Part shown: positions 1-63,988 of the stretch, in pieces
How positions within the stretch are numbered: the first letter of the stretch is position 1
How the letters are laid out: every line of letters begins with the position of its first letter
DNA from: Candidatus Atribacteria bacterium
GTDB taxonomy: Bacteria > Atribacterota > Phoenicimicrobiia > Phoenicimicrobiales > Stramentimicrobiaceae
Direction of reading: 5' to 3'
DNA: 63,988 nucleotides
Assembly (NCBI GenBank): GCA_029556475.1
Contig: JAKQEP010000029.1
Span: 1-63,988 of the forward strand
The notes under the pieces: generated by a model
What the model was told of the DNA's origin: nothing
Database searches by the model: none
The model's input: only the letters and a program-made list of their open reading frames with translations
Translations under genes and position numbers: made by a program

Positions 1-13
1 CATCTTTGGTCAT
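1..13 (-). CDS. 5' end of a leftward gene that continues beyond the window edge (product unknown)
   Basis: The reverse strand reads GGAAGGAG (24-31), a 10-nt spacer, then ATG ACC AAA GAT G (13..1). Only 4 codons are visible. Confidence 0.3.
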
Positions 14-183
14 GTGTGCTCTGCTCCTTCCTATTGGATTTTGTTTTATCAACTATATTCTATAGGAAAGACAACATGCATGACCAGTTTTTTTATGTTA
101 GATAATTACTAAAGTGTCAACACGACTCGAAATTAGTACATATTAAAAAGTATGTTGAAAAAAAGTGTATATAAAGAAATAAT

Positions 184-239
184 TAAAAAATGGGCAATAA
201 ATTTATTTAGCAAAACATTCTGAATAAATAAATGCCCAT
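184..239 (-). terminator. Rho-independent terminator downstream of the thioredoxin gene
   Basis: On the minus strand, ATGGGCA (239..233) pairs with TGCCCAT (196..190). Further AT pairing lies inside the stem, and a T6 run follows (plus-strand A-run 185-190). Confidence 0.55.
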
Positions 240-277
240 CTTCGTATTAATTTTTAATAATGTTTAATTAGAATGAA

Positions 278-607
278 TTAAAGTATTTTATCCAGTTTTG
301 ATTGAATAGCTTGAGGAGGAACCGCTCCCACAATACGATCATACTCTTTACCATCCTTAAATATTAAAAGAGCAGGGATCCCCTGTATATTGTAACGGAC
401 TGCAATATTTTGATTATCATCAACATTCAATTTACATACCTTTAACTTAGCATTATTATCCTGGGCAATCTTTTCTACTGACGGTGCAACCATTCTACAG
501 GGCATACACCAGGGTGCCCACATATCAACCAATACAGGAAGAGGGGAATCGAGCACTTCCTCCTGAAAATTACTCTCATTTACTTCAATCAATGTTTTTT
601 CTGACAT
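278..607 (-). CDS. trxA: Thioredoxin with an atypical CMPC active site
   Basis: 109 aa with thioredoxin length and layout. The active-site context is DMWAPWCMPCRM, where the canonical motif is WCGPC. The motif GIPALLIFKDG is conserved. Confidence 0.9.
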   Translation of the reverse strand: MSEKTLIEVNESNFQEEVLDSPLPVLVDMWAPWCMPCRMVAPSVEKIAQDNNAKLKVCKLNVDDNQNIAVRYNIQGIPALLIFKDGKEYDRIVGAVPPQAIQSKLDKIL

Positions 608-618
608 AGTTATCTCCT

Positions 619-1062
619 TTAGAAATTATTTTCCATTATTTTTTCCAATAATTTTAAACCTTTTCTGATTATTTCAATATCTTCACTACCCAGTTCTGAT
701 GTTAAAAGCTGTTCGAATTTTTCTTCTTCCAGCTTTATACTCTCCTTTAAATTCCACCCTTTGTCGGTGAAATAAAGGAGTGTAGACCTGCGGTCGTCTT
801 CTCCTATCTTTCGTAACAATAAACCTTTTCTGACCAGATTATCAATAATTCTGCTGCTACGAGAAGGGGATAGGTTAATCTTTTTAGAAAAGTTCGAACA
901 AGTAATGGGTTCTTCTCCCTCCATTGCTTTGAGTCCTTTCAATTCTGCCAGGTTAATCTGACAGTAAGCGCTAATCCTTCTTTCATGGCAATGGCAAAAA
1001 TATTTTAATTTCAAAATTTGTTCATAGATATCTTTCATAATAACAATCATTGCTTCTAACAA
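619..1062 (-). CDS. MarR-family transcriptional regulator, Cys-rich N-terminus
   Basis: Winged-HTH region LSPSRSSRIIDNLVRKGLLLRKIGEDDRRSTLLYFTDKG. The N-terminus carries FCHCHERRISAYC plus a further Cys. The gene ends 12 nt upstream of trx on the same strand. The start may be an internal Met. Confidence 0.8.
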   Translation of the reverse strand: MLEAMIVIMKDIYEQILKLKYFCHCHERRISAYCQINLAELKGLKAMEGEEPITCSNFSKKINLSPSRSSRIIDNLVRKGLLLRKIGEDDRRSTLLYFTDKGWNLKESIKLEEEKFEQLLTSELGSEDIEIIRKGLKLLEKIMENNF

Positions 1063-1205
1063 ATATATTTAATAGCAATAATAACATAATCTAATGGTTT
1101 GTCAAGCTTAATTTGGTAATAATTTGTATTATCTTAAAAATATTAATAGAATTATGAATATGAAAAAGATCGAGAATAGAAAATAATATGTTGGTGTTAA
1201 GATAA

Positions 1206-2531
1206 ATGACCATAGCTTTTATTAGACATCCTGAGATTAAAAAAGAAAATATACCCGATTCTGTCTTGTTCATAATAAAGAGATTAGAGGGAGCAGGTTT
1301 TTTATCATTTTTGGTAGGGGGTTGCGTCAGGGATCTTATCTGCCAGAAAATCAGTAAGGATTGGGACATTGTTACTGATGCCAGCCCCGGACAGATTAAA
1401 AAGATTTTTTTTGATTATAAAGCCCTGCTTATAGGAAGAAGTTTTCAGACTATAACACTGATCATAGATTCTCAAACCTATCATATTTCGACCATTAGAG
1501 GTATTGGAGGTATAGGTGTTGGAGAAAATTGGAAAAATAATTTATTAGCTGAACAAGAGAAATACCAGCTCATCATAAATGATTTGCTCTGTCGTGATTT
1601 CACCATCAATTCTTTAGCCTTGAATCCTGATAAGGGTATTTTAGACCCCTCAGGTGGGTTACCAGACCTCAATAGAAAACTGATCCGTAGTTTAAAACCT
1701 ACCATTCGTTTTAGAGAAGACCCCTTAAGGATGATAAGAGCTGTTCGTATAGCCTGTCAGTTAAATTTTACTGTAGATTGTCTAACCGGTAAAAGTATAA
1801 TAAAACATGCTTTTTTAATTAATCAGGTCAGTCCGGAGCGAATAAGAGAAGAACTGTATGCAGTTTTTCAAACTTCTGAAGCAAAAAGAGGCATAATATT
1901 ACTGAGGCAATATGGGTTGGAGCAATACATTTTTAGTATAGATAAAATAAAAAGAGAGAGGATGTTTGACAAGGGATGGGAGTTAATACCGTCATCAGAA
2001 TTTGATGAGTACAGTAAAGAACTTTCTTGCTGGCTGGCTGTTTGGGGTAGATTCTCTTTCGGGTCCTGCCGACAGGCCCGAAAATTATATATACCTCTTC
2101 TCTATAATCTGAAATTTCATAGGGAAATTATAAAAAAACTTAAAATTCTGTTCAGTAGAGAATGGGTAACAATGGATTACAGTTCTGGTACGAATATACG
2201 CTTTCTAATGTCAGAATTGGGAAGAGAAAATTGTAAAACTATGTTTTATTTAAAAAAAATGTTGCTCTGGTCAGAAAAAAAAGTGGATATGCTGGCAAAA
2301 TTAAAAAGAGAAGAAGAGTTGCTAAAGAATGAATTAAAGAAAAATGCACCCATTTCTTTTAAAGACTTAGCAATTAAAGGAGAAGATTTGATAGAAATGG
2401 GAATACCTGAAGGGAAATGGTTAGGGGAAGTATTACAATCATTGTTGACCGAGGTACTGGTTTCACCAGAAAATAATAATAAAGATTTCCTGATAAGGAT
2501 GGCTAAAAAGTTTAGAGCAAACTATTATTAG
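1206..2531 (+). CDS. cca: tRNA nucleotidyltransferase (CCA-adding enzyme) / poly(A) polymerase family
   Basis: Class II nucleotidyltransferase motifs are present: GGCVRDL, DWDIVTD, RDFTINSLA and EDPLRMIRAVR. No HD domain is visible. Confidence 0.8.
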   Translation: MTIAFIRHPEIKKENIPDSVLFIIKRLEGAGFLSFLVGGCVRDLICQKISKDWDIVTDASPGQIKKIFFDYKALLIGRSFQTITLIIDSQTYHISTIRGIGGIGVGENWKNNLLAEQEKYQLIINDLLCRDFTINSLALNPDKGILDPSGGLPDLNRKLIRSLKPTIRFREDPLRMIRAVRIACQLNFTVDCLTGKSIIKHAFLINQVSPERIREELYAVFQTSEAKRGIILLRQYGLEQYIFSIDKIKRERMFDKGWELIPSSEFDEYSKELSCWLAVWGRFSFGSCRQARKLYIPLLYNLKFHREIIKKLKILFSREWVTMDYSSGTNIRFLMSELGRENCKTMFYLKKMLLWSEKKVDMLAKLKREEELLKNELKKNAPISFKDLAIKGEDLIEMGIPEGKWLGEVLQSLLTEVLVSPENNNKDFLIRMAKKFRANYY

Positions 2532-2624
2532 TAATTGAAAATATATTTGGCATAAGGTAGGTCATCATAAGCAAAATGTGATATAAATCCGATATAAAAA
2601 AACCATTAAGAAAGAAGGCATCTC

Positions 2625-3977
2625 ATGTTAGTACTATTAATAAACCCAATTGTTTTAATAAGTTTTTGCGTTTTTTTGGGAATATTATTTGGCAACATAA
2701 AGCTGGGAAGATTTAGTTTTAGTACTTCTGGCTCATTGTTTGTTGGTATAGTGGCAGGGTGGTTAATAGTCAAATATATTCATACTATTGGACCGGAAAG
2801 TGAGTTTTTTGGCATTGCCCAAAATATATTGAGTAAAGATATTGTAGATAAGAAATTTTTTGATTTATTCCTGGTACTTTTTATCGCCTCAGTTGGGCTG
2901 CTTGCAGCCCGAGATGTGGGAAGAGTAATAAAAAAGTATGGCTTGAAATTTATTACACTGGGTTTTCTAATTACCTTTATAGGGGCGGCTACAACCTATG
3001 GATTCAGTCTGTTTTATCCGGTGAGGAATCCTTATTTATATACTGGTGTCTATACCGGTGCCTTAACCAGCTCACCGGGATTAGGAGCTGCACTGGAATC
3101 TGTCCGTGTACACTCCGCTGAGTTAGCTGACAGATTTTCAGAGTTAAATGAGCCTGAAAGAAAGAGAATTTTAAACATTGTTGGCTATGAAGGATATTAT
3201 GATACCAACTCTTCTTTTCCTTTATCCCAAGAAGAAAAAGATAAATTGTCCAAAAATTCAGAGGCTGCAGTGGGAACTGGCTATGCAGTCAGTTATCCCT
3301 TCGGAGTAATAGTAGTAATTTTTGCGATGAATTTTTTCCCTCTTATCTTCAAGATAGATACAGATAAGGAGAAATTATTATTGATTGAAGAATTGCAAAA
3401 CCATAGTGAAAAAACTATTAATAAGATAAAAGAAGTCTATTTTGACCTGAGTGCTTTTTCTCTGGTCTGCCTGGTGGGATATTTTTTAGGTATTCTTAAA
3501 ATCACCATACCCTCATTAGGAGAGCTAAGTCTGGGCTCGACAGGTGGGGTTTTGATAGCTGCCTTAATATTAGGATATTTAGGAAATATAGGGCCATTTT
3601 GCTTCAGAATGGATAGCAAAGTTTTGGGTACTATTCGGACAATAACTCTCGCTTATTTCTTTGCCGTTATCGGTCTTAATTATGGTTACAGAGTAATTGA
3701 TTCTCTATCAGGACCAGGGCTGTTCCTGGCCTTTTCGTCTTTATTTATTGGCTCCATAGCAATGATTATCGGTTTTTTAGTGGGAAGATATCTCTTTAAA
3801 ATTAACTGGATTATGTTATCAGGCGCAATTTGCGGGGGAATGACCTCTACTCCTGGCCTTGGTGCTGCAATTGATTCCATAGGATGTGATGATCCTGCAG
3901 CCGGTTATGGAGCAGTATATCCTTTTGCTCTTTTAGGTATGGTGGTATTTTCAATATTGTTGAATCACATCATCTAA
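2625..3977 (+). CDS. AAE-family (YidE/YbjL/AspT-like) duplicated-domain transporter
   Basis: Polytopic membrane protein with an internal duplication. The paired motifs are GALTSSPGLGAA and GGMTSTPGLGAA, separated by a hydrophilic central loop. Confidence 0.65.
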   Translation: MLVLLINPIVLISFCVFLGILFGNIKLGRFSFSTSGSLFVGIVAGWLIVKYIHTIGPESEFFGIAQNILSKDIVDKKFFDLFLVLFIASVGLLAARDVGRVIKKYGLKFITLGFLITFIGAATTYGFSLFYPVRNPYLYTGVYTGALTSSPGLGAALESVRVHSAELADRFSELNEPERKRILNIVGYEGYYDTNSSFPLSQEEKDKLSKNSEAAVGTGYAVSYPFGVIVVIFAMNFFPLIFKIDTDKEKLLLIEELQNHSEKTINKIKEVYFDLSAFSLVCLVGYFLGILKITIPSLGELSLGSTGGVLIAALILGYLGNIGPFCFRMDSKVLGTIRTITLAYFFAVIGLNYGYRVIDSLSGPGLFLAFSSLFIGSIAMIIGFLVGRYLFKINWIMLSGAICGGMTSTPGLGAAIDSIGCDDPAAGYGAVYPFALLGMVVFSILLNHII

Positions 3978-3999
3978 AGGACTCAATAATGAGATAGAA

Positions 4000-4668
4000 T
4001 TAAATAGCAAATTCAATATTTTTTATCTCCAAAGGCTCCTTACTGATAAAGGATTCACCGAATTTCTGCCCAATTAACATACCATAATAACGATTAAGGC
4101 TTAAAATGTTTTCAAATAATGGACTATTCTGTATATTCTTTCCAAATTGAGATTCATAGCATTTTAAGGCTTCCACTTTCATTTCTATCTCTTTGCCTAT
4201 ATCTATAATGAAAGAAGGTTTTTGAAAATAATTTACCGGTGAGGCAAAATAATAGAAGATTTTGCTTTTTAAAAAATTGTGATTAATTTGTCTGAGGTTT
4301 GAGAGAGAACTATAACATATTTCAGCCACAGTTTTTATCTCAGGTTTTTCATGAGCAGGATAGGGAATAAATACAATATCCGGATAGATATTTTGATACA
4401 TATCTGAAATTTCTCCCCTAATTTCCTGCCTATTTTCTAATTCAGAATATTGGTAGTCCAGGGTTATTCTTTCATCAATACCCAGTATGCGACTGGACTT
4501 TATTGCCTCTTTCTTTAGAAATTCGGATGGATGGTTATTCAGATTTCTACCACTGGTTAGATCAATGATGGTAACCTGATGAGTTGCTTCAGTCAATTTT
4601 AATATTGTTCCACCCATGCCTGATTCTACCTGGTGTGGATGAACTCCAAAAGCGATGATTACAGCCAT
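4000..4668 (-). CDS. PIG-L/LmbE-family deacetylase-like protein with a divergent metal motif
   Basis: The N-terminus AVIIAFGVHPHQVESGMGGT aligns to the canonical AIGAHPDDiEiGcGGT. The two Asp residues of AHPDD are replaced by H and Q. Confidence 0.6.
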   Translation of the reverse strand: MAVIIAFGVHPHQVESGMGGTILKLTEATHQVTIIDLTSGRNLNNHPSEFLKKEAIKSSRILGIDERITLDYQYSELENRQEIRGEISDMYQNIYPDIVFIPYPAHEKPEIKTVAEICYSSLSNLRQINHNFLKSKIFYYFASPVNYFQKPSFIIDIGKEIEMKVEALKCYESQFGKNIQNSPLFENILSLNRYYGMLIGQKFGESFISKEPLEIKNIEFAI

Positions 4669-4963
4669 TATTTATAATTTCCTTTAATTGATATGTGATT
4701 AAATATATATGTATTTATAACATAATATTACAACTGTTTAAGTATTTGAAGAAAAAGAACTTAATGTTGGAAAGTTCTTCAACAAAGGATGAACTGCTCT
4801 ATACATTTTATTTGGTAATCATAAATATACCCTTTTCCTTTTAATTTGTAAATAAAAGAAGATTAATTAATCTATTTATCCAAAACAATTTTTTTCCTAA
4901 ACTTCCTTGACTCTTTGTTGTATAATTAAGTAGAAAAATAGAATATAGACTCTTAATTAAATG

Positions 4964-5128
4964 CTTCTTCGGGGCAGGGTGAGGCAATTATTCAATAATT
5001 GCCAATTCCCGATCGGTGGTAATTTGTTTTTAATCAAGGAAAGATTAGAAACAAAGAGCCCACGCGTCTATTCTGACTGATCCGGTGTAATCCCGGAGCC
5101 GACAGTAAAGTCTGGAAGAAAGAAGAAG
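4964..5128 (+). promoter_or_regulatory. FMN riboswitch (RFN element)
   Basis: Conserved RFN blocks are present: CTTCTTCGGGGCAGGGTGA, AATTCCCGATCGGTGGT, AGCCCACGCG and GATCCGGTGTAATCCCGGAGCCGACAGTAAAGTCTGGAAG. P1 is closed by GAAGAAG. Confidence 0.9.
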
Positions 5129-5140
5129 ATTATTGAAGAC

Positions 5141-5169
5141 AGCCCCGAAGAGATTCGTGGGCTTTTTTT
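5141..5169 (+). terminator. Intrinsic terminator forming the FMN riboswitch expression platform
   Basis: AGCCCCGAA-GAGA-TTCG(T)GGGCT forms a 9-bp stem with one bulge and a GAGA loop, followed by T7. The 5' arm GCCCCGAAG is also complementary to the P1 5' strand CTTCGGGGC (4967-4975), which would give an antiterminator. Confidence 0.7.
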
Positions 5170-5239
5170 ATTTTAAATAGGATTATCAATTCTAAAATTT
5201 AACATTTATTAATATCAATTAGTTGAAAGGAAAACAAAA

Positions 5240-5824
5240 ATGACCACCAGAAATATTGCTTACTATTCTATCTTTATTGCTCTGGCTGTGATTTCAGGCT
5301 ATTTAATTCATTTTCCCATTTTACCCCAGGCTCCCTTTCTATTGTATGACCCGGGACATGTTTTTTTACTGATTGCAGCTTTTAAATTTGGACCCCAGGC
5401 AGGAACAATTATGACTCTGGTCTATGCACTGGTATTTGCCTTGATTACCGGACAGGGTGGACCCTATGGAGCCCTGATGAACTTTCTTTCCACCAGTGCT
5501 TTTGTAATAGTCTCTTCCTGGATTTATTTAAAAAAGCATGACCGAAACGGTGCTATTATTGGGTTGTTCTCAGGCACAATTGCTATGACTGGTATTATGA
5601 TTCCAGCAAATTTGGTTATTACCCCACTATATTTAGCTGTAAATCGGGATATCGTCTGGAAACTTATTTTGCCGGCCATAATCCCCTTTAATCTTTTAAA
5701 AGGGCTCATCAGCAGTGTGTTTGCCCTTTTAGTTTATAAAAAAATATCCTTTCTATTGAACAAGACCGATTACAGTTTTAGTGTGACACATCCTCAAACA
5801 CCCCGGGAGCAAGACAGAAGCTGA
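5240..5824 (+). CDS. ribU: Riboflavin transporter, ECF S-component (RibU/YpaA-like)
   Basis: 194-aa protein with 5-6 predicted TM helices, lying directly behind the FMN riboswitch. The sequence resembles an ECF S component. Confidence 0.75.
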   Translation: MTTRNIAYYSIFIALAVISGYLIHFPILPQAPFLLYDPGHVFLLIAAFKFGPQAGTIMTLVYALVFALITGQGGPYGALMNFLSTSAFVIVSSWIYLKKHDRNGAIIGLFSGTIAMTGIMIPANLVITPLYLAVNRDIVWKLILPAIIPFNLLKGLISSVFALLVYKKISFLLNKTDYSFSVTHPQTPREQDRS

Positions 5825-5989
5825 GCATTATAATTATAGGGATAGACTCCTTTACCATCCCACTATTTTACTAAAAAACATAATTTTAAATTAACTATTT
5901 AAGATGCTATAATTGGAATGAGAGAATGAATTTTACCGAACAACAAAAAAATTGCTGGTAATACTTTTTAAGAGGAGATAGAAAAAAAT

Positions 5990-8752
5990 TTGATAAACAG
6001 ATTGAAAGGTCCCGGAAAGAAGGTATTGATAATTATACCGGTTTTACTAGCCATCTTGCTGATTGCTTTTATTGGCAGATTTTATATAACACTCATCTGG
6101 TTAAAAGCAGTTGGCTATGTTTCTGTTTTTTGGAGGATATTAATTGCCCAATTTTGGACGGGACTTTTTTTCACTGCCTTATTCTTTCTGCTAAGTTATT
6201 TCAATTTTAATTATGCTCGTCGTTATATCCCCACTGTTCAGTTAGGGTCAATTGAACCTGATGAGAGCAGACCGGAAATGCAATTCTATAAAAGCCTGCA
6301 GGGTTTTCAGTTGAGTAATAAAATTGTTTTAGGATTTTCAGCAGCTATCTCTTTATTCATGGGTATTTCTGAATCAGTTAATTGGGAAAAGATATTAATA
6401 TTTCTCAATCAGGTGTCTATGGGTATAGATGACCCTGTTTTTGGAAAAGATATTGGTTTCTACCTGTTCAGCCTACCTTTCTTAGAATATTTTAGAAATT
6501 GGCTGAGTTTTGCTATTGGCCTTATTATGTTAATTGTTGTATTGGTATATTTTGTGAAAAGAACTATTCGATTTGATTATCATAAAATACACATCGATCC
6601 TCCCGTAAAATTCCATATCTCACTACTGGTGGGAGCCTATTTATTCTTACAGGCAGCATATTTCTGGATTAACTCCCGTAAAATATTATATTCTACACAG
6701 GGAGCAGTCTATGGAGCTGGTTATACCGACATTCATGTAAGTCTTATGGCTTTCAGGGTCTCAACAATACTCTGTATCATAGCAGCAGTTATAGTAATGA
6801 TTTATTCCCGCAAAGAAGATATTCGCTTACCTTTAGTCAGCATTGTTTCAATAGTAGCAGTTTATCTACTATTAGTGGGATTTTTGCCCGGTATTGTACA
6901 GCGTGTAACGGTATCACCCAATGAACTGGACCGGGAAAGGCCCTATCTCATAAATGAAATTGACCTGACCAGAAAAGCCTTTGGATTGGATAAAATAAGA
7001 GAAGAAGATTTCCCTTTTGAAGGACATTTAAGTTATTCCGATATACAGAATAACCCTGAGACTATTAATAATATTCGTTTATGGGATTGGAGACCGCTGG
7101 AGCAAACCTTCAATCAGATTCAGGCCATTAGGCTTTACTATGAATTCTTTGGGGTGGATATTGACCGCTATTTTTTAAATGGTAATTATCAGCAGGTTAT
7201 GATTTCTGCCCGGGAATTAAATAATAAAAAATTAGCCCGCGAGGCACAAACCTGGGTTAATGAACGTCTTACCTTTACTCATGGATATGGAATAGTAATG
7301 ACCCCGGTGAACAGAGTGGAAACAGATGGGCTACCACACCTTTCTATTAAAGATATTCCTCCACTTTCTTCTACCGATTTACATATTTCCAGGCCGGAAA
7401 TATACTATGGGGAAAGAATGGAAAATTATGTCATTGTAAATACCGAGAACAGGGAATTTGATTATCCTAAAGGAAATGAAAATGTCTATACCCATTATCA
7501 GGGCACAGGTGGCATACCTATTTCTTCTTTTTTACGCCGATTGCTTTTTACTATACAATTTAGAGATGTAAATATACTATTGACCGGTAGTTTTACTAGG
7601 GAGAGTCGTATAATGCTCTATAGAAATGTTGTAGACCGTGCTATTAAAATTGCACCTTTTTTAGTATATGACCGTGACCCTTATATCGTCATTTCAGATG
7701 ATGGCAGACTGTACTGGATACAGGATGCCTACACTATTTCCAATCATTTTCCATATTCCCGACCCTATAATAAGATGTTCAATTATATACGTAATTCAGT
7801 AAAAATCATTGTTGATGCCTATAATGGTAATATCAATTTTTATATTGTGGAACCAGAAGACCCAATTATAAATGTCTATCAGAAGATTTTCCCTGGTTTA
7901 TTTAAAAATATTAAAGATATGCCCCAGGATCTTCGCCGGCATATTCGTTATCCAGTCGATCTTTTTAAAGTACAGTCAGAAATGTATTCTACTTACCACA
8001 TGCAGAATCCGGATGTATTCTATAATAAAGAAGATTACTGGAATATTCCCAATGAAATATATGCTACAGAAGAAATTATTCTGGAACCTTATTACCTCAT
8101 TGCCAAATTACCCGGTTTTGAAAAAGAAGAATTTATCCTGATAACACCTTTTACTCCTACCAATAAGAATAATATGATCGCCTGGCTGGCGGCTCGTAAT
8201 GATGGGGAAGAATATGGGAAGATGCTGGTTTATAAATTCCCCAAAGATAAATTGATTTATGGTCCTATGCAATTGGAAGCATTAATTGACCAGGATTCTG
8301 AAATCTCCCAGCAGATAACACTTTGGAGCCAGAGTGGTTCAACGGTGATCAGGGGAAATTTACTGGCCATTCCTATTGAAGATACGGTTCTCTATGCAGA
8401 GCCATTGTATCTGAGAGCTGAAAAAGGTGAAATACCACAACTGAGACGTGTTATTGTATCCGATGGGGTAAATTTAACTATGGATACAAATTTAGACAGA
8501 GCCTTAAGAAGGCTGTTTGATAGGCCAGTTGATGAAAAGAGAGAAGCCATCTTAAAAGAGGGGGTTACCTTAAACGATTTAATTAATAATGCCATTCGAT
8601 ACTACAGGGAAGCAAAGGATGCCTCCAGAGAGGGAAACTGGGCATTATACGGGCAGCGTTTAGAACAACTAGAAGAGACCTTAGAAATATTAAAAGGTTT
8701 TGTAGAGCAGGATGAATTACAAGAATTACAGGATTTACTTGAGGAGCCATAA
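5990..8752 (+). CDS. UPF0182-family large membrane protein (function unknown)
   Basis: 920 aa with a TTG start. A multi-TM N-terminal third is followed by a large soluble region with NIRLWDWRPL...IRLYYEFFGVDIDRY blocks, which I recall as UPF0182 family blocks. Confidence 0.7.
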   Translation: MINRLKGPGKKVLIIIPVLLAILLIAFIGRFYITLIWLKAVGYVSVFWRILIAQFWTGLFFTALFFLLSYFNFNYARRYIPTVQLGSIEPDESRPEMQFYKSLQGFQLSNKIVLGFSAAISLFMGISESVNWEKILIFLNQVSMGIDDPVFGKDIGFYLFSLPFLEYFRNWLSFAIGLIMLIVVLVYFVKRTIRFDYHKIHIDPPVKFHISLLVGAYLFLQAAYFWINSRKILYSTQGAVYGAGYTDIHVSLMAFRVSTILCIIAAVIVMIYSRKEDIRLPLVSIVSIVAVYLLLVGFLPGIVQRVTVSPNELDRERPYLINEIDLTRKAFGLDKIREEDFPFEGHLSYSDIQNNPETINNIRLWDWRPLEQTFNQIQAIRLYYEFFGVDIDRYFLNGNYQQVMISARELNNKKLAREAQTWVNERLTFTHGYGIVMTPVNRVETDGLPHLSIKDIPPLSSTDLHISRPEIYYGERMENYVIVNTENREFDYPKGNENVYTHYQGTGGIPISSFLRRLLFTIQFRDVNILLTGSFTRESRIMLYRNVVDRAIKIAPFLVYDRDPYIVISDDGRLYWIQDAYTISNHFPYSRPYNKMFNYIRNSVKIIVDAYNGNINFYIVEPEDPIINVYQKIFPGLFKNIKDMPQDLRRHIRYPVDLFKVQSEMYSTYHMQNPDVFYNKEDYWNIPNEIYATEEIILEPYYLIAKLPGFEKEEFILITPFTPTNKNNMIAWLAARNDGEEYGKMLVYKFPKDKLIYGPMQLEALIDQDSEISQQITLWSQSGSTVIRGNLLAIPIEDTVLYAEPLYLRAEKGEIPQLRRVIVSDGVNLTMDTNLDRALRRLFDRPVDEKREAILKEGVTLNDLINNAIRYYREAKDASREGNWALYGQRLEQLEETLEILKGFVEQDELQELQDLLEEP

Positions 8753-8822
8753 TTATTATAAAATTGTAAATTATTAATATTAAGTGCAATAAAGGTAAAT
8801 TGTTTGGAGTTGCTTAATATTT

Positions 8823-9311
8823 TTAGGTTAATTCTATCATATGTACATTTAAGTCAGCCAAATCAAAAATTGCGACAGTACTTTTCCCGGTGAGCCACCC
8901 GCCACATTCTCCCGGATTGATAACCGTTGTCTTACCCTCTTTATAATAATCAATCTTGTGTGTATGTCCATAAATAATGAGGTCATATTGCTTGCTTCTG
9001 GCTAAATCAGATATAACATCATCCTTATGAAACATGATTATTTTTTTGCCATCAATTTCTGTCTTATAGGGCTCAGGATAGATTGAGCCAATTTTTTGGA
9101 ATTGTTCCAACAGAAATAGTCGGTCACCATCATTGTTACCAAACACTCCTAGAAAAGGACAATAAATATTCTTTATTTCTCTGGCAGTAAAAGGTGAGAC
9201 AAAATCACCTGCATGAAACAAGATAGAAATCTTTTCTCTATTAAAGATTTCTACTGCCCTCCTTATTTTAACTAAATTATCATGACTATCAGACATAATC
9301 CCAATTTTCAC
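8823..9311 (-). CDS. YfcE/MJ0936-family metallophosphoesterase
   Basis: Motifs SDSHDN, GDFVSP, GNNDGD and GHTH are present in a 162-aa protein. Confidence 0.8.
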   Translation of the reverse strand: MKIGIMSDSHDNLVKIRRAVEIFNREKISILFHAGDFVSPFTAREIKNIYCPFLGVFGNNDGDRLFLLEQFQKIGSIYPEPYKTEIDGKKIIMFHKDDVISDLARSKQYDLIIYGHTHKIDYYKEGKTTVINPGECGGWLTGKSTVAIFDLADLNVHMIELT

Positions 9312-9454
9312 TTATACCCCTTTTGCAAAATGTTTTATCAGTAATTATAAATATCTATTTTGACAAACTTTTTTACCCAAATGTTATAATGACTCCCCCA
9401 ATCTCTATAAAAACCATTTAATTTGATAAAATTTATTATTGATAAAGCAAGGAA

Positions 9455-10477
9455 CTATTTTATCCTATTAACTTTATCAGTTGTTTTTCTAAGAATCAAT
9501 TTTGGCGTTAATTTAATTTGAATTTTTTTTGATTCTTCTTTTTTCCCCATTATTTTTTTAACTAACAATTCTGCCGCTAAGTTTGCCATTTTTTTCTTTG
9601 CTATAGATATAGTGGTGAGTTGAATACGAGCATGGGAAGCCAAATTTATATTATCATATCCGATTAAAGAAATATCTTTGGGTACAGAAAATCCATGTTG
9701 CAATATGCAGTCTAGAGCAGAAATTGCCATTAAATCATTGGCTGCGATAATTGCTGTTGGAGGGTTTGTGCTATTAAGCAATTTTTTTGTTGCAAGCCAT
9801 GATTTTTTTTCTGAGAAACCGCCATCCTGAATAAAACTACCGTCATTGTTTATTTTAAATGAATTTCTTGATTCAATAAAACCTTTTAGGCGATTAAACC
9901 CAGTAGAAAATGAAGTTGGACCAGAAATATAAGCGATATCTTTGTGACCTAAATCAACTAAATGCTTTACTGCAATTTTTATTCCCTCAATATCATCGCT
10001 TATAACAAAATTTGAATTTTTATTAGTGAGGTGTCTATGATATGTAATAAAAGGAAATCCTTGTTCAACAAATTTTTTTATGTTTTTATCATTAGTTTTA
10101 ACCGAACCAAAGATAATGCCATCAACTTGTCTTTGTAACAATATATCCATATATTTATTTTGTAGATCAGATTGATTGTTAGTATTGCATATTATTAGTG
10201 AATATCCAAGTTTTCTAAGTGTTTCTTCTATAATTTTTGATGTTTCTGAATAAAAAGGATTTACTATATCAGGTATTATTAATCCAATAGTAAAAGTTTT
10301 CTTTGTTATAAGGCTTCTAGCAATATTGTCAGGAATATATCCGAATTCTTTAATAACCTTTAATATTCTATCTCTTGTTTCTTTTTTAACATGTTTATTC
10401 TTATTAATGACTCTAGATACAGTTGATTTAGAAACCCCTGCAATGTTAGCAATATCGACAATTGTTATTTTTATCAT
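9455..10477 (-). CDS. LacI-family transcriptional regulator
   Basis: N-terminal HTH TIVDIANIAGVSKSTVSRVIN, followed by a periplasmic-binding-protein-like sugar-binding core. Confidence 0.9.
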   Translation of the reverse strand: MIKITIVDIANIAGVSKSTVSRVINKNKHVKKETRDRILKVIKEFGYIPDNIARSLITKKTFTIGLIIPDIVNPFYSETSKIIEETLRKLGYSLIICNTNNQSDLQNKYMDILLQRQVDGIIFGSVKTNDKNIKKFVEQGFPFITYHRHLTNKNSNFVISDDIEGIKIAVKHLVDLGHKDIAYISGPTSFSTGFNRLKGFIESRNSFKINNDGSFIQDGGFSEKKSWLATKKLLNSTNPPTAIIAANDLMAISALDCILQHGFSVPKDISLIGYDNINLASHARIQLTTISIAKKKMANLAAELLVKKIMGKKEESKKIQIKLTPKLILRKTTDKVNRIK

Positions 10478-11018
10478 TTTGAATCCTTAGAAGCACTTTA
10501 TTTATATATAATAGTGTATGTTGTCTTAAATTTCAAGAAAATGAATAACCTCCACAAAATGGAATGTTAATTAAAAGCTGTTTCTATATTTGGCTGGAGA
10601 GTTTTTGAAAAAACATAAAACAGTACTAGTTAGCAGTAAATCTAATACCATAGACTCAGTTTATCCTAAGTAGTCCAAGCTTACCATGATGGAGCCTTAA
10701 TCTAAAGGTGAATATCTTCAAAGTAAATATTCACGAATATCAATACACGTTTATCCCTATTTTCCAACATCTATTGTCAAATTTAAGATGTTAAGAATGA
10801 TGAGCAATGGCAATAAATGAAATTTTATAGGATTCCCTAAACAATCATCTTTTTTGAGGATTTGACATTCCTCCAAAATTTACTTAATGATTAATAATAT
10901 AAAATTAAGTTAACAAGAGCTATTTGTATAAAAAATAATAAATAATAGATGTATAAACATCATTGTATAAAAACAAATTAATTTTGCAAAAACATCATTC
11001 TACAGAACCAGGATTATA

Positions 11019-11780
11019 CTAATTAGCTGTCCAACCTCCATCTATTGTGAGCATTGAACCAGTAATATGAGAAGCTGCATCAGAACATAAAAATTTTGCT
11101 ATTTCTGCAATATGTGATGGTTCAATTAACTTTTTAATTGCTGAATTCTTTAACATTATATCCCTAATGACATCATCTTTTGAAATACCATGATTTTTTG
11201 CTTGTTCATCAATCTGATTCTCGACTAAAGGAGTTTTAACATATGCAGGACATATTGAATTAACGGTTATACCATATTCTCCCCCCTCTAAAGCAGCAGC
11301 TTTTGTTAGTCCTCCTAAACCGTGTTTAGCAGCAACATAGGCAGATTTATATTTGGAAGCTATTAATCCTTGTATTGAATTTAAATTTATAATTCTACCC
11401 CATTTTTGTTTTTTCATTGATGGCCAGACATATTTTGTTAATAAAAAAGGGGCTGTCAACATTAAAGATATCATTAAATCCCACCGGTCTTCTGAGAATT
11501 CCTCAATTGGTGCAATAGATTGCATGCCAGCAATATTAAGAAGAATATCAATTTTCTTAAATTTATTTATAGAAAAATCAACTAAATCCTTACACTGTTC
11601 TCTCTGGGTTAAATCTGCTAGGAAAAATATGGCATTCAGTTTGTCCGCTTCAATTTTTAATTGCTCCTCATTAATATCACACATAACTATTTTTGCACCA
11701 TCTTTAACAAAATATTTTGAAATAATTAACCCAATACCGCTTGCAGCACCTGTTACAATACATGTTTTATTTTTTAACAT
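11019..11780 (-). CDS. SDR oxidoreductase, 3-hydroxybutyrate dehydrogenase-like
   Basis: TGAASGIG cofactor motif, YVAAK catalytic YxxxK, and a C-terminus DGGWTAN typical of the BdhA group. Confidence 0.8.
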   Translation of the reverse strand: MLKNKTCIVTGAASGIGLIISKYFVKDGAKIVMCDINEEQLKIEADKLNAIFFLADLTQREQCKDLVDFSINKFKKIDILLNIAGMQSIAPIEEFSEDRWDLMISLMLTAPFLLTKYVWPSMKKQKWGRIINLNSIQGLIASKYKSAYVAAKHGLGGLTKAAALEGGEYGITVNSICPAYVKTPLVENQIDEQAKNHGISKDDVIRDIMLKNSAIKKLIEPSHIAEIAKFLCSDAASHITGSMLTIDGGWTAN

Positions 11781-13426
11781 TTATTTTATCTCTCCTTATT
11801 ATTACTTCATTATCATTTTATGTTGAGGACAGATGATTAACATAACAATCATCCACCTTATTGTAAACCATAGATACTATTCTGTACATAATGGATAACA
11901 AAAATTCTTATTGAACTTAGGCCATTCGAAAACTAAAAAGATTAAGCTTACCCACTAATCCCTTGCTGATGTATTTAGATAATAACCAAGAAAATACTAT
12001 TAAATTTTTCTGGTATTATTAATATATAAATATTTACTATCAGGTATGTTTAATTTTTATTACTTTCAAGATGTATTTGCACATCACAATTCTTTACTAT
12101 TTTATATACATCGAATAATTTTAAACCAGGTTCAAGTATAACAAATTTGTTCTAATTAATTAAAATTTTAAGGTAAATAATCTTACCTTAATACTTGACT
12201 TGAGATATCAAGAACATATTATTTTATTTATTAATTTTAGTTATACCAGATAGACCTTCCATGCCAGAAGAATTATTGTTTTTTACTATTACCCTATTTA
12301 CTTCCAATCATTAGAATTAGCCTCTTTTAACTATTATTTTATTCTAACTCGAAGCCCTAATTTTATTAAAGGAAAGCAGTTAATTTGCTAGGATATTCAA
12401 AGTTTTTATAACTAACTTTATTTATTTTTAGATAGAATGAAGAACGCTCATTCAATAAAAATTTTAAAGTAATTATAATATATTTGAATTTAAAATATAA
12501 AATATGTAATGTAATATAATGCTCCTATAAAAAATTTATATACAAATACTGACCCTTTTCTCAAAGAATAAGAAAATAAATCAGATTAATATGTAATAAT
12601 AAGGTTTACAGTTCTGAAAACGCAATTAACACTCTACCAAAGAAAAAAAAGTTTTGGAATTAAAACAGAAATCAATCACAAGAATTTAAAACAACAAGGT
12701 AGCCTTCGTATCATAAGTAGTAATTACGAGAGAGCGGTACAGTTGGTAAAAAGTAGAAATATTAAAGTCTAAAATGGCAATTCAAGTAATTATCCGATAC
12801 CTCTTGAATGGTAGATATCAGCTATATCTACAACCGAATTCTTCAACTATAGAGTTACTGATTCATTTTAATAGAGGTAGTACGTATGAATTTGAACTTT
12901 ATCAACTACCCTTATTAAAAAACATTATGCCATCATTCTATGAATGGTAAAGAAACTGTTACTTACAATACCAAATTGATAGGAAATCAAAAAAGAGAGC
13001 AAAAGGTATATTTTTAAAATATGAAAATATTTTACAACAGGTAAGTGTTACATTTCTCTTTAGGTTGATATACTCAGTAGAGTTGAAGAGTTGGTGTTTT
13101 AAAAAAATTTAAATTATATTTGGAGTAGGTATTCTTAGGAAGAAAATAGTAACTTTTTGCCTCTATGATTAAGGTCGTTATCTAAGTAATTGTAAATGAA
13201 CTGATAATTCTGCTAATATTAAAAGCTGATTGGGTTATCAAAGATTAAGTTATATTTTATAAAGTAGTACAATGTTCTTGTTTTTATATGAATACCAGAG
13301 TAAACTATACTTGTAAACGACTAAATGCTCATCTTTGGCTATATTTCTCGTTCTCTGTTAAAATATCAATTAAAAAATAATAATTAATTTAAAGATAAAT
13401 TATGCAATTAATAGGAGGTAGAATAA

Positions 13427-14176
13427 ATGAGATTAAAAAATTGTAATGCAATTATAACAGGGGCTACTGGTGGTTTTGGCAGAATGATTACACAAACTTT
13501 TTTTCGTGAAGGAACAGATAAGATCGCTTTAATAGATATAAATGGAAAAGCTCTTGGGGAATTTTCAAAAGAGTTGAAAGAAAAAGGATTTAATGCTATT
13601 CCTTATAAAGTAGATGTTTCCGACGAACATGAAGTGGAAGAAATATTGTATCAGATATTGGATAGTTTTAAGAAAATTGATATTTTAGTAAATAACGCTG
13701 GAATAACCCAGTCATTACCAATTCAAGATGTACCAGTAGAAGATTGGGAAAGAACGATAAATGTCAATCTAAAGAGTGCTTTTCTTTTTTGTAAATATAT
13801 TATAACGAATATGATAGAGAATAAATATGGAAAAATAATTAATATTTCTTCTATATCAGGACAAACAGGCAGGCCTACTTCAGTTCAATATTCAACTTCC
13901 AAAGCTGGAATTATTGGTTTAACAAGAAATTTGGCTTTTCAGGTAGCCAAATATGGAATTAATGTGAATGCAGTTGCTCCCGGGCCAATTGTTACACCAA
14001 TGTTAGAAAAAAGTTTTACTAAAGAAATTTCTGAAAGTCTCAAAGCTACTATTCCATTTATCAGGCAAGGAACTGCGCAAGATATTGCAAACGCTGTGTT
14101 GTTTCTTTCATCAGAAGAAGCTAGTTGGATTACTGGACAGGTTTTATCCGTTAATGGCGGAGCATTTATGGGTTGA
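13427..14176 (+). CDS. SDR oxidoreductase, FabG-like
   Basis: Motifs TGATGGFG, NNAG and YSTSK, with a C-terminus VNGGAFMG. A strong SD (AGGAGG) lies upstream. Confidence 0.85.
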   Translation: MRLKNCNAIITGATGGFGRMITQTFFREGTDKIALIDINGKALGEFSKELKEKGFNAIPYKVDVSDEHEVEEILYQILDSFKKIDILVNNAGITQSLPIQDVPVEDWERTINVNLKSAFLFCKYIITNMIENKYGKIINISSISGQTGRPTSVQYSTSKAGIIGLTRNLAFQVAKYGINVNAVAPGPIVTPMLEKSFTKEISESLKATIPFIRQGTAQDIANAVLFLSSEEASWITGQVLSVNGGAFMG

Positions 14177-14238
14177 AGCAATTAAAAGAATAAATGAATA
14201 CCATCATTTTAAGTTTTGATAAAATTGAAGGGGGTTCT

Positions 14239-15081
14239 ATGAAGCACTACTCAAAAAAATTGATTGCAAGGCTAAATGATAATGCTAATCAACTTAGGAT
14301 AGATGCCTTGCGGATGATTTATGAAAGAGGGGCTGGTCACCCTGGTGGTTGCCTGTCTTGTTCGGAAATCATTAGTGCATTGTATTTTCACTATCTTAAA
14401 ATTGATCCCCAGAGGCCTCACTGGGAAGATAGAGACCGTTTTATTCTGAGTAAAGGCCATGCTTCTGCTATATTGTATGCTGCTTTAGCACGAAGAGGTT
14501 TTTTTGATATAAAAGAATTACAAACATGGGGTCATCCTAATAGTAGATTGCAGGGACACCCTGATAGATTAAGGACTCCGGGCATTGAAATGACTACTGG
14601 TACTTTGGGGCAGGGACTTTCTATTGCCAGTGGTATAGGGCTAGCGGCGAGATTACTACAACAAAAATGGCGAATTTACATTCTCATGGGTGATGGAGAA
14701 TGCCAAAGTGGAATTGTATGGGAAGGAGCGATGATGGCTTCAAAATACTGCCTATCAAATATTACAGCTATTATTGACTATAATGATGTTCAATTGGATG
14801 GTTTCTGTCATGAGATTATGCCACTAGAACCATTTATTAAAAAGTGGCAATCGTTCAATTTCGAAGTGGTTGAAATTGATGGTCATAGTGTCAAAGAAAT
14901 TCTTCAAGCTCTTGACGTGACAAAAGAAATACATGATAGACCTAGTGTAATTATAGCTCATACTATCAAAGGAAAAGGAGTATCTTTTATGGAGAATGAA
15001 GCTAAATGGCATGGCCTAGCACCTGATGATGAACAATACAGGCAAGCCATTACAGAACTAAAAGGAGAAAAGAATGGATAG
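14239..15081 (+). CDS. Transketolase, N-terminal (TPP-binding) subunit, copy 1
   Basis: Motifs GHPGG, SKGH and GDGE...N for TPP and metal binding. The start is set at ATG 14239, which lies behind GAAGGGGG, rather than at the ORF-track start 14194. Confidence 0.85.
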   Translation: MKHYSKKLIARLNDNANQLRIDALRMIYERGAGHPGGCLSCSEIISALYFHYLKIDPQRPHWEDRDRFILSKGHASAILYAALARRGFFDIKELQTWGHPNSRLQGHPDRLRTPGIEMTTGTLGQGLSIASGIGLAARLLQQKWRIYILMGDGECQSGIVWEGAMMASKYCLSNITAIIDYNDVQLDGFCHEIMPLEPFIKKWQSFNFEVVEIDGHSVKEILQALDVTKEIHDRPSVIIAHTIKGKGVSFMENEAKWHGLAPDDEQYRQAITELKGEKNG

Positions 15082-16024
15082 AATAATATCTATGCGGCAT
15101 TCATACGGAGAAGCCCTATTGGATTGCGGTATTAAGAATAAAAAGATAGTAGTTGTTGTAGCCGACGTCTCCTCATCTGTAAAGACTGATTTTTTTGAAA
15201 AAAGATTTCCAGAAAGATTTTTCAATGTGGGAATTGCTGAACAATGTTTAGTTAATGTTGGAGCGGGACTTTCGTTAGAAGGATTTATTCCTTTTGTAAA
15301 TACTTTTGCAGGATTATTGTTACGTTCTTTTGAGCAAATAAGAACATGTGTGGGATATGCCGAAACCAATGTTAAGTTGGTAGGCGGGTATGCTGGAATA
15401 TCAGATTATAAAGATGGGGCAACTCATTATTCAATATGTGATATAGCTGTAATGCGCTCCATACCAAATATAACAGTGGTCGTACCAGCAGATGCAACTG
15501 AAACCAAAAAACTAGTATGTGAAATTGTAAAATGGTCTGGTCCAGTATATCTAAGAATTAGCAGAGCTGAAACTCCAGTAATATTTGGTGATAACCATAA
15601 AGTTGTTGTTGGTAAAGGCCAAATTATTAGAGAAGGTGACGATCTTACGATTATAGCAGTAGGTGTGATGGTAGGAAGAAGTCTACTAGCGGCAAATATT
15701 TTAGAACAAGAAGGGGTTAAAGCTAGAGTTATTAATATGCCCACTATTAAACCCTTTGACAAATATTTAATTATTGAAACTGCTCAAAAAACAGGTGCCA
15801 TTGTAACAGCAGAAGAGCATTCCGTTATAGGTGGATTAGGTTCAGCTGTTTCTGAATGTTTAAGTCAGTCATATCCTGTTCCCATAGAATTTATTGGAAT
15901 AAAAGACTTGTTTGTTGAAACTGGGACTAGTCATGAATACTTGTTAGACCATTTTGGACTATCTGTAAATGATATTATTGAAGCTGCAAAGAAAGTAATA
16001 AAAAGAAAAGGAAATATTAAATAA
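15074..16024 (+). CDS. Transketolase, C-terminal (pyrimidine-binding) subunit, copy 1
   Basis: Motifs FNVGIAEQ and DGATH. An 8-nt overlap with the N-subunit gene suggests translational coupling. Confidence 0.85.
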   Translation: MDRIISMRHSYGEALLDCGIKNKKIVVVVADVSSSVKTDFFEKRFPERFFNVGIAEQCLVNVGAGLSLEGFIPFVNTFAGLLLRSFEQIRTCVGYAETNVKLVGGYAGISDYKDGATHYSICDIAVMRSIPNITVVVPADATETKKLVCEIVKWSGPVYLRISRAETPVIFGDNHKVVVGKGQIIREGDDLTIIAVGVMVGRSLLAANILEQEGVKARVINMPTIKPFDKYLIIETAQKTGAIVTAEEHSVIGGLGSAVSECLSQSYPVPIEFIGIKDLFVETGTSHEYLLDHFGLSVNDIIEAAKKVIKRKGNIK

Positions 16025-17048
16025 TGGAACGGTCACATGGATAATTTAATTTAAATATTTGTAAAAAAATTAAAGAAAGAGTATTTTATTTGAAATAGAT
16101 TTAAGCAGTAAAAAGATTGATATTTGATTAAACTTTAATGAAAGATATATTAACGACAAAGATATCTTTATTTAATAATAATATAAAATTAATATTAAAA
16201 TAGAATTACTATATAACATATGCCCCAATATTTCCCTCTTTTCTTCCCAGGTTTTTGAACTGAATATTAATTCCTATTATTTATAAAATATCCATCTTGG
16301 ACAATTTCTCCTGACTGGAAACTAGAATGGATTGAAATTTGAAGGTTATTGAAAAAATGGATTAAAGAAGATTTGCAGGAATAATTATTAAAGATAATAT
16401 TTATAAATTTATTTTTCTATTTTAATTAAAATGGAGTTACTTTTAGCGATAATTCAAAATTATAGAGTCTGGATATTTTAATACTCCTTTTTAAGATTTA
16501 AGAGAACATATTTTTGGTTAGTGTTTTCTCTTTATTTTTACCATATTTCTGGTAATATTCACCAGGAGCACGGCATCCAATACTGAATGGCAATAGTCTT
16601 GGGTATTTGTCAATCTACATATCTGCAGAAGTTCTTCTAGTGTTATAGTTATAACAGCCTTTTGTTAAAGAATCTTTTTGATGTTAACTGGCTGCCAAAG
16701 CTCAGTTTGATACCTTGCACATGTTATGTATTGTAGAGGGAAGTACTGTTGACTAGCAATCGTTAATCTAGATTAAAAAGGATATTTTTCTCAATCTTTT
16801 CTTTACCCCTTCCAAAAAATATTTAGTACCACCTTCTTTCTTAATTTTTAGTAACAATAATACTATTTTAGAGTATTTTATTTTTTCTCTACAATAAATA
16901 TTTTTTCTAATCTATCTGTAAAAAAGATCTTTTTTCCAAATTCAATATGGTTAACTAGCTTATAACTAAACTAATTTGGACTACCTTTTATCTGAATTTT
17001 AGTAATCAACGATTATTGAATACTTTTTTGACAAGGATATTTGGGATG

Positions 17049-17099
17049 TTGACAAAAAGCGAATTATTTGTTATTCTCCCAAGTATGGGAACGTTTTCT
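17049..17099 (+). promoter_or_regulatory. Candidate promoter (TTGACA-17-TATTCT) followed by a LacI/CcpA-like half-palindrome TGGGAACGTTTTCT
   Basis: The -35 is TTGACA (17049-17054), the spacer is 17 nt, and the -10 is TATTCT (17072-17077). A palindromic AACGTT core site sits at 17086-17099. This lies about 770 nt upstream of the second tkt pair. Confidence 0.25.
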
Positions 17100-17856
17100 G
17101 TCTCTAAATACTACATGTTTTAAATTAATTCTAACTTTGTTATCTTTAATAAGATGTTATAGTTATAAGTTTTTACAAGAACAATAGAATGTTGTAATAA
17201 ACAGCTTTAAATAAAGTAAATTTCTACTAATAACTTAGAATTTGTATTTAATAACATACACTAACAATAAATAATGCTGATTCCTTTCTTTCGAATTGTG
17301 GAAATAATGATGATTCACTAATATAGTTCATCTTGTAACTTGTCTGACGGTTTAGATATGTTTAAAAGCACTTCAATACATAGATTAGTAATCTTATAAG
17401 AACATATTGTTGAATCTTTCTATTATTATATTATTCCTATATATCTGGGCTTAATCTTTTATAATTTAATATCATGAAAAATAGAAATGGCTAATAGTCA
17501 TATTTGCATTTTCCCTTTGTGATAAATTTGTTGTTCTTATCAATAAAGATTGACCTAAAGAATGCCAATTCCTATAATCTTAGTTTTTTGGATTTACAAA
17601 GTCAATGGCGCTGCCATTTTCTTGTTGGCACATACATTGGCAAAGCTGAAATTATTACAGATAGAAAATCCAGACCACTTTCAGATTTAATACAAGCCTT
17701 TGATTGTGCCTACATAAATAATGTCCTGAATAATTTTTTAAATATTAAGATTTAACCTTATTTAAATTTAGACATTAACATCACGGTTTTACTAATTGTT
17801 TAGAAATTGAAAAAATGGTTTAAACTATATTAAGGACGGTGAATTAATAATAAACA

Positions 17857-18693
17857 ATGAGTACAATTAAAGAATTAGAAAAAAAGGCAAGAATTATTCG
17901 TCTTGGTATCTTAGAGGCAATTGGAGAAGGACAAAAGAGTCATATAGGCGGTTCTATGTCTTCAGCAGATTTGGTCACTGCTCTATATTTTCACAAAATG
18001 AGGCATACTCATGAAAACCCCAAAGACCCTAAACGGGATCGACTTATATTTAGTAAAGGCCATGCAGTATTAGCCCAGTATGCTGCTTTGGCTGAATGTG
18101 GCTATTTTCCTAAAGAAGAGTTAAAAAAAACTAAGACATTAGGCTCTTTATTGCAAGGTCACCCTGAGATACGAACTCCAGGTATTGAGGCAAATACAGG
18201 TTCACTAGGCCAAGGTTTATCAATTGGTCTAGGGATGGCCTTAGGAGCTAAATTAGATCATAAGAGCTATAAAGTTTATGTAATTTTGGGGGATGGAGAG
18301 TTGGCAGAAGGACAAATATGGGAAGCAGCAAATACAGCTAGCTTTTATAAAGTAGATAATTTAATAGCTATTGTAGATTATAACAAGCTACAAGCGGTAG
18401 GTTTTTTAAAAAAGAGATATGATTTAGGAGATATAAGAGGTAAATTTAACATTTTTGGCTGGAAAACATTCGAAATTGATGGTCATAATATGGAAGAAAT
18501 TGTTAATACACTGGACGAAATAGATAGTATTAAAGGTTTGCCTTCTGCTATAATCGCTCACACAATAAAAGGCAAAGGTATTTCTTTTGCTGAGAATAAT
18601 CCTATTTTTCATAATGCACCTCTTTCCAGGGAACAAATTGAGAAAGCAAAAAAAGAGATTCAAGGAGAAACAATCTTGGAGGTGAAAAATTGA
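17857..18693 (+). CDS. Transketolase, N-terminal subunit, copy 2
   Basis: Motifs SKGH and GDGE, with a GQGLS block. It is clearly divergent from copy 1 in a by-eye alignment. Confidence 0.85.
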   Translation: MSTIKELEKKARIIRLGILEAIGEGQKSHIGGSMSSADLVTALYFHKMRHTHENPKDPKRDRLIFSKGHAVLAQYAALAECGYFPKEELKKTKTLGSLLQGHPEIRTPGIEANTGSLGQGLSIGLGMALGAKLDHKSYKVYVILGDGELAEGQIWEAANTASFYKVDNLIAIVDYNKLQAVGFLKKRYDLGDIRGKFNIFGWKTFEIDGHNMEEIVNTLDEIDSIKGLPSAIIAHTIKGKGISFAENNPIFHNAPLSREQIEKAKKEIQGETILEVKN

Positions 18694-19628
18694 TGAATAA
18701 TCAAGAGAATTTAAGGCAAGCCTACGGTAAGGAATTATTGAAATGGGCAAAAAAAGATGAGCGTATCATTGCCTTAGATGCAGATTTATGTGGTTCCACA
18801 CAAACAGTATTCATTGAGAAAGAAATTCCCCAAAGATTTTTTGAAATGGGCATTGCCGAACAAAATATGACTTCAGTTGCGGCAGGATTAGCCCTGGTGG
18901 GTAAGATACCTTTTGTAAATTCTTTTGCAGTATTTTCTGTTGGGCAGGCTTATAATCAGATCAGACAAGGAATTGCTCTTCCAAGATTGAATGTAAAAAT
19001 TGTTGGTTCCAGCTGCGGATTATCTGATTTTGGAGACGGTGCAACTCATCAATCTATTGAGGATATTTCAATTATGCGGGCTATTCCAAATATGACAATC
19101 ATTGTACCAGTAGATGCTATTGAAACTAGAAAGGTAGTGGGAGAAGTGATTAAATATAAAGGGCCAGTATATATTAGAATCAATAGAAATGATTTACCAA
19201 ACGTTACTAAAGAATCTGATCAATTTAAAATTGGAAAAATGCAAAAGATCACTGAGGGTAAGGATGTAGTTATTTTTGCTTGTGGACTAATGGTATCCCA
19301 GTCTCTAAAAGCAAGAGAAATTTTATTGCCTCAAGGAATTTCTTTAAGAATTATTAATGTTAGTACAATAAAGCCTTTAAATAAAGAGGAAGTTATAAAA
19401 TTCTCGAGAGATATTAAAAAAGTGATTACAGCTGAAGAAAATAATGTAATTGGTGGTTTAGGAGGGGCTATCTGTGAAGCTTTAGAAGATCAAGAGATGA
19501 AAATTACAAGGATAGGAATTAATGATGAATTTGGTCAATCAGCCAGTTGTTATGAAGATTTAATTAAATACTACCATCTTACTCCAGAGGATATTATTAC
19601 AAAGGTCAAGAATTTAATTAACCAATAA
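18690..19628 (+). CDS. Transketolase, C-terminal subunit, copy 2
   Basis: Motifs FEMGIAEQ and DGATH. It overlaps the N-subunit gene by 4 nt. Confidence 0.85.
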   Translation: MMNNQENLRQAYGKELLKWAKKDERIIALDADLCGSTQTVFIEKEIPQRFFEMGIAEQNMTSVAAGLALVGKIPFVNSFAVFSVGQAYNQIRQGIALPRLNVKIVGSSCGLSDFGDGATHQSIEDISIMRAIPNMTIIVPVDAIETRKVVGEVIKYKGPVYIRINRNDLPNVTKESDQFKIGKMQKITEGKDVVIFACGLMVSQSLKAREILLPQGISLRIINVSTIKPLNKEEVIKFSRDIKKVITAEENNVIGGLGGAICEALEDQEMKITRIGINDEFGQSASCYEDLIKYYHLTPEDIITKVKNLINQ

Positions 19629-19682
19629 GTTATTTTTAAAAAATATGAAGAGAAAGATTAAAAATGGGGAGGCATACAATAA

Positions 19683-20465
19683 ATGGTTTTTAGCGAAATT
19701 ATGTATAATTTTAATAAAGGAGTAGTTTTAATTACTGGTGCTGCTCGAGGAATTGGTGAAGCTGCAAGCCATGCTTTTGCTCAATCTAATACAAAATTAG
19801 TATTAGTTGATATAGATTTGGAAGGATTAAAAAACTTAAAAAATCAACTCATTTCTAAGATGGACCAAAAAGATATTTTTATTATTAAAACCGATGTTTC
19901 CGATCCAAATGACGTAGAGAAAATGACTGAACAAGCAATAAAATATTTTGGTGAAATAAATATTCTTTTTAACAATGCTGGCATTAATAATCGTATTCCC
20001 CTTGCTGATGTTTCTTATGAAATTTGGAAAAAAATGATGAGTGTTAATTTGGATGGCATATTCTTAATTGCCCAATCAGTTGGTCGGGAGATGATAAAAA
20101 GAAGAAAAGGAAAGATAATCAATACAGCTTCCATGTCTGGTTTTATTGTAAATGAAAATCTTAATGATGGAGTTTATTGTACAACAAAAGCTGCAGTTGT
20201 TATGCTTACCAAAGCTTTAGCTGTGGAATGGGCAGAATATAATATACAGGTAAACGCTATTGCTCCCGGTTATACCGAAACCCCTTTAGTAAAAAGGTTA
20301 TTAGAAAATCCGAAAATACATAAGGAATTGGTTGAGCGAACACCTATGCATAGATTAGCTGAACCCCATGAAATTGCTAAAGCTGTGTTATATTTAGCTT
20401 CTTCAGATACAACCTATATTACTGGTCACACATTAGTGATCGATGGTGGATATATTATTTGGTAA
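19683..20465 (+). CDS. SDR oxidoreductase, polyol/ketose reductase-like
   Basis: Motifs TGAARGIG, NNAG and YCTTK. The C-terminus IDGGYIIW resembles sorbose/mannitol-type SDRs, from memory. Confidence 0.8.
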   Translation: MVFSEIMYNFNKGVVLITGAARGIGEAASHAFAQSNTKLVLVDIDLEGLKNLKNQLISKMDQKDIFIIKTDVSDPNDVEKMTEQAIKYFGEINILFNNAGINNRIPLADVSYEIWKKMMSVNLDGIFLIAQSVGREMIKRRKGKIINTASMSGFIVNENLNDGVYCTTKAAVVMLTKALAVEWAEYNIQVNAIAPGYTETPLVKRLLENPKIHKELVERTPMHRLAEPHEIAKAVLYLASSDTTYITGHTLVIDGGYIIW

Positions 20466-20501
20466 AAAATTATAGAAATATTTTAGAACATTAAGATAAG
20501 A

Positions 20502-21524
20502 GTGATTAATCAAGGGAGGAAAAGATTGTTAAAAATATTAAGAGACTCAGATTTTTTAGCTAAACTCTTCAAAGATATGTTAAAAATAAGGTTATTTGAA
20601 AATAAAGTTGTTGAATTATATTCTAACGGAATAATGCCGGGATTAGCCCATTTGTATATAGGGGAAGAAGCAGTGGCAGTAGGTGTTTGCAATGCTTTAA
20701 GTGAACAAGATTACGTTACTAGTACTCATCGTGGTCATGGACATGTGATTGCTAGAGGAGCTGACTTAAATAAGATGATGGCAGAAATACTGGGCAGAAG
20801 AACAGGCTATTGTAAAGGTAAGGGTGGCTCCATGCATATAATTGATATGACCAAAGGACTACTAGGTGCTAATGGCATTGTTGCTGCGGGAATACCTATT
20901 GCTACAGGGGCTGGATACAGTGCAAAGTATCGTAAAACTAAACAAGTATCAGTAGTTTTTTTTGGTGATGCAGCTTCTAATCATGGTAATTTTCACGAAA
21001 GTATTAACATGGCTGCAGCTTGGAAATTGCCTGTAATTTACGTATGTGAAAATAATTTATATGGTATTTCTGTAGATATTAGAAAAGTAACCAATACAGA
21101 AAATATTGCAGATAGAGCTTGTGCCTATAATATACCAGGCCAAATTGTAGATGGGAATGATGTAGTGGCAGTATTTGAGATTGCACAAAAGGCTGTTGAA
21201 AGAGCAAGACAAGGTTTAGGGCCAACACTTATTGAATGTAAAACTTATCGCTGGAAAGGACATCATTTAGCAGATCCAGGTACTATTTATAGGGCTGAAA
21301 AAGAACGAAAAGAATGGATACAAAAATGTCCAATAAAAAATTTTAAAGAAAGGATGATTAAAAACAATACTTTTTCTGAAAAAGAAATCATTATTTTTGA
21401 AAATGAGATAAAAGAATTGATAGATAATGCCACTGAATTTGCCTTAAATAGTTCTTATCCAGAAAAAAGTGAAGCATATGAAGATATTTACTTTTCAGCT
21501 AAGGAAGAAGAGGTGTATTTATGA
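20502..21524 (+). CDS. TPP-dependent 2-oxoacid/acetoin dehydrogenase E1 alpha subunit
   Basis: Motifs HLYIGEEA, STHRGHGH, GKGGSMH, GDAASNHG and YRWKGHHLADPG. The true start may be TTG 20526, which lies behind GGGAGGA. Confidence 0.85.
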   Translation: MINQGRKRLLKILRDSDFLAKLFKDMLKIRLFENKVVELYSNGIMPGLAHLYIGEEAVAVGVCNALSEQDYVTSTHRGHGHVIARGADLNKMMAEILGRRTGYCKGKGGSMHIIDMTKGLLGANGIVAAGIPIATGAGYSAKYRKTKQVSVVFFGDAASNHGNFHESINMAAAWKLPVIYVCENNLYGISVDIRKVTNTENIADRACAYNIPGQIVDGNDVVAVFEIAQKAVERARQGLGPTLIECKTYRWKGHHLADPGTIYRAEKERKEWIQKCPIKNFKERMIKNNTFSEKEIIIFENEIKELIDNATEFALNSSYPEKSEAYEDIYFSAKEEEVYL

Positions 21525-22510
21525 GGGAAATAACTTATGCCCAAGCTATTAGTGAAGCGATTGATGAGGAAATGCGAAGAGATGAGAAAGTAATAATGTT
21601 CGGTGAAGATATAGGAATAAAAGGGGGCAATTTCGGTCAAACCCAAGGGCTTTATGAAAAATACGGAGAATGGCGCATAAAAGATACTCCTATTTCAGAA
21701 AATAGTTTTGTTGGGTTAGCACTAGGTGCAGCACTAACCGGTTTAAGACCTATTGTAGAAATCATGTATTCTGATTTTTTAGTTGTAGCAGGGGATCAAA
21801 TTTTCAATCAACTTGCCAAGATTAGATATATGTCTGGAGGCCAAACAAAAGTACCTTTAACCCTTTGTACTACTATTGGAATGGGGAGATCCACTGCAGC
21901 ACAGCATTCTCAAAGTTTACATGCACTCGTTTCTCATGTCCCTGGTTTAAAAGTAGTTATGCCTTCTAATGCAACAGAAGCAAAGGGCTTGTTAAAAACT
22001 GCTATTCGTGATGATAATCCTGTGATATTCTTTGAGCATCGTATGGAATTTAATCAAAAGCATAATGTTCCTGAAGGAGAGATTTTAATTCCGTTTGGGA
22101 AAGCAAATATTGTTAAGGAAGGTAAAGATATTACTGTGGTAGGTATTGCAAGGGAAGTTAGCAATAGTCTAAAGGCCTCAGAGAGGCTAGTTAAGGAAGG
22201 AATTGATATAGAAATAATAGATCTACGGACTATTGTACCAATGGATAGAAAGACTATTATTAATTCTGTAAAAAAAACTGGTAAACTGTTAATTGTTGAT
22301 GAAGGACATGAGCGTTGTGGAGTTGCAGCTGAAATTGGAATGGATATAATAAAAAATGTGTTTTTTGATTTAGATTTGCCAATAGAGCGTATTTGTACAA
22401 AAAATGTCCCGATACCCTTTAGTCCAATACTAGAAGAAGAAATAATGCCAACTGAAGATAAAATTTATCATCGAGTTAAAAGGATGATGAGGAGGGATAA
22501 TATTGGCTAA
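21521..22510 (+). CDS. 2-oxoacid/acetoin dehydrogenase E1 beta subunit
   Basis: Motifs GEDIG and DTPISE, with a transketolase-like pyrimidine-binding domain and C-terminal domain. It overlaps the alpha gene by 4 nt. Confidence 0.9.
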   Translation: MREITYAQAISEAIDEEMRRDEKVIMFGEDIGIKGGNFGQTQGLYEKYGEWRIKDTPISENSFVGLALGAALTGLRPIVEIMYSDFLVVAGDQIFNQLAKIRYMSGGQTKVPLTLCTTIGMGRSTAAQHSQSLHALVSHVPGLKVVMPSNATEAKGLLKTAIRDDNPVIFFEHRMEFNQKHNVPEGEILIPFGKANIVKEGKDITVVGIAREVSNSLKASERLVKEGIDIEIIDLRTIVPMDRKTIINSVKKTGKLLIVDEGHERCGVAAEIGMDIIKNVFFDLDLPIERICTKNVPIPFSPILEEEIMPTEDKIYHRVKRMMRRDNIG

Positions 22511-23741
22511 ATATATAATAATGCCTAAATTAAGCTTCAACATGAGAGAGGGAAAAATTATAAAATGGTTAAAACAAGAAGGAGAACAGGTTCAAGAGCA
22601 AGAGACCATTTTACAGATCGAAACTGATAAAAGTGTAATTGATTTTGAATCACAAATTTCAGGAATTTTAAGAAAAATATTTATAAAAGAAGGTGAAACT
22701 GTTCCTGTTACATTACCTATTGGCATTATTGCCAATAAAGAAGAAGACATAAGTATAATGATAAAAGAGGCATTGGAGATATTAGATGGTATTAGTAAGG
22801 GGGAGGAAATACAAGAAGAAATAGGGCAAGAAATAGAATTAAAAAGAGAGTTTCTTAAAAAAGAAGTCCAATCTTCCCCGGAAATATGTGAATCAGTTAA
22901 AATATCTCCTCGTGCCAGAAAAAAAGCAAAGGAACTTGGTATAGATATATCTTTAATTAAAAATAAATTCTCAAAAAAAATAATACAAGAAGAAGACATT
23001 ATTGAATTTTTCAATAAAGAAAAAAATGTTGTAATAGGTGGTATTCCCACAGTAAAAGTAATCGCTAAAGAAGTTCCTTATTCGGGAATGCGTCAAATCA
23101 TTGGTAACCGTTTATCTGAAAGTAAACTAACAGCACCACACATATATTTTTCTACTTCCGTAGATATGTCGAATGTTCTTGGAATAATAGAATCCTTAAA
23201 AAAAGAACAAGAAATAAATATCACAATTAATGATTTTTTGGTTTTCGTTCTGGCTAAAGTACTTACCGAGCAACCTAAAATGAACTCATCTTTAGTGGAC
23301 AATAAGATTGTCTACTATTCCAGTATTAATATTGGTATTGCTGTTGGACTGGAGGAGGGTTTGGTTGTTCCGGTAATAAAAGAAGCTGAAAAAAAGAATC
23401 TTAATGAAATTGCCAAAGAGAGCAAAAGATTGATCACATTGGCTCATGAGAAGAGATTAATGCCTGAAGATTATCAAAGTGGTACTTTTACTATATCAAA
23501 TTTAGGGATGTTTGGAATTGAAGAATTTACGGCAATTATTAATCCTCCTGAGTCGGGCATTTTAGCTATTGGTAGTATTCAAAGGAAACCAGTTGTAAAT
23601 AGCTATGACCAAATTGTGATAAGACCAATATTAAAAATGACTTTGTCCGTCGACCATAGAATTATTGATGGAATTGTCGCAACTCAATTTTTAAATTCAG
23701 TTAAAAAATATTTATTCAATCCTGGAATGCTGTTATTATAA
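22503..23741 (+). CDS. Dihydrolipoamide acyltransferase (E2)
   Basis: Single lipoyl domain (IETDKSV), a subunit-binding domain (SPRARKKAKELGIDIS) and a catalytic DHRIIDG motif. Confidence 0.9.
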   Translation: MAKYIIMPKLSFNMREGKIIKWLKQEGEQVQEQETILQIETDKSVIDFESQISGILRKIFIKEGETVPVTLPIGIIANKEEDISIMIKEALEILDGISKGEEIQEEIGQEIELKREFLKKEVQSSPEICESVKISPRARKKAKELGIDISLIKNKFSKKIIQEEDIIEFFNKEKNVVIGGIPTVKVIAKEVPYSGMRQIIGNRLSESKLTAPHIYFSTSVDMSNVLGIIESLKKEQEINITINDFLVFVLAKVLTEQPKMNSSLVDNKIVYYSSINIGIAVGLEEGLVVPVIKEAEKKNLNEIAKESKRLITLAHEKRLMPEDYQSGTFTISNLGMFGIEEFTAIINPPESGILAIGSIQRKPVVNSYDQIVIRPILKMTLSVDHRIIDGIVATQFLNSVKKYLFNPGMLLL

Positions 23742-24112
23742 TTTTTTGATTAATTAATAAAAATATGGTTAGAGTGTACTGTTATAAAAAATTATAGTAA
23801 TAAGAAGAAATAAAATCATAATTTAAAAAATACAATCAAAATTTGAGGTTTTTCTGAAATGTGTAAGGGCAAAAGATTGATGAATACAGCTAAATATAAT
23901 TTTTATCAGGCTAAAAACTTAAAACTATAAATTAAAATTTACAATTTTTAACCAATTTTTTCTATTTATTAAGTGATTTAGCCATAATGAAAAAGTTTGG
24001 AGGTGGTTTATATAAAAAATAGTAGTTATGTTTTTTGAAATTACATCTTTTGTGTACTTAATTACCAGAGAGAGAAAAAAGAAAGTAAATTTAATTATGG
24101 AGGATTAAGTAA

Positions 24113-25315
24113 ATGAAAAATAAATTATTATTTTTCTCGTTGACCCTTATAGCATTAGTGGTATTTTCCTTGGTTGTAACTGCTCAAGAGCCTGTAAAAA
24201 TAGGAATTGTTAGTCCGAAAAGTGGTAACTATGCTGATCATGGTGAAATGGAAAGAATAGGAATGTATTTAGCCGTAGAAGATTTTGGTGGTAAGGTATT
24301 AGGACGCCCCATTGAGTTAATTGAAGTTGATTCTGAAACGAATCCCGATATAGCTTCTAGAAGGACTAAGACGTTGATAGAAGCACAGGATGTAAAATTT
24401 TTCCTGGGTGCAGTAAGTAGTTCTGTAGGAATTGCTGTTGGTTCAGTTTGTCACGAACTAGGCTCCATATATATTTGTACAAATGCAAACTCAGATACCA
24501 TAACTGGAGTAGACGCCAATAAACATACCTTCAGGGTTCCACCTAATATGGCCATACTGGTTCGTGGTGCAGCTAAGTATGTCGCAGAGAATCTTGGTAA
24601 AAAATGGTATTTTGTTACCCATGATTATAGCTGGGGGTGGTCAGGAACTGAGTGGGGAAGAAAGATGTTAGATAAAGTAGGCGCTGTGGAAGTAGGAGAG
24701 GTAAAAATTCCTATGAATACCAGAGATATGAGTTCGTACCTGTTACAGTTGGTGAATTCTGGAGCTGATGTTGCTTGTGTAACAGTTGGCGGATTTGACG
24801 GAATTGCTTTGTATAATCAGATGGGAGAATTTGGTATTTTTGATAAGATGAAAGTATGGTGGACACTGGCTGATTATCCAGACAGTTATGCTATTCCGCC
24901 TGAGCAGCGTGGAAGATACGGTATGATGGAAATATATTGGAAAGCCACACCTGAGTTAATAGAGTTTAGTAAGAGAATTCATGATAAGTATCCTGGCGCC
25001 ATTGCGAATGTTACTGAAACAAACTCTTACCACGGGTGGCTGGGAATGAAAGCACTATTGACTGCTATTGAAAAAGCTGGCACAACTGACGTTGATAGTG
25101 TAATTAAATCTTTGGAAGGATTAATTATATGCGATAATAAGCAACCAGATCCCACCTATATCAGACCTTGGGACCATCAATTCATTGACACAATGTTTTT
25201 TGGTCACGATATTCCAGGGGCAGAGGGAGATGACATTACAGAAGTGTTATTTACAGCTCCATGTAAGGATTTTGCAAGAACAATGACTGAAAACCCCATT
25301 GATTTAACAAAATAG
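24113..25315 (+). CDS. ABC transporter substrate-binding protein, Liv/Peripla_BP_6 type
   Basis: Signal peptide ending VVTAQE with no lipobox Cys. The fold signature is LivJ-like (IGIVSPKSGNYA...). Confidence 0.85.
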   Translation: MKNKLLFFSLTLIALVVFSLVVTAQEPVKIGIVSPKSGNYADHGEMERIGMYLAVEDFGGKVLGRPIELIEVDSETNPDIASRRTKTLIEAQDVKFFLGAVSSSVGIAVGSVCHELGSIYICTNANSDTITGVDANKHTFRVPPNMAILVRGAAKYVAENLGKKWYFVTHDYSWGWSGTEWGRKMLDKVGAVEVGEVKIPMNTRDMSSYLLQLVNSGADVACVTVGGFDGIALYNQMGEFGIFDKMKVWWTLADYPDSYAIPPEQRGRYGMMEIYWKATPELIEFSKRIHDKYPGAIANVTETNSYHGWLGMKALLTAIEKAGTTDVDSVIKSLEGLIICDNKQPDPTYIRPWDHQFIDTMFFGHDIPGAEGDDITEVLFTAPCKDFARTMTENPIDLTK

Positions 25316-25328
25316 ATTTAAGATAAGA

Positions 25329-25364
25329 GAAGCCTGGTAGGGCTTGAAAGTCCTATCAGGCTTC
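25329..25364 (+). terminator. Intercistronic stem-loop after the SBP gene (partial terminator or mRNA stabiliser)
   Basis: GAAGCCTGGTAGG / CCTATCAGGCTTC forms a 13-bp stem with one G-U pair and a 10-nt loop. A T-rich tract follows. Confidence 0.5.
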
Positions 25365-25404
25365 TTACCATATTTTTGAAAATTTAAAAAGAGGAAATTA
25401 AAAC

Positions 25405-26289
25405 ATGAATACGACTTTATGTCTTGCACTTTTATTTAATGGAATTGTTTTAGGTTTAATATGGTCTGTCATTGCAATAGGGTTTAGTTTAGTATTGGGT
25501 GTTGGGCAAACCATAAATTTTGCCCATGGCTTGCTGTTTACTTTTGGAGCCTATTTCTTTTTTTCTATTTCTAGAAATACCTCGTTCTGGATAGCAGTAA
25601 TTGCAGCACCTATTTTAGTTGCCATAATGAGCTTGTTTTTGGAGGTAGTATTGGTTAGAAGGGTATATGGGCAGGACCCATTGTTTGGTTTACTAATTAC
25701 CTTTGGTTTTGCCATTGCAATGGAAGAAGTGATTAGAATGGTTTGGGGTAAAGCAGCCTACTCTGTGTCAACACCAATTTTTGCTCGTGGACAGCTTATA
25801 CTCGGGAATTTTGTTTATTCTAGATTCAGAATCTTACTTGCTCTATTTGCTTTAACTATTTTATTACTGGTGTTATGGTTTATGTCTAAAACAAGTTTCG
25901 GAGCTATAGTAAAAGCTGGAATGTTTAATAGCGAGATGATCTCAGCATTAGGTCACAATTTACCACTATTAAGAACATTAGTTTTTGTTATGGGTGGTTT
26001 ACTTGCTGGATTGGCTGGGGTTATTGGTGCTCCTTTATGGAGTATAAAATCAGGAATGGGTACAGATGTTTTAATGCCAGGATTTATTATAGCTTTAATT
26101 GGAGGTTTAGGAAGTATTAAAGGAACGATTATTGGGGGTTTATTAGTGGGTATAACTACATCCTTAGCCGTTTTAGTCATACCTAGGTTTACTGATATAA
26201 TTCCTTATGTAATGCTTATTGCAGTTTTATTCTATAAACCCAAAGGTTTATACGGTGAAGTGACGATTCTAGGAGAAGTGAGAGAATAG
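25405..26289 (+). CDS. ABC permease, LivH-like
   Basis: Polytopic membrane protein with a LivH-type N-terminus (NGIVLGLIWSVIAIGFSLV...INFAHG). Confidence 0.85.
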   Translation: MNTTLCLALLFNGIVLGLIWSVIAIGFSLVLGVGQTINFAHGLLFTFGAYFFFSISRNTSFWIAVIAAPILVAIMSLFLEVVLVRRVYGQDPLFGLLITFGFAIAMEEVIRMVWGKAAYSVSTPIFARGQLILGNFVYSRFRILLALFALTILLLVLWFMSKTSFGAIVKAGMFNSEMISALGHNLPLLRTLVFVMGGLLAGLAGVIGAPLWSIKSGMGTDVLMPGFIIALIGGLGSIKGTIIGGLLVGITTSLAVLVIPRFTDIIPYVMLIAVLFYKPKGLYGEVTILGEVRE

Positions 26290-26344
26290 GAAATAACATA
26301 TAGTGTTAGTAATAATGTTTTGAACAGAATAGGAGTATTCACTA

Positions 26345-27355
26345 ATGAAAACAAAAAATAATATACTACAAGACCCTTATTTATATATCTTTATTATTTT
26401 TTTGGTCTACCCATTTTTACCATACATAGGAAAATATAGGTCTGTAGGTACAGAATTATTGATTTGGTCAATATTTGCACTAAGTTTTAATCTCGTTTTA
26501 GGTTATTCAGGGCTTCCCTCTTTCGGGCATGGTGCATTTTTTGGTGTAGGAACATATGCTGTAGCTCTGACTCTACTCCACTTGACATCAAAAGATGTGA
26601 CTATTTCATTGATCTTGGCAGCATTTTTTGGTGGTTTGTTTACATTTTTTTATGGATTCATCATTAAAAAGAAAAGAGGAATATATTTTTCCTTACTGAC
26701 TGTAGCTTTTAGTCAAATTCTTTATGTAATTGGTTTTAGGTGGGATGAGGTAACTGGGGGTGAAACTGGAATTACAGGCTTACAAAGGGGCGGATTTTTA
26801 GGAATACAAATCAATAATCCTATAACATATTACTATTTTGTATTTGTTTTGTTTGTGATTACACTTTTGGTAATTAGAAAAATATCAAATTCGCCTGTAG
26901 GTAAGGTATTGTTAGCTTTAAAACAAGATGAAAAAAGAGCTCAATATTTAGGATTCAATACCGAAAGACAAGTGTGGTTTATTTTTACTATTTCAGGTAT
27001 TTTTGCGGGTCTGGCAGGAGGATTACATGGTTTATTACATTTGTCCGCATTTTCTGATACCTTGCATTGGACTAAATCTGGTGATGTTGTAATGGCAACA
27101 TTGTTAGGGGGAGGTTTAGCAAATTTTTATGGACCAATAGTGGGGGCAATTATTTTTATTTCAGCCAGAGAAATACTTAGTTCTTTTTGGGATAACTGGT
27201 TACTGTTATATGGGTTAGCCTTTGTTGTAATTATTTTATTTATACCTACTGGTTTATTGGGTATTGTTGAACGGATAAGGGAAAAGAAGCATTTTGAGCA
27301 ATTTAATAACAATAGAAATAATATTGGTAGCAAAAATACTCAAGAAATAACTTAG
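26345..27355 (+). CDS. ABC permease, LivM-like
   Basis: LivM-type block NLVLGYSGLPSFGHGAFFGVGTY. Confidence 0.85.
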   Translation: MKTKNNILQDPYLYIFIIFLVYPFLPYIGKYRSVGTELLIWSIFALSFNLVLGYSGLPSFGHGAFFGVGTYAVALTLLHLTSKDVTISLILAAFFGGLFTFFYGFIIKKKRGIYFSLLTVAFSQILYVIGFRWDEVTGGETGITGLQRGGFLGIQINNPITYYYFVFVLFVITLLVIRKISNSPVGKVLLALKQDEKRAQYLGFNTERQVWFIFTISGIFAGLAGGLHGLLHLSAFSDTLHWTKSGDVVMATLLGGGLANFYGPIVGAIIFISAREILSSFWDNWLLLYGLAFVVIILFIPTGLLGIVERIREKKHFEQFNNNRNNIGSKNTQEIT

Positions 27356-27373
27356 CTGGAGGATAGGAAAATA

Positions 27374-28156
27374 ATGGATTTATTAAGAACTGAAAATTTA
27401 ACCAAAAAATTTGGTGAATTAATTGCAGTAAATGATGTCAATATTTCAATACAAGAAGAAGGTATCTTATCAATTATTGGGCCAAATGGTGCGGGTAAAA
27501 CAACTTTTTTTAATCTCCTGACAGGATATTTAAAACCAACTAGTGGAAAAGTATTTTTGAAAGGTGAAGATATAACTAATTTGGCTCCATATGATATTGT
27601 TCACAAGAAATTATCAAGATCTTTTCAAATAGCCAGTTATTTCCCTGAGTTCACAATATTTGAAAATATTCAAATGGGTGTCTTTAATCGGCTTGGGTAC
27701 AGTTATAATTATTTTGCCAACATCAATAAGCTCAAAGATGTGCATAAAGAAACAGAAAAATACATGAAGATGTTAGATTTAACTGAACAGAAAGAAATGA
27801 AAGCCAAGTTTTTATCCCATGGTGACAAAAAAATACTTGACATTGCTATGTGTTTGACTGTGGAGCCGGAAATTTTACTATTAGACGAGCCTACTAGTGG
27901 TGTCTCAGGAACTGAAAGTACAAAAGTATTTAATTTTATTAAAAATTTATCAAAGAAAATGAAAATTGTCATTGTTGAACATGATATGGATATTGTTTTT
28001 TCAATATCTGATAGGGTTGTTGTTTTAGCCCAAGGCTCAATATTGGCTGATGGAACAGTTGAAGAAGTTAGAAAAAATGAAGACGTCCAGAAAGCTTATC
28101 TGGGAGGATTTACAGAAGGAGGGTACGAGGATGCTATCTCTGGAAAAAGTAAATAG
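27374..28156 (+). CDS. ABC ATPase, LivG-like
   Basis: Walker A GPNGAGKTT and an LLLDEP block. A short C-terminal tail follows AYLGG. Confidence 0.9.
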   Translation: MDLLRTENLTKKFGELIAVNDVNISIQEEGILSIIGPNGAGKTTFFNLLTGYLKPTSGKVFLKGEDITNLAPYDIVHKKLSRSFQIASYFPEFTIFENIQMGVFNRLGYSYNYFANINKLKDVHKETEKYMKMLDLTEQKEMKAKFLSHGDKKILDIAMCLTVEPEILLLDEPTSGVSGTESTKVFNFIKNLSKKMKIVIVEHDMDIVFSISDRVVVLAQGSILADGTVEEVRKNEDVQKAYLGGFTEGGYEDAISGKSK

Positions 28157-28844
28157 TTGGTATGGAGAAGCACAAGTATTGAGAAATGTTGATTTAAATG
28201 TCAAAGAAGGAGAAATTGTAGCACTGTTTGGTCGTAATGGTGTTGGGAAAACAACTACATTAAGAAGTATAATGGGACTCACTCCTCCTCTTGGTAAGGG
28301 TAAAATTGTTTTTAAGGATGAAAACATTTTAGGGTTGCCTCCTTATAAAATTGCTAACAAAGGTATTGGTTTTGTGCCTGAAGACCGTAGGATTTTCCCG
28401 TATTTAACAGTAAAAAGAAATTTAGATACTGGTAAGAAAAGCACTCATAAGAGTAACTCAAAGACGAAATGGGATTATCAAAAGGTTTTTCAATTATTTC
28501 CTAAATTGGAAATATTACAGGATTCTTTGGGTAAGAATTTAAGCGGTGGAGAGCAACAAATGTTAACAATAGCGCGTACATTGATGGGTAATCCTGAATT
28601 GCTTTTATTAGACGAACCCTCTGAGGGATTAGCCCCTTTGATTGCAAGAGATGTAATTAATTTAGTTCTAGAATTGAAAAAAGAATATGGATTAAGTATT
28701 TTAATCATTGAACAATTTTCTCCAAGGGTATTAGAATATGCAGACCGTTGTTATGTTATGGATATGGGAAAGATTGTTTTTTGTGGATGTTCCGAAGATT
28801 TAAGGAAAGATGTAAAATTACAAAAAGAGTTGTTAGGGGTGTAG
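28131..28844 (+). CDS. ABC ATPase, LivF-like
   Basis: Walker A GRNGVGKTT and signature LSGGEQQML. The start is set at ATG 28131 (MLSLEKV), behind GGAGGG, and overlaps livG by 26 nt. The ORF-track start 28050 would run inside livG. Confidence 0.85.
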   Translation: MLSLEKVNSWYGEAQVLRNVDLNVKEGEIVALFGRNGVGKTTTLRSIMGLTPPLGKGKIVFKDENILGLPPYKIANKGIGFVPEDRRIFPYLTVKRNLDTGKKSTHKSNSKTKWDYQKVFQLFPKLEILQDSLGKNLSGGEQQMLTIARTLMGNPELLLLDEPSEGLAPLIARDVINLVLELKKEYGLSILIIEQFSPRVLEYADRCYVMDMGKIVFCGCSEDLRKDVKLQKELLGV

Positions 28845-28866
28845 TAAAATTAAATATATGTAATAT

Positions 28867-30120
28867 ATGAAAGGAAATTTTAAAAATATGTTTAAATCTG
28901 ATTCTGTTTGGGAGTTTAAAATTGCCGGTAGAATTAAGTTTGGTTTAGGTGCAGTTGAAGAGCTTAAAAGTGATTTAAAAGGATTTCCAGGAAATAAAGT
29001 AATACTAATAACAGATGAAGGAATTAAAAAAGCAGGTATCTTGGACTACATAACAGATATTATAAAGGATTTTGACATCTCAATTTTTGACCAAGTATCT
29101 TCTGACCCTGAAATAAAAAATGTTGAAGATGCACTAGCATATACAAAAAAAAATAATGGTAATATAATTATAGGTTTAGGTGGGGGAAGTCCAATTGATG
29201 TGGCAAAAGTAGTTTCCATTGTAGCAAAATATGGTGGTGATATTAAGGACTATATAGCTCCACCTAATGGCAAAGGTAAGCCTATAGAAGGACCTGGTTT
29301 ACCAATGATTGCTATTCCCACAACCTCAGGGACTGGTGCAGAAGTATCACCTGCAGCAGTGTTAACTCTTACTGAAAAGGAATTAAAAGTTGGTATTTCA
29401 AGCCAAATGCAAAGACCAGCCTTAGCAATTGTTGACCCACTTTTAACCATTTCAGTTCCACCACATATTACAGCTTCGACGGGAATCGATGCTCTATGTC
29501 ACGCTATTGAAGCTTATGCTACTAAGAGATTTGATCAGAAAGAAAAACCAAAAACTCCTGAAACTCGCCCTATTTATGGAGGTACTACTATCTTTACAGA
29601 CCTCTTTGCTGAAAAAGCGATAGAACTAGTTGCAGGAAATTTAAGGAAAGCATTTAATAACGGACAAAATGTAGAGGCTAGGACAAACCTTTCTCTTGCC
29701 AGTCTTATGGCTGGTATAAGCTTTACCAATGCTGGTTTGGGTGTAGTGCATGCCATGTCATTCCCTTTGGGTGGTAAATTCCATATTCCTCATGGCATAG
29801 CCATTGCAGCAACGTTGCCTGCAGTGATGGAATTCAATGCTGCTAGTAATTTTGAGATATTTAGCAATATTGCTATTCTAATGGGTGAAAATATCGATGG
29901 ATTATCTGATAGGGAAGCAGCATTAAGATCTGCTAAAGCAGTTAAGGAACTATGTAGAGATGTTGGTATACCTAATATTTCATCGTTTGGAATTAAAAGG
30001 GAGGATCTACCCTTAATGGCATCGGAAACAATGAAAATCCAAAGATTGTTAGCTGGTAATCCTCGTATAGTATCTGTGGAAGATGCTTTAAAAATATTTC
30101 AGAATGCTTTAGAAGGATAA
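28867..30120 (+). CDS. Iron-containing (group III) alcohol dehydrogenase
   Basis: Motifs GGGSPIDVAK and metal-binding His motifs HAIEAY and HAMSFPLGGKFHIPHG. An alternative start is ATG 28888. Confidence 0.9.
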   Translation: MKGNFKNMFKSDSVWEFKIAGRIKFGLGAVEELKSDLKGFPGNKVILITDEGIKKAGILDYITDIIKDFDISIFDQVSSDPEIKNVEDALAYTKKNNGNIIIGLGGGSPIDVAKVVSIVAKYGGDIKDYIAPPNGKGKPIEGPGLPMIAIPTTSGTGAEVSPAAVLTLTEKELKVGISSQMQRPALAIVDPLLTISVPPHITASTGIDALCHAIEAYATKRFDQKEKPKTPETRPIYGGTTIFTDLFAEKAIELVAGNLRKAFNNGQNVEARTNLSLASLMAGISFTNAGLGVVHAMSFPLGGKFHIPHGIAIAATLPAVMEFNAASNFEIFSNIAILMGENIDGLSDREAALRSAKAVKELCRDVGIPNISSFGIKREDLPLMASETMKIQRLLAGNPRIVSVEDALKIFQNALEG

Positions 30121-30213
30121 ATTAAAAAGAACAAATAACTTCTAAAAAATAATTGTAAAAATAAAAATATAAGTTTAAATATAAAATTAAAATAATATTT
30201 AAGGGGATTAATT

Positions 30214-30876
30214 ATGAATAAGAAAAAAATTGCTATTATTGAAACTACTTTGGTTCCATTGCAAGATTTAAGGGAATTATTTTTTGAAATAATTCCTGAA
30301 GCAGAAATTATTAGTTTTGTTGATGACAGCATGTTAAAAGAGGTAATTTCTGCTGGCAAACCAACTCCGAACGTAATTAGGCGCTATTGCTCATACGCGG
30401 TAAATGCTGAAAGTATTGGTAGTAACTTAATATTTAATCAATGCTCATCTGTTGGAGAGGTGGCAGATATAGCTCAACAAATGGTTAATATACCAATTTT
30501 TAAAACTGATTTACCAATGGCTCAAGAAGCAGTTGAAAAAGGTACAAAGATTGGAGTAGTAGCTACACTAAACACCACACTAAATCCTACCAGTAGATTA
30601 ATTCAAAAAGTTGCCGATGAAAAGGGTAAAAAAATTACTATAATACCAAAATTAGCTGAAGGAGCGTTTGAATTGGTCAGCAGGGGTGACAAAGAAGGGC
30701 ATAACAAACTTGTCATTAAAACGATTCAAGAATTAGCTAGCTCTGTAGACATAATAGCTTTAGCCCAGGGAAGTATGGCTGTGCTAATTCCAGACCTAAA
30801 GGGTGTTGATATTCCTGTATTGTCTAGTCCACGATCAGGTGTATTAGGTGCAAAAGCACTCTTAGAAACATTATAA
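30214..30876 (+). CDS. Asp/Glu/hydantoin-racemase-fold protein (function unknown)
   Basis: 220 aa. The blocks IAIIETT..., NQCSSVGE, IGVVATLNTTLNPT, LAQGSMA and VLSSP match the short Asp/Glu racemase family proteins as I recall them. Confidence 0.6.
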   Translation: MNKKKIAIIETTLVPLQDLRELFFEIIPEAEIISFVDDSMLKEVISAGKPTPNVIRRYCSYAVNAESIGSNLIFNQCSSVGEVADIAQQMVNIPIFKTDLPMAQEAVEKGTKIGVVATLNTTLNPTSRLIQKVADEKGKKITIIPKLAEGAFELVSRGDKEGHNKLVIKTIQELASSVDIIALAQGSMAVLIPDLKGVDIPVLSSPRSGVLGAKALLETL

Positions 30877-30899
30877 AATAAAAAGGAGGATCAAAGATT

Positions 30900-31916
30900 A
30901 TGAGTATTAAAGTGGCAGTTGTAGGATATGGAACAATAGGGCAACGTTTAGCTGATGGTGTTGCCTTACAAAAAGATATGGAATTAGTGGGAGTTGTTGA
31001 TGTTGCTCCTACACTAGCTGTAAGAGCTTTGGTAGAAAAGGGAATGCCTTATAACTTCTACTGCGCAGTGCCTGAAAATATTCCTCAATTGGAAGAAATC
31101 GGAGTACCTGTATCAGGCACAATGGATGACATTTTAAAAAAAGTAGATATCGTTTTGGATGCGACTAGTGCTGGGGTTGGTAAAAAGAATAAAGAAATTT
31201 ACCAAAAGTACAATTTACCTGCTGTTTTCCAGGGAGGAGAAAAAAATGAAATTGCTGATGTGTTCTTCCATGGATATGCAAATTACGAAAAAGGATTAGG
31301 GCAGAAATATTTAAAATTAACATCCTGTAATACTACTGGATTAATAAGAGCGGTTGATTGTTTAGATAGAGAAGTAGGTGTAGAAAAAGTGGCCATTACC
31401 ATAATTAGACGAGTTGCTGATCCTGGTGATTACTTTAGAGGATTGACAAATGCCTTGCAGGTAGATAAGGCACCTAGTCATCAAGCAGTTGATTTGATGA
31501 CCATTATGCCTCATATTGATGCTACTGGTATTCTGGTTCATACCCCTGTTACTCATGGCCATATTATTACCATAGTTGCTACTCCTAAGAAAAAAATAAC
31601 CCCTGAAAAAACAATAAATCTTTTTTCTGAACATCCTAGAATTAGAGTTGTTAGTATAGATGAAGGTTTTTTAGGAAATGCTTCATTATTTAAATATGCA
31701 CGTGATTTAGGTAACCCACGTGGTGATATGTACGAAATTGCAGTCTGGAAAGATACAATGGTCACTTCAGGAGATGATATTATGTTTGCAATTAATATAC
31801 CACAAGAAGCGGTTGTTATACCTGAAACCATTGATGCAATTAGAGCTAGCTTAAAAATGCAAATAGATAGGTTAGAGGCAGTTGGTGTTACCAATAAATA
31901 TTTAAATATGAAATAA
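30900..31916 (+). CDS. gap: Glyceraldehyde-3-phosphate dehydrogenase, type II (archaeal type)
   Basis: It aligns along its full length, by eye, with archaeal GAPDH as remembered. Shared blocks are VGYGTIGQR, FQGGEK, catalytic SCNTTGL, RRVADP, PSH, EIAVW and QEAVVIPETIDAIRA. Confidence 0.85.
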   Translation: MSIKVAVVGYGTIGQRLADGVALQKDMELVGVVDVAPTLAVRALVEKGMPYNFYCAVPENIPQLEEIGVPVSGTMDDILKKVDIVLDATSAGVGKKNKEIYQKYNLPAVFQGGEKNEIADVFFHGYANYEKGLGQKYLKLTSCNTTGLIRAVDCLDREVGVEKVAITIIRRVADPGDYFRGLTNALQVDKAPSHQAVDLMTIMPHIDATGILVHTPVTHGHIITIVATPKKKITPEKTINLFSEHPRIRVVSIDEGFLGNASLFKYARDLGNPRGDMYEIAVWKDTMVTSGDDIMFAINIPQEAVVIPETIDAIRASLKMQIDRLEAVGVTNKYLNMK

Positions 31917-31931
31917 AAGAGGTGCATTTAA

Positions 31932-33191
31932 ATGATTGATGGAATATATACTCTTGATGATATCGATGTCGCGGGCAAGACTATCCTTGCCCGCTTTGAT
32001 ATGAACTCCCCCTTGGACTCAAAAACAAAAGAACCAGTAGATATTACTAGAATCGAAGAAAGCATACCCACTATAAAAGAGTTAATAGAAAAAGGAGCAA
32101 AAACAATTGTTTTAATTCATCAGGGAAGTGATATAGAGTATCAAAACTTTGCATCTGTGAGACCTCATTCAAAAATTTTATCAAAATTGTTGAATAAAAC
32201 AGTTGATTATATTGATGATATATGCGGACCAGCTGCCAGAGAAAAAATATGCAATATGAGAAATGGGGAAATTCTGATACTGGAGAATGTAAGATTTATG
32301 GCAGAAGAAATGACTCTATTTGAAACTAAGTTAAATCTTACTCCTGAGGAACAGTCTAAGACTATAGTTGTACAAAAATTATCTCCTTTAGCTCATTTCT
32401 ATTTAAATGACGCATTTTCTGCTGCTCATCGTTCCCAGCCAACCCTCGTTGGCATGGAAGAATTATTACCATCAATAATGGGTAGATTAATGGAAAAAGA
32501 AATTTCTTCATTAGATAGATTGTTAAGAAATCCTGAAAAACCATGCATTTTCATTTTAGGTGGGGCAAAAATACAAGATGCCTTTTTAATGCTTAATACT
32601 ATTTTAGATAATAATGTTGCTGATTTCGTACTCGCAGCAGGGCTCTTTTCTCATGTCATTTTATTAGCCAAGGGTATTCGGTTAGGGAAACCCTCAGAAG
32701 ATTTAATTAAGAAGAAAAATTTAGAAGAATTTATTGAAAAGTCAAAAAGTGTAATAAATAAGTACAGTGATAAGATTAAATTGCCTGTAGATTTTGGTTA
32801 CATTGATTCGGGTAATAGAAAAGAATTGATTATTGAAGAATTACCTTTAAGTAATAATACTTTGATGGACATAGGGAATAAAACTATAAATGAATACGAG
32901 AAAATAATAAGTAAGGCAAAAACCATATTTTTCAACGGTCCTGCTGGAGTCTTTGAAGAAGAAGCGAGTGAATTAGGTACAAAATCTTTGCTAACTGCAA
33001 TTGCCAGTAGTAATGCTTTTTCAGCGGTAGGGGGTGGTGACACCATCACAGCTTTAAATAAATATAGATTATTAAATCGAATGTCTTATGTCAGTACTGG
33101 TGGTGGTGCTTTGATTAGATTTTTAAGTGGAGAAGAATTACCGGTAATTAAAGCTTTGAAAAAGTCTGCAAAAAAGTTTCCTTTGTTATAA
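31932..33191 (+). CDS. pgk: Phosphoglycerate kinase, archaeal-type
   Basis: Blocks RFDMNSPLD, ILENVRF, NDAFSAAHRSQPTLVG, MEKEI, LGGAK, GGGD, STGGGA and GEELPVIKAL resemble archaeal PGKs rather than the bacterial RVDFNVP type. Confidence 0.85.
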   Translation: MIDGIYTLDDIDVAGKTILARFDMNSPLDSKTKEPVDITRIEESIPTIKELIEKGAKTIVLIHQGSDIEYQNFASVRPHSKILSKLLNKTVDYIDDICGPAAREKICNMRNGEILILENVRFMAEEMTLFETKLNLTPEEQSKTIVVQKLSPLAHFYLNDAFSAAHRSQPTLVGMEELLPSIMGRLMEKEISSLDRLLRNPEKPCIFILGGAKIQDAFLMLNTILDNNVADFVLAAGLFSHVILLAKGIRLGKPSEDLIKKKNLEEFIEKSKSVINKYSDKIKLPVDFGYIDSGNRKELIIEELPLSNNTLMDIGNKTINEYEKIISKAKTIFFNGPAGVFEEEASELGTKSLLTAIASSNAFSAVGGGDTITALNKYRLLNRMSYVSTGGGALIRFLSGEELPVIKALKKSAKKFPLL

Positions 33192-33347
33192 ATGACTTGT
33201 TTTTATTTCATTAGAATGTAAAAATCACAATAAACGAGTATAAACAAGTTAAGATTTTGGTTGTATATATAATTGAAGTTGATGGATATTAGATGGTAAC
33301 TTGAATAATCAGCAATTGTTACAAAGAAATGTTGAGGAGAGGTAATT

Positions 33348-34625
33348 TTGAAAACTATTAATATTGAACTAAAATACGGTGATACAAGAATCAATTTTTA
33401 TTTGGAAAATAAGAATATTATAAACATATTGACTGCTAACCAGGAAATACCCTTAAAAGAACCTTCAATTAAGCTAGAGAATTTGTTGGAAAACCCAATC
33501 AATAGCCCTTCTCTTACACAATTGATAAAAGATAAAAAAGCCAAAAAGATTCTAATTATAGTTAATGATATTACCAGGCCCACACCATATAACATCCTTC
33601 TGCCCCCACTACTGAAGAAGCTAGAGGAGATTGGCATCAAAAGAGACAATATTACTTTTCTTATTGCCACAGGAGCGCATCGGGGAAATACAGAAGAGGA
33701 AGATATTAAGACATTTGGCAAAGAGCTGGTATCTTCCTACCAATTTGTCAATCATAGCTGTGATGATGACAGATTGATAGACTTAGGCCAATTAAAAAGT
33801 GGTAATCATCTTTTTGTAAACCCCCTGATAGAGGAGGCAGATTTTCTCATTACCACTGGCGTCATTGTCCCTCATTACATAGCAGGTTTCTCAGGTGGCA
33901 GAAAATCAATCCATCCTGGAATCTGTGGGAGAGAGACCATAGAGAAAAATCATTCCCAGATGGTTCACCCCAAAGCTACTACCGGTAATCTTATAGGTAA
34001 TCCGGTGCATGAGGAGATGCTGGAGGCAGCCCAAAGGGTCCATGTCGATTTTAATATCAATACCATTACCGATGAGGATGGTAATATCATAGATATTGTG
34101 GCAGGTGAATTGACAGAATCCTGGCAAAAAGGAGTAGAGATCTCTAAGAATACCTATATCACCCCCATCAAGGAGCAAGCCGATGTAGTCTTTACCAGCG
34201 CAGGAGGATATCCCAAAGATATCAATATCTATCAAGCTCAAAAGGCATTGGATAATGCCTTCCATGCCGTTAAACCTAGTGGTACCATTGTCTTGGTGGC
34301 AGAATGTAAAGAAGGTATCGGTAACACCATCTGCGAACAGTGGATAGAGGAGGCTCATTCCATACGGGATATAGAAGAACGGCTCAAGAGATGTTTTATC
34401 CTAGGAGGTCACAAGGCCTATGCTATTGCCAAGGTAGCCAAAGAAGTAGATATTATTCTCTTATCCTCCCTCAGTAAATATCTGACTAAAAAACTATTCA
34501 TGAAGCCAGCAGAAAATATAAAGCAGGCTGTTAAACTGGTTCATGAAAAACACGGTAAAGATTTTAGAAGCTATATCATACCATCTGGGAATAATGTGCT
34601 TCCCCAAATCCAAAATATAATATAA
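33348..34625 (+). CDS. LarA-family nickel-pincer (NPN)-dependent 2-hydroxyacid racemase/epimerase homolog
   Basis: TTG start. Motifs NDITRPTP, ATGAHRG, PHYIAGFSGGRKS (the NPN-tethering Lys context) and downstream His residues are present. Confidence 0.85.
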   Translation: MKTINIELKYGDTRINFYLENKNIINILTANQEIPLKEPSIKLENLLENPINSPSLTQLIKDKKAKKILIIVNDITRPTPYNILLPPLLKKLEEIGIKRDNITFLIATGAHRGNTEEEDIKTFGKELVSSYQFVNHSCDDDRLIDLGQLKSGNHLFVNPLIEEADFLITTGVIVPHYIAGFSGGRKSIHPGICGRETIEKNHSQMVHPKATTGNLIGNPVHEEMLEAAQRVHVDFNINTITDEDGNIIDIVAGELTESWQKGVEISKNTYITPIKEQADVVFTSAGGYPKDINIYQAQKALDNAFHAVKPSGTIVLVAECKEGIGNTICEQWIEEAHSIRDIEERLKRCFILGGHKAYAIAKVAKEVDIILLSSLSKYLTKKLFMKPAENIKQAVKLVHEKHGKDFRSYIIPSGNNVLPQIQNII

Positions 34626-34899
34626 TATTATTTTTCTACATCTATTTCCCTTAACTACTTGCAATAGTTACAATGTATTTTACAAGTAATTCTTAACATC
34701 ATTGAAACAAAAAAATATAGCCCGCCCTACCTTATTTAAAAATAATAAGAAAAATGATCAGAATTTTTTAAAAAGATTTGTAAAAACATCGTAAGAAAAT
34801 CTGTAAGAGTTTTAAAAAAGCGAATAGTTAATTTGTTATTAGCTATTTCAAATTTCTGAATATATTTATTGATTTTTTTACAATTTGTGTTATTATAAA

Positions 34900-34914
34900 T
34901 GTATAATGTATACA
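34900..34914 (+). promoter_or_regulatory. Candidate GntR/FadR-type operator overlapping a TATAAT box
   Basis: TGTATA-ATG-TATACA is a 6-3-6 inverted repeat. TATAAT lies at 34902-34907, and TTTACA lies 19 nt upstream. Confidence 0.3.
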
Positions 34915-34976
34915 ATCAAACATAATAATCTTTATGACTTTATAATTAATTTCCTATAAAATAAGGTTTTTTTAAT

Positions 34977-35651
34977 ATGGCAAGATTCCCCATGATTAAA
35001 AACCATGAATTATTGAGCCAGAAAGTTTATCGTATTATTAAACGAGATATCATTCAAGGAAAATTATCCTCTGATACCCGATTATATGAAGAGAAGATTG
35101 CAGAACAAATGAACATTAGTCGAACACCTGTTAGAGAAGCACTTAGATCATTATCTGCTGAGGGATTTGTCAAACTTATTCCAAATATTGGCATTGTTGT
35201 AAACCATATTTCCCCTAAAGACTTACTAGATATTCTAAATATTAGACAAGAATTAGAAACTTATGCCATTTGCCTTGCTGCTCAAAAAATTAATGAGAAA
35301 GATATTGATAATTTGAATGTGATTATTCAGCAAATGGAAAGGGCGGTATTTACCAATAATACATTGCTTTTTAATAATCTAAATTTAGAATACCACAGAA
35401 ATATTATCTTCATTTCTAACAATAATAAATTAATAGAAATATGTGATAATTTACATCAACAATCTGAACGCTGGATTAAATCTATAGTAGTTAAAGAACG
35501 TTTAATGCATAGCCTTCAAGAACATGTAGAAATATATAATAGTCTTAAGAAAAAAGATGTTGATGGAGCAAAAAAAGCAATGAGTATACATATAAGCAAT
35601 ATTATTAAAAATATCTTTAAAACGGATTTAAAGGAGAGAACAGAACAATGA
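34977..35651 (+). CDS. GntR-family (FadR/FCD subfamily) transcriptional regulator
   Basis: HTH ISRTPVREALRSLSAEGFV followed by an all-helical FCD-like C-terminal domain. Confidence 0.85.
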   Translation: MARFPMIKNHELLSQKVYRIIKRDIIQGKLSSDTRLYEEKIAEQMNISRTPVREALRSLSAEGFVKLIPNIGIVVNHISPKDLLDILNIRQELETYAICLAAQKINEKDIDNLNVIIQQMERAVFTNNTLLFNNLNLEYHRNIIFISNNNKLIEICDNLHQQSERWIKSIVVKERLMHSLQEHVEIYNSLKKKDVDGAKKAMSIHISNIIKNIFKTDLKERTEQ

Positions 35652-36493
35652 GAAAAATTGAAGCTAGAGAGATTTCTGAAAAAGTAAAGAACCTGTTCCT
35701 GGAAGCCAATTTCAATATAGGCAAAGACGTTTTAGAAGCATTGGAAAAAGCTCTTGAGAAAGAAGAGTCAAAAGTTGGGAAAGATGCTTTGAAAATGATT
35801 ATTGATAATAACCGTTTAGCATCAACAGAAAAACTTGCCATCTGTCAGGATACCGGTCTGGCAGTATTATTCATAGAAGTGGGTCAGGAAGCATGTATTA
35901 TTAACGGAAACTATGTAGAGGCAATAAATAAAGGAGTAGAGGCAGCATACCAAGAAGGATATCTAAGAAAATCAGTAGTTGATGACCCCGTTTTTGATCG
36001 GAAAAATACTAAAACCAATACCCCGGCTTTTATCTATACTGATATTATCCCTGGAGATAGAATTAAAATAACAGTTCTACCCAAGGGTTTTGGAAGCGAG
36101 AATATGAGTGGACTGGCTATGCTGACCGCTGCGCATGGTGCTAAGGGTATAATGGATTTTATTGTGGATACTGTAAGAAAAGCAGGGCCAAACCCCTGTC
36201 CGCCAACTATTGTTGGAGTAGGTATCGGTGGAACTGCGGACAAAGCAATGGTAATAGCCAAAAAAGCTACTGCCCGCCCTATTGGAGAGTATAATGCTAA
36301 TCCTAAATATGCTCAGATGGAAAAGGAGACCCTTGAGAGAATAAATAAATTGGGGATAGGACCAGCCGGCTTGGGGGGTAATACCACATCCCTGGCAGTA
36401 CATATTGATTATCTACCAACACATATTGCAGGTATGCCAGTGGCAGTAAATATATGCTGTCATGCTGCACGTCATGCTTCAGGAGAAATATAA
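35648..36493 (+). CDS. Class I Fe-S hydro-lyase alpha subunit (fumarate hydratase / L(+)-tartrate dehydratase type)
   Basis: CQDTG motif, other conserved Cys residues and a GGTADK block. It overlaps the GntR gene by 4 nt. Confidence 0.85.
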   Translation: MRKIEAREISEKVKNLFLEANFNIGKDVLEALEKALEKEESKVGKDALKMIIDNNRLASTEKLAICQDTGLAVLFIEVGQEACIINGNYVEAINKGVEAAYQEGYLRKSVVDDPVFDRKNTKTNTPAFIYTDIIPGDRIKITVLPKGFGSENMSGLAMLTAAHGAKGIMDFIVDTVRKAGPNPCPPTIVGVGIGGTADKAMVIAKKATARPIGEYNANPKYAQMEKETLERINKLGIGPAGLGGNTTSLAVHIDYLPTHIAGMPVAVNICCHAARHASGEI

Positions 36494-36526
36494 TTTATTG
36501 AATATTACTGGAAGGAGAATTAATTA

Positions 36527-37087
36527 ATGAGTGAAGAAATTAAGATTACTACCCCTCTGGATGAATCTATTGTATTAAAATTAAAAGCAGGTGATTCAGT
36601 TAAAATAACGGGAAATATCTATACCGGTAGGGATGCTGCCCACAAGAGATTATATGAGTTGATTGAGGAAGGGAAAGACCTGCCTTTTTCACTGGAAGGT
36701 CAAATAATTTATTATGTAGGACCTGCGCCCGCCAAACCGGGATATGCCTGTGGTCCTGCAGGTCCTACTACCAGTTACCGTATGGACCCTTATACTACAG
36801 CTTTATTGGAAAAAGGGCTTAAAGGGATGATTGGTAAAGGATTGCGTTCTAAAGAAGTAATTGAAAGTATGAAGAAGAATAAGGCTGTATATTTTGCAGC
36901 CGTAGGCGGAGCTGCAGCTTTAATTGCTAAAACTATTAAAAAATCAGAGGTGATTGCTTATTCTGACCTGGGAGCAGAAGCCATACACCGCTATTATGTG
37001 GAGGATTTCCCGGCTATTGTTTGTATCGATGCTTATGGGAACAATTTATATAAAAGTGAACCGCCTAAATATAGAAAAGAATTATAA
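36527..37087 (+). CDS. Class I Fe-S hydro-lyase beta subunit
   Basis: Blocks GNIYTGRDAAHKRL and GPTTSYRMD are typical of FumB/TtdB. Confidence 0.85.
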   Translation: MSEEIKITTPLDESIVLKLKAGDSVKITGNIYTGRDAAHKRLYELIEEGKDLPFSLEGQIIYYVGPAPAKPGYACGPAGPTTSYRMDPYTTALLEKGLKGMIGKGLRSKEVIESMKKNKAVYFAAVGGAAALIAKTIKKSEVIAYSDLGAEAIHRYYVEDFPAIVCIDAYGNNLYKSEPPKYRKEL

Positions 37088-37123
37088 ATAAAATATATTA
37101 TAAAAATTAAAAAGGAGATTAAA

Positions 37124-38299
37124 ATGGACATAAACCAAGAAGCTTTAAAACTGCACAGCGAAAATAGAGGAAAGATTGAGGTAGTTAGCAAGACCAAAAT
37201 TAAAGATATGCATGATCTTGCTGTAGTCTATACCCCCGGAGTAGCTGAACCTTGCCGCAAAATCCATCAGAATGTTTCAGATGTCTATACCTACACTGTC
37301 AAGGGTAATATGGTAGCAGTAATATCAGATGGAACAGCAGTGCTGGGACTGGGAGATATTGGTCCTGAGGCTGCCATTCCGGTTATGGAAGGAAAGGCAG
37401 TGCTCTTTAAATATTTTGGTGGTGTCGATGCCTTCCCAATATGCCTGGCTACTAAAGATACGGATGAGATCGTAGAGACGGTGACCCGGATTGCTCCGGT
37501 ATTTGGAGGAATTAACTTGGAGGATATTAGTGCTCCCCGTTGTTTTGAAATAGAGAAGAGATTAAAAGAAACGCTCGACATCCCGGTCTTCCATGATGAT
37601 CAGCATGGAACTGCTGTAGTAGTCCTCTCCGGAGTTATTAATGCTTTAAAATTGGCCAACAAGAAGATGGAAGAGGTTAAAATGGTGGTTAACGGTGCCG
37701 GAGCTGCTTCCATTGCAGTAGCTAAATTCTTACTATCTGCCGGTGCTCAAAATATCATCCTCTGTGATTCAAGGGGTATAGTATATGAGGGACGTACTGA
37801 AAATATGAATTCAGCCAAAGAAGAAATGGCAAAGCTAACCAATAAAGATAAGGTAAAGGGCAACCTTGCCGATGCCCTGGTAGGTGCTGATCTATTTTTG
37901 GGATTGTCCGGTCCCAATCTGGTTACCTCAGAGATGGTCAAAAGAATGGCTCATGATCCCATTGTAATTGCCATGGCTAATCCCATACCTGAGATTTACC
38001 CTGATGAAGCCAGAGCCGGTGGTGCCCGTATCATCGCTACTGGCCGTTCCGACTTCCCCAACCAGGTCAACAATTGTTTGGGATTCCCTGCTATCTTCAA
38101 AGGTGCCTTAAAAGTGAGAGCGAGTGAAATTAACGAAGAGATGAAGCTGGCAGCAGCCCATGCCATTGCTTCGGTAATTCCGGATAATGAACTCAGTGAG
38201 ACTAACTTCATTCCCAATGTTTTCCATCCGGAGGTAATGGAGAAAGAAGCTGAAGCAGTGGCTCAAGCAGCAAGGGATACCGGGGTAGCAAGGATATAG
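37124..38299 (+). CDS. NAD(P)-dependent malic enzyme (short form)
   Basis: Motifs VYTPGVA, GLGDIGP, FHDDQHGTA, NGAGAA and ANPIPE. Confidence 0.9.
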   Translation: MDINQEALKLHSENRGKIEVVSKTKIKDMHDLAVVYTPGVAEPCRKIHQNVSDVYTYTVKGNMVAVISDGTAVLGLGDIGPEAAIPVMEGKAVLFKYFGGVDAFPICLATKDTDEIVETVTRIAPVFGGINLEDISAPRCFEIEKRLKETLDIPVFHDDQHGTAVVVLSGVINALKLANKKMEEVKMVVNGAGAASIAVAKFLLSAGAQNIILCDSRGIVYEGRTENMNSAKEEMAKLTNKDKVKGNLADALVGADLFLGLSGPNLVTSEMVKRMAHDPIVIAMANPIPEIYPDEARAGGARIIATGRSDFPNQVNNCLGFPAIFKGALKVRASEINEEMKLAAAHAIASVIPDNELSETNFIPNVFHPEVMEKEAEAVAQAARDTGVARI

Positions 38300-38311
38300 A
38301 ATTGCAGTTTG

Positions 38312-38340
38312 TTGACAAGATAATAAATAGAATTTATAAT
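38312..38340 (+). promoter_or_regulatory. Consensus sigma-70-type promoter for the T-box leader
   Basis: TTGACA (38312-38317), a 17-nt spacer, then TATAAT (38335-38340). Confidence 0.6.
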
Positions 38341-38384
38341 ATCAAAAAGAAATAAAATATTAAATAGGATAAAAATAAATAAAA

Positions 38385-38633
38385 TTTTTGAGAAGAAGAG
38401 TAAATCCTTGTTTGACATACAGAGAGCCGTTAAAGGTGAAAAGACGGTTGCAAACCTGATTGAAGTCCGGCTTCTCTTGAAAGACAATTTGACCTGGATA
38501 TTTAAAATATAATTTTATGAATATTTTTATTTTGAATAGAGGATAGAATTTTCTATTAAATTAGGGTGGCACCACGTGAATAAACTCTCGTCCCTAAGGC
38601 ATTGAACAATTGCCAGAAGACGAGAGTTTTTTT
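38385..38633 (+). promoter_or_regulatory. T-box leader (transcription attenuation), probable Ser specifier
   Basis: The Stem I base TGAGAAGAAGAGTA (K-turn and S-turn) pairs with CTTCTC at 38471-38476. An AGAGA element is present. The T-box sequence AAATTAGGGTGGCACCACG lies at 38558-38576. The terminator pairs AAACTCTCGTC with GACGAGAGTTT and is followed by a T-run. The antiterminator pairs TTAGGG with CCCTAA. The Specifier-loop 3' strand is GAAG-TCC-GG. The UGGC bulge implies a G73 discriminator. Confidence 0.85.
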
Positions 38634-38650
38634 ATTTCAGGGAGCAATAG

Positions 38651-39094
38651 ATGAAGAACAAATTTAAAGATTTTGAATTAGTGGAACATACGGCAGATAT
38701 AGGTTTGAAAATATATGGGAAGGACGAAAAAGATTTATTTATCAATGCAGCTCGAGGAATGTTTTTTTTGATTACTGGTTCTCGTATTTCTCTAGCTCCG
38801 GAAAGTATACGAAAATACTATGCATTAGAAAGTGAAGCTCCTGGCAGAGAAGATTTATTGGTTACCTGGTTAAATGATTTATTATATATTCATTTTACTG
38901 ATTTAGTAATCTTTGATGATTACATTATTGATTATATTTCAGAAGAAGTGATTAAATCTAAAGTCAGAGCTGTAGAGATTAAAGATTCCCCCTATCAGAT
39001 AGTTAAAGAGATAAAAGCAGTTACTTACCATAATTTGCAAGTTTGCCAGAATAAAAACGGAATATGGGAGGCAAACATAGTATTTGATATTTAA
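38651..39094 (+). CDS. Archease (RtcB activator)
   Basis: 147 aa, with EHTADIG near the N-terminus and KAVTYHNL near the C-terminus. It lies immediately upstream of rtcB. Confidence 0.8.
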   Translation: MKNKFKDFELVEHTADIGLKIYGKDEKDLFINAARGMFFLITGSRISLAPESIRKYYALESEAPGREDLLVTWLNDLLYIHFTDLVIFDDYIIDYISEEVIKSKVRAVEIKDSPYQIVKEIKAVTYHNLQVCQNKNGIWEANIVFDI

Positions 39095-39179
39095 TGTTAA
39101 ATCTTTTAATATTCTTATAGAGGAACGATACTGATTGAGAAGATTCTCATCATCTTTACTGTAAAGGAGGGATGATACT

Positions 39180-40643
39180 GTGACTATTAAAGATAATTGG
39201 AAAAATATATTGAAACAGCAAGATACTTATATTTGGGACATACCAAAGGAATTTAATCCTGGAATGCTGGTGGACGGGCGTGTTTACGCATCTGAAAGTC
39301 TTTTGAAACAGATAGTTACTGATAAATCACTTGATCAAGTAGTCAATGTGGCTTGTTTGCCAGGTATTGTGGGCTATTCTTTGGCAATGCCAGATATTCA
39401 CTGGGGATATGGATTTCCCATAGGGGGTGTGGCAGCAACCCGTCTGGAAAATGGGGTTATTTCACCTGGAGGCGTAGGCTTTGATATAAATTGTGGGGTA
39501 AGACTGATACGTTCTAATTTAAAACTTAAGGATGTACAGGAGAGAATGAGTCAGTTGGTAGAACATCTTTACAATAAAATTCCTTCCGGAGTTGGTTCCA
39601 GAGGAATCATTAAGTTAAATCTGGCTGAGGCAAAAAGAGTTTTGGCAGAAGGTTCGCAATGGGCAGTGGCAAATGGGTTTGGAGTAGAAGAAGATATTAT
39701 TTATACTGAAGAGAATGGTAAAATGGCGCAAGCCAATCCAGATATTATAAGCAACAAAGCAATTGAGCGCGGAAGTACCCAATTGGGTACATTGGGTTCC
39801 GGGAACCATTTTTTAGAGATACAGGTAATTGACCAGATTTATCAGCCAGAAAAAGCTAAACAAATGGGATTAGAAGAGGGGATGATTACTGTTTTAGTTC
39901 ATACTGGTTCCCGGGGTTTTGGCCATCAGGTCTGTACTGATCATCTCTCAATTATGCAAAAAGCTGTGCAGAGATATCGTATCGTTTTACCGGATAGGCA
40001 GTTGGCCTGTGCACCGATCAATTCCCCTGAAGGAGAAAATTATTATCAGGCAATGTGTTGTGCCGCTAATTTTGCCTGGGCTAATCGTCAATGCATAACC
40101 CACTGGCTAAGAGAAGTCTTTGAGCGGGTATTTCGAATATCGCAGCGTGAGTTAGGACTAAACCTGATTTATGATGTAGCTCACAATATTGCCAAAATGG
40201 AACTTCATCAACTTCAGGGTGCTGAGGTAAAATTGTGTGTTCACCGAAAAGGTGCTACCAGGGCTTTCCCACCGCGCCATCCCGATTTGCCGTCAAAATA
40301 TAAAGAGATTGGGCAACCCGTTTTAATTCCCGGCGATATGGGACGAGGGTCCTTTGTTCTAATAGGTAATGAAAAGGCTATGCGGGAGACATTTGGTTCT
40401 ACCTGTCACGGTGCCGGTAGAGTGCTAAGTCGAGGGGCTGCTATAAAGGCAGTTAGAAATAGGAATATTGCTCAGGAATTAAGGGAAAGAAATATTATAG
40501 TCAAAGCCAGAAGTAGGGATACTCTGGCTGAAGAAATGCCTGAAGCCTATAAAGATGTTTCAGAAGTGGTAAATGTGATGGACCAGAGTGGCATTTCCAG
40601 CAAAGTTGCCAGAATGCGTCCATTGGGAGTTATAAAAGGATAA
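39180..40643 (+). CDS. rtcB: RNA 3'-phosphate/2',3'-cyclic phosphate-5'-OH ligase RtcB (long archaeal/eukaryal-like form)
   Basis: GTG start behind AAGGAGGG. Motifs GGVGFDINCGVR, GSGNHFLE, HTGSRGFGH and HGAGR. Confidence 0.9.
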   Translation: MTIKDNWKNILKQQDTYIWDIPKEFNPGMLVDGRVYASESLLKQIVTDKSLDQVVNVACLPGIVGYSLAMPDIHWGYGFPIGGVAATRLENGVISPGGVGFDINCGVRLIRSNLKLKDVQERMSQLVEHLYNKIPSGVGSRGIIKLNLAEAKRVLAEGSQWAVANGFGVEEDIIYTEENGKMAQANPDIISNKAIERGSTQLGTLGSGNHFLEIQVIDQIYQPEKAKQMGLEEGMITVLVHTGSRGFGHQVCTDHLSIMQKAVQRYRIVLPDRQLACAPINSPEGENYYQAMCCAANFAWANRQCITHWLREVFERVFRISQRELGLNLIYDVAHNIAKMELHQLQGAEVKLCVHRKGATRAFPPRHPDLPSKYKEIGQPVLIPGDMGRGSFVLIGNEKAMRETFGSTCHGAGRVLSRGAAIKAVRNRNIAQELRERNIIVKARSRDTLAEEMPEAYKDVSEVVNVMDQSGISSKVARMRPLGVIKG

Positions 40644-40671
40644 TAAAAAATTGTTTAAGAAATAGCAATAA

Positions 40672-41973
<1,302 letters not shown>

Positions 41974-42013
41974 GGTAAAATTTTAATGCTGTCTATTTCT
42001 TGAGGTCATTTGC

Positions 42014-42099
42014 GGAGGGATGTCCGAATGGCAAGGGGCCGGTCTTGAAAACCGGTGTAGGCGTAAGCTGTCTGGGTTCGAATCCCAGTCCCTCCGCCA
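42014..42099 (+). tRNA. tRNA-Ser (anticodon UGA), CCA encoded
   Basis: Acceptor stem GGAGGGA/TCCCTCC, discriminator G and an encoded CCA. The anticodon stem CCGGT/ACCGG carries the loop CTTGAAA. A long variable arm and the T-arm CTGGGTTCGAATCCCAG are present. Confidence 0.9.
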
Positions 42100-42147
42100 T
42101 ATTCTATTTAGCCACTTTTTTATAAAACATTTTCATATAAGAGTTGT

Positions 42148-42972
42148 TTGAAGATGAGGGAAAAAGAGAAGGCAATAGGTTTATTGGACTCTGGTTTGGG
42201 TGGTTTAAGTGTTTTTAGGGAACTAAAAAAACAGCTTCCCCTGGAACAGGTTATCTATTTTGGAGACACCGCCCATGCTCCATATGGTGAGAAGAGCGAT
42301 GAAGAGATCCTTTCTTATGTAATCTCTATTATTGACTTTTTACTTGAACAGGAAGTCAAACTAATCATAATGGCCTGTAATACTGCTACTGCAGTGGCAT
42401 TAGATAAGATCAAAAAGAGATACAGTATTCCCATTATAGGGGTAATCCAACCAGGTGCTCAAGAGGCGGTTAATAAAACAAAAAATAAGAGAATTGGTAT
42501 TATTGGTACAGAGGTAACTATTCGCAATAAGAGTTATGAAAAAATAATCAAAAATATAGACCCATCAATAACTACCTACAGCAATGCCTGCAGTAATCAG
42601 GTTATAAGAGAGATGGAAGAACAGTCTTTAAGCAATGAGAATAAGATTAAACTCTTGCTGAAAGAATGTATAAAACCATTGATAAAGAGTGGTATTGATA
42701 CACTTATCTGGGGGTGTTCACACTATCCTTTTTTAAGAAAATATATGGAAGAGGAGATAGGCCATAATACAGTTCTGGTGGACCCGGCCCAAGCCACAGT
42801 AAAAGAAGCCAGGCAATGGCTTGTTCAAAATGATTTAAATAATGATATTGCTATTAACAAGGAAGACATATTTTATATTAGTGGCAATCCGGATTTATTT
42901 GCCCGTATTGCCCAAAAATTGTTAGGATATTCCCCAGGTAAATTTCTTAAACCTTTCAATTACAATTATTGA
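42148..42972 (+). CDS. murI: Glutamate racemase
   Basis: Motifs DSGLGGLSV, ACNTAT and GCSHYP. The start may be ATG 42154. Confidence 0.9.
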   Translation: MKMREKEKAIGLLDSGLGGLSVFRELKKQLPLEQVIYFGDTAHAPYGEKSDEEILSYVISIIDFLLEQEVKLIIMACNTATAVALDKIKKRYSIPIIGVIQPGAQEAVNKTKNKRIGIIGTEVTIRNKSYEKIIKNIDPSITTYSNACSNQVIREMEEQSLSNENKIKLLLKECIKPLIKSGIDTLIWGCSHYPFLRKYMEEEIGHNTVLVDPAQATVKEARQWLVQNDLNNDIAINKEDIFYISGNPDLFARIAQKLLGYSPGKFLKPFNYNY

Positions 42973-43037
42973 TATTTATTTTTTTAATAACTTATCTGGG
43001 AAAAATTAAATAATTAAAAAATATTCAGTGGGTAATT

Positions 43038-43184
43038 ATGGATAATAATCTATTAGACGAATTTAATATTGACAATAATAAACAGGATAGGATGATTATA
43101 TTTGATGGAACAGACAAACCTTTTCTACTTTTTTATCTGATAATCTTTATCCTGGGTATTATTCTTACCCTGATAGCTATCTAA
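43038..43184 (+). CDS. Hypothetical 48-aa protein with a C-terminal TM helix
   Basis: The ATG..TAA ORF is too short to appear in the ORF track. Its C-terminus FLLFYLIIFILGIILTLIAI is hydrophobic, and it lies 22 nt upstream of the symporter gene. The SD is weak. Confidence 0.25.
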   Translation: MDNNLLDEFNIDNNKQDRMIIFDGTDKPFLLFYLIIFILGIILTLIAI

Positions 43185-43206
43185 AAAAGAGGAAGGGAAA
43201 AAAGCC

Positions 43207-44682
43207 GTGTCCATTCAGTTTACCATTCTGATAATCTATTTTATTTTCATTATTTTTTTAGGGGTTTTAGCAGTACGTAAGGTTAAAGCCTCTGACGATT
43301 TACTGGTTGCCGGGCGTAATTTAGGACTGATGTATGTGTCAGTATCCATTGCAGCAGAATATATGGGTGGACTGGGAACGATAGGCACAGCAGAAGTTGC
43401 CTTTAGCCAGGGAATGGGTGTGATATGGTATCACATCGCCTCTTCTTTTGGCTTAATCTTATTTGGGTTAGCTTTTGCCCATTATTATCGCAAATACAAT
43501 GTTATTACTGTACCTGAATTTCTTTATTATCTTTATGACATTAAAACATGGAAAGCTGCTTCAGTTTTGAATGTGGTAGGCTACTGGTTTTTCACCATAA
43601 TTCAGATGACTGCACTGGGGGCATTGGTAACAAGTGTTACCGGTCTGGATTTAAAGCTGAGTGTACTGATATGTGGTATAGCTATGACTATTTACCTTTT
43701 AGCAGCAGGTATGTGGTCAGTTGCCTTTACCAGTGTAGCTTTCATGCTTACCATTGGAACTGGGATTCCAATTGCTTTCTGGTGGGTAATGAAAAAAGAA
43801 ATTCCCCTACTCGCTGCTTCGGCCGGTCTTTCAGGATATTCCGGTTTGGCCGCTGCACTCAACGGAATGGGTCTTGATGCCACCGCACTTTTCAGTCCAT
43901 TTAGCCTGGGGGGAATGGCAGTTTTTGGATATTTTATTGGTGGAATATTAGGAATACCAGCTGCGCAGGCCACCATTAACTATTCTTTTGGTGCCAAAAA
44001 CTGGAAGATAGCACGTTTAGCACCCGTTCTGGCAGCTATTTTAATCTTACCTTTAAGTATTTGGACCGGTTCTATGGGCCTTTTTGCTCGTGCAGCAGGA
44101 TTAACCAATAATCCTAAATTAGCTCTAGGGGCTACCTTAATGAGTATTCATCCTATCGTTGGGGGTATTGGTATTGCCGGAGTTTTTGCAGCACTGATTT
44201 CTACCGTCGCTGGAATACTATTTGGCTGTGCCTCTATTATGGCTAAAGACATCTGGCAAAGGTGGCTTCATCCTGATACAGATGACCAGTACGTATCCCG
44301 CTGGACCAGAATCTGGATACTGATTATAGGAATCAGCTCATCCTTTGGAGCCATGACCTTACCAAAGATTTTAAACCAGGCTTTTTTTGTATACTCTATT
44401 CGTGGTGCATTAATGATATGTGTTGCTTTTGGTATCTGGTGGAAAAGGTCTCATCCAGATGCTGCTTATTGGGCTTTAGTGGTAGCCCTTATTGGCGGGG
44501 TAATGTATCAGTTTAATTTGCCTGTTAATTTTGAAGCGTTTTTTAAGTTACATATTTCGGTCTGGTGCACCATACTAAGTCTGATTACCTTTGTTTTTAT
44601 CAGCTTACGTAACAAGTGGACTACTCAAACATCAAGCGAATTACCTCCTTTTATAAAATACAGAAAGGGGGGCCGGAAGTAA
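43207..44682 (+). CDS. Sodium:solute symporter (SSS) family transporter
   Basis: GTG start behind GAGGAAGGG. The protein has about 13 predicted TM helices and an SSS-like N-terminal block (VAGRNLG...). Confidence 0.8.
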   Translation: MSIQFTILIIYFIFIIFLGVLAVRKVKASDDLLVAGRNLGLMYVSVSIAAEYMGGLGTIGTAEVAFSQGMGVIWYHIASSFGLILFGLAFAHYYRKYNVITVPEFLYYLYDIKTWKAASVLNVVGYWFFTIIQMTALGALVTSVTGLDLKLSVLICGIAMTIYLLAAGMWSVAFTSVAFMLTIGTGIPIAFWWVMKKEIPLLAASAGLSGYSGLAAALNGMGLDATALFSPFSLGGMAVFGYFIGGILGIPAAQATINYSFGAKNWKIARLAPVLAAILILPLSIWTGSMGLFARAAGLTNNPKLALGATLMSIHPIVGGIGIAGVFAALISTVAGILFGCASIMAKDIWQRWLHPDTDDQYVSRWTRIWILIIGISSSFGAMTLPKILNQAFFVYSIRGALMICVAFGIWWKRSHPDAAYWALVVALIGGVMYQFNLPVNFEAFFKLHISVWCTILSLITFVFISLRNKWTTQTSSELPPFIKYRKGGRK

Positions 44683-44865
44683 ATGAAAATTCTAATACCG
44701 TCTTTTTTAAAACTCGATTTAATTATCTGGGGTGTATTGATTCTATTTTTTATTGGTTTTACCATCTATATCAATCATAAATCCTCCAACTACATCAATG
44801 AAATAAAAGCTGTAACAATTGAACTTAAGAAGAAGTTAGGTATTAAGATCTATAGATTGCGATGA
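44683..44865 (+). CDS. Small single-pass membrane protein, translationally coupled to the symporter
   Basis: The ATG immediately follows the symporter TAA (TAAATG). One TM helix is predicted (LIIWGVLILFFIGFTIYI). Confidence 0.4.
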   Translation: MKILIPSFLKLDLIIWGVLILFFIGFTIYINHKSSNYINEIKAVTIELKKKLGIKIYRLR

Positions 44866-45023
44866 AATATTTTAATGATGAAGAAAGAATCATTATATTT
44901 TAAACCCATTTTTATAAATTTATGTTAGTTTTAATATAAAAAATTCTGTAAAGTATAAGAAAATTTACAAATTAGTCATTATTCATTTTTTTATGAGAAT
45001 AATATAAGAGAAAGAGGTTGTTG

Positions 45024-46028
45024 ATGAATTTATTATCAGAGCGTTTTATTTTAGATGGTTGCATATTTACAGAAGGTGATTTTAAAGGATACCAAAAGAA
45101 TAATTTCAAAAGTGGTCTTAATGGATTCTTTCTGACTATACCTTATTCTGGTCTTGGTTTTAGAGCTGCTGCTATGAGTATTGCCAAAATCTATAATTTG
45201 TCTGATGAAGATAACCAGAATTTAAAAATAGTAAAACAATATAACGAACTAATTCAATTTGCAAAACATGACAATACTTCTATCATATTAACATTTCAGG
45301 ACCCAGCTCCTATTGAAAACTCAATAGAATTACTTAGGGTTTTTTATGAATTAGGAGTTAGAGTAATTCAGTTAACCTACAATAAAGCAAATTATCTTGG
45401 CACAGGAGCTACGGAAACTATTGATAGAGGGTTAACTGATTTTGGTAAAAGAGCAATTCTAGAAATGAATAGATTGGGAATAATTGTGGATTTATCCCAT
45501 TGTAGTTATCGAACAACCATGGATGCAATGAAAATAAGCAAAGACCCTGTTATCTTTTCTCATGCAAATGTAAAAGCAATTACCAATAATCCTAGAAATA
45601 AAACCGATGAAGAATTGAAGATTTTAAAAGATTTGGGCGGTGTGATAGGGATTTCACCCTGGGGTCCAATTTGTTGGAAGGAAGAAAAAAAAGTCCAGCC
45701 AACACTAGAGGATTATCTAGATCATATCGACTATGTTGTTAACCTTATCGGGATTGATCATGTAGGTTTTGGAAGTGATAACACTATAGACTATAGTCCA
45801 GATATAAGGGGAACACTGGAACAGGCATTGTTATATCCTACTGTGGTTGGAAAATATAACAAATATGTTGGGACTGACCCGGGAGTTAGACATGCTATAG
45901 GGTTTAAAGGTGTACAAGAAATTAATAATGTTATCAATGGTTTATTAAATAGGGGGTATAAGGAAAAAGACATTTCTAAATTTCTAGGAAAGAATTTTTT
46001 AAGAATAATCAAAAAAGTATGGAAATAA
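45024..46028 (+). CDS. M19 (renal/membrane dipeptidase)-like protein with an incomplete metal-ligand set
   Basis: The blocks VDLSH, FSHAN and GFGSD are conserved. The canonical DGHND is DGCIF here, and the canonical EGG is QDP. The start is set at ATG 45024, behind AGAGG. Confidence 0.7.
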   Translation: MNLLSERFILDGCIFTEGDFKGYQKNNFKSGLNGFFLTIPYSGLGFRAAAMSIAKIYNLSDEDNQNLKIVKQYNELIQFAKHDNTSIILTFQDPAPIENSIELLRVFYELGVRVIQLTYNKANYLGTGATETIDRGLTDFGKRAILEMNRLGIIVDLSHCSYRTTMDAMKISKDPVIFSHANVKAITNNPRNKTDEELKILKDLGGVIGISPWGPICWKEEKKVQPTLEDYLDHIDYVVNLIGIDHVGFGSDNTIDYSPDIRGTLEQALLYPTVVGKYNKYVGTDPGVRHAIGFKGVQEINNVINGLLNRGYKEKDISKFLGKNFLRIIKKVWK

Positions 46029-46043
46029 GAAGGGATAAAACAA

Positions 46044-46862
46044 ATGACAAAATATATGCACATATCCATTGACAAAGAAAGAGCATCATTAGAAACTCAG
46101 GTACATTTGAATAGATCAGATTTGCCTTTTTCTGAAGAAGTAAAAAAAATTGAATTGGAAATTGAGCAAGACTCAAAGAATGTAGATCTTTGGATGAAAA
46201 AAGGAATAGCTCTATCCAAACAAATGCTTTTTAGAGAGGCAATTGAAGCATACTCCATAGGGTTAACTTTTAACCCTTTTCATGCTTTATTATATAGGCA
46301 TAGAGGCCATAGGCTTATTTCAATCAGAAGATTTCACGAAGCAGCTTTGGATTTAGAACTTTCCTCCAGACTAGATCCAACGAACTGGGATACCTGGTAT
46401 CATTTAGGTTTGGCATATTATCTGTTAGAAGATTTTGCTAGAGCTGAAAAAGCGTATAAACGCTGTTTAGAAATTACTAACTCGGATGAACTAATGGTTG
46501 CCATAGTTGATTGGTATTGGATGACCTTGATGCATCTTGGAAAAAAAGAAGAAGCCGATAAACTATTGGAATTGGTATCTGAAAATACAGATCCCGGGGA
46601 AAACTTGTCCTACAAAAGAAGAGTTTTAATGTATAAGGGTATTATTCAGCCTGAAGAGTTAATTGAATATGAAGGTGCAGAATTTCCCGAGCTGGAATTG
46701 GCTACACAAGGGTATGGTTTGGCAAATTATTATTTGTTGCTTGGTGAAAAAGAAAAAGCAAAAGAATTATTTGAAAGAATATTAAAATATAGCAGCTTTT
46801 GGTCTTCTTTTGGTTACATAGCATCTGTTGTAGCTCTGGAAAAAGCTAATAAAGGAAAATAA
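46044..46862 (+). CDS. TPR-repeat protein
   Basis: Repeated 34-aa-like A/Y/L patterns are present (e.g. AIEAYSIGLTFNP, WYHLGLAYYLLEDFARAEKAYKRCLEI). Confidence 0.7.
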   Translation: MTKYMHISIDKERASLETQVHLNRSDLPFSEEVKKIELEIEQDSKNVDLWMKKGIALSKQMLFREAIEAYSIGLTFNPFHALLYRHRGHRLISIRRFHEAALDLELSSRLDPTNWDTWYHLGLAYYLLEDFARAEKAYKRCLEITNSDELMVAIVDWYWMTLMHLGKKEEADKLLELVSENTDPGENLSYKRRVLMYKGIIQPEELIEYEGAEFPELELATQGYGLANYYLLLGEKEKAKELFERILKYSSFWSSFGYIASVVALEKANKGK

Positions 46863-46863
46863 A

Positions 46864-47940
46864 ATGGGAAGAATTATAGCATATAATACAGAAGTACTAC
46901 CAGGAAATAAGTTGATTGTCACTATACCAGTAACGAAAGATTTAGGGATAGATATAAGAATAAAAGCACATATTTTGGCAGGCAAGCATGATGGTCCTAC
47001 TCTGCTTATCCTCTCAATGCTTCATGGAGAAGAATGGTTCTCTGTGTTAATCATTCGAGAGCTGATTAAAATACTTAACACTGACCAATTGAGAGGAAAT
47101 ATAATTGCCGTTCCTGTGACTAATACCTCAGCTTTTAATACCGGTACTAGATGTATAATAGATAACTCTGATGAACCTGATGCTAATAGGTCTTTTAATG
47201 GAAAATACCTATGGATTAGCAATCAAATCACCAGAGTTATTGAAAATGAACTCTTTGCCGTTTCAGATTATTTAATCGATTATCATGTGGGTTCATGGGG
47301 TTCAAGTATGGCAGATATCGGGTATGGTTCTGACTATGCTGATAAAGATCTGGTTGAAATAAGCAAAGGAATGGCAGTTTCTTATGGTTTTCCCATAATA
47401 CATGCCATGAAAATGTTTCAAGGTACTCATAGTGATAGGACATCAATGGGTTGTGCCGGAACAAAATATGGAATCCCTGGCATAGTACCTGAAATAGGTG
47501 GTTTAGGATTTGGAGAAGAGATAGAAAAAGATTGGCTTAATCAGAATATTAAAGGTATCATAGGTAATTTAAAGTATCTTAATATGCTAGAAGGTACTCC
47601 GGACTTATGTTCTGAGTATCTTTTTATTACAGATTACTGGAGAACATCACCAAAGAATGCAGGATATATCGAAACGAAAATTGGTTTAGATAGACAGTTT
47701 ACTTCAATTAAAAAAGATGAGCATTTAGCCGATATAATTGATCCAGAAACTTTTGAAATTATTGAACAGTTAAAATCTCCAGGAGATGGTGTTCTTTTTT
47801 ATACCTGTAGAAATTATATGTCTAGACCAGGAGGTTGGGCTTTTGGTATTGCCAATATGGAAAATGGTAGAAGTAGATGGGTTAAGAAGGAAGATATTTA
47901 TTTACAGAAAAGCCCAAAGAATAGAATAAAAAGCAATTAG
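46864..47940 (+). CDS. Succinylglutamate desuccinylase/aspartoacylase (AstE/AspA, M14-like) family protein
   Basis: Motifs LHGEEW and DANRSF. The start lies 1 nt after the stop of the TPR gene. Confidence 0.7.
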   Translation: MGRIIAYNTEVLPGNKLIVTIPVTKDLGIDIRIKAHILAGKHDGPTLLILSMLHGEEWFSVLIIRELIKILNTDQLRGNIIAVPVTNTSAFNTGTRCIIDNSDEPDANRSFNGKYLWISNQITRVIENELFAVSDYLIDYHVGSWGSSMADIGYGSDYADKDLVEISKGMAVSYGFPIIHAMKMFQGTHSDRTSMGCAGTKYGIPGIVPEIGGLGFGEEIEKDWLNQNIKGIIGNLKYLNMLEGTPDLCSEYLFITDYWRTSPKNAGYIETKIGLDRQFTSIKKDEHLADIIDPETFEIIEQLKSPGDGVLFYTCRNYMSRPGGWAFGIANMENGRSRWVKKEDIYLQKSPKNRIKSN

Positions 47941-48084
47941 CCAGATCTTAATAATTATTGGGACTAAATGAATTGCTAATGAATAAAAAGGAGGTGGCAA
48001 AATAATTTTATAATCTTGATAGATTAAATAGCTCTGAAGTGATATTAGTGATATAAATTTTAAAAATATAAGAAAGGATTTCAA

Positions 48085-49659
48085 ATGGTAAAAGGAAATA
48101 GATATATTTATTTAACATTATTAATACTTTCAGTATTTTTTTTGATATCAGTTAGTTCTTTAGCTCAATCAGCAAAATCTAAAGATGTTTTAGTATATGG
48201 AACCAGTACAGATGCGGCAACACTGGATCCACATGTTCAAAATGACTCTCATTCAGAACAGATAGTTGCGATGTTGTATAACACATTGGTTAAATTCGAA
48301 CCGGATGGGAAGATAGTTCCGGATCTTGCTGAAAATTGGAGTGTTAGTGAGGATAATCTTACCTGGACATTCAAATTAAAAAAAGGTGTTAAATTCCACA
48401 ATGGCAAGGAAATGACTGCTAATGATGTAAAAGGAACATATGATAGGTTTTTAGCTGAAGATGCGGATGCCACTAGACTTCTGGCCAAAAATCTTACTCA
48501 AATGTTTAAATCTGTTGATGTCATTGATGATTATACGGTATCTATAACTACAAAAAGTCCTTATGGTCCAATGCTTTCTTTACTAAGCAACAGAACTTTA
48601 GCAATTATGGATCCAGATGTAATAGCGAAATATGGGGCATCAACGGGTGATTTTGTTGAATCATCAATAGGAACTGGGGCATTTAAAATTGTGGAATGGA
48701 AAAAAGATGAAGAAATTGTGGTTGAGAGATTTGAAGATTATTTTGATGAAAAAGCAAAATTACAAAAAGTAATCATTAGAACAATACCTGAAGCTGCCTC
48801 CAGAGTAATAGCTTTAGAAACAGGTGAGATAGATATGACTAATCAGTTTCCGGCTGAAGATTTACAAAGATTAAAAAACAATCCGAATATTACAGTGAGA
48901 ATGACTCCATCAGTTGGGGCTAGATTATTCAGGTTTGGTTGCAATAATCCCATCATTAGTAACACACTAGTGAGAAGAGCTATTATATATGCAATTGATA
49001 GGCAAGCGATAATTGACGGTATGTTCCCGGGAATGGCATATCCAAGCACATGTAGTTTAACTCCGGTGGTTTGGGGTTATACCAATCTAGGCGTCATTGA
49101 CCAGGATTTAGAAAAATCAAAAAGTCTCCTTGCTGAAGCAGGTTACCCCAATGGATTTAAGACAAAAATAGTCACAACTCCTAGGTATGAAAAAGGAGTT
49201 GAACTTGCAGAGGTATTATCTGCTCAATTATCGATGGTAGGTATAGATGCAGAAATAGAGGTACTTGAGTGGAGCGTTTTACTACCTCTTTGGATGGGGG
49301 TAACTCCTGAAGTTTTTGACCAGCCTATCTTTATTATGGGAGCAGGTACATCAATGATGGATGCCGATGGGGGACTTAGAGGATTATATACTACTACTGA
49401 CACAGGTACCAATGAGAGAAATTATGGGTTTTATTCAAATGCGGAAGTAGATAAATTAATTTTTGCTGCAATGCAGGAAACCAATCCTGACAAAAGATTA
49501 GAGTTATACAAAAGAGCACTGGAGATCTTATATTTAGAAGACCCGATGGGAATAATGTTATTTGATACTTACAATAGAACAGCTTCAGTTAGTAGTCTTC
49601 AGGGAGTTGAAACTAACGGTGTAGGTATGACCTATTTTGAAAGGATTTATTTCGAATAA
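48085..49659 (+). CDS. ABC peptide/nickel substrate-binding protein (family 5, OppA/DppA-like)
   Basis: Signal peptide ending SSLAQS with no lipobox Cys. The blocks resemble family 5 (LDPH, LVKF, DGKIVPDLAE, WTFKLKKGVKFHNG). Confidence 0.85.
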   Translation: MVKGNRYIYLTLLILSVFFLISVSSLAQSAKSKDVLVYGTSTDAATLDPHVQNDSHSEQIVAMLYNTLVKFEPDGKIVPDLAENWSVSEDNLTWTFKLKKGVKFHNGKEMTANDVKGTYDRFLAEDADATRLLAKNLTQMFKSVDVIDDYTVSITTKSPYGPMLSLLSNRTLAIMDPDVIAKYGASTGDFVESSIGTGAFKIVEWKKDEEIVVERFEDYFDEKAKLQKVIIRTIPEAASRVIALETGEIDMTNQFPAEDLQRLKNNPNITVRMTPSVGARLFRFGCNNPIISNTLVRRAIIYAIDRQAIIDGMFPGMAYPSTCSLTPVVWGYTNLGVIDQDLEKSKSLLAEAGYPNGFKTKIVTTPRYEKGVELAEVLSAQLSMVGIDAEIEVLEWSVLLPLWMGVTPEVFDQPIFIMGAGTSMMDADGGLRGLYTTTDTGTNERNYGFYSNAEVDKLIFAAMQETNPDKRLELYKRALEILYLEDPMGIMLFDTYNRTASVSSLQGVETNGVGMTYFERIYFE

Positions 49660-49674
49660 ACAAATGTAACGGTT

Positions 49675-49716
49675 ATTCCTTAAAGGTATTATTTAAAAAT
49701 AATACCTTTAAGGAAT
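49675..49716 (+). promoter_or_regulatory. Perfect 18-bp stem-loop after the SBP gene
   Basis: ATTCCTTAAAGGTATTAT-TTAAAA-ATAATACCTTTAAGGAAT. No U-run follows it. Confidence 0.5.
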
Positions 49717-49741
49717 AGACAGTTATTTCTAGGTGTATAGA

Positions 49742-50659
49742 ATGAGTAGGTATATTATTGGTAGATTAATATCGATAATCCCTGTACTATTAATAGTATC
49801 TTTTCTGGTATTTTTGATGCTTCATCTTATTCCAGGAGATCCCGTTAAAAATATGCTAGGATTACATGCACCTCCTGAAGCAGTGGAAGAAATGACCAAA
49901 AGGCTAGGATTAGATAAGCCATTGCATATCCAATATCTTGATTTTTTAAAAAAAGCTATTAAGGGGGATTTCGGAACTTCTATTCGGACTAAACAACCAG
50001 TTATAAAAGAGATAAAAGATAGGTATCCTTATACGATTAAATTAGCCATTGGTGGTACTTTTTTTGCGACTATAGTAGGGGTAATCTTGGGGATTATTTC
50101 AGCGGTTAATCAGAACAAATTATGGGATAATATATTAATGGTGTTATCCTTATTATCCGTTTCAACACCTTCATTTTTTCTGGCATTGCTAGCCATTTTA
50201 GTTTTCTCACTTTATTTAGGATTTTTCCCCAGTATTGGAATCCAATCAACAAAACACTATATACTACCCATTTTGACTTTAGGTGCCCAATCAGTAGGAA
50301 TAATGGCCAGAATGACCAGATCAGCTATGTTAGATGTTTTAAACCAGGATTATATCCGCACTTCTCGGGCTAAAGGGATGTCAGAAAAATTAATAATATA
50401 TTCTCATGCTTTAAAAAATGCCCTTATCCCTGTATTGACTGTAATAGGCTTGAGATTTGGTGGTTTATTAGCAGGGTCAGCCTTAATCGAGAGTGTTTTT
50501 GGAATACGAGGGATAGGCCGTTTTATGGTAGATGGAGTTTTAACAAGAGATTATCCAGTGGTACAGGCAACAGTTTTACTTATTGCCACAACATTCATTA
50601 TTATTAATTTGATTGTAGATCTTTTGTACAAAATAGTTGATCCAAGAATAAAATATTAA
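49742..50659 (+). CDS. ABC peptide permease, DppB/OppB-like
   Basis: MSRYIIGRL N-terminus and an EAA-loop region (YIRTSRAKG). The ORF-track start is GTG 49733. Confidence 0.85.
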   Translation: MSRYIIGRLISIIPVLLIVSFLVFLMLHLIPGDPVKNMLGLHAPPEAVEEMTKRLGLDKPLHIQYLDFLKKAIKGDFGTSIRTKQPVIKEIKDRYPYTIKLAIGGTFFATIVGVILGIISAVNQNKLWDNILMVLSLLSVSTPSFFLALLAILVFSLYLGFFPSIGIQSTKHYILPILTLGAQSVGIMARMTRSAMLDVLNQDYIRTSRAKGMSEKLIIYSHALKNALIPVLTVIGLRFGGLLAGSALIESVFGIRGIGRFMVDGVLTRDYPVVQATVLLIATTFIIINLIVDLLYKIVDPRIKY

Positions 50660-50671
50660 CAAAGGTTTAGT

Positions 50672-51514
50672 ATGCTTATAAAATCAAAAGTATTAAAAAG
50701 ATTTTTAAAACGAAAATCTTCTTTAGTTGGCGGAATTATAATTATTATTTTTATATTGGTAGCTATTTTTGGACCTTATTTAACAAGCCGAAATCCTTTA
50801 GATATTGACTTGCGTAATACTTATCAAAAACCAAATCGTGATAATTGGTTAGGTACAGACAATCTTGGTAGAGATACTTTAACCAGATTAATTTATGGTG
50901 CCAGAATCACTTTAATAATAAGTTTTACAAGTGTATTTTTGGGGACCTTAGTTGGATTGATCCTGGGAGTAATTGCCGGTTATTATGGCGGATTAATTGA
51001 TAACATATTGATGAGAACAACAGATATTTTGTTAGCCTTTCCTGGATTATTGCTAGCCATTGCAATTGTGGCAATTCTTGGAAGTGGTATTATGAATACT
51101 ATGCTGGCAATAGCATTTTATTCAATCCCGTATATTGCCAGAATAGTTAGAGGAGTTGTTATCTCTATTAAAGGATTAGAATATATTCAAGCCTGTGAAG
51201 TCATTGGTTGTTCAAATTTCATTACCATTATTAACCATATTATTCCAAATTCAATGTCACAGGTTATTGTAAATACCACCTTAAATTTAGGAACAGCTAT
51301 ATTAACTTCTTCTGCCCTATCATTTCTTGGCCTTGGTGTTCAACCTCCTCATCCTGAATGGGGAGCTATGTTATCCACTGCTCGGGATGTGATGCGGACA
51401 ACCCCCATAGCAGCTTTAATTCCAGGGGTCGCAATAACTTTAGTAGTTTTAAGTTTTAGTCTGGTAGGAGATGGACTTAGAGACGCTCTAGATCCAAGAC
51501 TAAAAAATAACTAA
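50672..51514 (+). CDS. ABC peptide permease, DppC/OppC-like
   Basis: Blocks WLGTDNLGRD and YIQACEVIG. Confidence 0.85.
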   Translation: MLIKSKVLKRFLKRKSSLVGGIIIIIFILVAIFGPYLTSRNPLDIDLRNTYQKPNRDNWLGTDNLGRDTLTRLIYGARITLIISFTSVFLGTLVGLILGVIAGYYGGLIDNILMRTTDILLAFPGLLLAIAIVAILGSGIMNTMLAIAFYSIPYIARIVRGVVISIKGLEYIQACEVIGCSNFITIINHIIPNSMSQVIVNTTLNLGTAILTSSALSFLGLGVQPPHPEWGAMLSTARDVMRTTPIAALIPGVAITLVVLSFSLVGDGLRDALDPRLKNN

Positions 51515-51543
51515 AATAGCTTAAGGAAAATTAGAACTATTCA

Positions 51544-52533
51544 ATGACAGATACAATACTAAAAGTAAGGGATTTAAAAACATTTTTCCAGGTAGAGGAA
51601 GGCTTAGTCGTTGCAGTAGATGGGGTTGATTTTGATCTTTCTGTGAAAGAAACTCTAGCTATAGTAGGTGAATCAGGATCAGGGAAGAGCGTAACAGCTT
51701 TATCAATTTTAAGGCTTATACAAGAACCACCTGGGAAAATATCCTCAGGTGAAATATTATATCAAGGCAAAGATCTTTTAAAATTAACAAATAATGCCAT
51801 GAGGAGAATTAGAGGGAATGAAATATCTATGATATTTCAAGAACCAATGTCTTCATTGAATCCTGTCTTTACTGTAGGTAGACAAATTAGTGAAGTAATG
51901 ATTGTTCATGAGAAAATTAGTAAAAAAGAAGCTGAAGCAAGAGCAATAGAATTAATTAAACTGGTTGGAATTCCCAATCCGGAAAAGTGTATGAAAAATT
52001 ATCCTCATCAGCTTTCTGGAGGAATGAGACAAAGAATTATGATTGCTATTGCACTTGCCTGCAAACCCAAAATATTGATTGCCGATGAACCTACCACTGC
52101 TTTAGATGTGACAATACAGTCACAAATATTGAAATTAATGTTAGATTTAAAAAATAAGCTTGATACTGCTATCATCATAATTACCCATGACTTAGGAGTA
52201 GTAGCACAGCTAGCTGAGAATATTATGATTATGTATGCGGGTAGAGCGGTTGAATTTGGTGATGCTCGGTCAATTTTTAAAATCCCCTTACACCCCTATA
52301 CTGAAGGATTGCTTAATTCTATTCCCAAAATAGATGAAAATCTAAAAAGATTAAAAATTATTGAGGGGACAGTTCCTAGCCCTTTTGATTTGCCTAAAGG
52401 GTGCAAATTCTCCACCCGATGTAAATATATTATGAAGGTATGTCGGGAAAAAGAGCCGGAGTACCAATCTTTAAAAGATAATAGAAAAGTTAGATGCTGG
52501 AAATATTCTGGAGCCGAAGAAAATGTTGGATAA
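51544..52533 (+). CDS. ABC peptide ATPase, DppD/OppD-like
   Basis: Walker A GESGSGKS and signature LSGGMRQR, with a C-terminal Cys-containing oligopeptide-ATPase extension. Confidence 0.9.
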   Translation: MTDTILKVRDLKTFFQVEEGLVVAVDGVDFDLSVKETLAIVGESGSGKSVTALSILRLIQEPPGKISSGEILYQGKDLLKLTNNAMRRIRGNEISMIFQEPMSSLNPVFTVGRQISEVMIVHEKISKKEAEARAIELIKLVGIPNPEKCMKNYPHQLSGGMRQRIMIAIALACKPKILIADEPTTALDVTIQSQILKLMLDLKNKLDTAIIIITHDLGVVAQLAENIMIMYAGRAVEFGDARSIFKIPLHPYTEGLLNSIPKIDENLKRLKIIEGTVPSPFDLPKGCKFSTRCKYIMKVCREKEPEYQSLKDNRKVRCWKYSGAEENVG

Positions 52534-53500
52534 AAAAAGGGAATTATTAGTCGTAGATAATTTAAAAATGCATTTTGTAGTTAGAGGAGAAGGATTCTTA
52601 TCGGAAAGAAAATACCTTAGAGCTGTTGATGGGATAAGTTTTACTATTTATGAGGGGGAAGTATTGGGTTTGGTTGGTGAATCAGGTTGTGGGAAAACAA
52701 CTACTGGTAAATTAATAGTAAGATTATTAGAACCTACTGAAGGAAAAATATTTTATAAAGGTACAGATATATTAAGTTTAACCAGGAAACAGTTTAGAAA
52801 ATATAGAAGAGAAATTCAGATGATTTTTCAAGACCCTTATTCTTCTTTAGATCCCAGACAAACTATAGGAAAGACTATAGGAGAACCATTAAAAGTAAAT
52901 AAAGTAAAAGGGGATATAGATAAAAAAGTAAAGACATTGATGAAAGAAGTTGGTTTACTAGAGGAGTTTTACAACAGATATCCCCATGAATTTAGCGGGG
53001 GACAACGTCAAAGGATAGGAGTTGCTCGGGCTTTAGCCCTTGATCCTACACTTATTGTATGTGATGAACCAGTTTCAGCACTGGATGTTTCTATTCAGGC
53101 TCAAATTATTAATCTTATGCAGGATTTACAAGAAAAATTTCAATTAACTTATTTGTTTATTTCTCACGATATGAGTGTTGTTAAACATATGTGTGACAGG
53201 GTTGCTGTTATGTATTTAGGAAAATTGGTAGAATTGGCTGAAAAAGATAAACTATTTGAAACCCCTAAACACCCTTATACCAAGGTATTGTTAAAATCAA
53301 TTCCTGTTCCTGACCCAGATAAGAAGAAGGAACAGGAAGCTGCGATGGGAGATGTTCCCAGCTCAATTGATTTGCCTCCAGGGTGTAGATTCCAATCTAG
53401 GTGCAAGGAATGCAAGGATGTATGCAAATTTGTTGAACCAGAATTGTTAGAAATTGAACCAGGACATTTTGTGAGATGTTATTTATATAACAGTAAATAA
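52523..53500 (+). CDS. ABC peptide ATPase, DppF/OppF-like
   Basis: Walker A GESGCGKTT and signature FSGGQRQR, with the C-terminal CRFQSRC motif. Confidence 0.9.
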   Translation: MLDKKRELLVVDNLKMHFVVRGEGFLSERKYLRAVDGISFTIYEGEVLGLVGESGCGKTTTGKLIVRLLEPTEGKIFYKGTDILSLTRKQFRKYRREIQMIFQDPYSSLDPRQTIGKTIGEPLKVNKVKGDIDKKVKTLMKEVGLLEEFYNRYPHEFSGGQRQRIGVARALALDPTLIVCDEPVSALDVSIQAQIINLMQDLQEKFQLTYLFISHDMSVVKHMCDRVAVMYLGKLVELAEKDKLFETPKHPYTKVLLKSIPVPDPDKKKEQEAAMGDVPSSIDLPPGCRFQSRCKECKDVCKFVEPELLEIEPGHFVRCYLYNSK

Positions 53501-53709
53501 TCTATAAAAATATTACAACTATTATTTCCTAACCCGGAAGGCATGAATAGCAAATTTATTAAAAAAATTTTTTTTCAATAAATTTTAGATTGATTATATT
53601 GTTATACAGTATAAACTACGTATATATTCATAATTGAATTTCGTGCAGCCTGAAATAAAAAACGCATACATAAAGTTTTATATATTAAAACAAATAAGAA
53701 AGATAATCT

Positions 53710-54801
53710 ATGAATGAAATAATTTTTACGGTGAATCCTGGTTCCACTACTACCAAATGTGCTCTATTCAATCTAACTGAACAAAGGGTTACGAAAGTGA
53801 TTGAAGAGCAAATTGAACATCCCGAAAAAGAAATAGCTCAATTTCCTGCAATTTCTGATCAAATTAATTACCGGGAAACTATTGCCTACAATTTTATTGA
53901 TAAATATTTACCTGAGAATGCAAATATTATTGCCTGTGCCGGGCGGGGAGGAATGTTAACTCCGGTGCCCAGTGGAGCCATAAAAATTAATGAAGAACTG
54001 GTTAAATTTTCTTTATATACACCAGTCTACCAGCATGCTTCCAATTTAGGTGCTCCCTTAGCCTTTCGAATTGCTCAACGCTATGGAATTCCTGCCTTTA
54101 TAGTAGACCCGGTCAGTGTTGACGAATTTTCTGCTGTGGCCCGGATTTCCGGACATCCTGATTTTCCCAGGTTTAGTTTTGTTCATGCCTTGAATATAAG
54201 AGCAACGGTACGAAAGTTTGCTGAACAAATTGGCAAAGATTTCAGTGATACTTGTTGTGTTGCTGCCCATCTGGGGGGAGGTTTCTCTATTGCTGCTATA
54301 GATCACGGTAAGATTGTAGACAATGACAATAGGATGGAGTCAGCCCCCTTTACACCGGAGAGAGCTGGAGGAATCCCACCTATTCCTTTGATTGAAGCCT
54401 GTTTTTCTGGAAGATATAAAAAAGAAGAATTAGTGCGTAAATTATATGGTGAGGGAGGGGTTTACGCCTATCTGGGAAGTAAGAATATGGTTGAATTAGA
54501 AAAAAGGGCTGAAAAAGGGGATAAAGAAGTAAGAAGAATATATTATGCTATGGCTTACCAGATTGCCAAGGAGATAGCAGCCATGGCTTCTGTTTTAAAT
54601 TTTGAAATTGATGGTATTATTATTACCGGTGGTCTGGCTCACGATCAATTTCTAATTAAGGAATTGAAAAAGAAGATAAAAAAATTGGGAGATATTTATT
54701 TATATCCCGGTAGCAATGAGAATGAAGCCCTGGCAGAAACAGTTGCCAGAGTATTAGCTGGTAAGGAAAGTTATATAGATTGGCCAGTCAGGGTTAGCTA
54801 G
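53710..54801 (+). CDS. buk: Butyrate (branched-chain fatty acid) kinase
   Basis: ASKHA-fold N-terminus IFTVNPGSTTTK and length typical of butyrate kinase. Confidence 0.85.
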   Translation: MNEIIFTVNPGSTTTKCALFNLTEQRVTKVIEEQIEHPEKEIAQFPAISDQINYRETIAYNFIDKYLPENANIIACAGRGGMLTPVPSGAIKINEELVKFSLYTPVYQHASNLGAPLAFRIAQRYGIPAFIVDPVSVDEFSAVARISGHPDFPRFSFVHALNIRATVRKFAEQIGKDFSDTCCVAAHLGGGFSIAAIDHGKIVDNDNRMESAPFTPERAGGIPPIPLIEACFSGRYKKEELVRKLYGEGGVYAYLGSKNMVELEKRAEKGDKEVRRIYYAMAYQIAKEIAAMASVLNFEIDGIIITGGLAHDQFLIKELKKKIKKLGDIYLYPGSNENEALAETVARVLAGKESYIDWPVRVS

Positions 54802-54817
54802 TTAGAAAGGTAAGATA

Positions 54818-55744
54818 ATGATAAAAAATTATTTTGAATTAGAAAAAGCTGCGCAGAGATTGCAACCGGTAAGAATGGTTGTGGTTTCTGCCGAAGATGA
54901 ACAGGTTTTAAAAGGAGTAAAATTAGCTTTAGACAAGGGGATTATCTGTGAACCGATACTGGTGGGTAATGGGCAACAAATTGAAAAGATACTCGTAAAT
55001 TTAAAAGAAGATAGTAAAAATTACAGAATTGAAAATATGTCAAACCATTTTGAAGCAGCTCAAAAAGCAATAAAATTGATCAAGGATGGTCAGGCTCGAA
55101 TCCTGGCCAAGGGTAAAATAAAGACCGATGATTTTCTAAAGGCAATTTTAAATAAAGAAAACGGTATTAAAAAATCCCCGCTACTATCCAATCTCACCCT
55201 CTTTGAGATGAGCTCATACCATAAGTTCATCGGAATTACTGATATAGCAATAATTCCTTTTCCCGGATTAAAAGAGAAGATAGAGATTATTAAAAATACC
55301 TATCCCCTATGGCAAGCCCTGGGAATAAGTCAACCCAAAGTAGCTGTTTTAGCAGCAGTTGAGGTGGTTAATCCTGTTATGCAGGCCACTGTTGATGCGG
55401 CCTGTCTGGCAAAAATGTCTAATCGCAATCAGATAGAGCATTTTATAATAGATGGCCCTCTATCCTATGATACAGCAATGGACCCGGAATCCGCCGGAGG
55501 TAAAGGTATTAGCAATTCATTAGTTGCTGGTGATCCGGATATGCTCCTTGTCCCCAATTTAGAAACCGGAAATATTTTGGGAAAAAGTTTGAAAATCAAT
55601 AGTTATGCCAAATCTGCGGCAATTGTATTTGGGGCAGATGTTCCTGTAATGATTAATTCACGTTCAGATTCAGCAGAGAGAAGATATTATTCAACATTAT
55701 TAGCCAGAATAATTTTAGAAAATAAGACAAAGACAAAGGAGTGA
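54818..55744 (+). CDS. ptb: Phosphate butyryl/acyltransferase
   Basis: PTA_PTB-family blocks are present (VVSAEDE..., ETGNILGK, INSRSDS). Confidence 0.8.
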   Translation: MIKNYFELEKAAQRLQPVRMVVVSAEDEQVLKGVKLALDKGIICEPILVGNGQQIEKILVNLKEDSKNYRIENMSNHFEAAQKAIKLIKDGQARILAKGKIKTDDFLKAILNKENGIKKSPLLSNLTLFEMSSYHKFIGITDIAIIPFPGLKEKIEIIKNTYPLWQALGISQPKVAVLAAVEVVNPVMQATVDAACLAKMSNRNQIEHFIIDGPLSYDTAMDPESAGGKGISNSLVAGDPDMLLVPNLETGNILGKSLKINSYAKSAAIVFGADVPVMINSRSDSAERRYYSTLLARIILENKTKTKE

Positions 55745-55753
55745 AAGCAAGAA

Positions 55754-56899
55754 ATGATTTGTAATAAAAAAGGCCGCCATTTTATGCAGGGTAATATTGC
55801 AGTGGGAGAAGCAGCTATAATCTCTGGAGCAAGATTTTTTGCCGGTTATCCTATTACCCCTTCTTCTGAGATTGCAGAACATGCCTCTCTAAATCTGCCA
55901 ATAGCTGGAGGAACCTTTATTCAAATGGAGGATGAAATTGGCAGTCTGGCGGCGGTTATTGGTGCCAGTATGGCTGGAGTTAAAGCATATACTGCTACCA
56001 GTGGACCTGGCTTGTCATTGATGAATGAAAATATTGGGTTAGCCTGTATGGTGGAAGCCCCCTGTGTTATTGTTAGTGTTCAGAGGGCAGGTCCAAGTAC
56101 CGGTCTGGCAACTAAACCAGCCCAGGGAGATTTTTATCAGTTTCGTTATGGAACACATGGTGACCATATGATAATTGCCCTTTCCCCGGCTTCTGTCCAG
56201 GAATGTTTTGATTTGACTATCAAAGCTTTTAATTTTTCAGAACGTTTCCGCTGTCCCGTTTTTCTTGCCCTTGATGCGATTATTGCCAAAATGTACGAAA
56301 CAGTTGATATTCCAGGTTCAGATGAGATAGAGATCTTAAATAGAAAAATAGCGTCAACCTCTGATAAAGATTATCTTCCCTATAAACCTGATGAAAATGG
56401 AGTACCTCTTTTTGTTCCCTTTGGCAGTTCTTTGATTACCAGAGCTAACAGTTCCGGTCACGGGATAGATGGCTATCCCTGTGCTGATGATAAAAATCAT
56501 GATAGGCTGGTACGTCGTTTAATAGATAAGATTGATAGATATAAAGAAGAAATAGCTCTTTTTAAAGAATTTAACATCAGTGATGTGGAAATCCTTATTA
56601 TTTCTTATGGCTGCAGTACCCGTCCTGCTCTTGCTGCCATGAAAAAAGCCAGAAAAAAAGGTATAAAAGCAGGAGTTTTACAATTACAGACCTTGTGGCC
56701 CTTTCCGGAGGCAATAGTCAAATCAGCTGTTTCTCAGGCAAAACTTATTCTGGTACCAGAATTATCTCTGGGTCAATTAAAATCAGAAATAACCAAATAC
56801 TGTCCAAAAAAAACAGTCATTGGTATTAATAAGCTGGGAGGAACAACTATCCAACCAGATGATATACTGGCTTTTCTTTCCAAGGAGATAGAGTTATGA
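55754..56899 (+). CDS. 2-oxoacid:ferredoxin oxidoreductase alpha subunit
   Basis: Blocks GNIAVGEAAI, GYPITPSSEI and TSGPGLSLM. Confidence 0.85.
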   Translation: MICNKKGRHFMQGNIAVGEAAIISGARFFAGYPITPSSEIAEHASLNLPIAGGTFIQMEDEIGSLAAVIGASMAGVKAYTATSGPGLSLMNENIGLACMVEAPCVIVSVQRAGPSTGLATKPAQGDFYQFRYGTHGDHMIIALSPASVQECFDLTIKAFNFSERFRCPVFLALDAIIAKMYETVDIPGSDEIEILNRKIASTSDKDYLPYKPDENGVPLFVPFGSSLITRANSSGHGIDGYPCADDKNHDRLVRRLIDKIDRYKEEIALFKEFNISDVEILIISYGCSTRPALAAMKKARKKGIKAGVLQLQTLWPFPEAIVKSAVSQAKLILVPELSLGQLKSEITKYCPKKTVIGINKLGGTTIQPDDILAFLSKEIEL

Positions 56900-57708
56900 A
56901 ATACAGTGGTAAAAAATATGTCAAAGAAGAGTTGTTACCTTTTTTTTGGTGCTCAGGCTGTGGGAACGGTATTATCTTTGCTGCTCTGATTAGAGCCATG
57001 GAAGAGAATAATTTAGAAAAAAAAGATATAGTAGCCGTTACCGGAATTGGCTGTTGGGGGAAAGCTGACGATTATTTAAAGACACATGCCTTTCACGGAA
57101 CACATGGAAGAGCAATTGCGGTAGCAACAGGAATCAAATTGGCCAATCCCCTATTACATATATTTGCGTTGGTGGGAGATGGTGATGGTGCTACCATAGG
57201 AGGCAACCATTTAATACATGCAGCCCGTCGAAATATTGATATTATAACAATTATGTCTAATAATCTGAATTATGGCATGACCGGAGGACAGTATTCTGGA
57301 ACCACACCATTTGATTCAATCACCTCCACCTCCAGAAGGGGACATGCAGAAGATGCTTTTGATATATCCAACTTAGTTAAAAGTGCAGGTGCTGGGTATG
57401 TTGCCAGATGTACTATAGATAACCCGCGAATGATTCAGCGCTTTATCAGTAAAGCTATCAAAAAAGAGAGAGGGTTTCGTTTTATTGAAGTAATAAATAT
57501 CTGCCCAACCTATTTCGGAAGATATAACAAGTTTAATAATGCTGTTGAAATGATTAAAGACATAAAAGAACGAACAGTTAATATAAAAGATATTGAGAGA
57601 GAAGGCCAGGAAGATTTGGATGGAAAAATAGTGGTTGGTGAATATATTGATAAAAAAGTTGAAGGGTTTTTAGAACGTTATTGGGGAAAAATAAGAAATA
57701 ATGCATAA
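56896..57708 (+). CDS. 2-oxoacid:ferredoxin oxidoreductase beta (TPP/Fe-S) subunit
   Basis: Motifs WCSGCGNG, GIGC and GDGDG. It overlaps the alpha gene by 4 nt. Confidence 0.85.
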   Translation: MKYSGKKYVKEELLPFFWCSGCGNGIIFAALIRAMEENNLEKKDIVAVTGIGCWGKADDYLKTHAFHGTHGRAIAVATGIKLANPLLHIFALVGDGDGATIGGNHLIHAARRNIDIITIMSNNLNYGMTGGQYSGTTPFDSITSTSRRGHAEDAFDISNLVKSAGAGYVARCTIDNPRMIQRFISKAIKKERGFRFIEVINICPTYFGRYNKFNNAVEMIKDIKERTVNIKDIEREGQEDLDGKIVVGEYIDKKVEGFLERYWGKIRNNA

Positions 57709-57761
57709 GTTTATTTTTAACCCGAATAGTGAAGAACCTGTTAAGAATAAGGAGCACTATT

Positions 57762-58307
57762 ATGATATACCAAGAAAAAGATAGATTTGAAATAATTATT
57801 GGCGGAGTTGGTGGACAGGGAAATGTCTCCTGTGGTATTCTTATTGGAGAAGCAGCCAGTTGTTATGAAGATAAATTTGTTACCATGACCTATTCTTATG
57901 GTACTGAGGCTAGAGGTACCTTTGCCAGGACTGATGTGTTGGTTGGAAACCAATTTATTGATTTTTATGAATGTCAAAGACCCGATGTAATATTAATATT
58001 ACATGATAAGGCATATCCAAAAATAAAAGGAAAAATATTTAAAGATACCATAGTAGTTATTAATCAAAATGAAGTAAAAGATGTAGATATGGATCTGGGA
58101 AAACATTTTTCTTTACCCCTTTCTGATATAGCTATGAAAATAGGCTCTTTACAAGTTACTAACACCATTGCTTTGGCTTTTATTGTGAACGTCACAAAAT
58201 TCATAGACAAAACATCTCTGGTAAAGGCTGTACAAAGTGAGTATGCCAACGGTAAAATTGCCAGGTTAAACGAAAAAGCCTTGGAATATGGTTTTAATCT
58301 GCATTAA
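57762..58307 (+). CDS. 2-oxoacid:ferredoxin oxidoreductase gamma subunit
   Basis: GGVGGQG block. The start is set at ATG 57762, behind AAGGAG. The ORF-track start is GTG 57729. Confidence 0.8.
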   Translation: MIYQEKDRFEIIIGGVGGQGNVSCGILIGEAASCYEDKFVTMTYSYGTEARGTFARTDVLVGNQFIDFYECQRPDVILILHDKAYPKIKGKIFKDTIVVINQNEVKDVDMDLGKHFSLPLSDIAMKIGSLQVTNTIALAFIVNVTKFIDKTSLVKAVQSEYANGKIARLNEKALEYGFNLH

Positions 58308-58663
58308 ATATATTAGAAAATGAAATTTTATTTTTCTGTTGAGATAAAAATGTGAACTTTTTTAAAACCTGCTCTGCGTAACTAGTTTCTCTTTATTAAG
58401 GCAATTGGTAAATAAAGAATATATTTCTAATATGTTCAATTTTTTAGAAAAAATGTTTATAGATTTGCCTGAAGGGAAAAATTATGCCAGATATCTCTCA
58501 CACATATATCTTACTTTTTTCATCATAATACCCAATAATTATTACTCATATCACTTGATCTTGTAAATAAGATTATAAGGAGGTGTTAAGAAAAGAAGAA
58601 GAAAAAGATTAACTCTTATTTATTTTAAAAATATATTTTAAACAGTTAAGGAGGAGAATATAA

Positions 58664-59923
58664 GTGAATTTTATAAAAAAAATCTCAATTATCATTTTAA
58701 CAACTCTTTTAGTATTTACTTTGGTAAACGGTGCCGCCTTTGCCCAGGAAAAGATAATTAAAATTGGGACACTCTTTCCATTGACCGGTTCCTGTGCTTT
58801 AGCGGGAAGCCGGTGTAAAGCTGCTGTAGAAACTGCAGTAGAGGTGATTAATAATTCACATCCGGAATGTGATGTTCCTCTGGCAGCCCAGGAAGGGCTT
58901 CTTGGTGGATACAAAATTGTTTTAGTACATGCTGATCATCAGGGAAAGCCTGATATTGCAAAAGCTGAGGCTGAAAGGTTGTTTGACCAGGAGGGTGTAT
59001 ATACTATTGTTGGTTGTTACAATAGTGCCTGTACCAATCCTGCCAGCATGGTAGCAGAGAGACAGGAGAAAATATTTATGTGCGGTTGCTCCAGTTCAGC
59101 TGCTTTAACAGAACGTGGTTTACAATATTTCTTTAGAATGGCACCAACTGACAAGACTGAATCCATCGAATTCTGTGATGTTATTGAATGGATGAATGGA
59201 ACCAAAGGAGCTAATTTAAAGACCATTGGTATCATCTATGAGAATACTGAATTTGGCAAACATGCCGCTGATGAAGGTAAATTAGCTGCAGCCGAAGCTG
59301 GATTTGAAGTAGTGGTAGATGTACCCTTCAGCCCCGGTGCTACCAATATGAATAGTGAAGTTCAAACTCTGAAAGCGAAGAATCCGGATGTAGTATTCGG
59401 TGCCTGCCTGGGTGGAGACTACACTCTCTGGGTAAGAACGATGAAACAAATGGACTGGCTCCCCAAAATGTGCTTGAACTATTGTACCGGATATCAGGAC
59501 CCGGTTATTACTGAACAACTTGGTGATGATGCCAATTACTTTATGGGCGGAACAGGTTATGCCCCGGAATTTGCCGAGCTGATGCCTGCAGTTGCTGCAG
59601 TAGAAAAGATTTATCAGGAGAAGATTGGTGTTCCCTTTGATAGTGATTCAATTCAAGAGGCAGTAGCTACCTTTATTTTGGCTCAGGCAATTGAGAAGGC
59701 TGGTACCCTTAATTATGATACTGTTCGTGATACCCTGTATGCCAATGAATGGAATTCTCCTCTGTCTATGGGTGGCAAAGTGGCTTTTGTTTCCGGTGGA
59801 CAGAATGCTAAGGCCATGAGTATGATAACTCAGCTGCAAGGCGGAGAATACAAACGGGTATTCCCTACTGAGCTATCTACTGATGAGGTTATATTCCCCA
59901 TGATTCCTTGGAGTAAACGGTAA
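58664..59923 (+). CDS. ABC branched-chain amino-acid-type substrate-binding protein
   Basis: GTG start behind AAGGAGGA. The signal peptide ends AAFAQE with no lipobox Cys. The fold resembles Peripla_BP_6. Confidence 0.85.
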   Translation: MNFIKKISIIILTTLLVFTLVNGAAFAQEKIIKIGTLFPLTGSCALAGSRCKAAVETAVEVINNSHPECDVPLAAQEGLLGGYKIVLVHADHQGKPDIAKAEAERLFDQEGVYTIVGCYNSACTNPASMVAERQEKIFMCGCSSSAALTERGLQYFFRMAPTDKTESIEFCDVIEWMNGTKGANLKTIGIIYENTEFGKHAADEGKLAAAEAGFEVVVDVPFSPGATNMNSEVQTLKAKNPDVVFGACLGGDYTLWVRTMKQMDWLPKMCLNYCTGYQDPVITEQLGDDANYFMGGTGYAPEFAELMPAVAAVEKIYQEKIGVPFDSDSIQEAVATFILAQAIEKAGTLNYDTVRDTLYANEWNSPLSMGGKVAFVSGGQNAKAMSMITQLQGGEYKRVFPTELSTDEVIFPMIPWSKR

Positions 59924-59974
59924 CATAGCAATAGACAGGAAATTTAATAAAAAACATATGAAATAACCTAATTG

Positions 59975-60010
59975 TCATGGTAGTAAGTATTTTTATACTT
60001 ACTACCATGA
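59975..60010 (+). promoter_or_regulatory. Perfect 16-bp stem-loop between the SBP and permease genes
   Basis: TCATGGTAGTAAGTAT-TTTT-ATACTTACTACCATGA. No U-run follows it. Confidence 0.5.
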
Positions 60011-60037
60011 TGTGATTAGTTAAGAAGGGAATATACT

Positions 60038-60898
60038 ATGACTATGTTTTTTCAAGTAGCTATTGATGGATTATTGACTGGAATGGTTTATGCTCTGGTT
60101 GCCTCCGGGTTGAGTTTAATCTGGGGGGTAATGGATGTACTCAATTTTGCTCATGGAGAGTTTCTGATGCTGGGGATGTATGTTAGCTATTGGCTGGGAT
60201 TTTTAATAAATTTTGATCCCCTTATCTCCTGGATAGCCTCAGGGGTATTCTGTTTTCTTCTGGGCATTTTAACCTACAAATTAATTATTCATCACTGTCT
60301 TTTAGGTCCTCCCTTATCTGCACTACTGGCAACCTTTGGGTTATCAATGATATTAAAAAATTTTGCTTTAAACAGATTTTCTCCCAATTATCGTTTATTA
60401 ACCGGTACTCTTCTTGATGGTAAAAGAACCCTGATAGGCAATATAGTTTTACCAATGCCTCAATTGATAACCAGCATTTTTGCTTTAGTGGTAGTCTTTA
60501 TTATCTATTATGTAATTAAGCGTACCCGGCTGGGTTGGGCTATTCAGGCTACTGCAATGGACAAAGAGGCTGCTGAGTTAATGGGTATAAATACAGAAAG
60601 AATCTTTTTGTTGGTCTTTGGTTTGGGTGGGCTTTGTGTAGGCGTTGCTGGTGGATTGTTGCCATCCTATCTGGCCGTTCATCCTGAAGTAGGCGGTTTG
60701 TTTGGATTAATTGCTTTTGTCTGCGTAGCAATGGGGGGATTTGGAAGCATACCAGGTGCTTTACTGGCTGCTCTTTTGATAGGTTTGGTAGAAGCATTAG
60801 GGGGATTTTATATTGCACCGGTATTTAAATATGTAGTAGTTTTTGGACTATATCTCCTGGTAGTGATGTTAAAACCAAAAGGATTATTTGGGTGGTAG
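60038..60898 (+). CDS. livH: Branched-chain amino-acid ABC permease LivH-like
   Basis: NFAHGEF block in a polytopic membrane protein. Confidence 0.85.
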   Translation: MTMFFQVAIDGLLTGMVYALVASGLSLIWGVMDVLNFAHGEFLMLGMYVSYWLGFLINFDPLISWIASGVFCFLLGILTYKLIIHHCLLGPPLSALLATFGLSMILKNFALNRFSPNYRLLTGTLLDGKRTLIGNIVLPMPQLITSIFALVVVFIIYYVIKRTRLGWAIQATAMDKEAAELMGINTERIFLLVFGLGGLCVGVAGGLLPSYLAVHPEVGGLFGLIAFVCVAMGGFGSIPGALLAALLIGLVEALGGFYIAPVFKYVVVFGLYLLVVMLKPKGLFGW

Positions 60899-60901
60899 AA
60901 A

Positions 60902-61918
60902 ATGATAAAAGAGAATACTAAAAAACAGGATTTGTTATGGTATGTTTTGATTGTGGTACTACTTCTAGTGCCCTTTATTCCGCAGGTTGCTGCTAATAGC
61001 TTTACTCAACATGTTTTTATTCTGATTCTATTATATGCCAGCATGTCACAGGCCTGGAATATTATTGGTGGCTATTGTGGACAGGTTTCCTTCGGGCATT
61101 CCGTCTTTTTTGGCATAGGGGCATATGGGGCGGGAATGGCCGTGGTTAAATTTGGAATTACTCCCTGGCCTGGAATTATCATCGGTTCGTTATTAGCGAT
61201 GGTTGTAGCAGTTCTTATCAGTTATCCCTGTTTTAAATTGAAAGGCCATTATTTTGCTATTGCTACCTTTGCAATTGTAGAGATTTTTAACCGACTTTTT
61301 ATGGTCTGGTATTGGGTTAACGGTGCTCTGGGTTTGGATTATCCTATGGTAAAGACTGGATGGACAAATTTTGTATGGTATAGAACAAAAATTCCTTATT
61401 ATTATGGGGCCTTAATACTCTTTACAACTATTTTTAGTATTGTACGTTTTATTGAAAGGAATCGCTTTGGATATTATTTGAGAGCGGTGAGAGAAGACCA
61501 GGAGACAGCCGAGGCAACAGGCATCAACAGTACCTTTATAAAATTATCTGCCATGGCACTCTCAGCCTTTTTAGCATCCTTTTGTGGAGCCTTTTTTGTA
61601 CAATATAATTTTCGGGTAGACCCACCAATGGTGATGTCACTTCAGGTGTCAATGGTTTTTGTCCTGGTTACCATCCTGGGCGGTGCTGGTACTTTGTTTG
61701 GACCTCTATTGGGTGCCCTGATTTTGATTCCTCTTCAAGAATATACGCGGGTATTATGGGGAGGTCTGGGAAGAGGAACCGATCTTATGTTATTTGGTTT
61801 TCTAATCGTTTTGATTATGGTGAGGCAACCAAAGGGCATTATGGGGCTTATTAATGAATATTTAAATTATAGAAAGACTAGAAAAATCATTTCTGCTCAA
61901 CCAGAGATTAATTCTTAG
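60902..61918 (+). CDS. livM: Branched-chain amino-acid ABC permease LivM-like
   Basis: Block GGYCGQVSFGHSVFFGIGAY. Confidence 0.85.
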   Translation: MIKENTKKQDLLWYVLIVVLLLVPFIPQVAANSFTQHVFILILLYASMSQAWNIIGGYCGQVSFGHSVFFGIGAYGAGMAVVKFGITPWPGIIIGSLLAMVVAVLISYPCFKLKGHYFAIATFAIVEIFNRLFMVWYWVNGALGLDYPMVKTGWTNFVWYRTKIPYYYGALILFTTIFSIVRFIERNRFGYYLRAVREDQETAEATGINSTFIKLSAMALSAFLASFCGAFFVQYNFRVDPPMVMSLQVSMVFVLVTILGGAGTLFGPLLGALILIPLQEYTRVLWGGLGRGTDLMLFGFLIVLIMVRQPKGIMGLINEYLNYRKTRKIISAQPEINS

Positions 61919-61932
61919 GGAGGTAATATATA

Positions 61933-62688
61933 TTGCCCTTATTAGAAGTTTGTGAAATAAGTAAAAAATTTGGCTCTCTGGTAGCAAATAGCAAGATATC
62001 TTTCAAGGTAGAAGAGGGAAATATTGTAGGTTTGATTGGTCCGAATGGAGCAGGTAAGACCACGCTGTTTAACTGCATCACCGGTATATATAAGCCCAGC
62101 GAGGGGAAAGTGTTTTTTGACGGTTCAGATATTACTAATTTACCCCCCTATAAAGTAGCTCGCCTTGGTGCGGTGCGTACATTTCAGATTGTCCATTCCC
62201 TTAAAGAGATGTCTGTCTTTGATAATGTGTTAATCGGGGCATATCTGAGGGAAAGAAATACAGAAAAAGCAAGAGAAATGGCCAATCAGTGTATAGATAT
62301 TTGTTATTTGACTAAAATAAAAAATACCAGAGCGGGCGATTTAGCTATAGGGCATAAAAAAAGACTGGAGCTGGCCAGAGCCCTGGCTACCAGTCCAAAA
62401 TTATTAATGTTAGATGAGTGTATGGCAGGTCTTACTTCTACCGAAGTGAATGAATCTGTGAGTTTAATAAAGAGTTTAAAGAAAAAAGGGATTACTTTTC
62501 TGATAGTTGAACATATTATGGAGGCGATTATGCCTATTGCTGACAAGGTGGTGGTACTTAATGGAGGATTAAAGATAGCAGAAGATCATCCAGAAGTAGT
62601 GGTACATCAGGAGAGTGTTATCGAAGCTTATTTGGGTCAAAAATATAGTAAAAAATTTCAGCTTGCTGCCAAGGGGAGGAATATATAA
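61933..62688 (+). CDS. livG: ABC ATPase LivG-like
   Basis: TTG start behind GGGAGG. Walker A GPNGAGKTT and an LMLDE block. Confidence 0.9.
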   Translation: MPLLEVCEISKKFGSLVANSKISFKVEEGNIVGLIGPNGAGKTTLFNCITGIYKPSEGKVFFDGSDITNLPPYKVARLGAVRTFQIVHSLKEMSVFDNVLIGAYLRERNTEKAREMANQCIDICYLTKIKNTRAGDLAIGHKKRLELARALATSPKLLMLDECMAGLTSTEVNESVSLIKSLKKKGITFLIVEHIMEAIMPIADKVVVLNGGLKIAEDHPEVVVHQESVIEAYLGQKYSKKFQLAAKGRNI

Positions 62689-62691
62689 AGT

Positions 62692-63408
62692 ATGTCTGAA
62701 ACTATATTAGAAGTTGATAATATTAATTGTGCCTATGATAATGTACCGGTTATATTTGGTGTATCTTTTGAAGTTAAAGAAAAAGAGCTGGTTGCTATTG
62801 TGGGGGCTAACGGTGCTGGAAAAAGTACCATTATGAAGACTATTGCCGGTTTAGTACATCCCAAAAAAGGTGCCATTAAATATAAAGGTAAAGATATATC
62901 TCATTTACCGGCTAATATGATTCTTCGTAGAGGTATCAGTTATATACCTGAGGGGCGAAGATTATTTGCCAAATTAACCGTAGTAGAAAATCTTGAATTG
63001 GGAGCATATATTGAAAATGACCGGGGAGAAATTGAAAAGAGAAAAAAGGAAATTTTGAAACTCTTTCCCATATTGGAAGAGAGAAGGAAACAGATTGCTG
63101 AAACCTTAAGTGGTGGCGAACAGCAGATGCTTTCCATTGCCAGAGGTTTGATGTCCAAGCCTGAGTTATTAATGCTGGATGAACTTTCTTTAGGACTGAT
63201 GCCATCTTTGGTAGAAAGTGTTATGGAGACCATTGTCAGAATAAAGCAGCAGGGGACAACTATATTGATGGTAGAACAGAAAGTACAAGAAGCTTTGGAG
63301 ATTGCTAACCGCGGATACGTAATACAAACCGGGAAAATTGTTCAGGCAGGTAGCTCTCAGGAACTGCTCAACTCTGATGAAGTGAAAAAAGCATATCTGG
63401 GAATGTAA
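62692..63408 (+). CDS. livF: ABC ATPase LivF-like
   Basis: Walker A GANGAGKST and signature LSGGEQQML, with the C-terminus KAYLGM. Confidence 0.9.
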   Translation: MSETILEVDNINCAYDNVPVIFGVSFEVKEKELVAIVGANGAGKSTIMKTIAGLVHPKKGAIKYKGKDISHLPANMILRRGISYIPEGRRLFAKLTVVENLELGAYIENDRGEIEKRKKEILKLFPILEERRKQIAETLSGGEQQMLSIARGLMSKPELLMLDELSLGLMPSLVESVMETIVRIKQQGTTILMVEQKVQEALEIANRGYVIQTGKIVQAGSSQELLNSDEVKKAYLGM

Positions 63409-63424
63409 AAATAGAATAAATCAT

Positions 63425-63643
63425 TTGTTACAAACTATTGATATTGAGTCCGGTGCTGTAAAGGACACTTTCTGGCCACCAGGTGAGGCATTTTGCATTT
63501 TCTTTGGAGTAACACCGGCCAGTTACGGTGATGAGGTAAGGGCAGCAAGTGCGGTAAATATCTTTGGTAAGATTACAGGTGATGCTAAAGCTTTAAAGAA
63601 AGTAAGACAGGGTGCTAAAATCAGGATAGAAAAGAGTAATTAA
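63425..63643 (+). pseudogene. C-terminal fragment of a cyclophilin-like (TM1367 / PF04126-type) protein
   Basis: This 72-aa TTG-initiated ORF has no SD. FWPPGEAFCIFFGVTPAS...AASAVNIFGKITGDAKALKKVRQGAKIRIE matches only the C-terminal half of the roughly 125-aa family, as I recall it. Confidence 0.5.
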
Positions 63644-63730
63644 TTATTATTATCTGATAATTCAGCGTATATTTTATTTGAAATTTCGAAAAATATTGTA
63701 TTATATTTGACTTTTCTAAATTAATCATTA

Positions 63731-63751
63731 AAATTGTTATTAAATAACAAT
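63731..63751. promoter_or_regulatory. Perfect 10-1-10 palindrome upstream of the lysine riboswitch (candidate protein operator)
   Basis: AATTGTTATT-A-AATAACAATT. Confidence 0.3.
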
Positions 63752-63784
63752 TGAATATGGTATACCTCACTTTTTATCCAAAGT

Positions 63785-63968
63785 GAGGTAGAGGCGCGAA
63801 CGATCAAGAGTACTGATAGGGAGCCCTGAGTAGCATTGAACTATCAGAAAAGGGATCTTCGCCGAAGTCTCAAGAGCAACACTCACCAGGCTTGAGGCTG
63901 GGACTATGGTTAACAACCATAGTACTGTCATTGGAGAATACTCCCATTTTCCAATGAAGCGCTATCTC
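63785..63968 (+). promoter_or_regulatory. Lysine riboswitch (L-box) aptamer; downstream gene lies beyond the window
   Basis: Conserved L-box blocks are present: GGTAGAGGCGCGAAC, CAAGAGTA, GAAAAGGGA, TCGCCGAAG, GGCTGGG, ACTGTCA and GGAGAA. P1 closes with GCGCTATCTC. Confidence 0.85.
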
Positions 63969-63988
63969 ATCGATACGAGATAAAAGGG

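Follow-up and report, generated by a model that had tools for sequence, protein, structure and literature searches.

Transketolase requires a ketose with a D-threo head, as is present in 2-deoxy-5-keto-D-gluconate, the product of IolB. For plants and Gluconobacter, it has been proposed that transketolase splits 5-ketogluconate and so forms tartrate semialdehyde. Among LarA homologs, LarAH6/Mar2 is a malate racemase with a Km of 0.38 mM (PMC7583248). No G3P activity with NAD or NADP was measured for the type II GAPDH of the bacterium P. thermosuccinogenes (PMC6543838), an enzyme that may lie outside the clade of the one described here; poor expression is a possible cause of this negative assay. 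Here, we analyzed a 63,988-nucleotide stretch (the window) of a Candidatus Atribacteria genome and compared it with related loci. We propose, with a probability of about one half, that it carries two co-inherited modules, a malate-semialdehyde GAP2/PGK module (module B) and a TPP-enzyme feeder (module A), together with hydroxy-carboxylate import.

A strain-variable catabolic island

Window positions 13427-34625 form the main part of a ~25-kb accessory catabolic island (9311 to ~34080) in this Atribacterota genome. Positions 9311 to ~34080 are missing (blastn) from L180, a relative with 98% SerRS identity; nucleotide identity is 95% up to 9310 and 93% from 35626, and in the diverged junction between (34081-35625) only fragments matching 34081-34194 and 34453-34610 are left over from the 3' end of LarA. 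The missing block and the LarA remnant indicate a true accessory island, and the block-wise absence from a close relative, together with the recurrence of its parts in other genomes, argues against a chance juxtaposition.

The left end of the island encodes a LacI-family regulator (9455-10477, minus strand; NCBIfam and Pfam), a family with genes beside GAP2-PGK at 14/53 genomic loci, and a short-chain dehydrogenase (SDR) resembling 3-hydroxybutyrate dehydrogenase (11019-11780, minus strand; TIGR01963, 322 bits, cutoff 307). Two AT-rich stretches, each of 26% GC, are noncoding: 11827-13426 (1.6 kb, 42-51 stop codons in each frame), for which blastx and Rfam gave no match, and 16025-17856 (1.8 kb, 42-56 stop codons per frame), which is identical across the independent assemblies L095-L097. 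Beyond the right end lies a forward-strand block (34977-38299; NCBIfam) that encodes a GntR/FCD regulator (34977-35651, within the diverged junction), both subunits (alpha/beta) of a class I fumarase and a malic enzyme. The island-less relative has these genes in identical order, with a diverged GntR allele (67% nucleotide identity over a single aligned 199-nt stretch; blastn); fumarase and malic enzyme belong to the conserved backbone and not to the island.

The original prediction, made from the bare sequence, had listed the genes of 13427-34625, and Pfam and NCBIfam place them all as listed except for the SDR count and the regulators. Two of the three SDRs that it assigned to one strand lie there, but the third is the upstream minus-strand gene; the LacI and GntR regulators that it set at the edges both exist but lie outside. 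It makes no mention of the two AT-rich noncoding stretches. Its remark that sugar kinases, PTS components, isomerases (in the sense of classical sugar isomerases), aldolases and glycoside hydrolases are absent holds for ORFs of at least 80 amino acids at 9.4-35.6 kb.

The GAP2, PGK and malate racemase genes

The first enzyme of module B is a bacterial type II GAPDH-like protein (GAP2; 30900-31916, forward strand; NF003251, 403 bits). It retains the catalytic SCNTT motif and carries the substitutions K33D, H194Q and H299P, which are invariant across 83 bacterial GAP2 sequences relative to four archaeal structures. The change of Lys33 to Asp is an NAD-type signature, compatible with a catabolic direction. 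The next ORF encodes a PGK-like kinase (31932-33191, forward strand; Pfam PGK, 364 bits) with the archaeal P. horikoshii protein (2cun) as its best PDB match. The phosphate ligand Arg65 (human numbering) is Ser in the window and Asp, Ser or Gly in 75/75 GAP2-linked PGKs; the remaining 3-PG ligands are retained. We propose that GAP2 is an NAD-dependent phosphorylating D-malate-semialdehyde dehydrogenase and that the PGK-like kinase would convert D-malyl phosphate and ADP into D-malate and ATP. The third ORF is predicted to encode a LarAH6-type nickel-pincer malate racemase (Mar; 33348-34625, forward strand; NF052593, 531 bits, cutoff 500), with Mar2 (6d6z) as the best PDB match; the same cutoff is passed by 8/10 other GAP2-linked LarAs.

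Just upstream of GAP2 lies an ORF for a single-Cys member of the Asp/Glu racemase superfamily (AGrac; 30214-30876, forward strand), which scores only 45 bits in Pfam and has no relative in NCBIfam or PDB. The motif NQCSSVGE is retained, and LAQGSM replaces the second catalytic Cys. AGrac adjoins GAP2-PGK in L025, L030, L058, L075, L085, L088-L091, L100-L104 and other loci, and is a candidate isomerase or epimerase acting one step ahead of the dehydrogenase.

At least 519 species carry relatives of GAP2/PGK (70-94% identity), whose neighbors include LarAH6 malate racemase, malic enzyme or D-malate/tartrate dehydrogenase, split transketolase, iolBDEG, or carboxylate transporters. Of the 53 loci that have 5 kb or more of sequence to each side, PGK adjoins GAP2 in 52, and partners nearby are Mar (30/53), transketolase (26/53), iolBDEG (25/53), malic enzyme (21/53) and, never alongside Mar, a tartrate/D-malate dehydrogenase (3/53; TIGR02089, 483 bits, cutoff 470). 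Counting against the proposal, some pairs have no Mar, malic enzyme or transketolase close by, and Mar and TTC are both missing in 20 loci. The gene order in T. thermosaccharolyticum and Carboxydocella is GAP2-PGK-TK-IolB-IolD-IolE-IolG(-LarA), with no IolC, IolJ or IolA within 10 kb, while the non-iol loci have TRAP or Tct transporters. Given the D-threo head of the IolB product, stereochemical reasoning suggests that transketolase cleavage would leave (R)-3-hydroxy-4-oxobutanoate, which on oxidation would yield D-malate, and a D-malate product explains why a racemase or D-malate dehydrogenase accompanies GAP2-PGK. At L092, GAP2-PGK-Mar is paired with a GABA-type aminotransferase, which would give the same aldehyde from 4-amino-3-hydroxybutyrate.

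It is conceivable, but in our view very doubtful, that the same architecture handles tartrate semialdehyde (2,3-dihydroxy-4-oxobutanoate): a 5-keto-aldonate made by the SDRs, e.g., 5-keto-D-gluconate, would be cut by transketolase, GAP2/PGK would yield tartrate and ATP, and LarA would be an epimerase. Consistent with this, the two SDRs inside the island body (SDR1 and SDR2) have sub-threshold matches to the gluconate 5-dehydrogenase model (204-214 bits); the dehydrogenase that takes the place of Mar and malic enzyme in three loci is of the tartrate dehydrogenase family; GAP2-PGK occurs in L088 and L163 with enzymes typical of four-carbon acid-sugar pathways, namely PdxA-like and beta-hydroxyacid dehydrogenases; and an AGrac homolog adjoins a DUF1537 acid-sugar kinase in L115. 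However, the IolB product of the many iol loci is 2-deoxy and would give malate semialdehyde, the window LarA scores above the cutoff of the malate racemase equivalog, malic enzyme is a frequent partner, and the hydratase beside the island scores as a fumarase (395 bits, cutoff 276) and not as an L-tartrate dehydratase (165 bits, cutoff 365).

The TPP enzymes, dehydrogenases and importer

All genes assigned to module A are on the forward strand. SDR1 (13427-14176; Pfam adh_short), the putative feeder-module dehydrogenase, has a 71% orthologue adjoining Fe-ADH in L184 and a relative (75% nucleotide and 77% protein identity) adjoining Fe-ADH in L101. It is followed by split transketolase 1 (TK1, 14194-16024; N subunit 14194-15081, C subunit 15074-16024) and split transketolase 2 (TK2, 17857-19628; N subunit 17857-18693, C subunit 18690-19628), which are 43% identical to each other (both Pfam). 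The phosphate-binding His416 (human numbering) is Tyr in TK1 and Ser in TK2; the TK2 orthologues of L184-L187 also have Ser, and 32/32 GAP2-linked transketolases have Asp. With only 38-49% identity to the iol-linked family (TKN7/TKC7), Tyr or Ser in place of Asp, and Asp424 kept, the window transketolases are not orthologues of TKN7/TKC7, which counts against the proposal. The non-phosphorylated substrate of the original prediction fits the loss of this His from both transketolases and of the phosphate-binding Arg from PGK, and it fits the TK2-type enzymes of L185 and L187, whose neighbors are Tct/TRAP carboxylate transporters and a hydroxy-acid dehydrogenase.

SDR2 (19683-20465; Pfam) has 72-73% orthologues at the same position in L184 and L186, where TK2 is syntenic with SDR2-E1-E2. 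The following ORFs encode an aco/PDH-type complex (20502-23741; Pfam and NCBIfam) of E1alpha (20502-21524), E1beta (21521-22510) and lipoyl E2 (22503-23741), with 67-74% orthologues in L184 and L186; the window contains no E3 or lipoylation gene. Next comes a Liv-type ABC importer (24113-28844; Pfam) with a Peripla_BP_6 substrate-binding protein (SBP, 24113-25315) followed by LivH, LivM, LivG and LivF (25405-28844: permeases 25405-26289 and 26345-27355, ATPases 27374-28156 and 28131-28844), and then an Fe-dependent alcohol/aldehyde oxidoreductase (Fe-ADH, 28867-30120; Pfam) that reaches no NCBIfam equivalog threshold and has orthologues in L184 (73%) and L101 (92%).

The composite set is syntenic in other genomes, in differing order, and the neighborhood conservation on which the original prediction had staked its hypothesis is thus found in L186 and L184. 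The order is ME-Mar-...-TK-TK2-SDR2-E1a-E1b-E2-AFOR-SBP-LivH-LivM in L186 (51-79% amino-acid identity; Liv orthologues 74-77%), TK2-SDR2-E1-E2-AFOR-FeADH-SDR1 in L184, Liv-FeADH-SDR1-TK1(pseudogene)-ALDH-AGrac in L101, and Tct-ZnADH-E1ab-E2-AGrac-GAP2-PGK-ME-Mar in L089-L091.

The E1/E2 set could be an ordinary acetoin or pyruvate complex, and on a wider version of this reading the whole cluster would consist of independent units that are merely neighbors: a butanediol/acetoin operon formed by SDR2-E1ab-E2, in which Fe-ADH would reduce acetaldehyde, a branched-chain amino-acid ABC importer, pentose-phosphate transketolases, a transferred gluconeogenic archaeal-type GAPDH/PGK and a malate racemase. 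PDH models are the best for E1alpha and E1beta, and E1beta exceeds the PDH subfamily cutoff. The window E1alpha is 52-59% identical to the E1alpha adjoining GAP2-PGK in L074 and in L020 (52%) of Clostridium magnum, a species with a characterized acetoin dehydrogenase system. AFOR and Fe-ADH come after SDR2-E1ab-E2 in L184 and L186, an arrangement that suits acetaldehyde disposal and an ordinary butanediol/acetoin operon; a sigma-54 AcoR-like activator precedes the L186 block, and the PDB entries nearest to the SBP are named as binders of branched-chain amino acids. We nevertheless consider independent units distinctly unlikely. The parts stay together despite the differing order in L184, L186, L101, L089-L091 and the window, and are jointly lost in L180; the phosphate-binding residues of PGK and the transketolases are lost; in L074, E3 and LplA-LipA flank GAP2-PGK; and a bacterial type II GAPDH, assumed to belong to this clade, had no G3P activity (PMC6543838). 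As for the importer, the window has a second Liv system, adjoining oxoacid:ferredoxin oxidoreductase/PTB/kinase genes, whose SBP is only 25% identical to that of the island and which is more likely to be the amino-acid importer.

A narrower alternative, which we also hold to be unlikely, accepts module B but makes E1ab/E2 a pyruvate dehydrogenase converting malic-enzyme pyruvate to acetyl-CoA, the aldehyde coming from a C4 acid, e.g., 3,4-dihydroxybutyrate, through Fe-ADH/SDR oxidation and AGrac isomerization. The L089-L091 set would then be a complete linear route with every gene explained, the minimal loci L088, L163 and L171 hold only a transporter, SDR, AGrac, GAP2 and PGK, and Fe-ADH has a sub-threshold match (243 bits) to 4-hydroxybutyrate dehydrogenase; the E1beta score points the same way. 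Yet L074 and L020 carry E1/E2/E3 by GAP2-PGK without an aldehyde-making AGrac, transketolase or aminotransferase, and two unrelated E1/E2 lineages (38% and 52-59% identical to the window E1alpha) have been recruited. Outside the window's lineage, GAP2 has either transketolase or E1/E2 beside it but never both, a pattern that would be expected if the two were alternative enzymes for C2 removal.

A proposed two-module route

Under the two-module proposal, the Liv-type system of module A would bring in a non-phosphorylated hydroxy-carboxylate, from which the SDRs and Fe-ADH would form a ketol or aldehyde by oxidation. The two split transketolases and/or the aco-type E1/E2 would then remove a C2 unit by TPP chemistry, passing it to an acceptor in the former case and releasing it as acyl-CoA in the latter. 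The leftover C4 aldehyde would enter module B, where AGrac would probably isomerize or epimerize the ketol or aldehyde directly before the dehydrogenase, a TPI-like step. GAP2 would oxidize and phosphorylate an alpha-hydroxy aldehyde, most likely D-malate semialdehyde (3-hydroxy-4-oxobutanoate), to D-malyl phosphate; the PGK-like enzyme would transfer the acyl phosphate to ADP, yielding D-malate and ATP; and the LarAH6 racemase would convert D-malate to L-malate, which would continue through the core fumarase and malic enzyme.

The conservation of module B is observed, and we infer that it functions as a carboxylate analog of lower glycolysis, with similar GAPDH- and PGK-like steps but a distal carboxylate in place of the phosphate. 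The feeder function of module A, the roles of E1/E2 and AGrac, and the nature of the imported substrate are likewise inferred. As a whole, the original interpretation is partly supported; its suggestion that gap, pgk and LarA handle the aldehyde and acid products agrees with our analysis and can be made far more specific.

The GAPDH/PGK module, which would turn a carboxylated aldehyde (D-malate semialdehyde) into D-malate and ATP, is widespread and, it seems, so far undescribed. As judged from gene neighborhoods, GAPDH, PGK and LarA appear to be the conserved core of a module present in hundreds of species and no odd add-on, and the "archaeal" GAPDH and PGK of the window probably act outside glycolysis, in a malate-semialdehyde module instead.

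Gene content, loss and synteny of the island

Every gene named in the original prediction was present in our ORF listing and in Pfam and NCBIfam scans, and the single-strand run on the plus strand from 13427 to 34625 was confirmed. Two of the three SDRs assigned to it lie inside (SDR1, 13427-14176; SDR2, 19683-20465), whereas the third, a minus-strand gene at 11019-11780, precedes the run, and the LacI (9455-10477) and GntR (34977-35651) regulators that had been placed at its edges both fall outside. On the plus strand, SDR1 is followed by a split transketolase (TK1, 14194-16024), a 1.8-kb noncoding gap, a second split transketolase (TK2, 17857-19628), SDR2 and an E1alpha-E1beta-E2 set (20502-23741), and then by a Peripla_BP_6 binding protein (SBP), LivHMGF, an Fe-ADH, a single-Cys Asp/Glu-racemase-fold protein (AGrac, 30214-30876), a type II GAPDH (GAP2, 30900-31916), a PGK (31932-33191) and a LarA (33348-34625). 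Immediately 3' of these genes are GntR, a class I fumarase of two subunits and a malic enzyme; an assignment of the hydratase as L-tartrate dehydratase was rejected, fumarase being favoured by NCBIfam. The absence of sugar kinase, PTS, aldolase and glycoside hydrolase genes was borne out.

The otherwise dense island also holds two noncoding, AT-rich stretches (11827-13426 and 16025-17856; 1.6-1.8 kb, 26% GC), which the original prediction omitted and which have the same sequence in independent assemblies. Six-frame translation revealed no pseudogenes in them (42-56 stops per frame), blastx against every ORF in the retrieved loci gave no match, and a search for repeats returned nothing meaningful and no long repeat. 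No RNA was detected in either stretch with Rfam at E<=0.1, the sole match being a T-box leader elsewhere (38379-38598, plus strand), upstream of archease-RtcB-SerRS, which scores 88 bits against a gathering score of 93; if real, it would place the RNA-ligase pair under co-regulation with the seryl-tRNA synthetase by tRNA charging. A promoter and terminator scan gave counts not above the shuffled expectation, and operon boundaries were not set from it.

The window corresponds to the JGI metagenome contig Ga0116237_10001152, and an Atribacterota MAG encodes a seryl-tRNA synthetase identical to that of the window. A close relative without the island (L180, a 689-kb contig whose SerRS is 98% identical) aligns colinearly with the window to the left and right of it, at 95% identity up to 9310 and 93% from 35626. 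Only about 800 bp separate its Metallophos gene from its GntR-fumarase-malic enzyme genes, and within this interval two fragments match the 3' end of the window LarA at 82-86%, together forming an 89-codon ORF (L180 3481-3752 versus window 34081-34610). This LarA remnant indicates that the island was deleted in L180, not inserted in the window. The stretch from 9311 to about 34080, including LacI, the upstream SDR and on through most of LarA, is therefore an accessory block lost by L180, and the fumarase and malic enzyme are part of the conserved backbone. GntR is present as diverged alleles (271 amino acids in L180 and 224 in the window). A second strain-specific block of approximately 8.8 kb (44868-53712), also missing from L180, encodes an M19 dipeptidase, a TPR protein, an AstE/AspA-like deacylase and a five-gene Opp/Dpp-type peptide ABC transporter.

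The original prediction had been staked on conservation of the gene set in relatives, and such synteny is present, with varying gene order. One locus (L186) carries malic enzyme (74% identity), LarA (61%), aconitase-like genes, a sigma-54 activator and a first split transketolase, followed by TK2 (79%/74%), SDR2 (73%), E1alpha (73%), E1beta (74%), E2 (51%), an AFOR, SBP (74%), LivH (77%) and LivM (75%). Another, adjoining gyrA (L184), encodes TK2, SDR2, a second SDR2 paralogue, E1alpha, E1beta, E2, AFOR, Fe-ADH (73%), SDR1 (71%) and AFOR. A close relative (L101) carries LivG, LivF, Fe-ADH (92%), SDR1, a TK1 orthologue decayed to a pseudogene by a 620-bp deletion and frameshifts (3944-5171), and an aldehyde dehydrogenase adjoining AGrac; feeder enzymes are being swapped between strains. 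In three further loci (L089-L091; GAPDH 91% identical) the order is TctBCA, Zn-ADH, E1alpha, E1beta, E2, AGrac, GAPDH, PGK, malic enzyme and LarA. One Tct-type variant (L089, 11816-15227) has a glycyl-radical enzyme (803 amino acids, PFL2/dehydratase family, under all equivalog cutoffs) and its activase in place of LarA. Finally, AGrac, GAPDH, PGK, malic enzyme and LarA stand together in L100 (GAPDH 93%) directly downstream of an IS1595-family transposase (2085-2879), which fits transfer of the module as a cassette. The genes are repeatedly re-ordered yet kept together, and they are lost together, which speaks for the composite set being functionally coupled.

The type II GAPDH-PGK pair and its gene neighbours

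GAP2 scores 403 bits against the type II GAPDH model NF003251 (cutoff 185) and 313 bits against TIGR01546 (cutoff 233), and the window PGK scores 364 bits against Pfam PGK, its best solved relative being the archaeal enzyme of P. horikoshii (2cun). The pair has the same folds as the type II GAPDH (1cf2, 2czc, 1b7g, 2yyy) and PGK (2cun) of archaeal lower glycolysis, with the catalytic Cys motif SCNTT conserved in GAP2, and would follow the same logic, in which an aldehyde is converted to an acyl phosphate and then yields ATP. However, GAP2 differs from the archaeal enzymes by three changes, K33D, H194Q (SHH to SHQ) and H299P, which are clade-invariant signatures in a comparison of 83 bacterial sequences with archaeal ones. 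In 83/83 bacterial sequences Asp replaces Lys33 of the archaeal NADP site, an NAD-type signature in keeping with a catabolic role. In the only published bacterial assay, the homologue from Pseudoclostridium thermosuccinogenes had no G3P activity with NAD or NADP, and according to the same paper there is no functional evidence for type II GAPDH in bacteria (PMC6543838).

The window PGK falls short of the NCBIfam PGK equivalog cutoff, and its basic 3-phosphate patch is incomplete. Asp23, Asn25, Arg38, His62, Arg122 and Arg170 are conserved in all 75 GAP2-linked PGKs, so that the carboxylate, hydroxyl and nucleotide ligands are all kept. The T. maritima enzyme (1vpe) keeps Arg65 of the phosphate patch (human numbering), and that of P. 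horikoshii (2cun) has Lys there. In the 75 GAP2-linked sequences this residue is replaced by Asp in 55, by Ser in 18, including the window PGK, and by Gly in 2; an acidic residue is found at position 65 or 66 in all 75.

When a single genome was scanned for each species, type II GAPDHs 70-83% identical to that of the window were detected in at least 519 species, with carriers in Bacillota, Spirochaetota, Atribacterota, Chloroflexota, Kiritimatiellia, Victivallales, Desulfovibrionaceae and Poribacteria. GAP2 neighbours were labelled by BLASTP in 80 loci plus L007 and L008, of which 53 are flanked by 5 kb or more on each side. PGK is adjacent to GAP2 in 52 of these 53 loci, and the remaining neighbours include LarA (30/53), split transketolase (26/53), malic enzyme (21/53) and at least two of IolB, IolD, IolE and IolG (25/53). 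A tartrate/D-malate dehydrogenase (TIGR02089, 483 bits, cutoff 470) is present in three, all of them without LarA. In contrast to lower glycolysis, the island-type genes are found in catabolic operons with malate enzymes and not with glycolytic genes.

The window LarA exceeds the cutoff of the LarAH6 malate racemase model (NF052593, 530.9 bits, cutoff 500), as do 8 of 10 GAP2-linked LarAs, and Mar2 (6d6z, 297 bits) is its best match among solved structures. LarAH6/Mar2 has been identified by experiment as a malate racemase (Desguin et al. 2020, PMC7583248), and among LarA groups that of the LarAH6 malate racemases is said to be the largest (PMC11770544). The LarA beside the iol cluster of T. 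thermosaccharolyticum (L007) was considered as the crystallised Mar2 and rejected because the N-termini differ, and the experimental result thus applies to the family and not to the L007 gene. Within the 64 kb of the window, no larB, larC or larE gene was detected. The window LarA is not set apart from LarAH6/Mar2 by sequence; what is new is the proposed physiological source of D-malate.

We propose, at slightly less than even odds (a probability of roughly 0.45), that bacterial type II GAPDH and PGK constitute a non-glycolytic, widespread (at least 500 species) module for substrate-level phosphorylation that acts on a non-phosphorylated aldehyde, has interchangeable front ends, and provides the physiological reason for LarAH6. 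Island status and synteny are firmly established; the function of the module appears well supported by the comparative evidence, while the feeder chemistry is largely inferred. D-malate semialdehyde would undergo phosphorylating oxidation to D-malyl phosphate, and phosphoryl transfer would then yield D-malate and ATP. Such a product would account for the malate racemase or D-malate-oxidising dehydrogenase that accompanies GAP2-PGK, and the route to it for the malic enzyme downstream and for there being no need of a kinase. We found no description in the open-access literature of a natural malate-semialdehyde/malyl-phosphate step of substrate-level phosphorylation, of a transketolase-dependent inositol route, or of a function for bacterial type II GAPDH.

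Candidate front ends and substrates

A first front end would be a route from myo-inositol that depends on transketolase and needs no kinase. An operon of T. thermosaccharolyticum and Carboxydocella encodes a sugar ABC transporter, GAPDH, PGK, TK-N, TK-C, IolB, IolD, IolE and IolG, with LarA directly after IolG in Carboxydocella and after a second IolG-like gene in T. thermosaccharolyticum. In many Bacillota, Spirochaetota and Chloroflexota the iolG-E-D-B genes are joined to split transketolase, type II GAPDH, PGK and LarA (L007, which is the T. thermosaccharolyticum locus, L008, L018, L024 and about 20 more loci); several iol-linked loci end with a PFK-family gene. IolG, E, D and B are thus shared with the canonical pathway of Bacillus subtilis (IolG, E, D, B, C, J, A), but loci of the L007/L008 type carry split transketolase, GAP2, PGK and LarA instead of the IolC kinase, IolJ aldolase and IolA. 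Pfam gene calls found none of these three within 10 kb in L007 and L008, the two loci to which this absence applies, as the labelling set for the other loci held no such references. The window itself is also unlike the canonical pathway in having no iol gene.

The IolB product, 2-deoxy-5-keto-D-gluconate, has a CH2OH-CO-CHOH head with the D-threo configuration that transketolase requires. From this established stereochemistry, removal of C6-C5 by transketolase would leave (R)-3-hydroxy-4-oxobutanoate, which corresponds to D-glyceraldehyde 3-phosphate with a carboxylate replacing the phosphate ester.

Transketolase_N, Transket_pyr and Transketolase_C domains (Pfam) were found in both split pairs of the window, whose best PDB match is the C. 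hydrogenoformans split transketolase 6yaj and which do not reach the NCBIfam transketolase equivalog cutoffs. Among the phosphate ligands of transketolase (human Arg318, Ser345, His416 and Arg474), His416 is replaced by Tyr in TK1 and by Ser in TK2 and its orthologues, and the other three are kept. The GAP2-linked C-subunits show His416 to Asp together with Asp424 to Asn in 32/32, and both TK1 and TK2 keep Asp424. Orthology of the window transketolases to the iol-linked family (TKN7/TKC7) was rejected, given 38-49% identity and Tyr/Asp and Ser/Asp at positions 416/424; these residues define them as separate subfamilies, likewise without the phosphate-binding His.

A second front end would be aco-type ketol cleavage by E1/E2, yielding an acyl-CoA and an aldehyde. 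This is one of two remaining readings of these genes, the other being an ordinary acetoin or pyruvate complex. E1alpha (382 bits), E1beta (382 bits, exceeding a subfamily cutoff of 321) and E2 (340 bits, below 445; lipoyl and catalytic domains) have the standard domains of AcoABCL/PDH, and these PDH-like scores argue for the ordinary complex. So do the SDR directly upstream of E1, as in butanediol/acetoin operons, the AFOR and Fe-ADH genes that follow in L184 and L186, and the AcoR-like, sigma-54 activator of L186. In contrast to AcoABCL/PDH, however, E1alpha is below the PDH equivalog cutoff of 394, no E3, LplA or LipA gene is present in the window, and E1/E2 is always fused to split transketolase (L184, L186) and repeatedly located beside GAP2-PGK (L020, L074, L089-L091). 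Ketol cleavage is favoured by L020 and L074, in which E1/E2(/E3) adjoins GAPDH-PGK and no other aldehyde-generating enzyme is present, the L074 pair lying between E3 and LplA-LipA. It is also favoured by the recruitment of two different E1/E2 lineages, and by the finding that transketolase and E1/E2 do not occur together beside GAPDH outside the window's lineage.

Omega-transamination may provide a third front end, since in L092 GAPDH-PGK-LarA-malic enzyme is joined to a GABA-type aminotransferase and a deacylase, which would act on 4-amino-3-hydroxybutyrate to give the same aldehyde. The last candidate is a TPI-like single-Cys isomerase, AGrac, which matches Pfam Asp/Glu/hydantoin racemase at 44.7 bits and has no solved relative in a PDB search or curated one in NCBIfam. 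Of the two catalytic Cys that true racemases have on opposite faces, the first (NQCSSVGE) is conserved in AGrac, and the position of the second reads LAQGSM in all 9 aligned members. Homologues with at least 70% identity are always beside GAPDH-PGK, as are about half of those at 45-50%, others being found, for example, beside a DUF1537 acid-sugar kinase. Outside the window, AGrac loci lack transketolase and iol genes, and in many cases a TRAP/Tct transporter and a single dehydrogenase are all that they contain (L088, L163, L171), which suggests that AGrac may make the aldehyde. We speculate that it is a single-base ketol-aldehyde isomerase or epimerase, performing the TPI-like step of a glycolysis analogue.

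The Liv importer of the island is complete by Pfam (Peripla_BP_6 SBP, two BPD_transp_2 permeases and two ATPases), and its SBP scores 55 bits against a LivJ-type model with a cutoff of 477; a PDB sequence search with it was uninformative. A hairpin with an 18-bp stem (25327-25366, plus strand) is located directly 3' of the SBP gene, the usual arrangement where a binding protein is made in excess over its permeases. The second Liv-type SBP of the window, only 25% identical, adjoins oxoacid:ferredoxin oxidoreductase, PTB and kinase genes, and its system is the likelier branched-chain amino-acid importer of the two. This backbone region (53710-63408) encodes an acyl kinase, PTA/PTB, a three-subunit 2-oxoacid:ferredoxin oxidoreductase and the second Liv-type ABC transporter, a set typical of amino-acid fermentation. 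For the island, the Tct/TRAP transporters found on the same catabolic core in relatives point to a carboxylate substrate, candidates being 2-deoxy-hexonates, 3,4-dihydroxybutyrate, tetronates and 5-keto-aldonates.

Relation to known pathways and significance

The cluster shares parts with each of its nearest described systems, which are lower glycolysis with archaeal GAPDH/PGK, the canonical inositol pathway, the sulfo-transketolase pathway, the acetoin dehydrogenase system and the LarAH6 racemases, and it matches none. Four-carbon acid-sugar pathways reportedly employ DUF1537 kinases, PdxA2 and LtnD-type dehydrogenases, with the sugar acid phosphorylated first and DHAP as the end product. Some related loci resemble them in joining GAP2-PGK or AGrac to PdxA-like, beta-hydroxyacid dehydrogenase or DUF1537 genes and in carrying TRAP/Tct transporters, whereas the window has none of these three gene types. 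In the sulfo-transketolase pathway, by which sulfoquinovose is degraded (PMC11659671), the split transketolase SqwGH acts on 6-deoxy-6-sulfofructose and an Fe-ADH serves as sulfoacetaldehyde reductase. The split transketolases of the island would likewise act on a non-phosphorylated, anionic ketose, and the island also encodes an Fe-ADH, for which the sulfoacetaldehyde reductase match is sub-threshold (247 bits). Unlike that pathway, however, the island has no sulfoquinovosidase, isomerase or sulfonate exporter; its anionic group would be a carboxylate, and the leftover aldehyde would be oxidised with a gain of ATP instead of being reduced and excreted.

If the proposed module is correct, it would represent a new substrate-level phosphorylation reaction for anaerobic metabolism, and hundreds of bacterial "type II GAPDH" and "PGK" genes would have to be re-annotated. 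It would also imply a kinase-free fermentation of myo-inositol, in which ATP is gained rather than spent before cleavage, and would explain from where nickel-pincer malate racemases obtain their D-malate, thereby giving LarAH6 the physiological reason that it has lacked. For Atribacterota, a phylum with few cultured members, fermentation of hydroxy acids or acid sugars would then be a strain-variable trait.

Follow-up and report, generated by a model that had tools for sequence, protein, structure and literature searches.

Why should a bacterium keep an archaeal-type glyceraldehyde-3-phosphate dehydrogenase (GAPDH) and an archaeal-type phosphoglycerate kinase (PGK) side by side with malate genes? 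The question is raised by a contig of Candidatus Atribacteria, which was analysed over its whole stretch of 63,988 nucleotides (the window). Most likely, the pair does not serve glycolysis. From sequences and gene contexts, we consider it likely that the two proteins form an ATP-yielding module of aldehyde oxidation, which would act on a carboxylate counterpart of the substrates of glycolysis and convert D-malate semialdehyde into D-malate. We infer substrate, product, direction and feeder steps from comparative genomics, with gene identities, clade-wide residue changes and neighbourhoods as the observed basis.

The genes for a racemase-fold protein, the GAPDH and the PGK follow each other on one strand with spacers of 23 and 15 nt (Table 1). 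The ORF translations locate all three where the original prediction had placed them and contain every motif quoted there: FQGGEK, SCNTTGL, RRVADP and PQEAVVIPETIDAIRA in the GAPDH, and RFDMNSP, NDAFSAAHRSQPTLVG and GEELPVIKAL in the PGK. Family profiles and PDB sequence matches bear out that both are of archaeal type, and the setting is indeed an accessory catabolic island, not a gap-pgk-tpi context. The host is bacterial, as had been stated: RtcB and UPF0182 of the window fall into clusters of ≥90% identity with Atribacterota-named proteins. Of the other host markers, the murI-like gene and the riboswitches (Lys and FMN, by Rfam) were recovered; a T-box scoring at the Rfam gathering threshold was not found in the window.

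Table 1. Features in and around the operon. Gene calls and Pfam families of the importer were taken from an identical JGI contig.
Feature	Positions	Strand	Family, score or remark
Liv-type ABC importer, entire	24113-28844	+	Pfam PF13458, 219 bits
Importer, Peripla_BP_6 binding protein	24113-25315	+	
Hairpin, 18 bp	25327-25366		3' of the binding-protein gene
Importer, two permeases	25405-26289, 26345-27355	+	
Importer, two ATPases	27374-28156, about 28131-28844	+	
Iron-containing alcohol dehydrogenase (Fe-ADH)	28867-30120	+	PF00465, PF25137
Racemase-fold protein	30214-30876	+	220 aa
Type II GAPDH	30900-31916	+	338 aa
Archaeal-type PGK	31932-33191	+	419 aa
Nickel-pincer (LarA-family) malate racemase, LarAH6 group	33348-34625	+	NF052593, 531 bits vs cutoff 500
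GntR/FCD-family regulator	34977-35651	+	PF00392, PF07729; at the head of the genes for fumarase and malic enzyme; 4-nt overlap with the start of fumarase alpha
Class I (Fe-S) fumarate hydratase, alpha	35648-36493	+	NF004885, 395 bits vs 276
Class I (Fe-S) fumarate hydratase, beta	36527-37087	+	NF005310, 289 bits vs 238
Malic enzyme (L-malate to pyruvate + CO2)	37124-38299	+	PF00390, PF03949
murI-like gene	42148-42972		

At 0.33-0.34, the operon does not differ in GC content from its surroundings, and recent acquisition is therefore not indicated. Nor was archaeal lower glycolysis acquired as an isolated event: the pair is part of a very large bacterial clade of high conservation, which covers at least 544 species genomes from six or more phyla, with GAPDHs that are 71-83% identical throughout.

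The dehydrogenase exceeds the NCBIfam cutoffs of NF003251 (403 vs 185 bits) and TIGR01546 (313 vs 233 bits). Its significant PDB sequence matches are four archaeal GAPDHs only (E 3e-77 to 5e-65), whereas type I GAPDHs appear only with E > 0.2. Residues were compared between 84 bacterial clade members and the four archaeal structures, in Methanothermus fervidus numbering. The catalytic Cys140 and His219 and the flanking Ser139, Asn141 and Thr142 are kept in the window and in all 84 members; in the HMMER alignment the two His of 'THGH' fall on 'MHQH'. Arg167/Arg168 of the substrate-phosphate (Ps) site are equally invariant (84/84). This site does not discriminate phosphate from carboxylate and, being fully conserved, it means that the dehydrogenase alone does not exclude GAP. 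The inorganic-phosphate (Pi) site is incomplete. Four of its five residues (Ser139, Asn141, Arg167, His193) are kept, yet His194, present in all four archaeal structures, is Gln in 84 of 84 clade members. Lys33, likewise common to the four structures, is replaced by Asp throughout the clade (Asp34 in the window). Since Lys33 contacts the 2'-phosphate of NADP+ (PMC12041015, also for the roles of the Ps- and Pi-site residues), the exchange points to an NAD-type enzyme. Its proposed substrate is (R)-3-hydroxy-4-oxobutanoate, i.e., D-malate semialdehyde, to be oxidised with NAD+. The one bacterial type II GAPDH for which an assay has been published, that of Pseudoclostridium thermosuccinogenes, is a putative clade member; activity on GAP could be detected neither with NAD+ nor with NADP+, whereas two of the organism's type I enzymes were active (PMC6543838). 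The negative assay was made with cell extracts, and poor expression could explain its result.

The kinase matches PF00162 of Pfam with 364 bits over residues 8-401, has the archaeal-type 'HQG' motif, and finds its best PDB match in the PGK of Pyrococcus horikoshii (328 bits vs 222 bits for the best bacterial PGK). Seventy-seven PGKs linked to the type II GAPDH (GAPII) were compared with 110 archaeal-type representatives. Catalytic and nucleotide-site residues are invariant in the 77: K213 (equivalent to Lys215), E342 and the GGG loops (G367-369, G391-392). So are D23, N25 and R40, the equivalents of Asp23, Asn25 and Arg38, which in structures of PGK with 3-phosphoglycerate (3-PG) are ligands of the substrate carboxylate and 2-hydroxyl. 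The basic patch for the 3-phosphate, in contrast, has only three of its four residues left, H63, R121 and R167 (His62, Arg122 and Arg170 equivalents). The fourth, Arg65, is known from PGK structures to bind the phosphate of 3-PG; at the equivalent position 66 the window has Ser and the 77 have D, S or G (Asp in 66 of them), as compared to R or K in all 110 representatives. The loop around this residue and one other position are the sole places that separate the two sets: R to D/S/G at 66, G to L/I at 68, D to N at 72 and a one-residue insertion with an invariant Tyr70 within the loop, S to C at 388 outside. We propose that the homologue acts as a D-malyl-phosphate:ADP phosphotransferase, which would release D-malate and ATP.

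It may still be asked whether the two are genuine GAPDH and PGK, that is, horizontally acquired archaeal-type isoenzymes handling GAP, 1,3-bisphosphoglycerate and 3-PG, be it in gluconeogenesis from C4 acids or on triose phosphates released by neighbouring catabolic genes. Both proteins do score above curated family cutoffs, and the intact catalytic residues and Arg167/Arg168 of the dehydrogenase as well as the three remaining basic residues of the kinase are what one would expect, but the universal loss of the Arg65 equivalent is not. The adjoining malate-to-pyruvate enzymes could feed gluconeogenesis, yet the Asp in place of Lys33 suggests NAD+ and catabolism, the opposite of the archaeal gluconeogenic use of NADPH. 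One related locus has tetronate-pathway genes that end in DHAP. Against the idea, Clostridium magnum carries the pair twice, each time in another catabolic cluster, and the iol clusters discussed below contain no kinase able to make a phosphorylated triose. Together with the negative GAP assay in P. thermosuccinogenes, this makes a glycolytic or gluconeogenic pair unlikely.

The neighbourhoods tell more about the proposed oxidation of D-malate semialdehyde. Eighty related genome loci were sampled, 45 of them with enough flanking sequence. In 44 of these 45 the PGK is adjacent, and 36 have a LarA homologue; 20 have a malic enzyme at a distance of up to 10 kb, and nine lack both LarA and malic enzyme in this range. 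Three or more iol genes are found in 27 loci, a split transketolase in 21. The recurrent feeder modules are three: iolG/E/D/B with the split transketolase, a class-III aminotransferase, and the racemase-fold gene. Four Pfam-annotated genomes (Thermoanaerobacterium, Caloramator, Carboxydocella, Fonticella) share the order ABC transporter, (malic enzyme), GAPII, PGK, TktN, TktC, IolB, IolD, IolE, IolG, LarA. Myo-inositol catabolism of Bacillus subtilis proceeds via IolG-E-D-B, the kinase IolC, the aldolase IolJ and IolA. Most related loci share its upper genes iolG, iolE, iolD and iolB, but IolC, IolJ and IolA are absent, and split transketolase, GAPII, PGK, LarA and malic enzyme are there instead: no PfkB kinase, class II aldolase or ALDH (the respective families) was found in the four clusters, nor are they among the recurrent neighbours in the 27 iol-type loci.

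How could the pair work in such a cluster? 5-Dehydro-2-deoxy-D-gluconate, if read from C6, has the D-threo ketose configuration needed by transketolase. Cleavage by the latter would leave an aldehyde configured like D-GAP, the D-malate semialdehyde, which is D-GAP with -COO- replacing -OPO3. With NAD+ and phosphate the type II dehydrogenase would convert it to D-malyl 1-phosphate, an analogue of 1,3-bisphosphoglycerate with the acyl phosphate on the carboxyl beside the hydroxyl, and the PGK homologue would transfer this phosphate to ADP. A malate racemase would accompany the pair because the product of oxidation is D-malate; the adjacent LarA would turn it into L-malate and the malic enzyme would yield pyruvate. 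The aldehyde would thus come from myo-inositol in most relatives. In others it probably derives from an omega-amine: in three loci the gene just ahead of GAPII encodes the class-III aminotransferase, in a fourth this gene belongs to the same cluster, and none of these four clusters contains a kinase. The classical iol branch spends one ATP at IolC, whereas the proposed one would gain one by substrate-level phosphorylation.

That the acid is malate is suggested by the partner enzymes. The best PDB match of the window LarA is the malate racemase Mar2 (6d6z, 297 bits), and the protein is proposed to convert D-malate into L-malate. Mar2, a member of LarAH6, was assayed as malate racemase when its physiological role was unknown; it recognises the substrate via Tyr172-Lys173 and Gln293 (Desguin 2020; PMC7583248). 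In the window protein 'HYK' has become 'HYI' (Lys to Ile), while 'YQAQK' is identical. Pair-linked LarAs reach 520-601 bits against the LarAH6 cutoff of 500, except for the spirochaete partners, which stay below (382-384). In the T. thermosaccharolyticum genome that was retrieved, the LarA beside the iol genes is a protein other than Mar2; their N-termini differ. In Clostridium ganghwense, the iol-Tkt-GAPII-PGK cluster has a tartrate/D-malate-type decarboxylating dehydrogenase (TIGR02089, 521 bits vs cutoff 470) between iolD and iolE, and neither LarA nor malic enzyme was found in the 21 kb retrieved. Judged by its family, this dehydrogenase is an independent replacement of the two.

Of course, the same phosphorylating oxidation might be directed at another aldehyde such as 5-deoxy-D-glucuronate, tartronate semialdehyde or glycolaldehyde, in which case LarA would epimerise the 2-hydroxy acid formed from it, and not malate. 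Two spirochaete loci would fit: they combine IolG/D/E, GAPII and PGK with the divergent LarA below the malate-racemase cutoff, and IolB and transketolase were missing from the stretches retrieved. An HpcH/HpaI-type aldolase and an aldehyde:ferredoxin oxidoreductase, which three further loci carry, also suggest that other aldehydes are around. A dehydrogenase so uniform in sequence across all contexts, however, probably has one substrate; the malic enzyme, the LarAH6 scores and the C. ganghwense dehydrogenase all indicate malate; and a C6 substrate would fit poorly in a C3-phosphate scaffold. Another aldehyde appears improbable, and D-malate semialdehyde is kept as the preferred substrate.

Where this aldehyde comes from in the window is a guess, since iol genes are absent from it and its two split transketolases, 39-49% identical to the iol-linked ones, are 11-16 kb upstream. 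The Liv-type importer, 22 nt ahead of the Fe-ADH gene, probably brings in the substrate of the operon. The Fe-ADH is similar, always below cutoff, to the NCBIfam models of choline dehydrogenase, lactaldehyde reductase and 4-hydroxybutyrate dehydrogenase. Probably, it oxidises an imported omega-hydroxy acid, most simply 3,4-dihydroxybutanoate, to the aldehyde for the GAPDH-like enzyme. As a functional partner of the pair, for which it had been taken, it is not typical: it was found beside the pair in the window and in near-identical contigs only; the 80 related loci, in which malate racemase and malic enzyme are the steady partners, do not show it there.

The original prediction had also raised, as the more interesting of two possibilities, a recruitment of the pair for an analogue of GAP and 3-PG, and this the evidence favours; between the directions it had offered, carboxylate reduction is less likely than aldehyde oxidation with gain of ATP. 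Run backwards, the module of the window would be an electron sink, leading from malate via malyl phosphate and malate semialdehyde to dihydroxybutanoate by means of the Fe-ADH. GAPDH and PGK reactions are reversible, the Fe-ADH gene is just upstream within the operon, and the nearby fumarase, malic enzyme and malate racemase could supply malate; a synthetic malyl-phosphate pathway to dihydroxybutyrate has reportedly been built from aspartate kinase and aspartate-semialdehyde dehydrogenase. Yet an operon that starts with a binding-protein-dependent importer suggests catabolism, the NAD-type site with Asp34 suits oxidation, in every other context, iol or aminotransferase, the pathway clearly leads to the acid, and the reverse route would cost a fermenter ATP and two NADH. 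We regard it as highly improbable.

The first of the three genes encodes a protein of family PF01177 (44.7 bits vs cutoff 31, Pfam) that has no match in NCBIfam. Its AlphaFold (AF2) model (pLDDT 95) supports the racemase fold that had been claimed, with the two domains predicted, and Foldseek aligns it to Glu/Asp racemases with TM 0.75-0.80 at 13-21% identity. A catalytic Cys pair, which had been expected, is not there. Invariant are D37, Y61, C77, S78, E82, D99, H163, Q185, S187, M188 and S205. Cys77, which follows strand 72-75, is the sole Cys among them; strand 180-183 is followed, at the equivalent second site, by Ser187 of 'AQGSM'. We place the protein in an uncharacterised subfamily that has one catalytic Cys. 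Orthologues of about 46% identity lie inside GAPII-PGK-ME-LarA clusters in 8 of the 80 loci, and the gene is an optional accessory of the pair. It may adjust the stereocentre beside the carbonyl; no result marks it as a substitute for tpi.

With the archaeal enzymes (M. fervidus 1CF2; P. horikoshii 2CZC/2CUN) the window pair shares folds, sequence families and gene adjacency, the catalytic Cys/His, Arg167/Arg168 and most of the Pi site in the GAPDH (36-41% identity), and 'HQG' plus all catalytic and nucleotide-binding residues in the PGK (42%). The clade differs by Lys33 to Asp, His194 to Gln and the remodelled kinase loop without the Arg65 equivalent; it also differs in setting, being found in catabolic operons beside the genes of malate racemase and malic enzyme, whereas the archaeal pair serves gluconeogenesis. 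A metabolic precedent is the carnitine pathway of Acinetobacter baumannii with the same proposed intermediates, 3-hydroxy-4-oxobutanoate, D-malate and pyruvate; there the sequence from malic semialdehyde is proven, but it runs via a non-phosphorylating enzyme of the ALDH superfamily that conserves no ATP (PMC11353897), while the clade pair would conserve one. Acinetobacter handles D-malate with a decarboxylating dehydrogenase, as C. ganghwense appears to do, the clade usually with nickel-pincer racemase and malic enzyme. Aspartate kinase and aspartate-semialdehyde dehydrogenase, the latter of the same GAPDH superfamily (PMC12041015), follow the same logic of carboxylate, acyl phosphate and aldehyde on a C4 dicarboxylate. 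They act, however, on the carboxyl at C4, which is remote from the amino or hydroxyl group, and biosynthetically towards the aldehyde; in the clade the acyl phosphate would be on C1 beside the hydroxyl and the flow towards the acid.

We lean, if only slightly, to the view that the type II 'GAPDH' and 'PGK' of more than 500 species, as they are named in all annotations, are a phosphorylating D-malate-semialdehyde dehydrogenase and a D-malyl-phosphate kinase, and thus an undescribed substrate-level phosphorylation, with the consequences that follow from it. If this is true, anaerobic myo-inositol catabolism would have a kinase-free, transketolase-dependent lower branch, amino- and hydroxy-butanoates would have routes feeding into the same module, and the LarAH6 malate racemases would have found their physiological role.

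The three open reading frames of the operon lie on the forward strand, separated by spacers of 23 and 15 nt; the coordinates first given for them are exact, and every motif quoted was found in the translations. They encode a protein of the Asp/Glu-racemase fold, a type II (archaeal-type) "GAPDH", here called GAPII, and an archaeal-type phosphoglycerate kinase (PGK) homologue. The archaeal type of GAPII is borne out by a curated-model score, and for both enzymes the nearest solved structures are archaeal proteins. For GAPII, the significant matches among solved structures are four archaeal GAPDHs only, bacterial type I enzymes appearing only at E > 0.2; PGK is closest to the enzyme of Pyrococcus horikoshii (328 bits versus 222 for that of Thermotoga). 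All genes from the ABC importer through malic enzyme are co-directional.

Genes of the operon and its neighbourhood in the window, in gene order
Feature	Position or spacing	Strand	Assignment
Liv-type ABC importer	24113-28844	+	first in gene order
Fe-ADH	22 nt past ABC importer	+	
Racemase-fold gene	30214-30876; starts the three-gene operon 93 nt past Fe-ADH	+	PF01177; AlphaFold pLDDT 95; TM 0.75-0.80 to racemases
GAPII	30900-31916	+	NF003251, 403 bits vs cutoff 185
PGK, full-length	31932-33191	+	PF00162, 364 bits
LarA homologue	156 nt past PGK	+	NCBIfam LarAH6 malate racemase, 531 bits vs 500
GntR regulator, class I fumarase alpha/beta, malic enzyme	downstream of LarA	+	

The nearest solved relative of the window LarA is the malate racemase Mar2. 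A canonical gap, pgk or tpi gene is not found anywhere within the 64-kb window, which is essentially identical to JGI contig Ga0116237_10001152. A promoter/terminator scan, which performed at chance level, returned no terminator within the stretch from the ABC genes to PGK. An 18-bp GC-rich hairpin (25327-25366) lies directly 3' of the ABC binding-protein gene and 5' of the permease genes; a hairpin at this place is the usual layout for differential expression in such operons.

The host is a bacterium, since the window contains lysine and FMN riboswitches and murI, and its RtcB and UPF0182 proteins fall into clusters with those of Atribacterota MAGs. The T-box that had also been listed in this context is not among the elements reaching the Rfam gathering score in the window. 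The FMN riboswitch stands directly 5' of an ECF riboflavin S-component (4961-5824) and the lysine riboswitch at the extreme end (63781-63972). The genes of seryl-tRNA synthetase and tRNA-Ser(TGA) come after an archease and RtcB RNA-ligase pair (38651-42099), and 5' of the archease there is a perfect sigma-70 consensus, TTGACA-17-TATAAT (38312-38340). Further along, a butyrate-kinase-like gene, a phosphotransacylase gene and the alpha and beta genes of a 2-oxoacid:ferredoxin oxidoreductase (55754-57708) are found together (53710-58307), and a second Liv-type ABC system follows (58664-63408).

How did an archaeal-type enzyme pair come to a bacterium? Horizontal acquisition of archaeal lower glycolysis was one of the two explanations offered in the original prediction, and a recent import does not agree with the distribution of GAPII. 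Its relatives at 76-94% identity number in the thousands, and it is encoded in at least 544 bacterial genomes in a scan with one genome per species; its identity to archaeal GAPDHs is only 36-41%. The best 80 of these at least 544 genomes (71-83% identity) belong to Bacillota, Spirochaetota, Chloroflexota (Anaerolineae, Dehalococcoidales), Atribacterota, Planctomycetota and Thermotogota. The GC content of the operon is that of its surroundings. Judged from these sequence comparisons, the GAPII clade is an old, strongly constrained, widely exchanged bacterial one.

The residues that distinguish the pair from its glycolytic relatives are few. When 110 archaeal-type PGK representatives (50%-identity clusters) were compared with 77 GAPII-linked PGKs, strongly discriminating positions were confined to one loop plus one further position. 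At position 66, Arg or Lys is replaced by Asp (66 sequences), Ser (9) or Gly (2). This position corresponds to Arg65, which is established as binding the phosphate of 3-PG. The other changes are Gly to Leu/Ile at 68, Asp to Asn at 72, a one-residue insertion with an invariant Tyr, and Ser to Cys at 388. The ligands of the carboxylate and hydroxyl groups (D23, N25, R40) are retained, as is the remaining patch (H63, R121, R167). The position-66 change and the gene contexts are common to two PGK lineages whose mutual identity is about 44%; the window PGK belongs to the minority lineage. Long PGK-containing proteins among the representatives, considered as GAPII-PGK fusions of the clade, proved to be tandem PGKs or unrelated fusions.

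In GAPII, Cys140, His219, S139, N141, R167/R168 and H193 are invariant; therefore, phosphorolysis and an anion-binding substrate site are to be expected. In the His219 region, the MAFFT alignment is two residues off that of HMMER, and apparent differences at M. fervidus positions 217-221 were left out. Two replacements occur in 84 of 84 sequences, His194 to Gln and Lys33 to Asp. In the archaeal enzyme, Lys33 touches the 2'-phosphate of NADP, and His194 is part of the Pi site (PMC12041015). The pattern reads as the signature of an NAD+-dependent, catabolic enzyme.

The gene context is conserved too. Loci of relatives in other genomes (L-numbers) had their reading frames labelled by BLASTP against a reference set, and neighbours were counted within 10 kb in the 45 loci with enough flank. 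PGK is adjacent to GAPII in 44 of these; a LarA homologue is present in 36, at least three of iolG/B/D/E in 27, a split transketolase in 21, malic enzyme in 20 and the racemase-fold gene in 4 (8/80 over all loci). Four Pfam-annotated genomes (T. thermosaccharolyticum, Caloramator sp. E03, Carboxydocella thermautotrophica and Fonticella tunisiensis) share a common operon: sugar ABC transporter, (malic enzyme), GAPII, PGK, TktN, TktC, IolB, IolD, IolE, IolG, LarA. The kinase, aldolase and aldehyde dehydrogenase families of IolC, IolJ and IolA are absent from these four operons and are not among the families that recur when 76 further same-strand neighbours from 27 iol-type loci are tallied by Pfam. 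Clostridium magnum DSM 2767 has two GAPII-PGK pairs in different clusters (L025, L030), one within a full iol/transketolase cluster and the other with malic enzyme, LarA and a GntR regulator only.

The established chemistry gives a way to read this context. IolG, IolE, IolD and IolB convert myo-inositol into 5-dehydro-2-deoxy-D-gluconate. Seen from C6, this compound is a ketose with the D-threo configuration at C3/C4, as transketolase needs. Removal of the C6-C5 ketol unit by transketolase would leave OHC-CH(OH)-CH2-COO- in the D-GAP configuration, i.e., (R)-3-hydroxy-4-oxobutanoate, a GAP analogue whose phosphate ester is replaced by a carboxylate. An enzyme of the phosphorylating GAPDH type would convert the aldehyde into an acyl phosphate, and a PGK-type enzyme would turn the latter into ATP and D-malate, the counterpart of 3-phospho-D-glycerate. 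The racemase would then act on D-malate ahead of malic enzyme. D-malate is not usable by malic enzyme until racemised, and racemase and malic enzyme are exactly the two genes found with the module. The other explanation in the original prediction, a kinase/dehydrogenase pair recruited to a 3-PG analogue for either carboxylate reduction or aldehyde oxidation, is supported in outline and, more sharply, in the second direction: an aldehyde-oxidising, ATP-yielding module on the carboxylate analogue of GAP and 3-PG, ending in D-malate and belonging to a large unrecognised bacterial system. The specific substrate assignment, a comparative and structural claim rather than a biochemical one, we consider somewhat better than an even bet.

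The D-malate end has several correlates. The LarA proteins adjoining the pair in Bacillota and Planctomycetota all score above the malate-racemase cutoff (520-601 bits). Mar2, a member of the LarAH6 family, was characterised as an efficient malate racemase in a study that left its physiological role open (PMC7583248). An identity of Mar2 with the iol-cluster LarA of T. thermosaccharolyticum was considered and dismissed, as the N-termini differ; a paralogue or a strain difference is involved. In the iol-Tkt-GAPII-PGK cluster of Clostridium ganghwense, 21 kb of which were retrieved, neither LarA nor malic enzyme is found, and a decarboxylating dehydrogenase of the TIGR02089 tartrate/D-malate type (L019:16942-18021; 521 bits versus 470) lies between iolD and iolE. 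Acinetobacter has a proven route from malic semialdehyde via D-malate to pyruvate, the D-malate step being achieved by this type of enzyme (PMC11353897). The C. ganghwense gene alone counts here; the Iso_dh gene adjoining PGK in L082 is an ordinary LeuB.

The aldehyde may also be supplied by other means. Transamination of 4-amino-3-hydroxybutanoate would yield the same compound. A class-III (omega-) aminotransferase gene stands immediately 5' of GAPII in L046, L059 (with a sigma-54 activator 5' of it) and L060 (with an M20 peptidase and a TRAP transporter in addition); the Atribacterota locus L009 has the same aminotransferase, with an M20 peptidase and two aldehyde:ferredoxin oxidoreductases (AOR) between it and GAPII. 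None of these four clusters contains a kinase. Other surroundings are seen too. In Acidaminobacter, Alkalibacter and Tindallia (L013, L035, L040), a larger recurrent cluster comprises a creatininase-family protein, an HpcH/HpaI aldolase, a D-2-hydroxyacid dehydrogenase and a KduI/IolB-like isomerase, then GAPII, PGK, the racemase-fold gene, malic enzyme and LarA; AOR is also present in L013 and L040, and a TRAP transporter is confirmed in L013. Directly 5' of GAPII-PGK-ME-LarA in L026 (4856-9918), a DUF1537 kinase, a class II aldolase-type decarboxylase and an OtnI-like TIM-barrel protein resemble a tetronate pathway; the same stretch further holds a LUD-domain protein and two racemase-fold paralogues.

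The window itself contains no iol genes. Two split transketolase pairs (14194-16024 and 17857-19628), each flanked by an SDR gene (13427-14176; 19683-20465), lie on the operon strand 11-16 kb upstream (13427-20465). They may represent another ketose-cleaving feeder; their identity to the iol-linked transketolases is only 39-49%. The interval between both units (16024-17857), like that at about 10500-13400, is very AT-rich (GC 0.26-0.28), and it holds no ORF of at least 120 aa. Past the units, genes on the same strand (20502-23741) encode E1alpha, E1beta and E2 of a dehydrogenase complex of the 2-oxoacid or acetoin type; an E3 gene is not seen in the vicinity. The tight arrangement of ABC importer, Fe-ADH, racemase-fold gene, GAPII and PGK suggests a tentative and rather doubtful reading for the window, in which Fe-ADH might oxidise an imported primary alcohol-acid to the aldehyde, 3,4-dihydroxybutanoate being the simplest candidate. 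Homoserine/aspartate-semialdehyde chemistry, which the Liv-type binding protein and an Asp racemase reading of the first gene would suit, was rejected because GAPII is about 80% identical to the iol-cluster enzymes and a malate racemase gene lies 3' of PGK.

With 233 database hits, the subfamily of the racemase-fold protein is small, and it is uncharacterised. A PDB sequence search gave no significant match; a fold search retrieved no more than generic racemases of the Glu/Asp/hydantoin kind (13-21% identity) and, at a lower TM of about 0.6, arylmalonate decarboxylase. Instead of the expected catalytic Cys pair, its catalytic sites show a single conserved Cys and one Ser. In 8 loci, the gene sits within GAPII-PGK-ME-LarA clusters without iol and tkt. 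Elsewhere it adjoins makers or cleavers of keto-sugars and keto-acids: an ApnO-like oxidoisomerase with split transketolase or AOR, TAL/FSA, or SDR pairs; the Pasteurella context is uninformative. These contexts suggest action beside the carbonyl of a sugar-derived acid and do not fix the reaction. The protein may epimerise the carbon adjoining the carbonyl, e.g., (S)- to (R)-malate semialdehyde, or it may be an arylmalonate-decarboxylase-like 3-oxo-acid decarboxylase. Homologues of 59-64% identity are found 3' of an ApnO-like (PF21135 DRL_cat) gene in L091/L092:7547-11533 and L093:7637-11968, with split transketolase or AOR next and apiosidase and fucosidase genes near; these clusters may serve an unphosphorylated apionate-type route.

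No description of the proposed pathway was found in the searchable full-text literature, with subscription journals outside this scope, or in curated family libraries, which still call the proteins GAPDH and PGK. The published inositol degradation of Dysosmobacter proceeds by a phosphorylated aldolase route. Pseudoclostridium thermosuccinogenes has two active type I GAPDHs, and its type II GAPDH, produced in E. coli and possibly not a member of the present clade, showed no GAP activity with either cofactor; functional evidence for the type II class in bacteria is, according to the authors, nonexistent (PMC6543838). This result fits an accessory enzyme acting on another substrate; as a negative extract assay, it is weak taken alone.

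If the proposal is true, hundreds of "type II GAPDH" and "phosphoglycerate kinase" annotations in anaerobic Bacillota, Spirochaetota, Chloroflexota, Atribacterota and others would be functionally wrong, and metabolic models resting on them would attribute glycolytic capacity wrongly. The proposal would add a new natural acyl-phosphate intermediate, a new ATP-conserving step and a new fermentative breakdown of inositol, whose lower branch would gain one ATP by substrate-level phosphorylation, against the one spent at IolC in the classical branch. The enzymes would be natural tools for malate/dihydroxybutyrate pathway engineering, hitherto reliant on engineered aspartate-pathway enzymes. The nickel-pincer malate racemases would have found a purpose in vivo. 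The pair would also be a clean case of both central glycolytic enzymes being co-recruited to a new substrate by very local change, affecting a single PGK loop and, in GAPDH, the cofactor and Pi sites.

Follow-up and report, generated by a model that had tools for sequence, protein, structure and literature searches.

Which substrate does a LarA homolog act on when it stands beside genes of C4 metabolism, and how does it obtain its nickel-pincer nucleotide (NPN) cofactor? Both questions arise from a 63,988-nt stretch of a Candidatus Atribacteria contig (hereafter the window), which belongs to a 2.03-Mb assembly that is 84% complete. Its family, here called f1, comprises 22 species-level genomes in 10 genera, all of them metagenome-assembled drafts. 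The initial annotation saw in this locus a C4 racemase beside a C4 operon. Its functional call, the gene linkage and a regulatory site are supported by our analysis, but the idea itself was already published and the source of the cofactor is left unexplained. Our reading, which we hold at a probability of about 0.7, is that the protein is a LarAH6/Mar2-family enzyme and not a lactate racemase. It would interconvert D- and L-malate, the adjoining gntR-fumAB-malic enzyme operon would use L-malate, and NPN would be acquired by a non-canonical route.

Table 1. Genes and predicted regulatory site of the racemase locus (window positions)
Feature	Position	Strand	Evidence and remarks
LarAH6/Mar2-family NPN-dependent malate racemase homolog (larA)	33348..34625	+	425 aa; intact; NCBIfam, Pfam and PDB matches
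Predicted GntR operator TGTATAATGTATACA	34900..34914	+	Palindrome; unique in genome; core conserved in two families
FadR-subfamily GntR regulator	34977..35651	+	Pfam GntR wHTH 61.8 bits (N-terminal), FCD 79.6 bits (C-terminal)
Class I (Fe-S) fumarate hydratase alpha	35648..36493	+	PRK06246 395 bits (cut-off 276)
Class I fumarate hydratase beta	36527..37087	+	PRK06842 289 bits (cut-off 238); Pfam Fumerase_C
Short-form malic enzyme (L-malate to pyruvate + CO2)	37124..38299	+	Pfam malic and Malic_M; NCBIfam subfamily model E 1.5e-116

Family assignment and active-site residues

The family placement was made with NCBIfam models and a PDB search. The LarA homolog scores 530.9 bits against the malate racemase LarAH6 equivalog NF052593, only 31 bits above the cut-off of 500, and it is one of 17 Atribacterota proteins matched by this model (scores 510-575). 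It does not reach the sister equivalogs LarAH10 (388.6 bits) and LarAH5 (376.2 bits, cut-off 462), nor the lactate racemase LarA equivalog NF033504 (368.2 bits, cut-off 460). The best PDB match is Mar2 (6D6Z; 296.6 bits, E 2.6e-87, query residues 5-422), with lactate racemases at 237.8 and 211 bits. The two-domain architecture is present in the Pfam matches, Lar_N (PF09861, 216 bits) and LarA_C (PF21113, 74 bits). The gene starts at a TTG codon with the Shine-Dalgarno sequence GGAGAGG 5' of it. These profile scores support the proposal of a candidate malate racemase.

The initial annotation had also pointed to two retained blocks, GFSGGRKS and ATGAHRG. Both were located, the first at residues 180-187 and the second, as TGAHRG, at 108-113. 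The key residues are R77, H111, H176, K186, H202, Y295, Q296, Q298, K299 and G354-H355-K356. R77, K186 and H202 (NPN) together with H111, H176 and K299 (catalytic) are equivalents of Arg75, Lys184, His200, His108/His174 and Lys298 of LarA from Lactiplantibacillus plantarum (PDB 5HUQ, 6C1W), whose Tyr294 and Gln295 are likewise represented. The two proteins share the fold and the domain pair, and presumably the mechanism. The homolog differs from L. plantarum LarA in a polar or charged pocket resembling that of malate racemases, in the lack of a lar operon with larBCE, and in its failure on the LarA equivalog.

The published malate signature consists of a Tyr and a basic or Phe loop residue, a Gln before the catalytic Lys, and a GHK motif in helix 14 (PMC7583248). 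In the homolog, Y177 follows the second catalytic His, Q298 stands just ahead of the catalytic Lys, and residues 354-356 form the GHK motif. These malate-signature residues, like those for NPN binding and catalysis, do not vary across 118 homologs with at least 60% identity. The closest known system is Mar2/LarAH6 of Thermoanaerobacterium thermosaccharolyticum (PDB 6D6Z, 7S91; Desguin et al. 2020, PMC7583248), which belongs to the same equivalog and aligns end to end. Common to both are the NPN-binding R/K/H, both catalytic His, the YQxQK block, the GHK motif and malic enzyme as a typical neighbour. Three differences separate them. At the second loop position, following His-Tyr, the homolog has Ile (Phe in 66 and Ile in 47 members of the Atribacterota clade), whereas Mar2 has Lys173, which the Mar2 study ties to substrate binding; in the group-6 logo of that study the loop contains a Phe (PMC7583248). 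In the host lineage larB, larC and larE are missing, and no linkage to a FadR-type GntR regulon and class I fumarase is recorded in the published context table. Mar1/LarAH5 of Desulfitobacterium hafniense and LarAH62 of Sporomusa termitida are malate racemases of neighbouring groups that have the GHK motif and promiscuously epimerise tartrate. Mar1/LarAH5 forms a separate phylogenetic group, and the LarAH5 score given above is sub-threshold.

Genomic context

A FadR-type GntR regulator, a two-subunit class I hydro-lyase and a malic enzyme had been described downstream of larA, and this description holds, the hydro-lyase being of the fumarase type. Its scores against the tartrate dehydratase models are well below threshold (TtdA 165 bits, cut-off 365; TtdB 101, cut-off 264), and by these profiles it is a class I fumarase, not an L-tartrate dehydratase. 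The first 4 nt of the fumarase alpha gene are also the last 4 nt of gntR.

Relatives also have LarAH6 linked to fumarase, malic enzyme or both. GntR, FumA, FumB, malic enzyme and LarAH6 form one operon in genome G024, and shorter versions are found in G031 (FumA-FumB-LarAH6) and G016 (malic enzyme-LarAH6), while LarAH6 lies upstream of Fum or GntR-Fum in G008 and G007. Malic enzyme is the top neighbour in the published group-6 context, which contains no larBCE; a LarAH6 gene unlinked to larBCE is therefore normal. To deduce a racemase of malate or another C4 hydroxy-dicarboxylate from an adjacent malic enzyme gene is not new, as Desguin 2020 (PMC7583248) had already argued in this way.

An association of larA with the archaeal-type GAPDH/PGK pair upstream was considered and dropped, as none of 13 other LarAH6 loci has those genes adjoining and the arrangement is specific to this genome. 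Because a simple terminator scan found none after larA and none after the PGK-like gene, the boundaries of the larA transcription unit are only inferred.

Predicted operator and promoter

The palindrome TGTATAATGTATACA is 63 nt upstream of gntR and overlaps the extended -10 element TGTATAAT of the predicted gntR-fumAB-maeA promoter. In this window alone its occurrence is not beyond chance, since at least one match with up to one mismatch was found in 25 of 100 shuffles of the AT-rich window. The comparative evidence is of another kind. No second copy of the exact 15-mer exists in the genome. Of 52 genomes from families f1 and f2, 16 contain its 13-nt core, with 22 occurrences in total, whereas the reversed control occurs once. 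At 10 of 16 loci examined, the window's locus included, the core lies 60-100 nt upstream of the GntR ortholog. This uniqueness and the recurrence before GntR orthologs in two families argue that the predicted operator, first guessed at in the initial annotation, is real.

A second near-match to TGTATAATGTATACA (contig C21:1745) falls within a coding region and is probably due to chance. No operator was found ahead of larA itself in the window. A further conserved non-coding element between larA and gntR was sought by alignment with two congeners, and the operator was the sole conserved block; in an Rfam search, only the downstream T-box matched.

The regulator has the same wHTH and FCD domains as FadR-subfamily GntR repressors such as LldR, GlcC and PdhR. 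As in those systems, the predicted operator is a palindrome that overlaps the promoter and has a GT...AC core, and the regulator is the first gene of a carboxylate-catabolic operon and probably autoregulated. It differs from the named repressors in remaining below every equivalog cut-off (best phnR_burk, 113 bits, cut-off 271).

Substrate and proposed mechanism

Homologs that are 60-81% identical are named 'nickel-dependent lactate racemase' in databases, and a lactate racemase is what the public annotation implies. This is contradicted by the LarA equivalog score and by the pocket, in which Tyr-Ile, Gln and Lys stand where lactate racemase has the Phe-Phe loop, Val297 and Trp358; nor were any lactate genes found near the homolog. 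We regard a lactate racemase as scarcely credible, and the databases mislabel the LarAH6 protein. Tartrate, or another C4/C5 2-hydroxy-dicarboxylate, deserves more weight as the physiological substrate of the same fold and chemistry, though it is still an unlikely one. D- or meso-tartrate would then be epimerised to whichever isomer L-tartrate dehydratase or tartrate dehydrogenase accepts. Mar1, Mar2 and LarAH62 promiscuously epimerise tartrate at C2 (PMC11770544), and the loop Ile or Phe in place of Mar2 Lys173 also leaves room for this substrate. In the congener G005, a 74% identical ortholog closes a cluster with TtdA (498 bits, cut-off 365), TtdB (360, cut-off 264), the transporter DctPQM, a tartrate-dehydrogenase-like protein (419, cut-off 470) and a PrpB-like protein. 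This L-tartrate dehydratase and TRAP transporter context suggests that some members of the clade could act mainly on tartrate. In the window, however, the adjoining hydro-lyase scores above the cut-offs of the fumarase models but below those for tartrate dehydratase, the recurrent partner of LarAH6 is malic enzyme, and the homolog itself passes the malate racemase equivalog.

We infer malate as the substrate. By homology to the LarA family, D- and L-malate would be interconverted by proton-coupled hydride transfer. NPN would be held by R77, K186 and H202, with H111 and H176 as the acid/base pair. Y295, Q296 and K299 would hold the 2-hydroxy-carboxylate, and Q298 and K356 of the GHK motif may bind the second carboxylate. 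The adjoining fumarase, which interconverts fumarate and L-malate, and malic enzyme, which turns L-malate into pyruvate, would share L-malate as a substrate. The flux would presumably run inward, the racemase admitting D-malate, and perhaps tartrate isomers, to the C4 node. The gntR-fumAB-malic enzyme promoter, with its -10 element within the operator, would be repressed by its own FadR-type GntR. In vivo, LarAH6 may be loaded with NPN by a non-canonical route, either uptake from neighbours or another pathway.

Cofactor supply

The initial annotation reported no larB, larC or larE in the window, and our profile search extends this result to the rest of the genome, in which none scored above cut-off. 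None of the three genes was found in any of the 22 f1 genomes, nine of which are 90-100% complete, so the canonical route to the holo-enzyme appears to be absent. The weak LarB/LarE-like matches in the genome are PurE (161 aa, the sole weak match of the LarB family model), MnmA and a 335-aa PP-loop ATPase, and not Lar genes. The PP-loop ATPase is no replacement for larE, because it is present in 80 of 86 phylum genomes whether or not larE is. An ECF S-component a few kb from LarAH6 in G001, G007, G008 and G016 was considered as an NPN importer. It is found in 74 of the 86 genomes, and thus is not specific to lineages without larBCE.

The genes might be present and overlooked through assembly or binning gaps or extreme divergence, with an ordinary cofactor supply. 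The incompleteness of the window's genome and the draft state of all f1 members speak for this. Against it, the same searches recover all three genes in families f2, f3 and f4, arranged as a single larE-larB-larC operon on ordinary contigs, with LarC in 21 of 30 f2, 11 of 11 f3 and 15 of 17 f4 genomes, and such an operon is present in most Atribacterota outside f1. The nine near-complete f1 genomes and a tblastn search with the sister family's LarE, LarB and LarC, which matched only MnmA and the PP-loop ATPase, also make an oversight very improbable. The protein could instead be an apo-protein relic that has outlived larBCE and is decaying or doing something that needs no NPN. The family-wide absence of larBCE and the occurrence of some LarA fragments with stop codons in the group favour such a relic, although pseudogene fragments are also found in larBCE-positive genomes. 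A genome without larBCE was held in the initial annotation to speak against the enzyme, and as far as the data go this is the state of its own genome and 21 relatives. We do not take it to refute function, because the LarAH6 genes are intact, the NPN and catalytic residues are all kept, and dN/dS is about 0.03-0.2 (0.20 at dS 0.20 for G001-G007, 0.03-0.15 elsewhere). At least 11 f1 genomes carry a full-length ortholog free of stop codons, and the LarAH6 genes of f1 are under purifying selection. In a midpoint-rooted tree, the LarAH6 proteins of genera g1, g4, g7 and g9 form one clade, consistent with vertical descent. The number of LarA homologs per f1 genome (1-5) is no lower than in larBCE-bearing lineages. 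On this evidence a relic is improbable.

Purifying selection on LarAH6 in a family that lacks larBCE leaves the cofactor source unexplained. We tentatively suggest, at somewhat under even odds, that f1 lost larB, larC and larE but keeps its 1-5 selected LarA enzymes per genome, either as an NPN auxotroph that takes the cofactor up or by making NPN through an unrecognised pathway.

Implications

For the racemase itself, a routine misannotation would be corrected from lactate to malate racemase. The known LarAH6 contexts are extended to a GntR regulon of fumarase and malic enzyme genes that has a defined predicted operator, in an uncultured subsurface phylum. NPN makers without LarA are discussed in the part of the NPN literature that we searched, in which lineages keeping LarA without the means to make NPN were not found. 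If f1 does depend on outside or unrecognised NPN, NPN salvage or a non-LarBCE route would be seen here for the first time, and larBCE-bearing sister Atribacterota or methanogens would be possible donors. If the pattern holds in closed genomes, either a labile organometallic cofactor is exchanged in anoxic communities or a biosynthetic route is missing from present knowledge, and the f1 genomes provide a concrete set in which to seek an NPN transporter.

Family assignment of the LarA homolog

NCBIfam holds one equivalog model for each of several characterised groups of LarA homologs. The window's LarA homolog passes only the model for LarAH6, the Mar2-type nickel-dependent malate racemases (530.9 bits, cut-off 500); it does not reach those for LarAH10 (388.6, cut-off 540), LarAH5 (376.2, cut-off 462) or lactate racemase LarA (368.2, cut-off 460). 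Its top match among all PDB sequences is Mar2 (6D6Z), the LarAH6 malate racemase of Thermoanaerobacterium thermosaccharolyticum, with 296.6 bits and residues 5-422 aligned. Lactate racemases come next at 237.8 and about 211 bits. The protein falls in an already characterised family, and its database name, lactate racemase, is a mislabel. The proposal from sequence alone of a malate or other C4 hydroxy-acid racemase is supported by the LarAH6 equivalog match and the failure of the lactate racemase model.

Mar2 binds the nickel-pincer nucleotide cofactor (NPN) through R74, K181 and H197; its substrate loop residues Y172 and K173 follow the second catalytic His, Q293 precedes the catalytic Lys, and K351 is within a GHK motif (Desguin et al. 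2020, PMC7583248). The LarA homolog has R77, K186, H202, H111, H176, Y177, Y295, Q296, Q298, K299 and G354-H355-K356. These NPN, catalytic and malate-signature residues are invariant across 118 homologs that share 60% identity or more. The sole difference from Mar2 among the compared residues is at position 178, which is Ile here but Lys in Mar2. Within the clade this position is Phe in 66 sequences and Ile in 47, and Phe is typical at the loop position of the group-6 logo (PMC7583248). We read Ile/Phe as within-group variation that may shift substrate specificity.

The genome encodes a further LarA-superfamily protein of 426 aa, flanked by 6-phosphogluconate dehydrogenase and PPi-dependent phosphofructokinase genes. 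Its best NCBIfam match is the model for LarAH18 putative hexonate epimerase, but with 187 bits it falls far short of that model's cut-off (500). Almost all Atribacterota genomes have a homolog of this type, whether they carry larBCE or not.

Gene organization and substrate

The assembly (2.03 Mb, 173 contigs, 84% complete) contains the window as contig C121. Those homologs of 70-74% identity that are located on contigs of congeneric genomes carry the NCBI label Atribacterota. All genes named by the initial annotation were recovered on the + strand at the same coordinates, as were its motifs GFSGGRKS (residues 180-187) and TGAHRG (residues 108-113). The promoter and T-box leader after the malic enzyme gene mark the end of the gntR-fumAB-maeA unit and the start of the next.

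Coordinates of features in the window and at other fetched loci
Feature	Locus	Position	Strand	Remark
ECF-transporter S-component	window	5240-5767	+	riboflavin-type Pfam
Asp/Glu-racemase-fold, archaeal type II GAPDH-like and PGK-like genes	window	30214-33191	+	immediately 5' of larA
LarA homolog, 425 aa	window	33348-34625	+	ORF and domain searches
Spacer, LarA homolog to gntR	window	between 34625 and 34977		351 nt
Predicted operator TGTATAATGTATACA	window	34900-34914	+	63 nt before gntR start
GntR/FCD regulator	window	34977-35651	+	ORF and domain searches
Fumerase alpha	window	35648-36493	+	4-nt overlap with gntR stop
Fumerase_C beta	window	36527-37087	+	
Malic enzyme	window	37124-38299	+	
Perfect sigma-70 promoter, TTGACA-17-TATAAT	window	38312-38340	+	directly 3' of malic enzyme gene
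T-box leader	window	38379-38598	+	Rfam 88.4 bits, just below gathering score 93
426-aa LarA paralog	own genome, C38, L038	3190-4470	+	
PP-loop ATPase, 335 aa	own genome, C134, L002	1399-2406	+	
Inserted 8-kb module	L056, G007-type contigs	11817-19375		
Tartrate dehydratase cluster	L030, G005:C20	545-9191		LarAH6 ortholog last
LarAH6 of G021	C69, L026	5211-6458		f1 genus g10
LarAH6 of G037	C15, L036	1712-2806		f2 genus g15

A malic enzyme gene nearby is the published reasoning that led to Mar2, and malic enzyme is the commonest group-6 neighbour (6/41; PMC7583248, Supplementary Table S1). The link of LarAH6 to malic enzyme and fumarase is tighter in Atribacterota than in this published context. 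G024, from the sister family f2, has a single tight GntR-FumA-FumB-malic enzyme-LarAH6 operon, and the arrangements FumA-FumB-LarAH6 (G031), malic enzyme-LarAH6 (G016) and, in congener G008, LarAH6-spacer-FumA-FumB also occur. In congener G007 and three metagenome contigs, LarAH6 is separated from GntR-Fumerase by an inserted module. It encodes a fused TRAP DctQM, a TAXI binding protein, Fe-ADH, a member of the PrpD/MmgE family that scores far under the PrpD cut-offs, an SDR and an uncharacterised protein of 283 aa that matches nothing in Pfam or NCBIfam.

For part of the LarAH6 clade, tartrate has to be considered a real alternative substrate, since characterised malate racemases also epimerise it weakly (PMC11770544). 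The ortholog in congener G005 ends a genuine L-tartrate dehydratase cluster comprising TtdA-TtdB (498 bits, cut-off 365; 360 bits, cut-off 264), DctP-DctQ-DctM, a tartrate-dehydrogenase-like and a PrpB/PEP-mutase-family protein. In the window, however, the hydro-lyase passes the fumarase equivalogs and fails those for tartrate dehydratase (NCBIfam).

The GAPDH-like gene upstream of larA scores 403 bits (NCBIfam). The PGK-like gene ends 156 nt before larA, and a scan found no terminator between them; this archaeal-type pair adjoins LarAH6 at none of 13 other LarAH6 loci. The ECF S-component lies 28 kb upstream of LarAH6 in the window compared with 4-8 kb in G001, G007, G008 and G016, which suggests that the catabolic island at 13-33 kb is a later insertion into a pre-existing gene order.

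A predicted GntR operator

Taken alone, TGTATAATGTATACA, which contains the extended -10 element TGTATAAT, has no significance in the AT-rich window. The exact 15-mer is a single copy in the 2.03-Mb genome. The 13-nt core of the site was counted 22 times, spread over 16 of the 52 f1 and f2 genomes (reversed control, 1), and is missing from families f3-f7. Of 16 fetched loci, 10 (the window's is one of them) have the core 60-100 nt ahead of a gene for a GntR ortholog; the gene after that, scored only where inside the fetched stretch, encodes FumA, a FumA paralog or DctP. G007 has a second copy ahead of the TRAP/TAXI operon adjoining LarAH6. Uniqueness, recurrence and position together show TGTATAATGTATACA to be a functional predicted operator. 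The pattern is that of an autoregulated FadR-type repressor, as GntR would be, with a C4-dicarboxylate regulon; we infer both its binding to TGTATAATGTATACA and its effector.

Retention of LarAH6 without larBCE

A genome search for larBCE, the known NPN-making genes, had been proposed initially, with their complete absence to count against the racemase. On present data none was found: LarB (NF033503), LarC (PF01969, TIGR00299) and LarE (TIGR00268) gave nothing above cut-off in the 84%-complete genome, and tblastn with the LarE, LarB and LarC proteins of the sister family returned weak PP-loop matches only. The weak LarB/LarE-type matches are PurE, MnmA and an unassigned PP-loop ATPase. Among 86 species genomes of the phylum, LarC is present in 0/22 of the own family f1 (10 genera; completeness of at least 90% in 9 genomes), 21/30 of f2, 11/11 of f3, 15/17 of f4, 1/1 of f5, 2/3 of f6 and 0/2 of f7. 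LarB and LarE, searched in 41 genomes (22 f1, 19 f2), track LarC (f1 0/22, f2 13-14/19), and larE-larB-larC form an operon wherever they occur. The group-6 neighbours in Supplementary Table S1 do not include larB, larC or larE (PMC7583248), so LarAH6 unlinked to cofactor genes is normal. We treat the absence as an unexplained, moderately interesting observation and not as a refutation of the racemase reading. The literature covered discusses only the reverse case, larBCE without larA.

Uptake of NPN from the community is the explanation that we rate first, followed by an unrecognised biosynthetic route. Two candidates, the PP-loop ATPase as a substitute NPN-maker and the ECF S-component as an importer, were rejected because both are phylum-wide. 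The ATPase, kept in 80/86 Atribacterota genomes, is below every NCBIfam cut-off; its matches to GMP synthase, NAD synthase and LarE are weak (39-45 bits). Third is an inactive relic. The f1 LarAH6 genes are under purifying selection, with a Nei-Gojobori dN/dS of 0.20 in the pair with the lowest divergence (dS 0.20); in the other pairs, where dS is saturated, it is 0.03-0.15. Rated last is that larBCE are present and were missed.

The lineage without larBCE has no shortage of LarA homologs: 19 of 21 f1 relatives carry 1-5 Lar_N genes each, and a full-length LarAH6 above cut-off is present in 11 f1 genomes, that of the window among them. The LarAH6 sequences of genera g1, g4, g7 and g9 form one clade in a midpoint-rooted tree, consistent with vertical descent. 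The exception is the G021 copy, 92% identical (dS 0.31) to that of G037 from f2, against about 60-75% for other pairs between families. This likeness is probably due to recent horizontal transfer; larBCE are absent from both genomes. LarAH6 has therefore persisted while f1 diversified, in a lineage without the only known NPN-making route.
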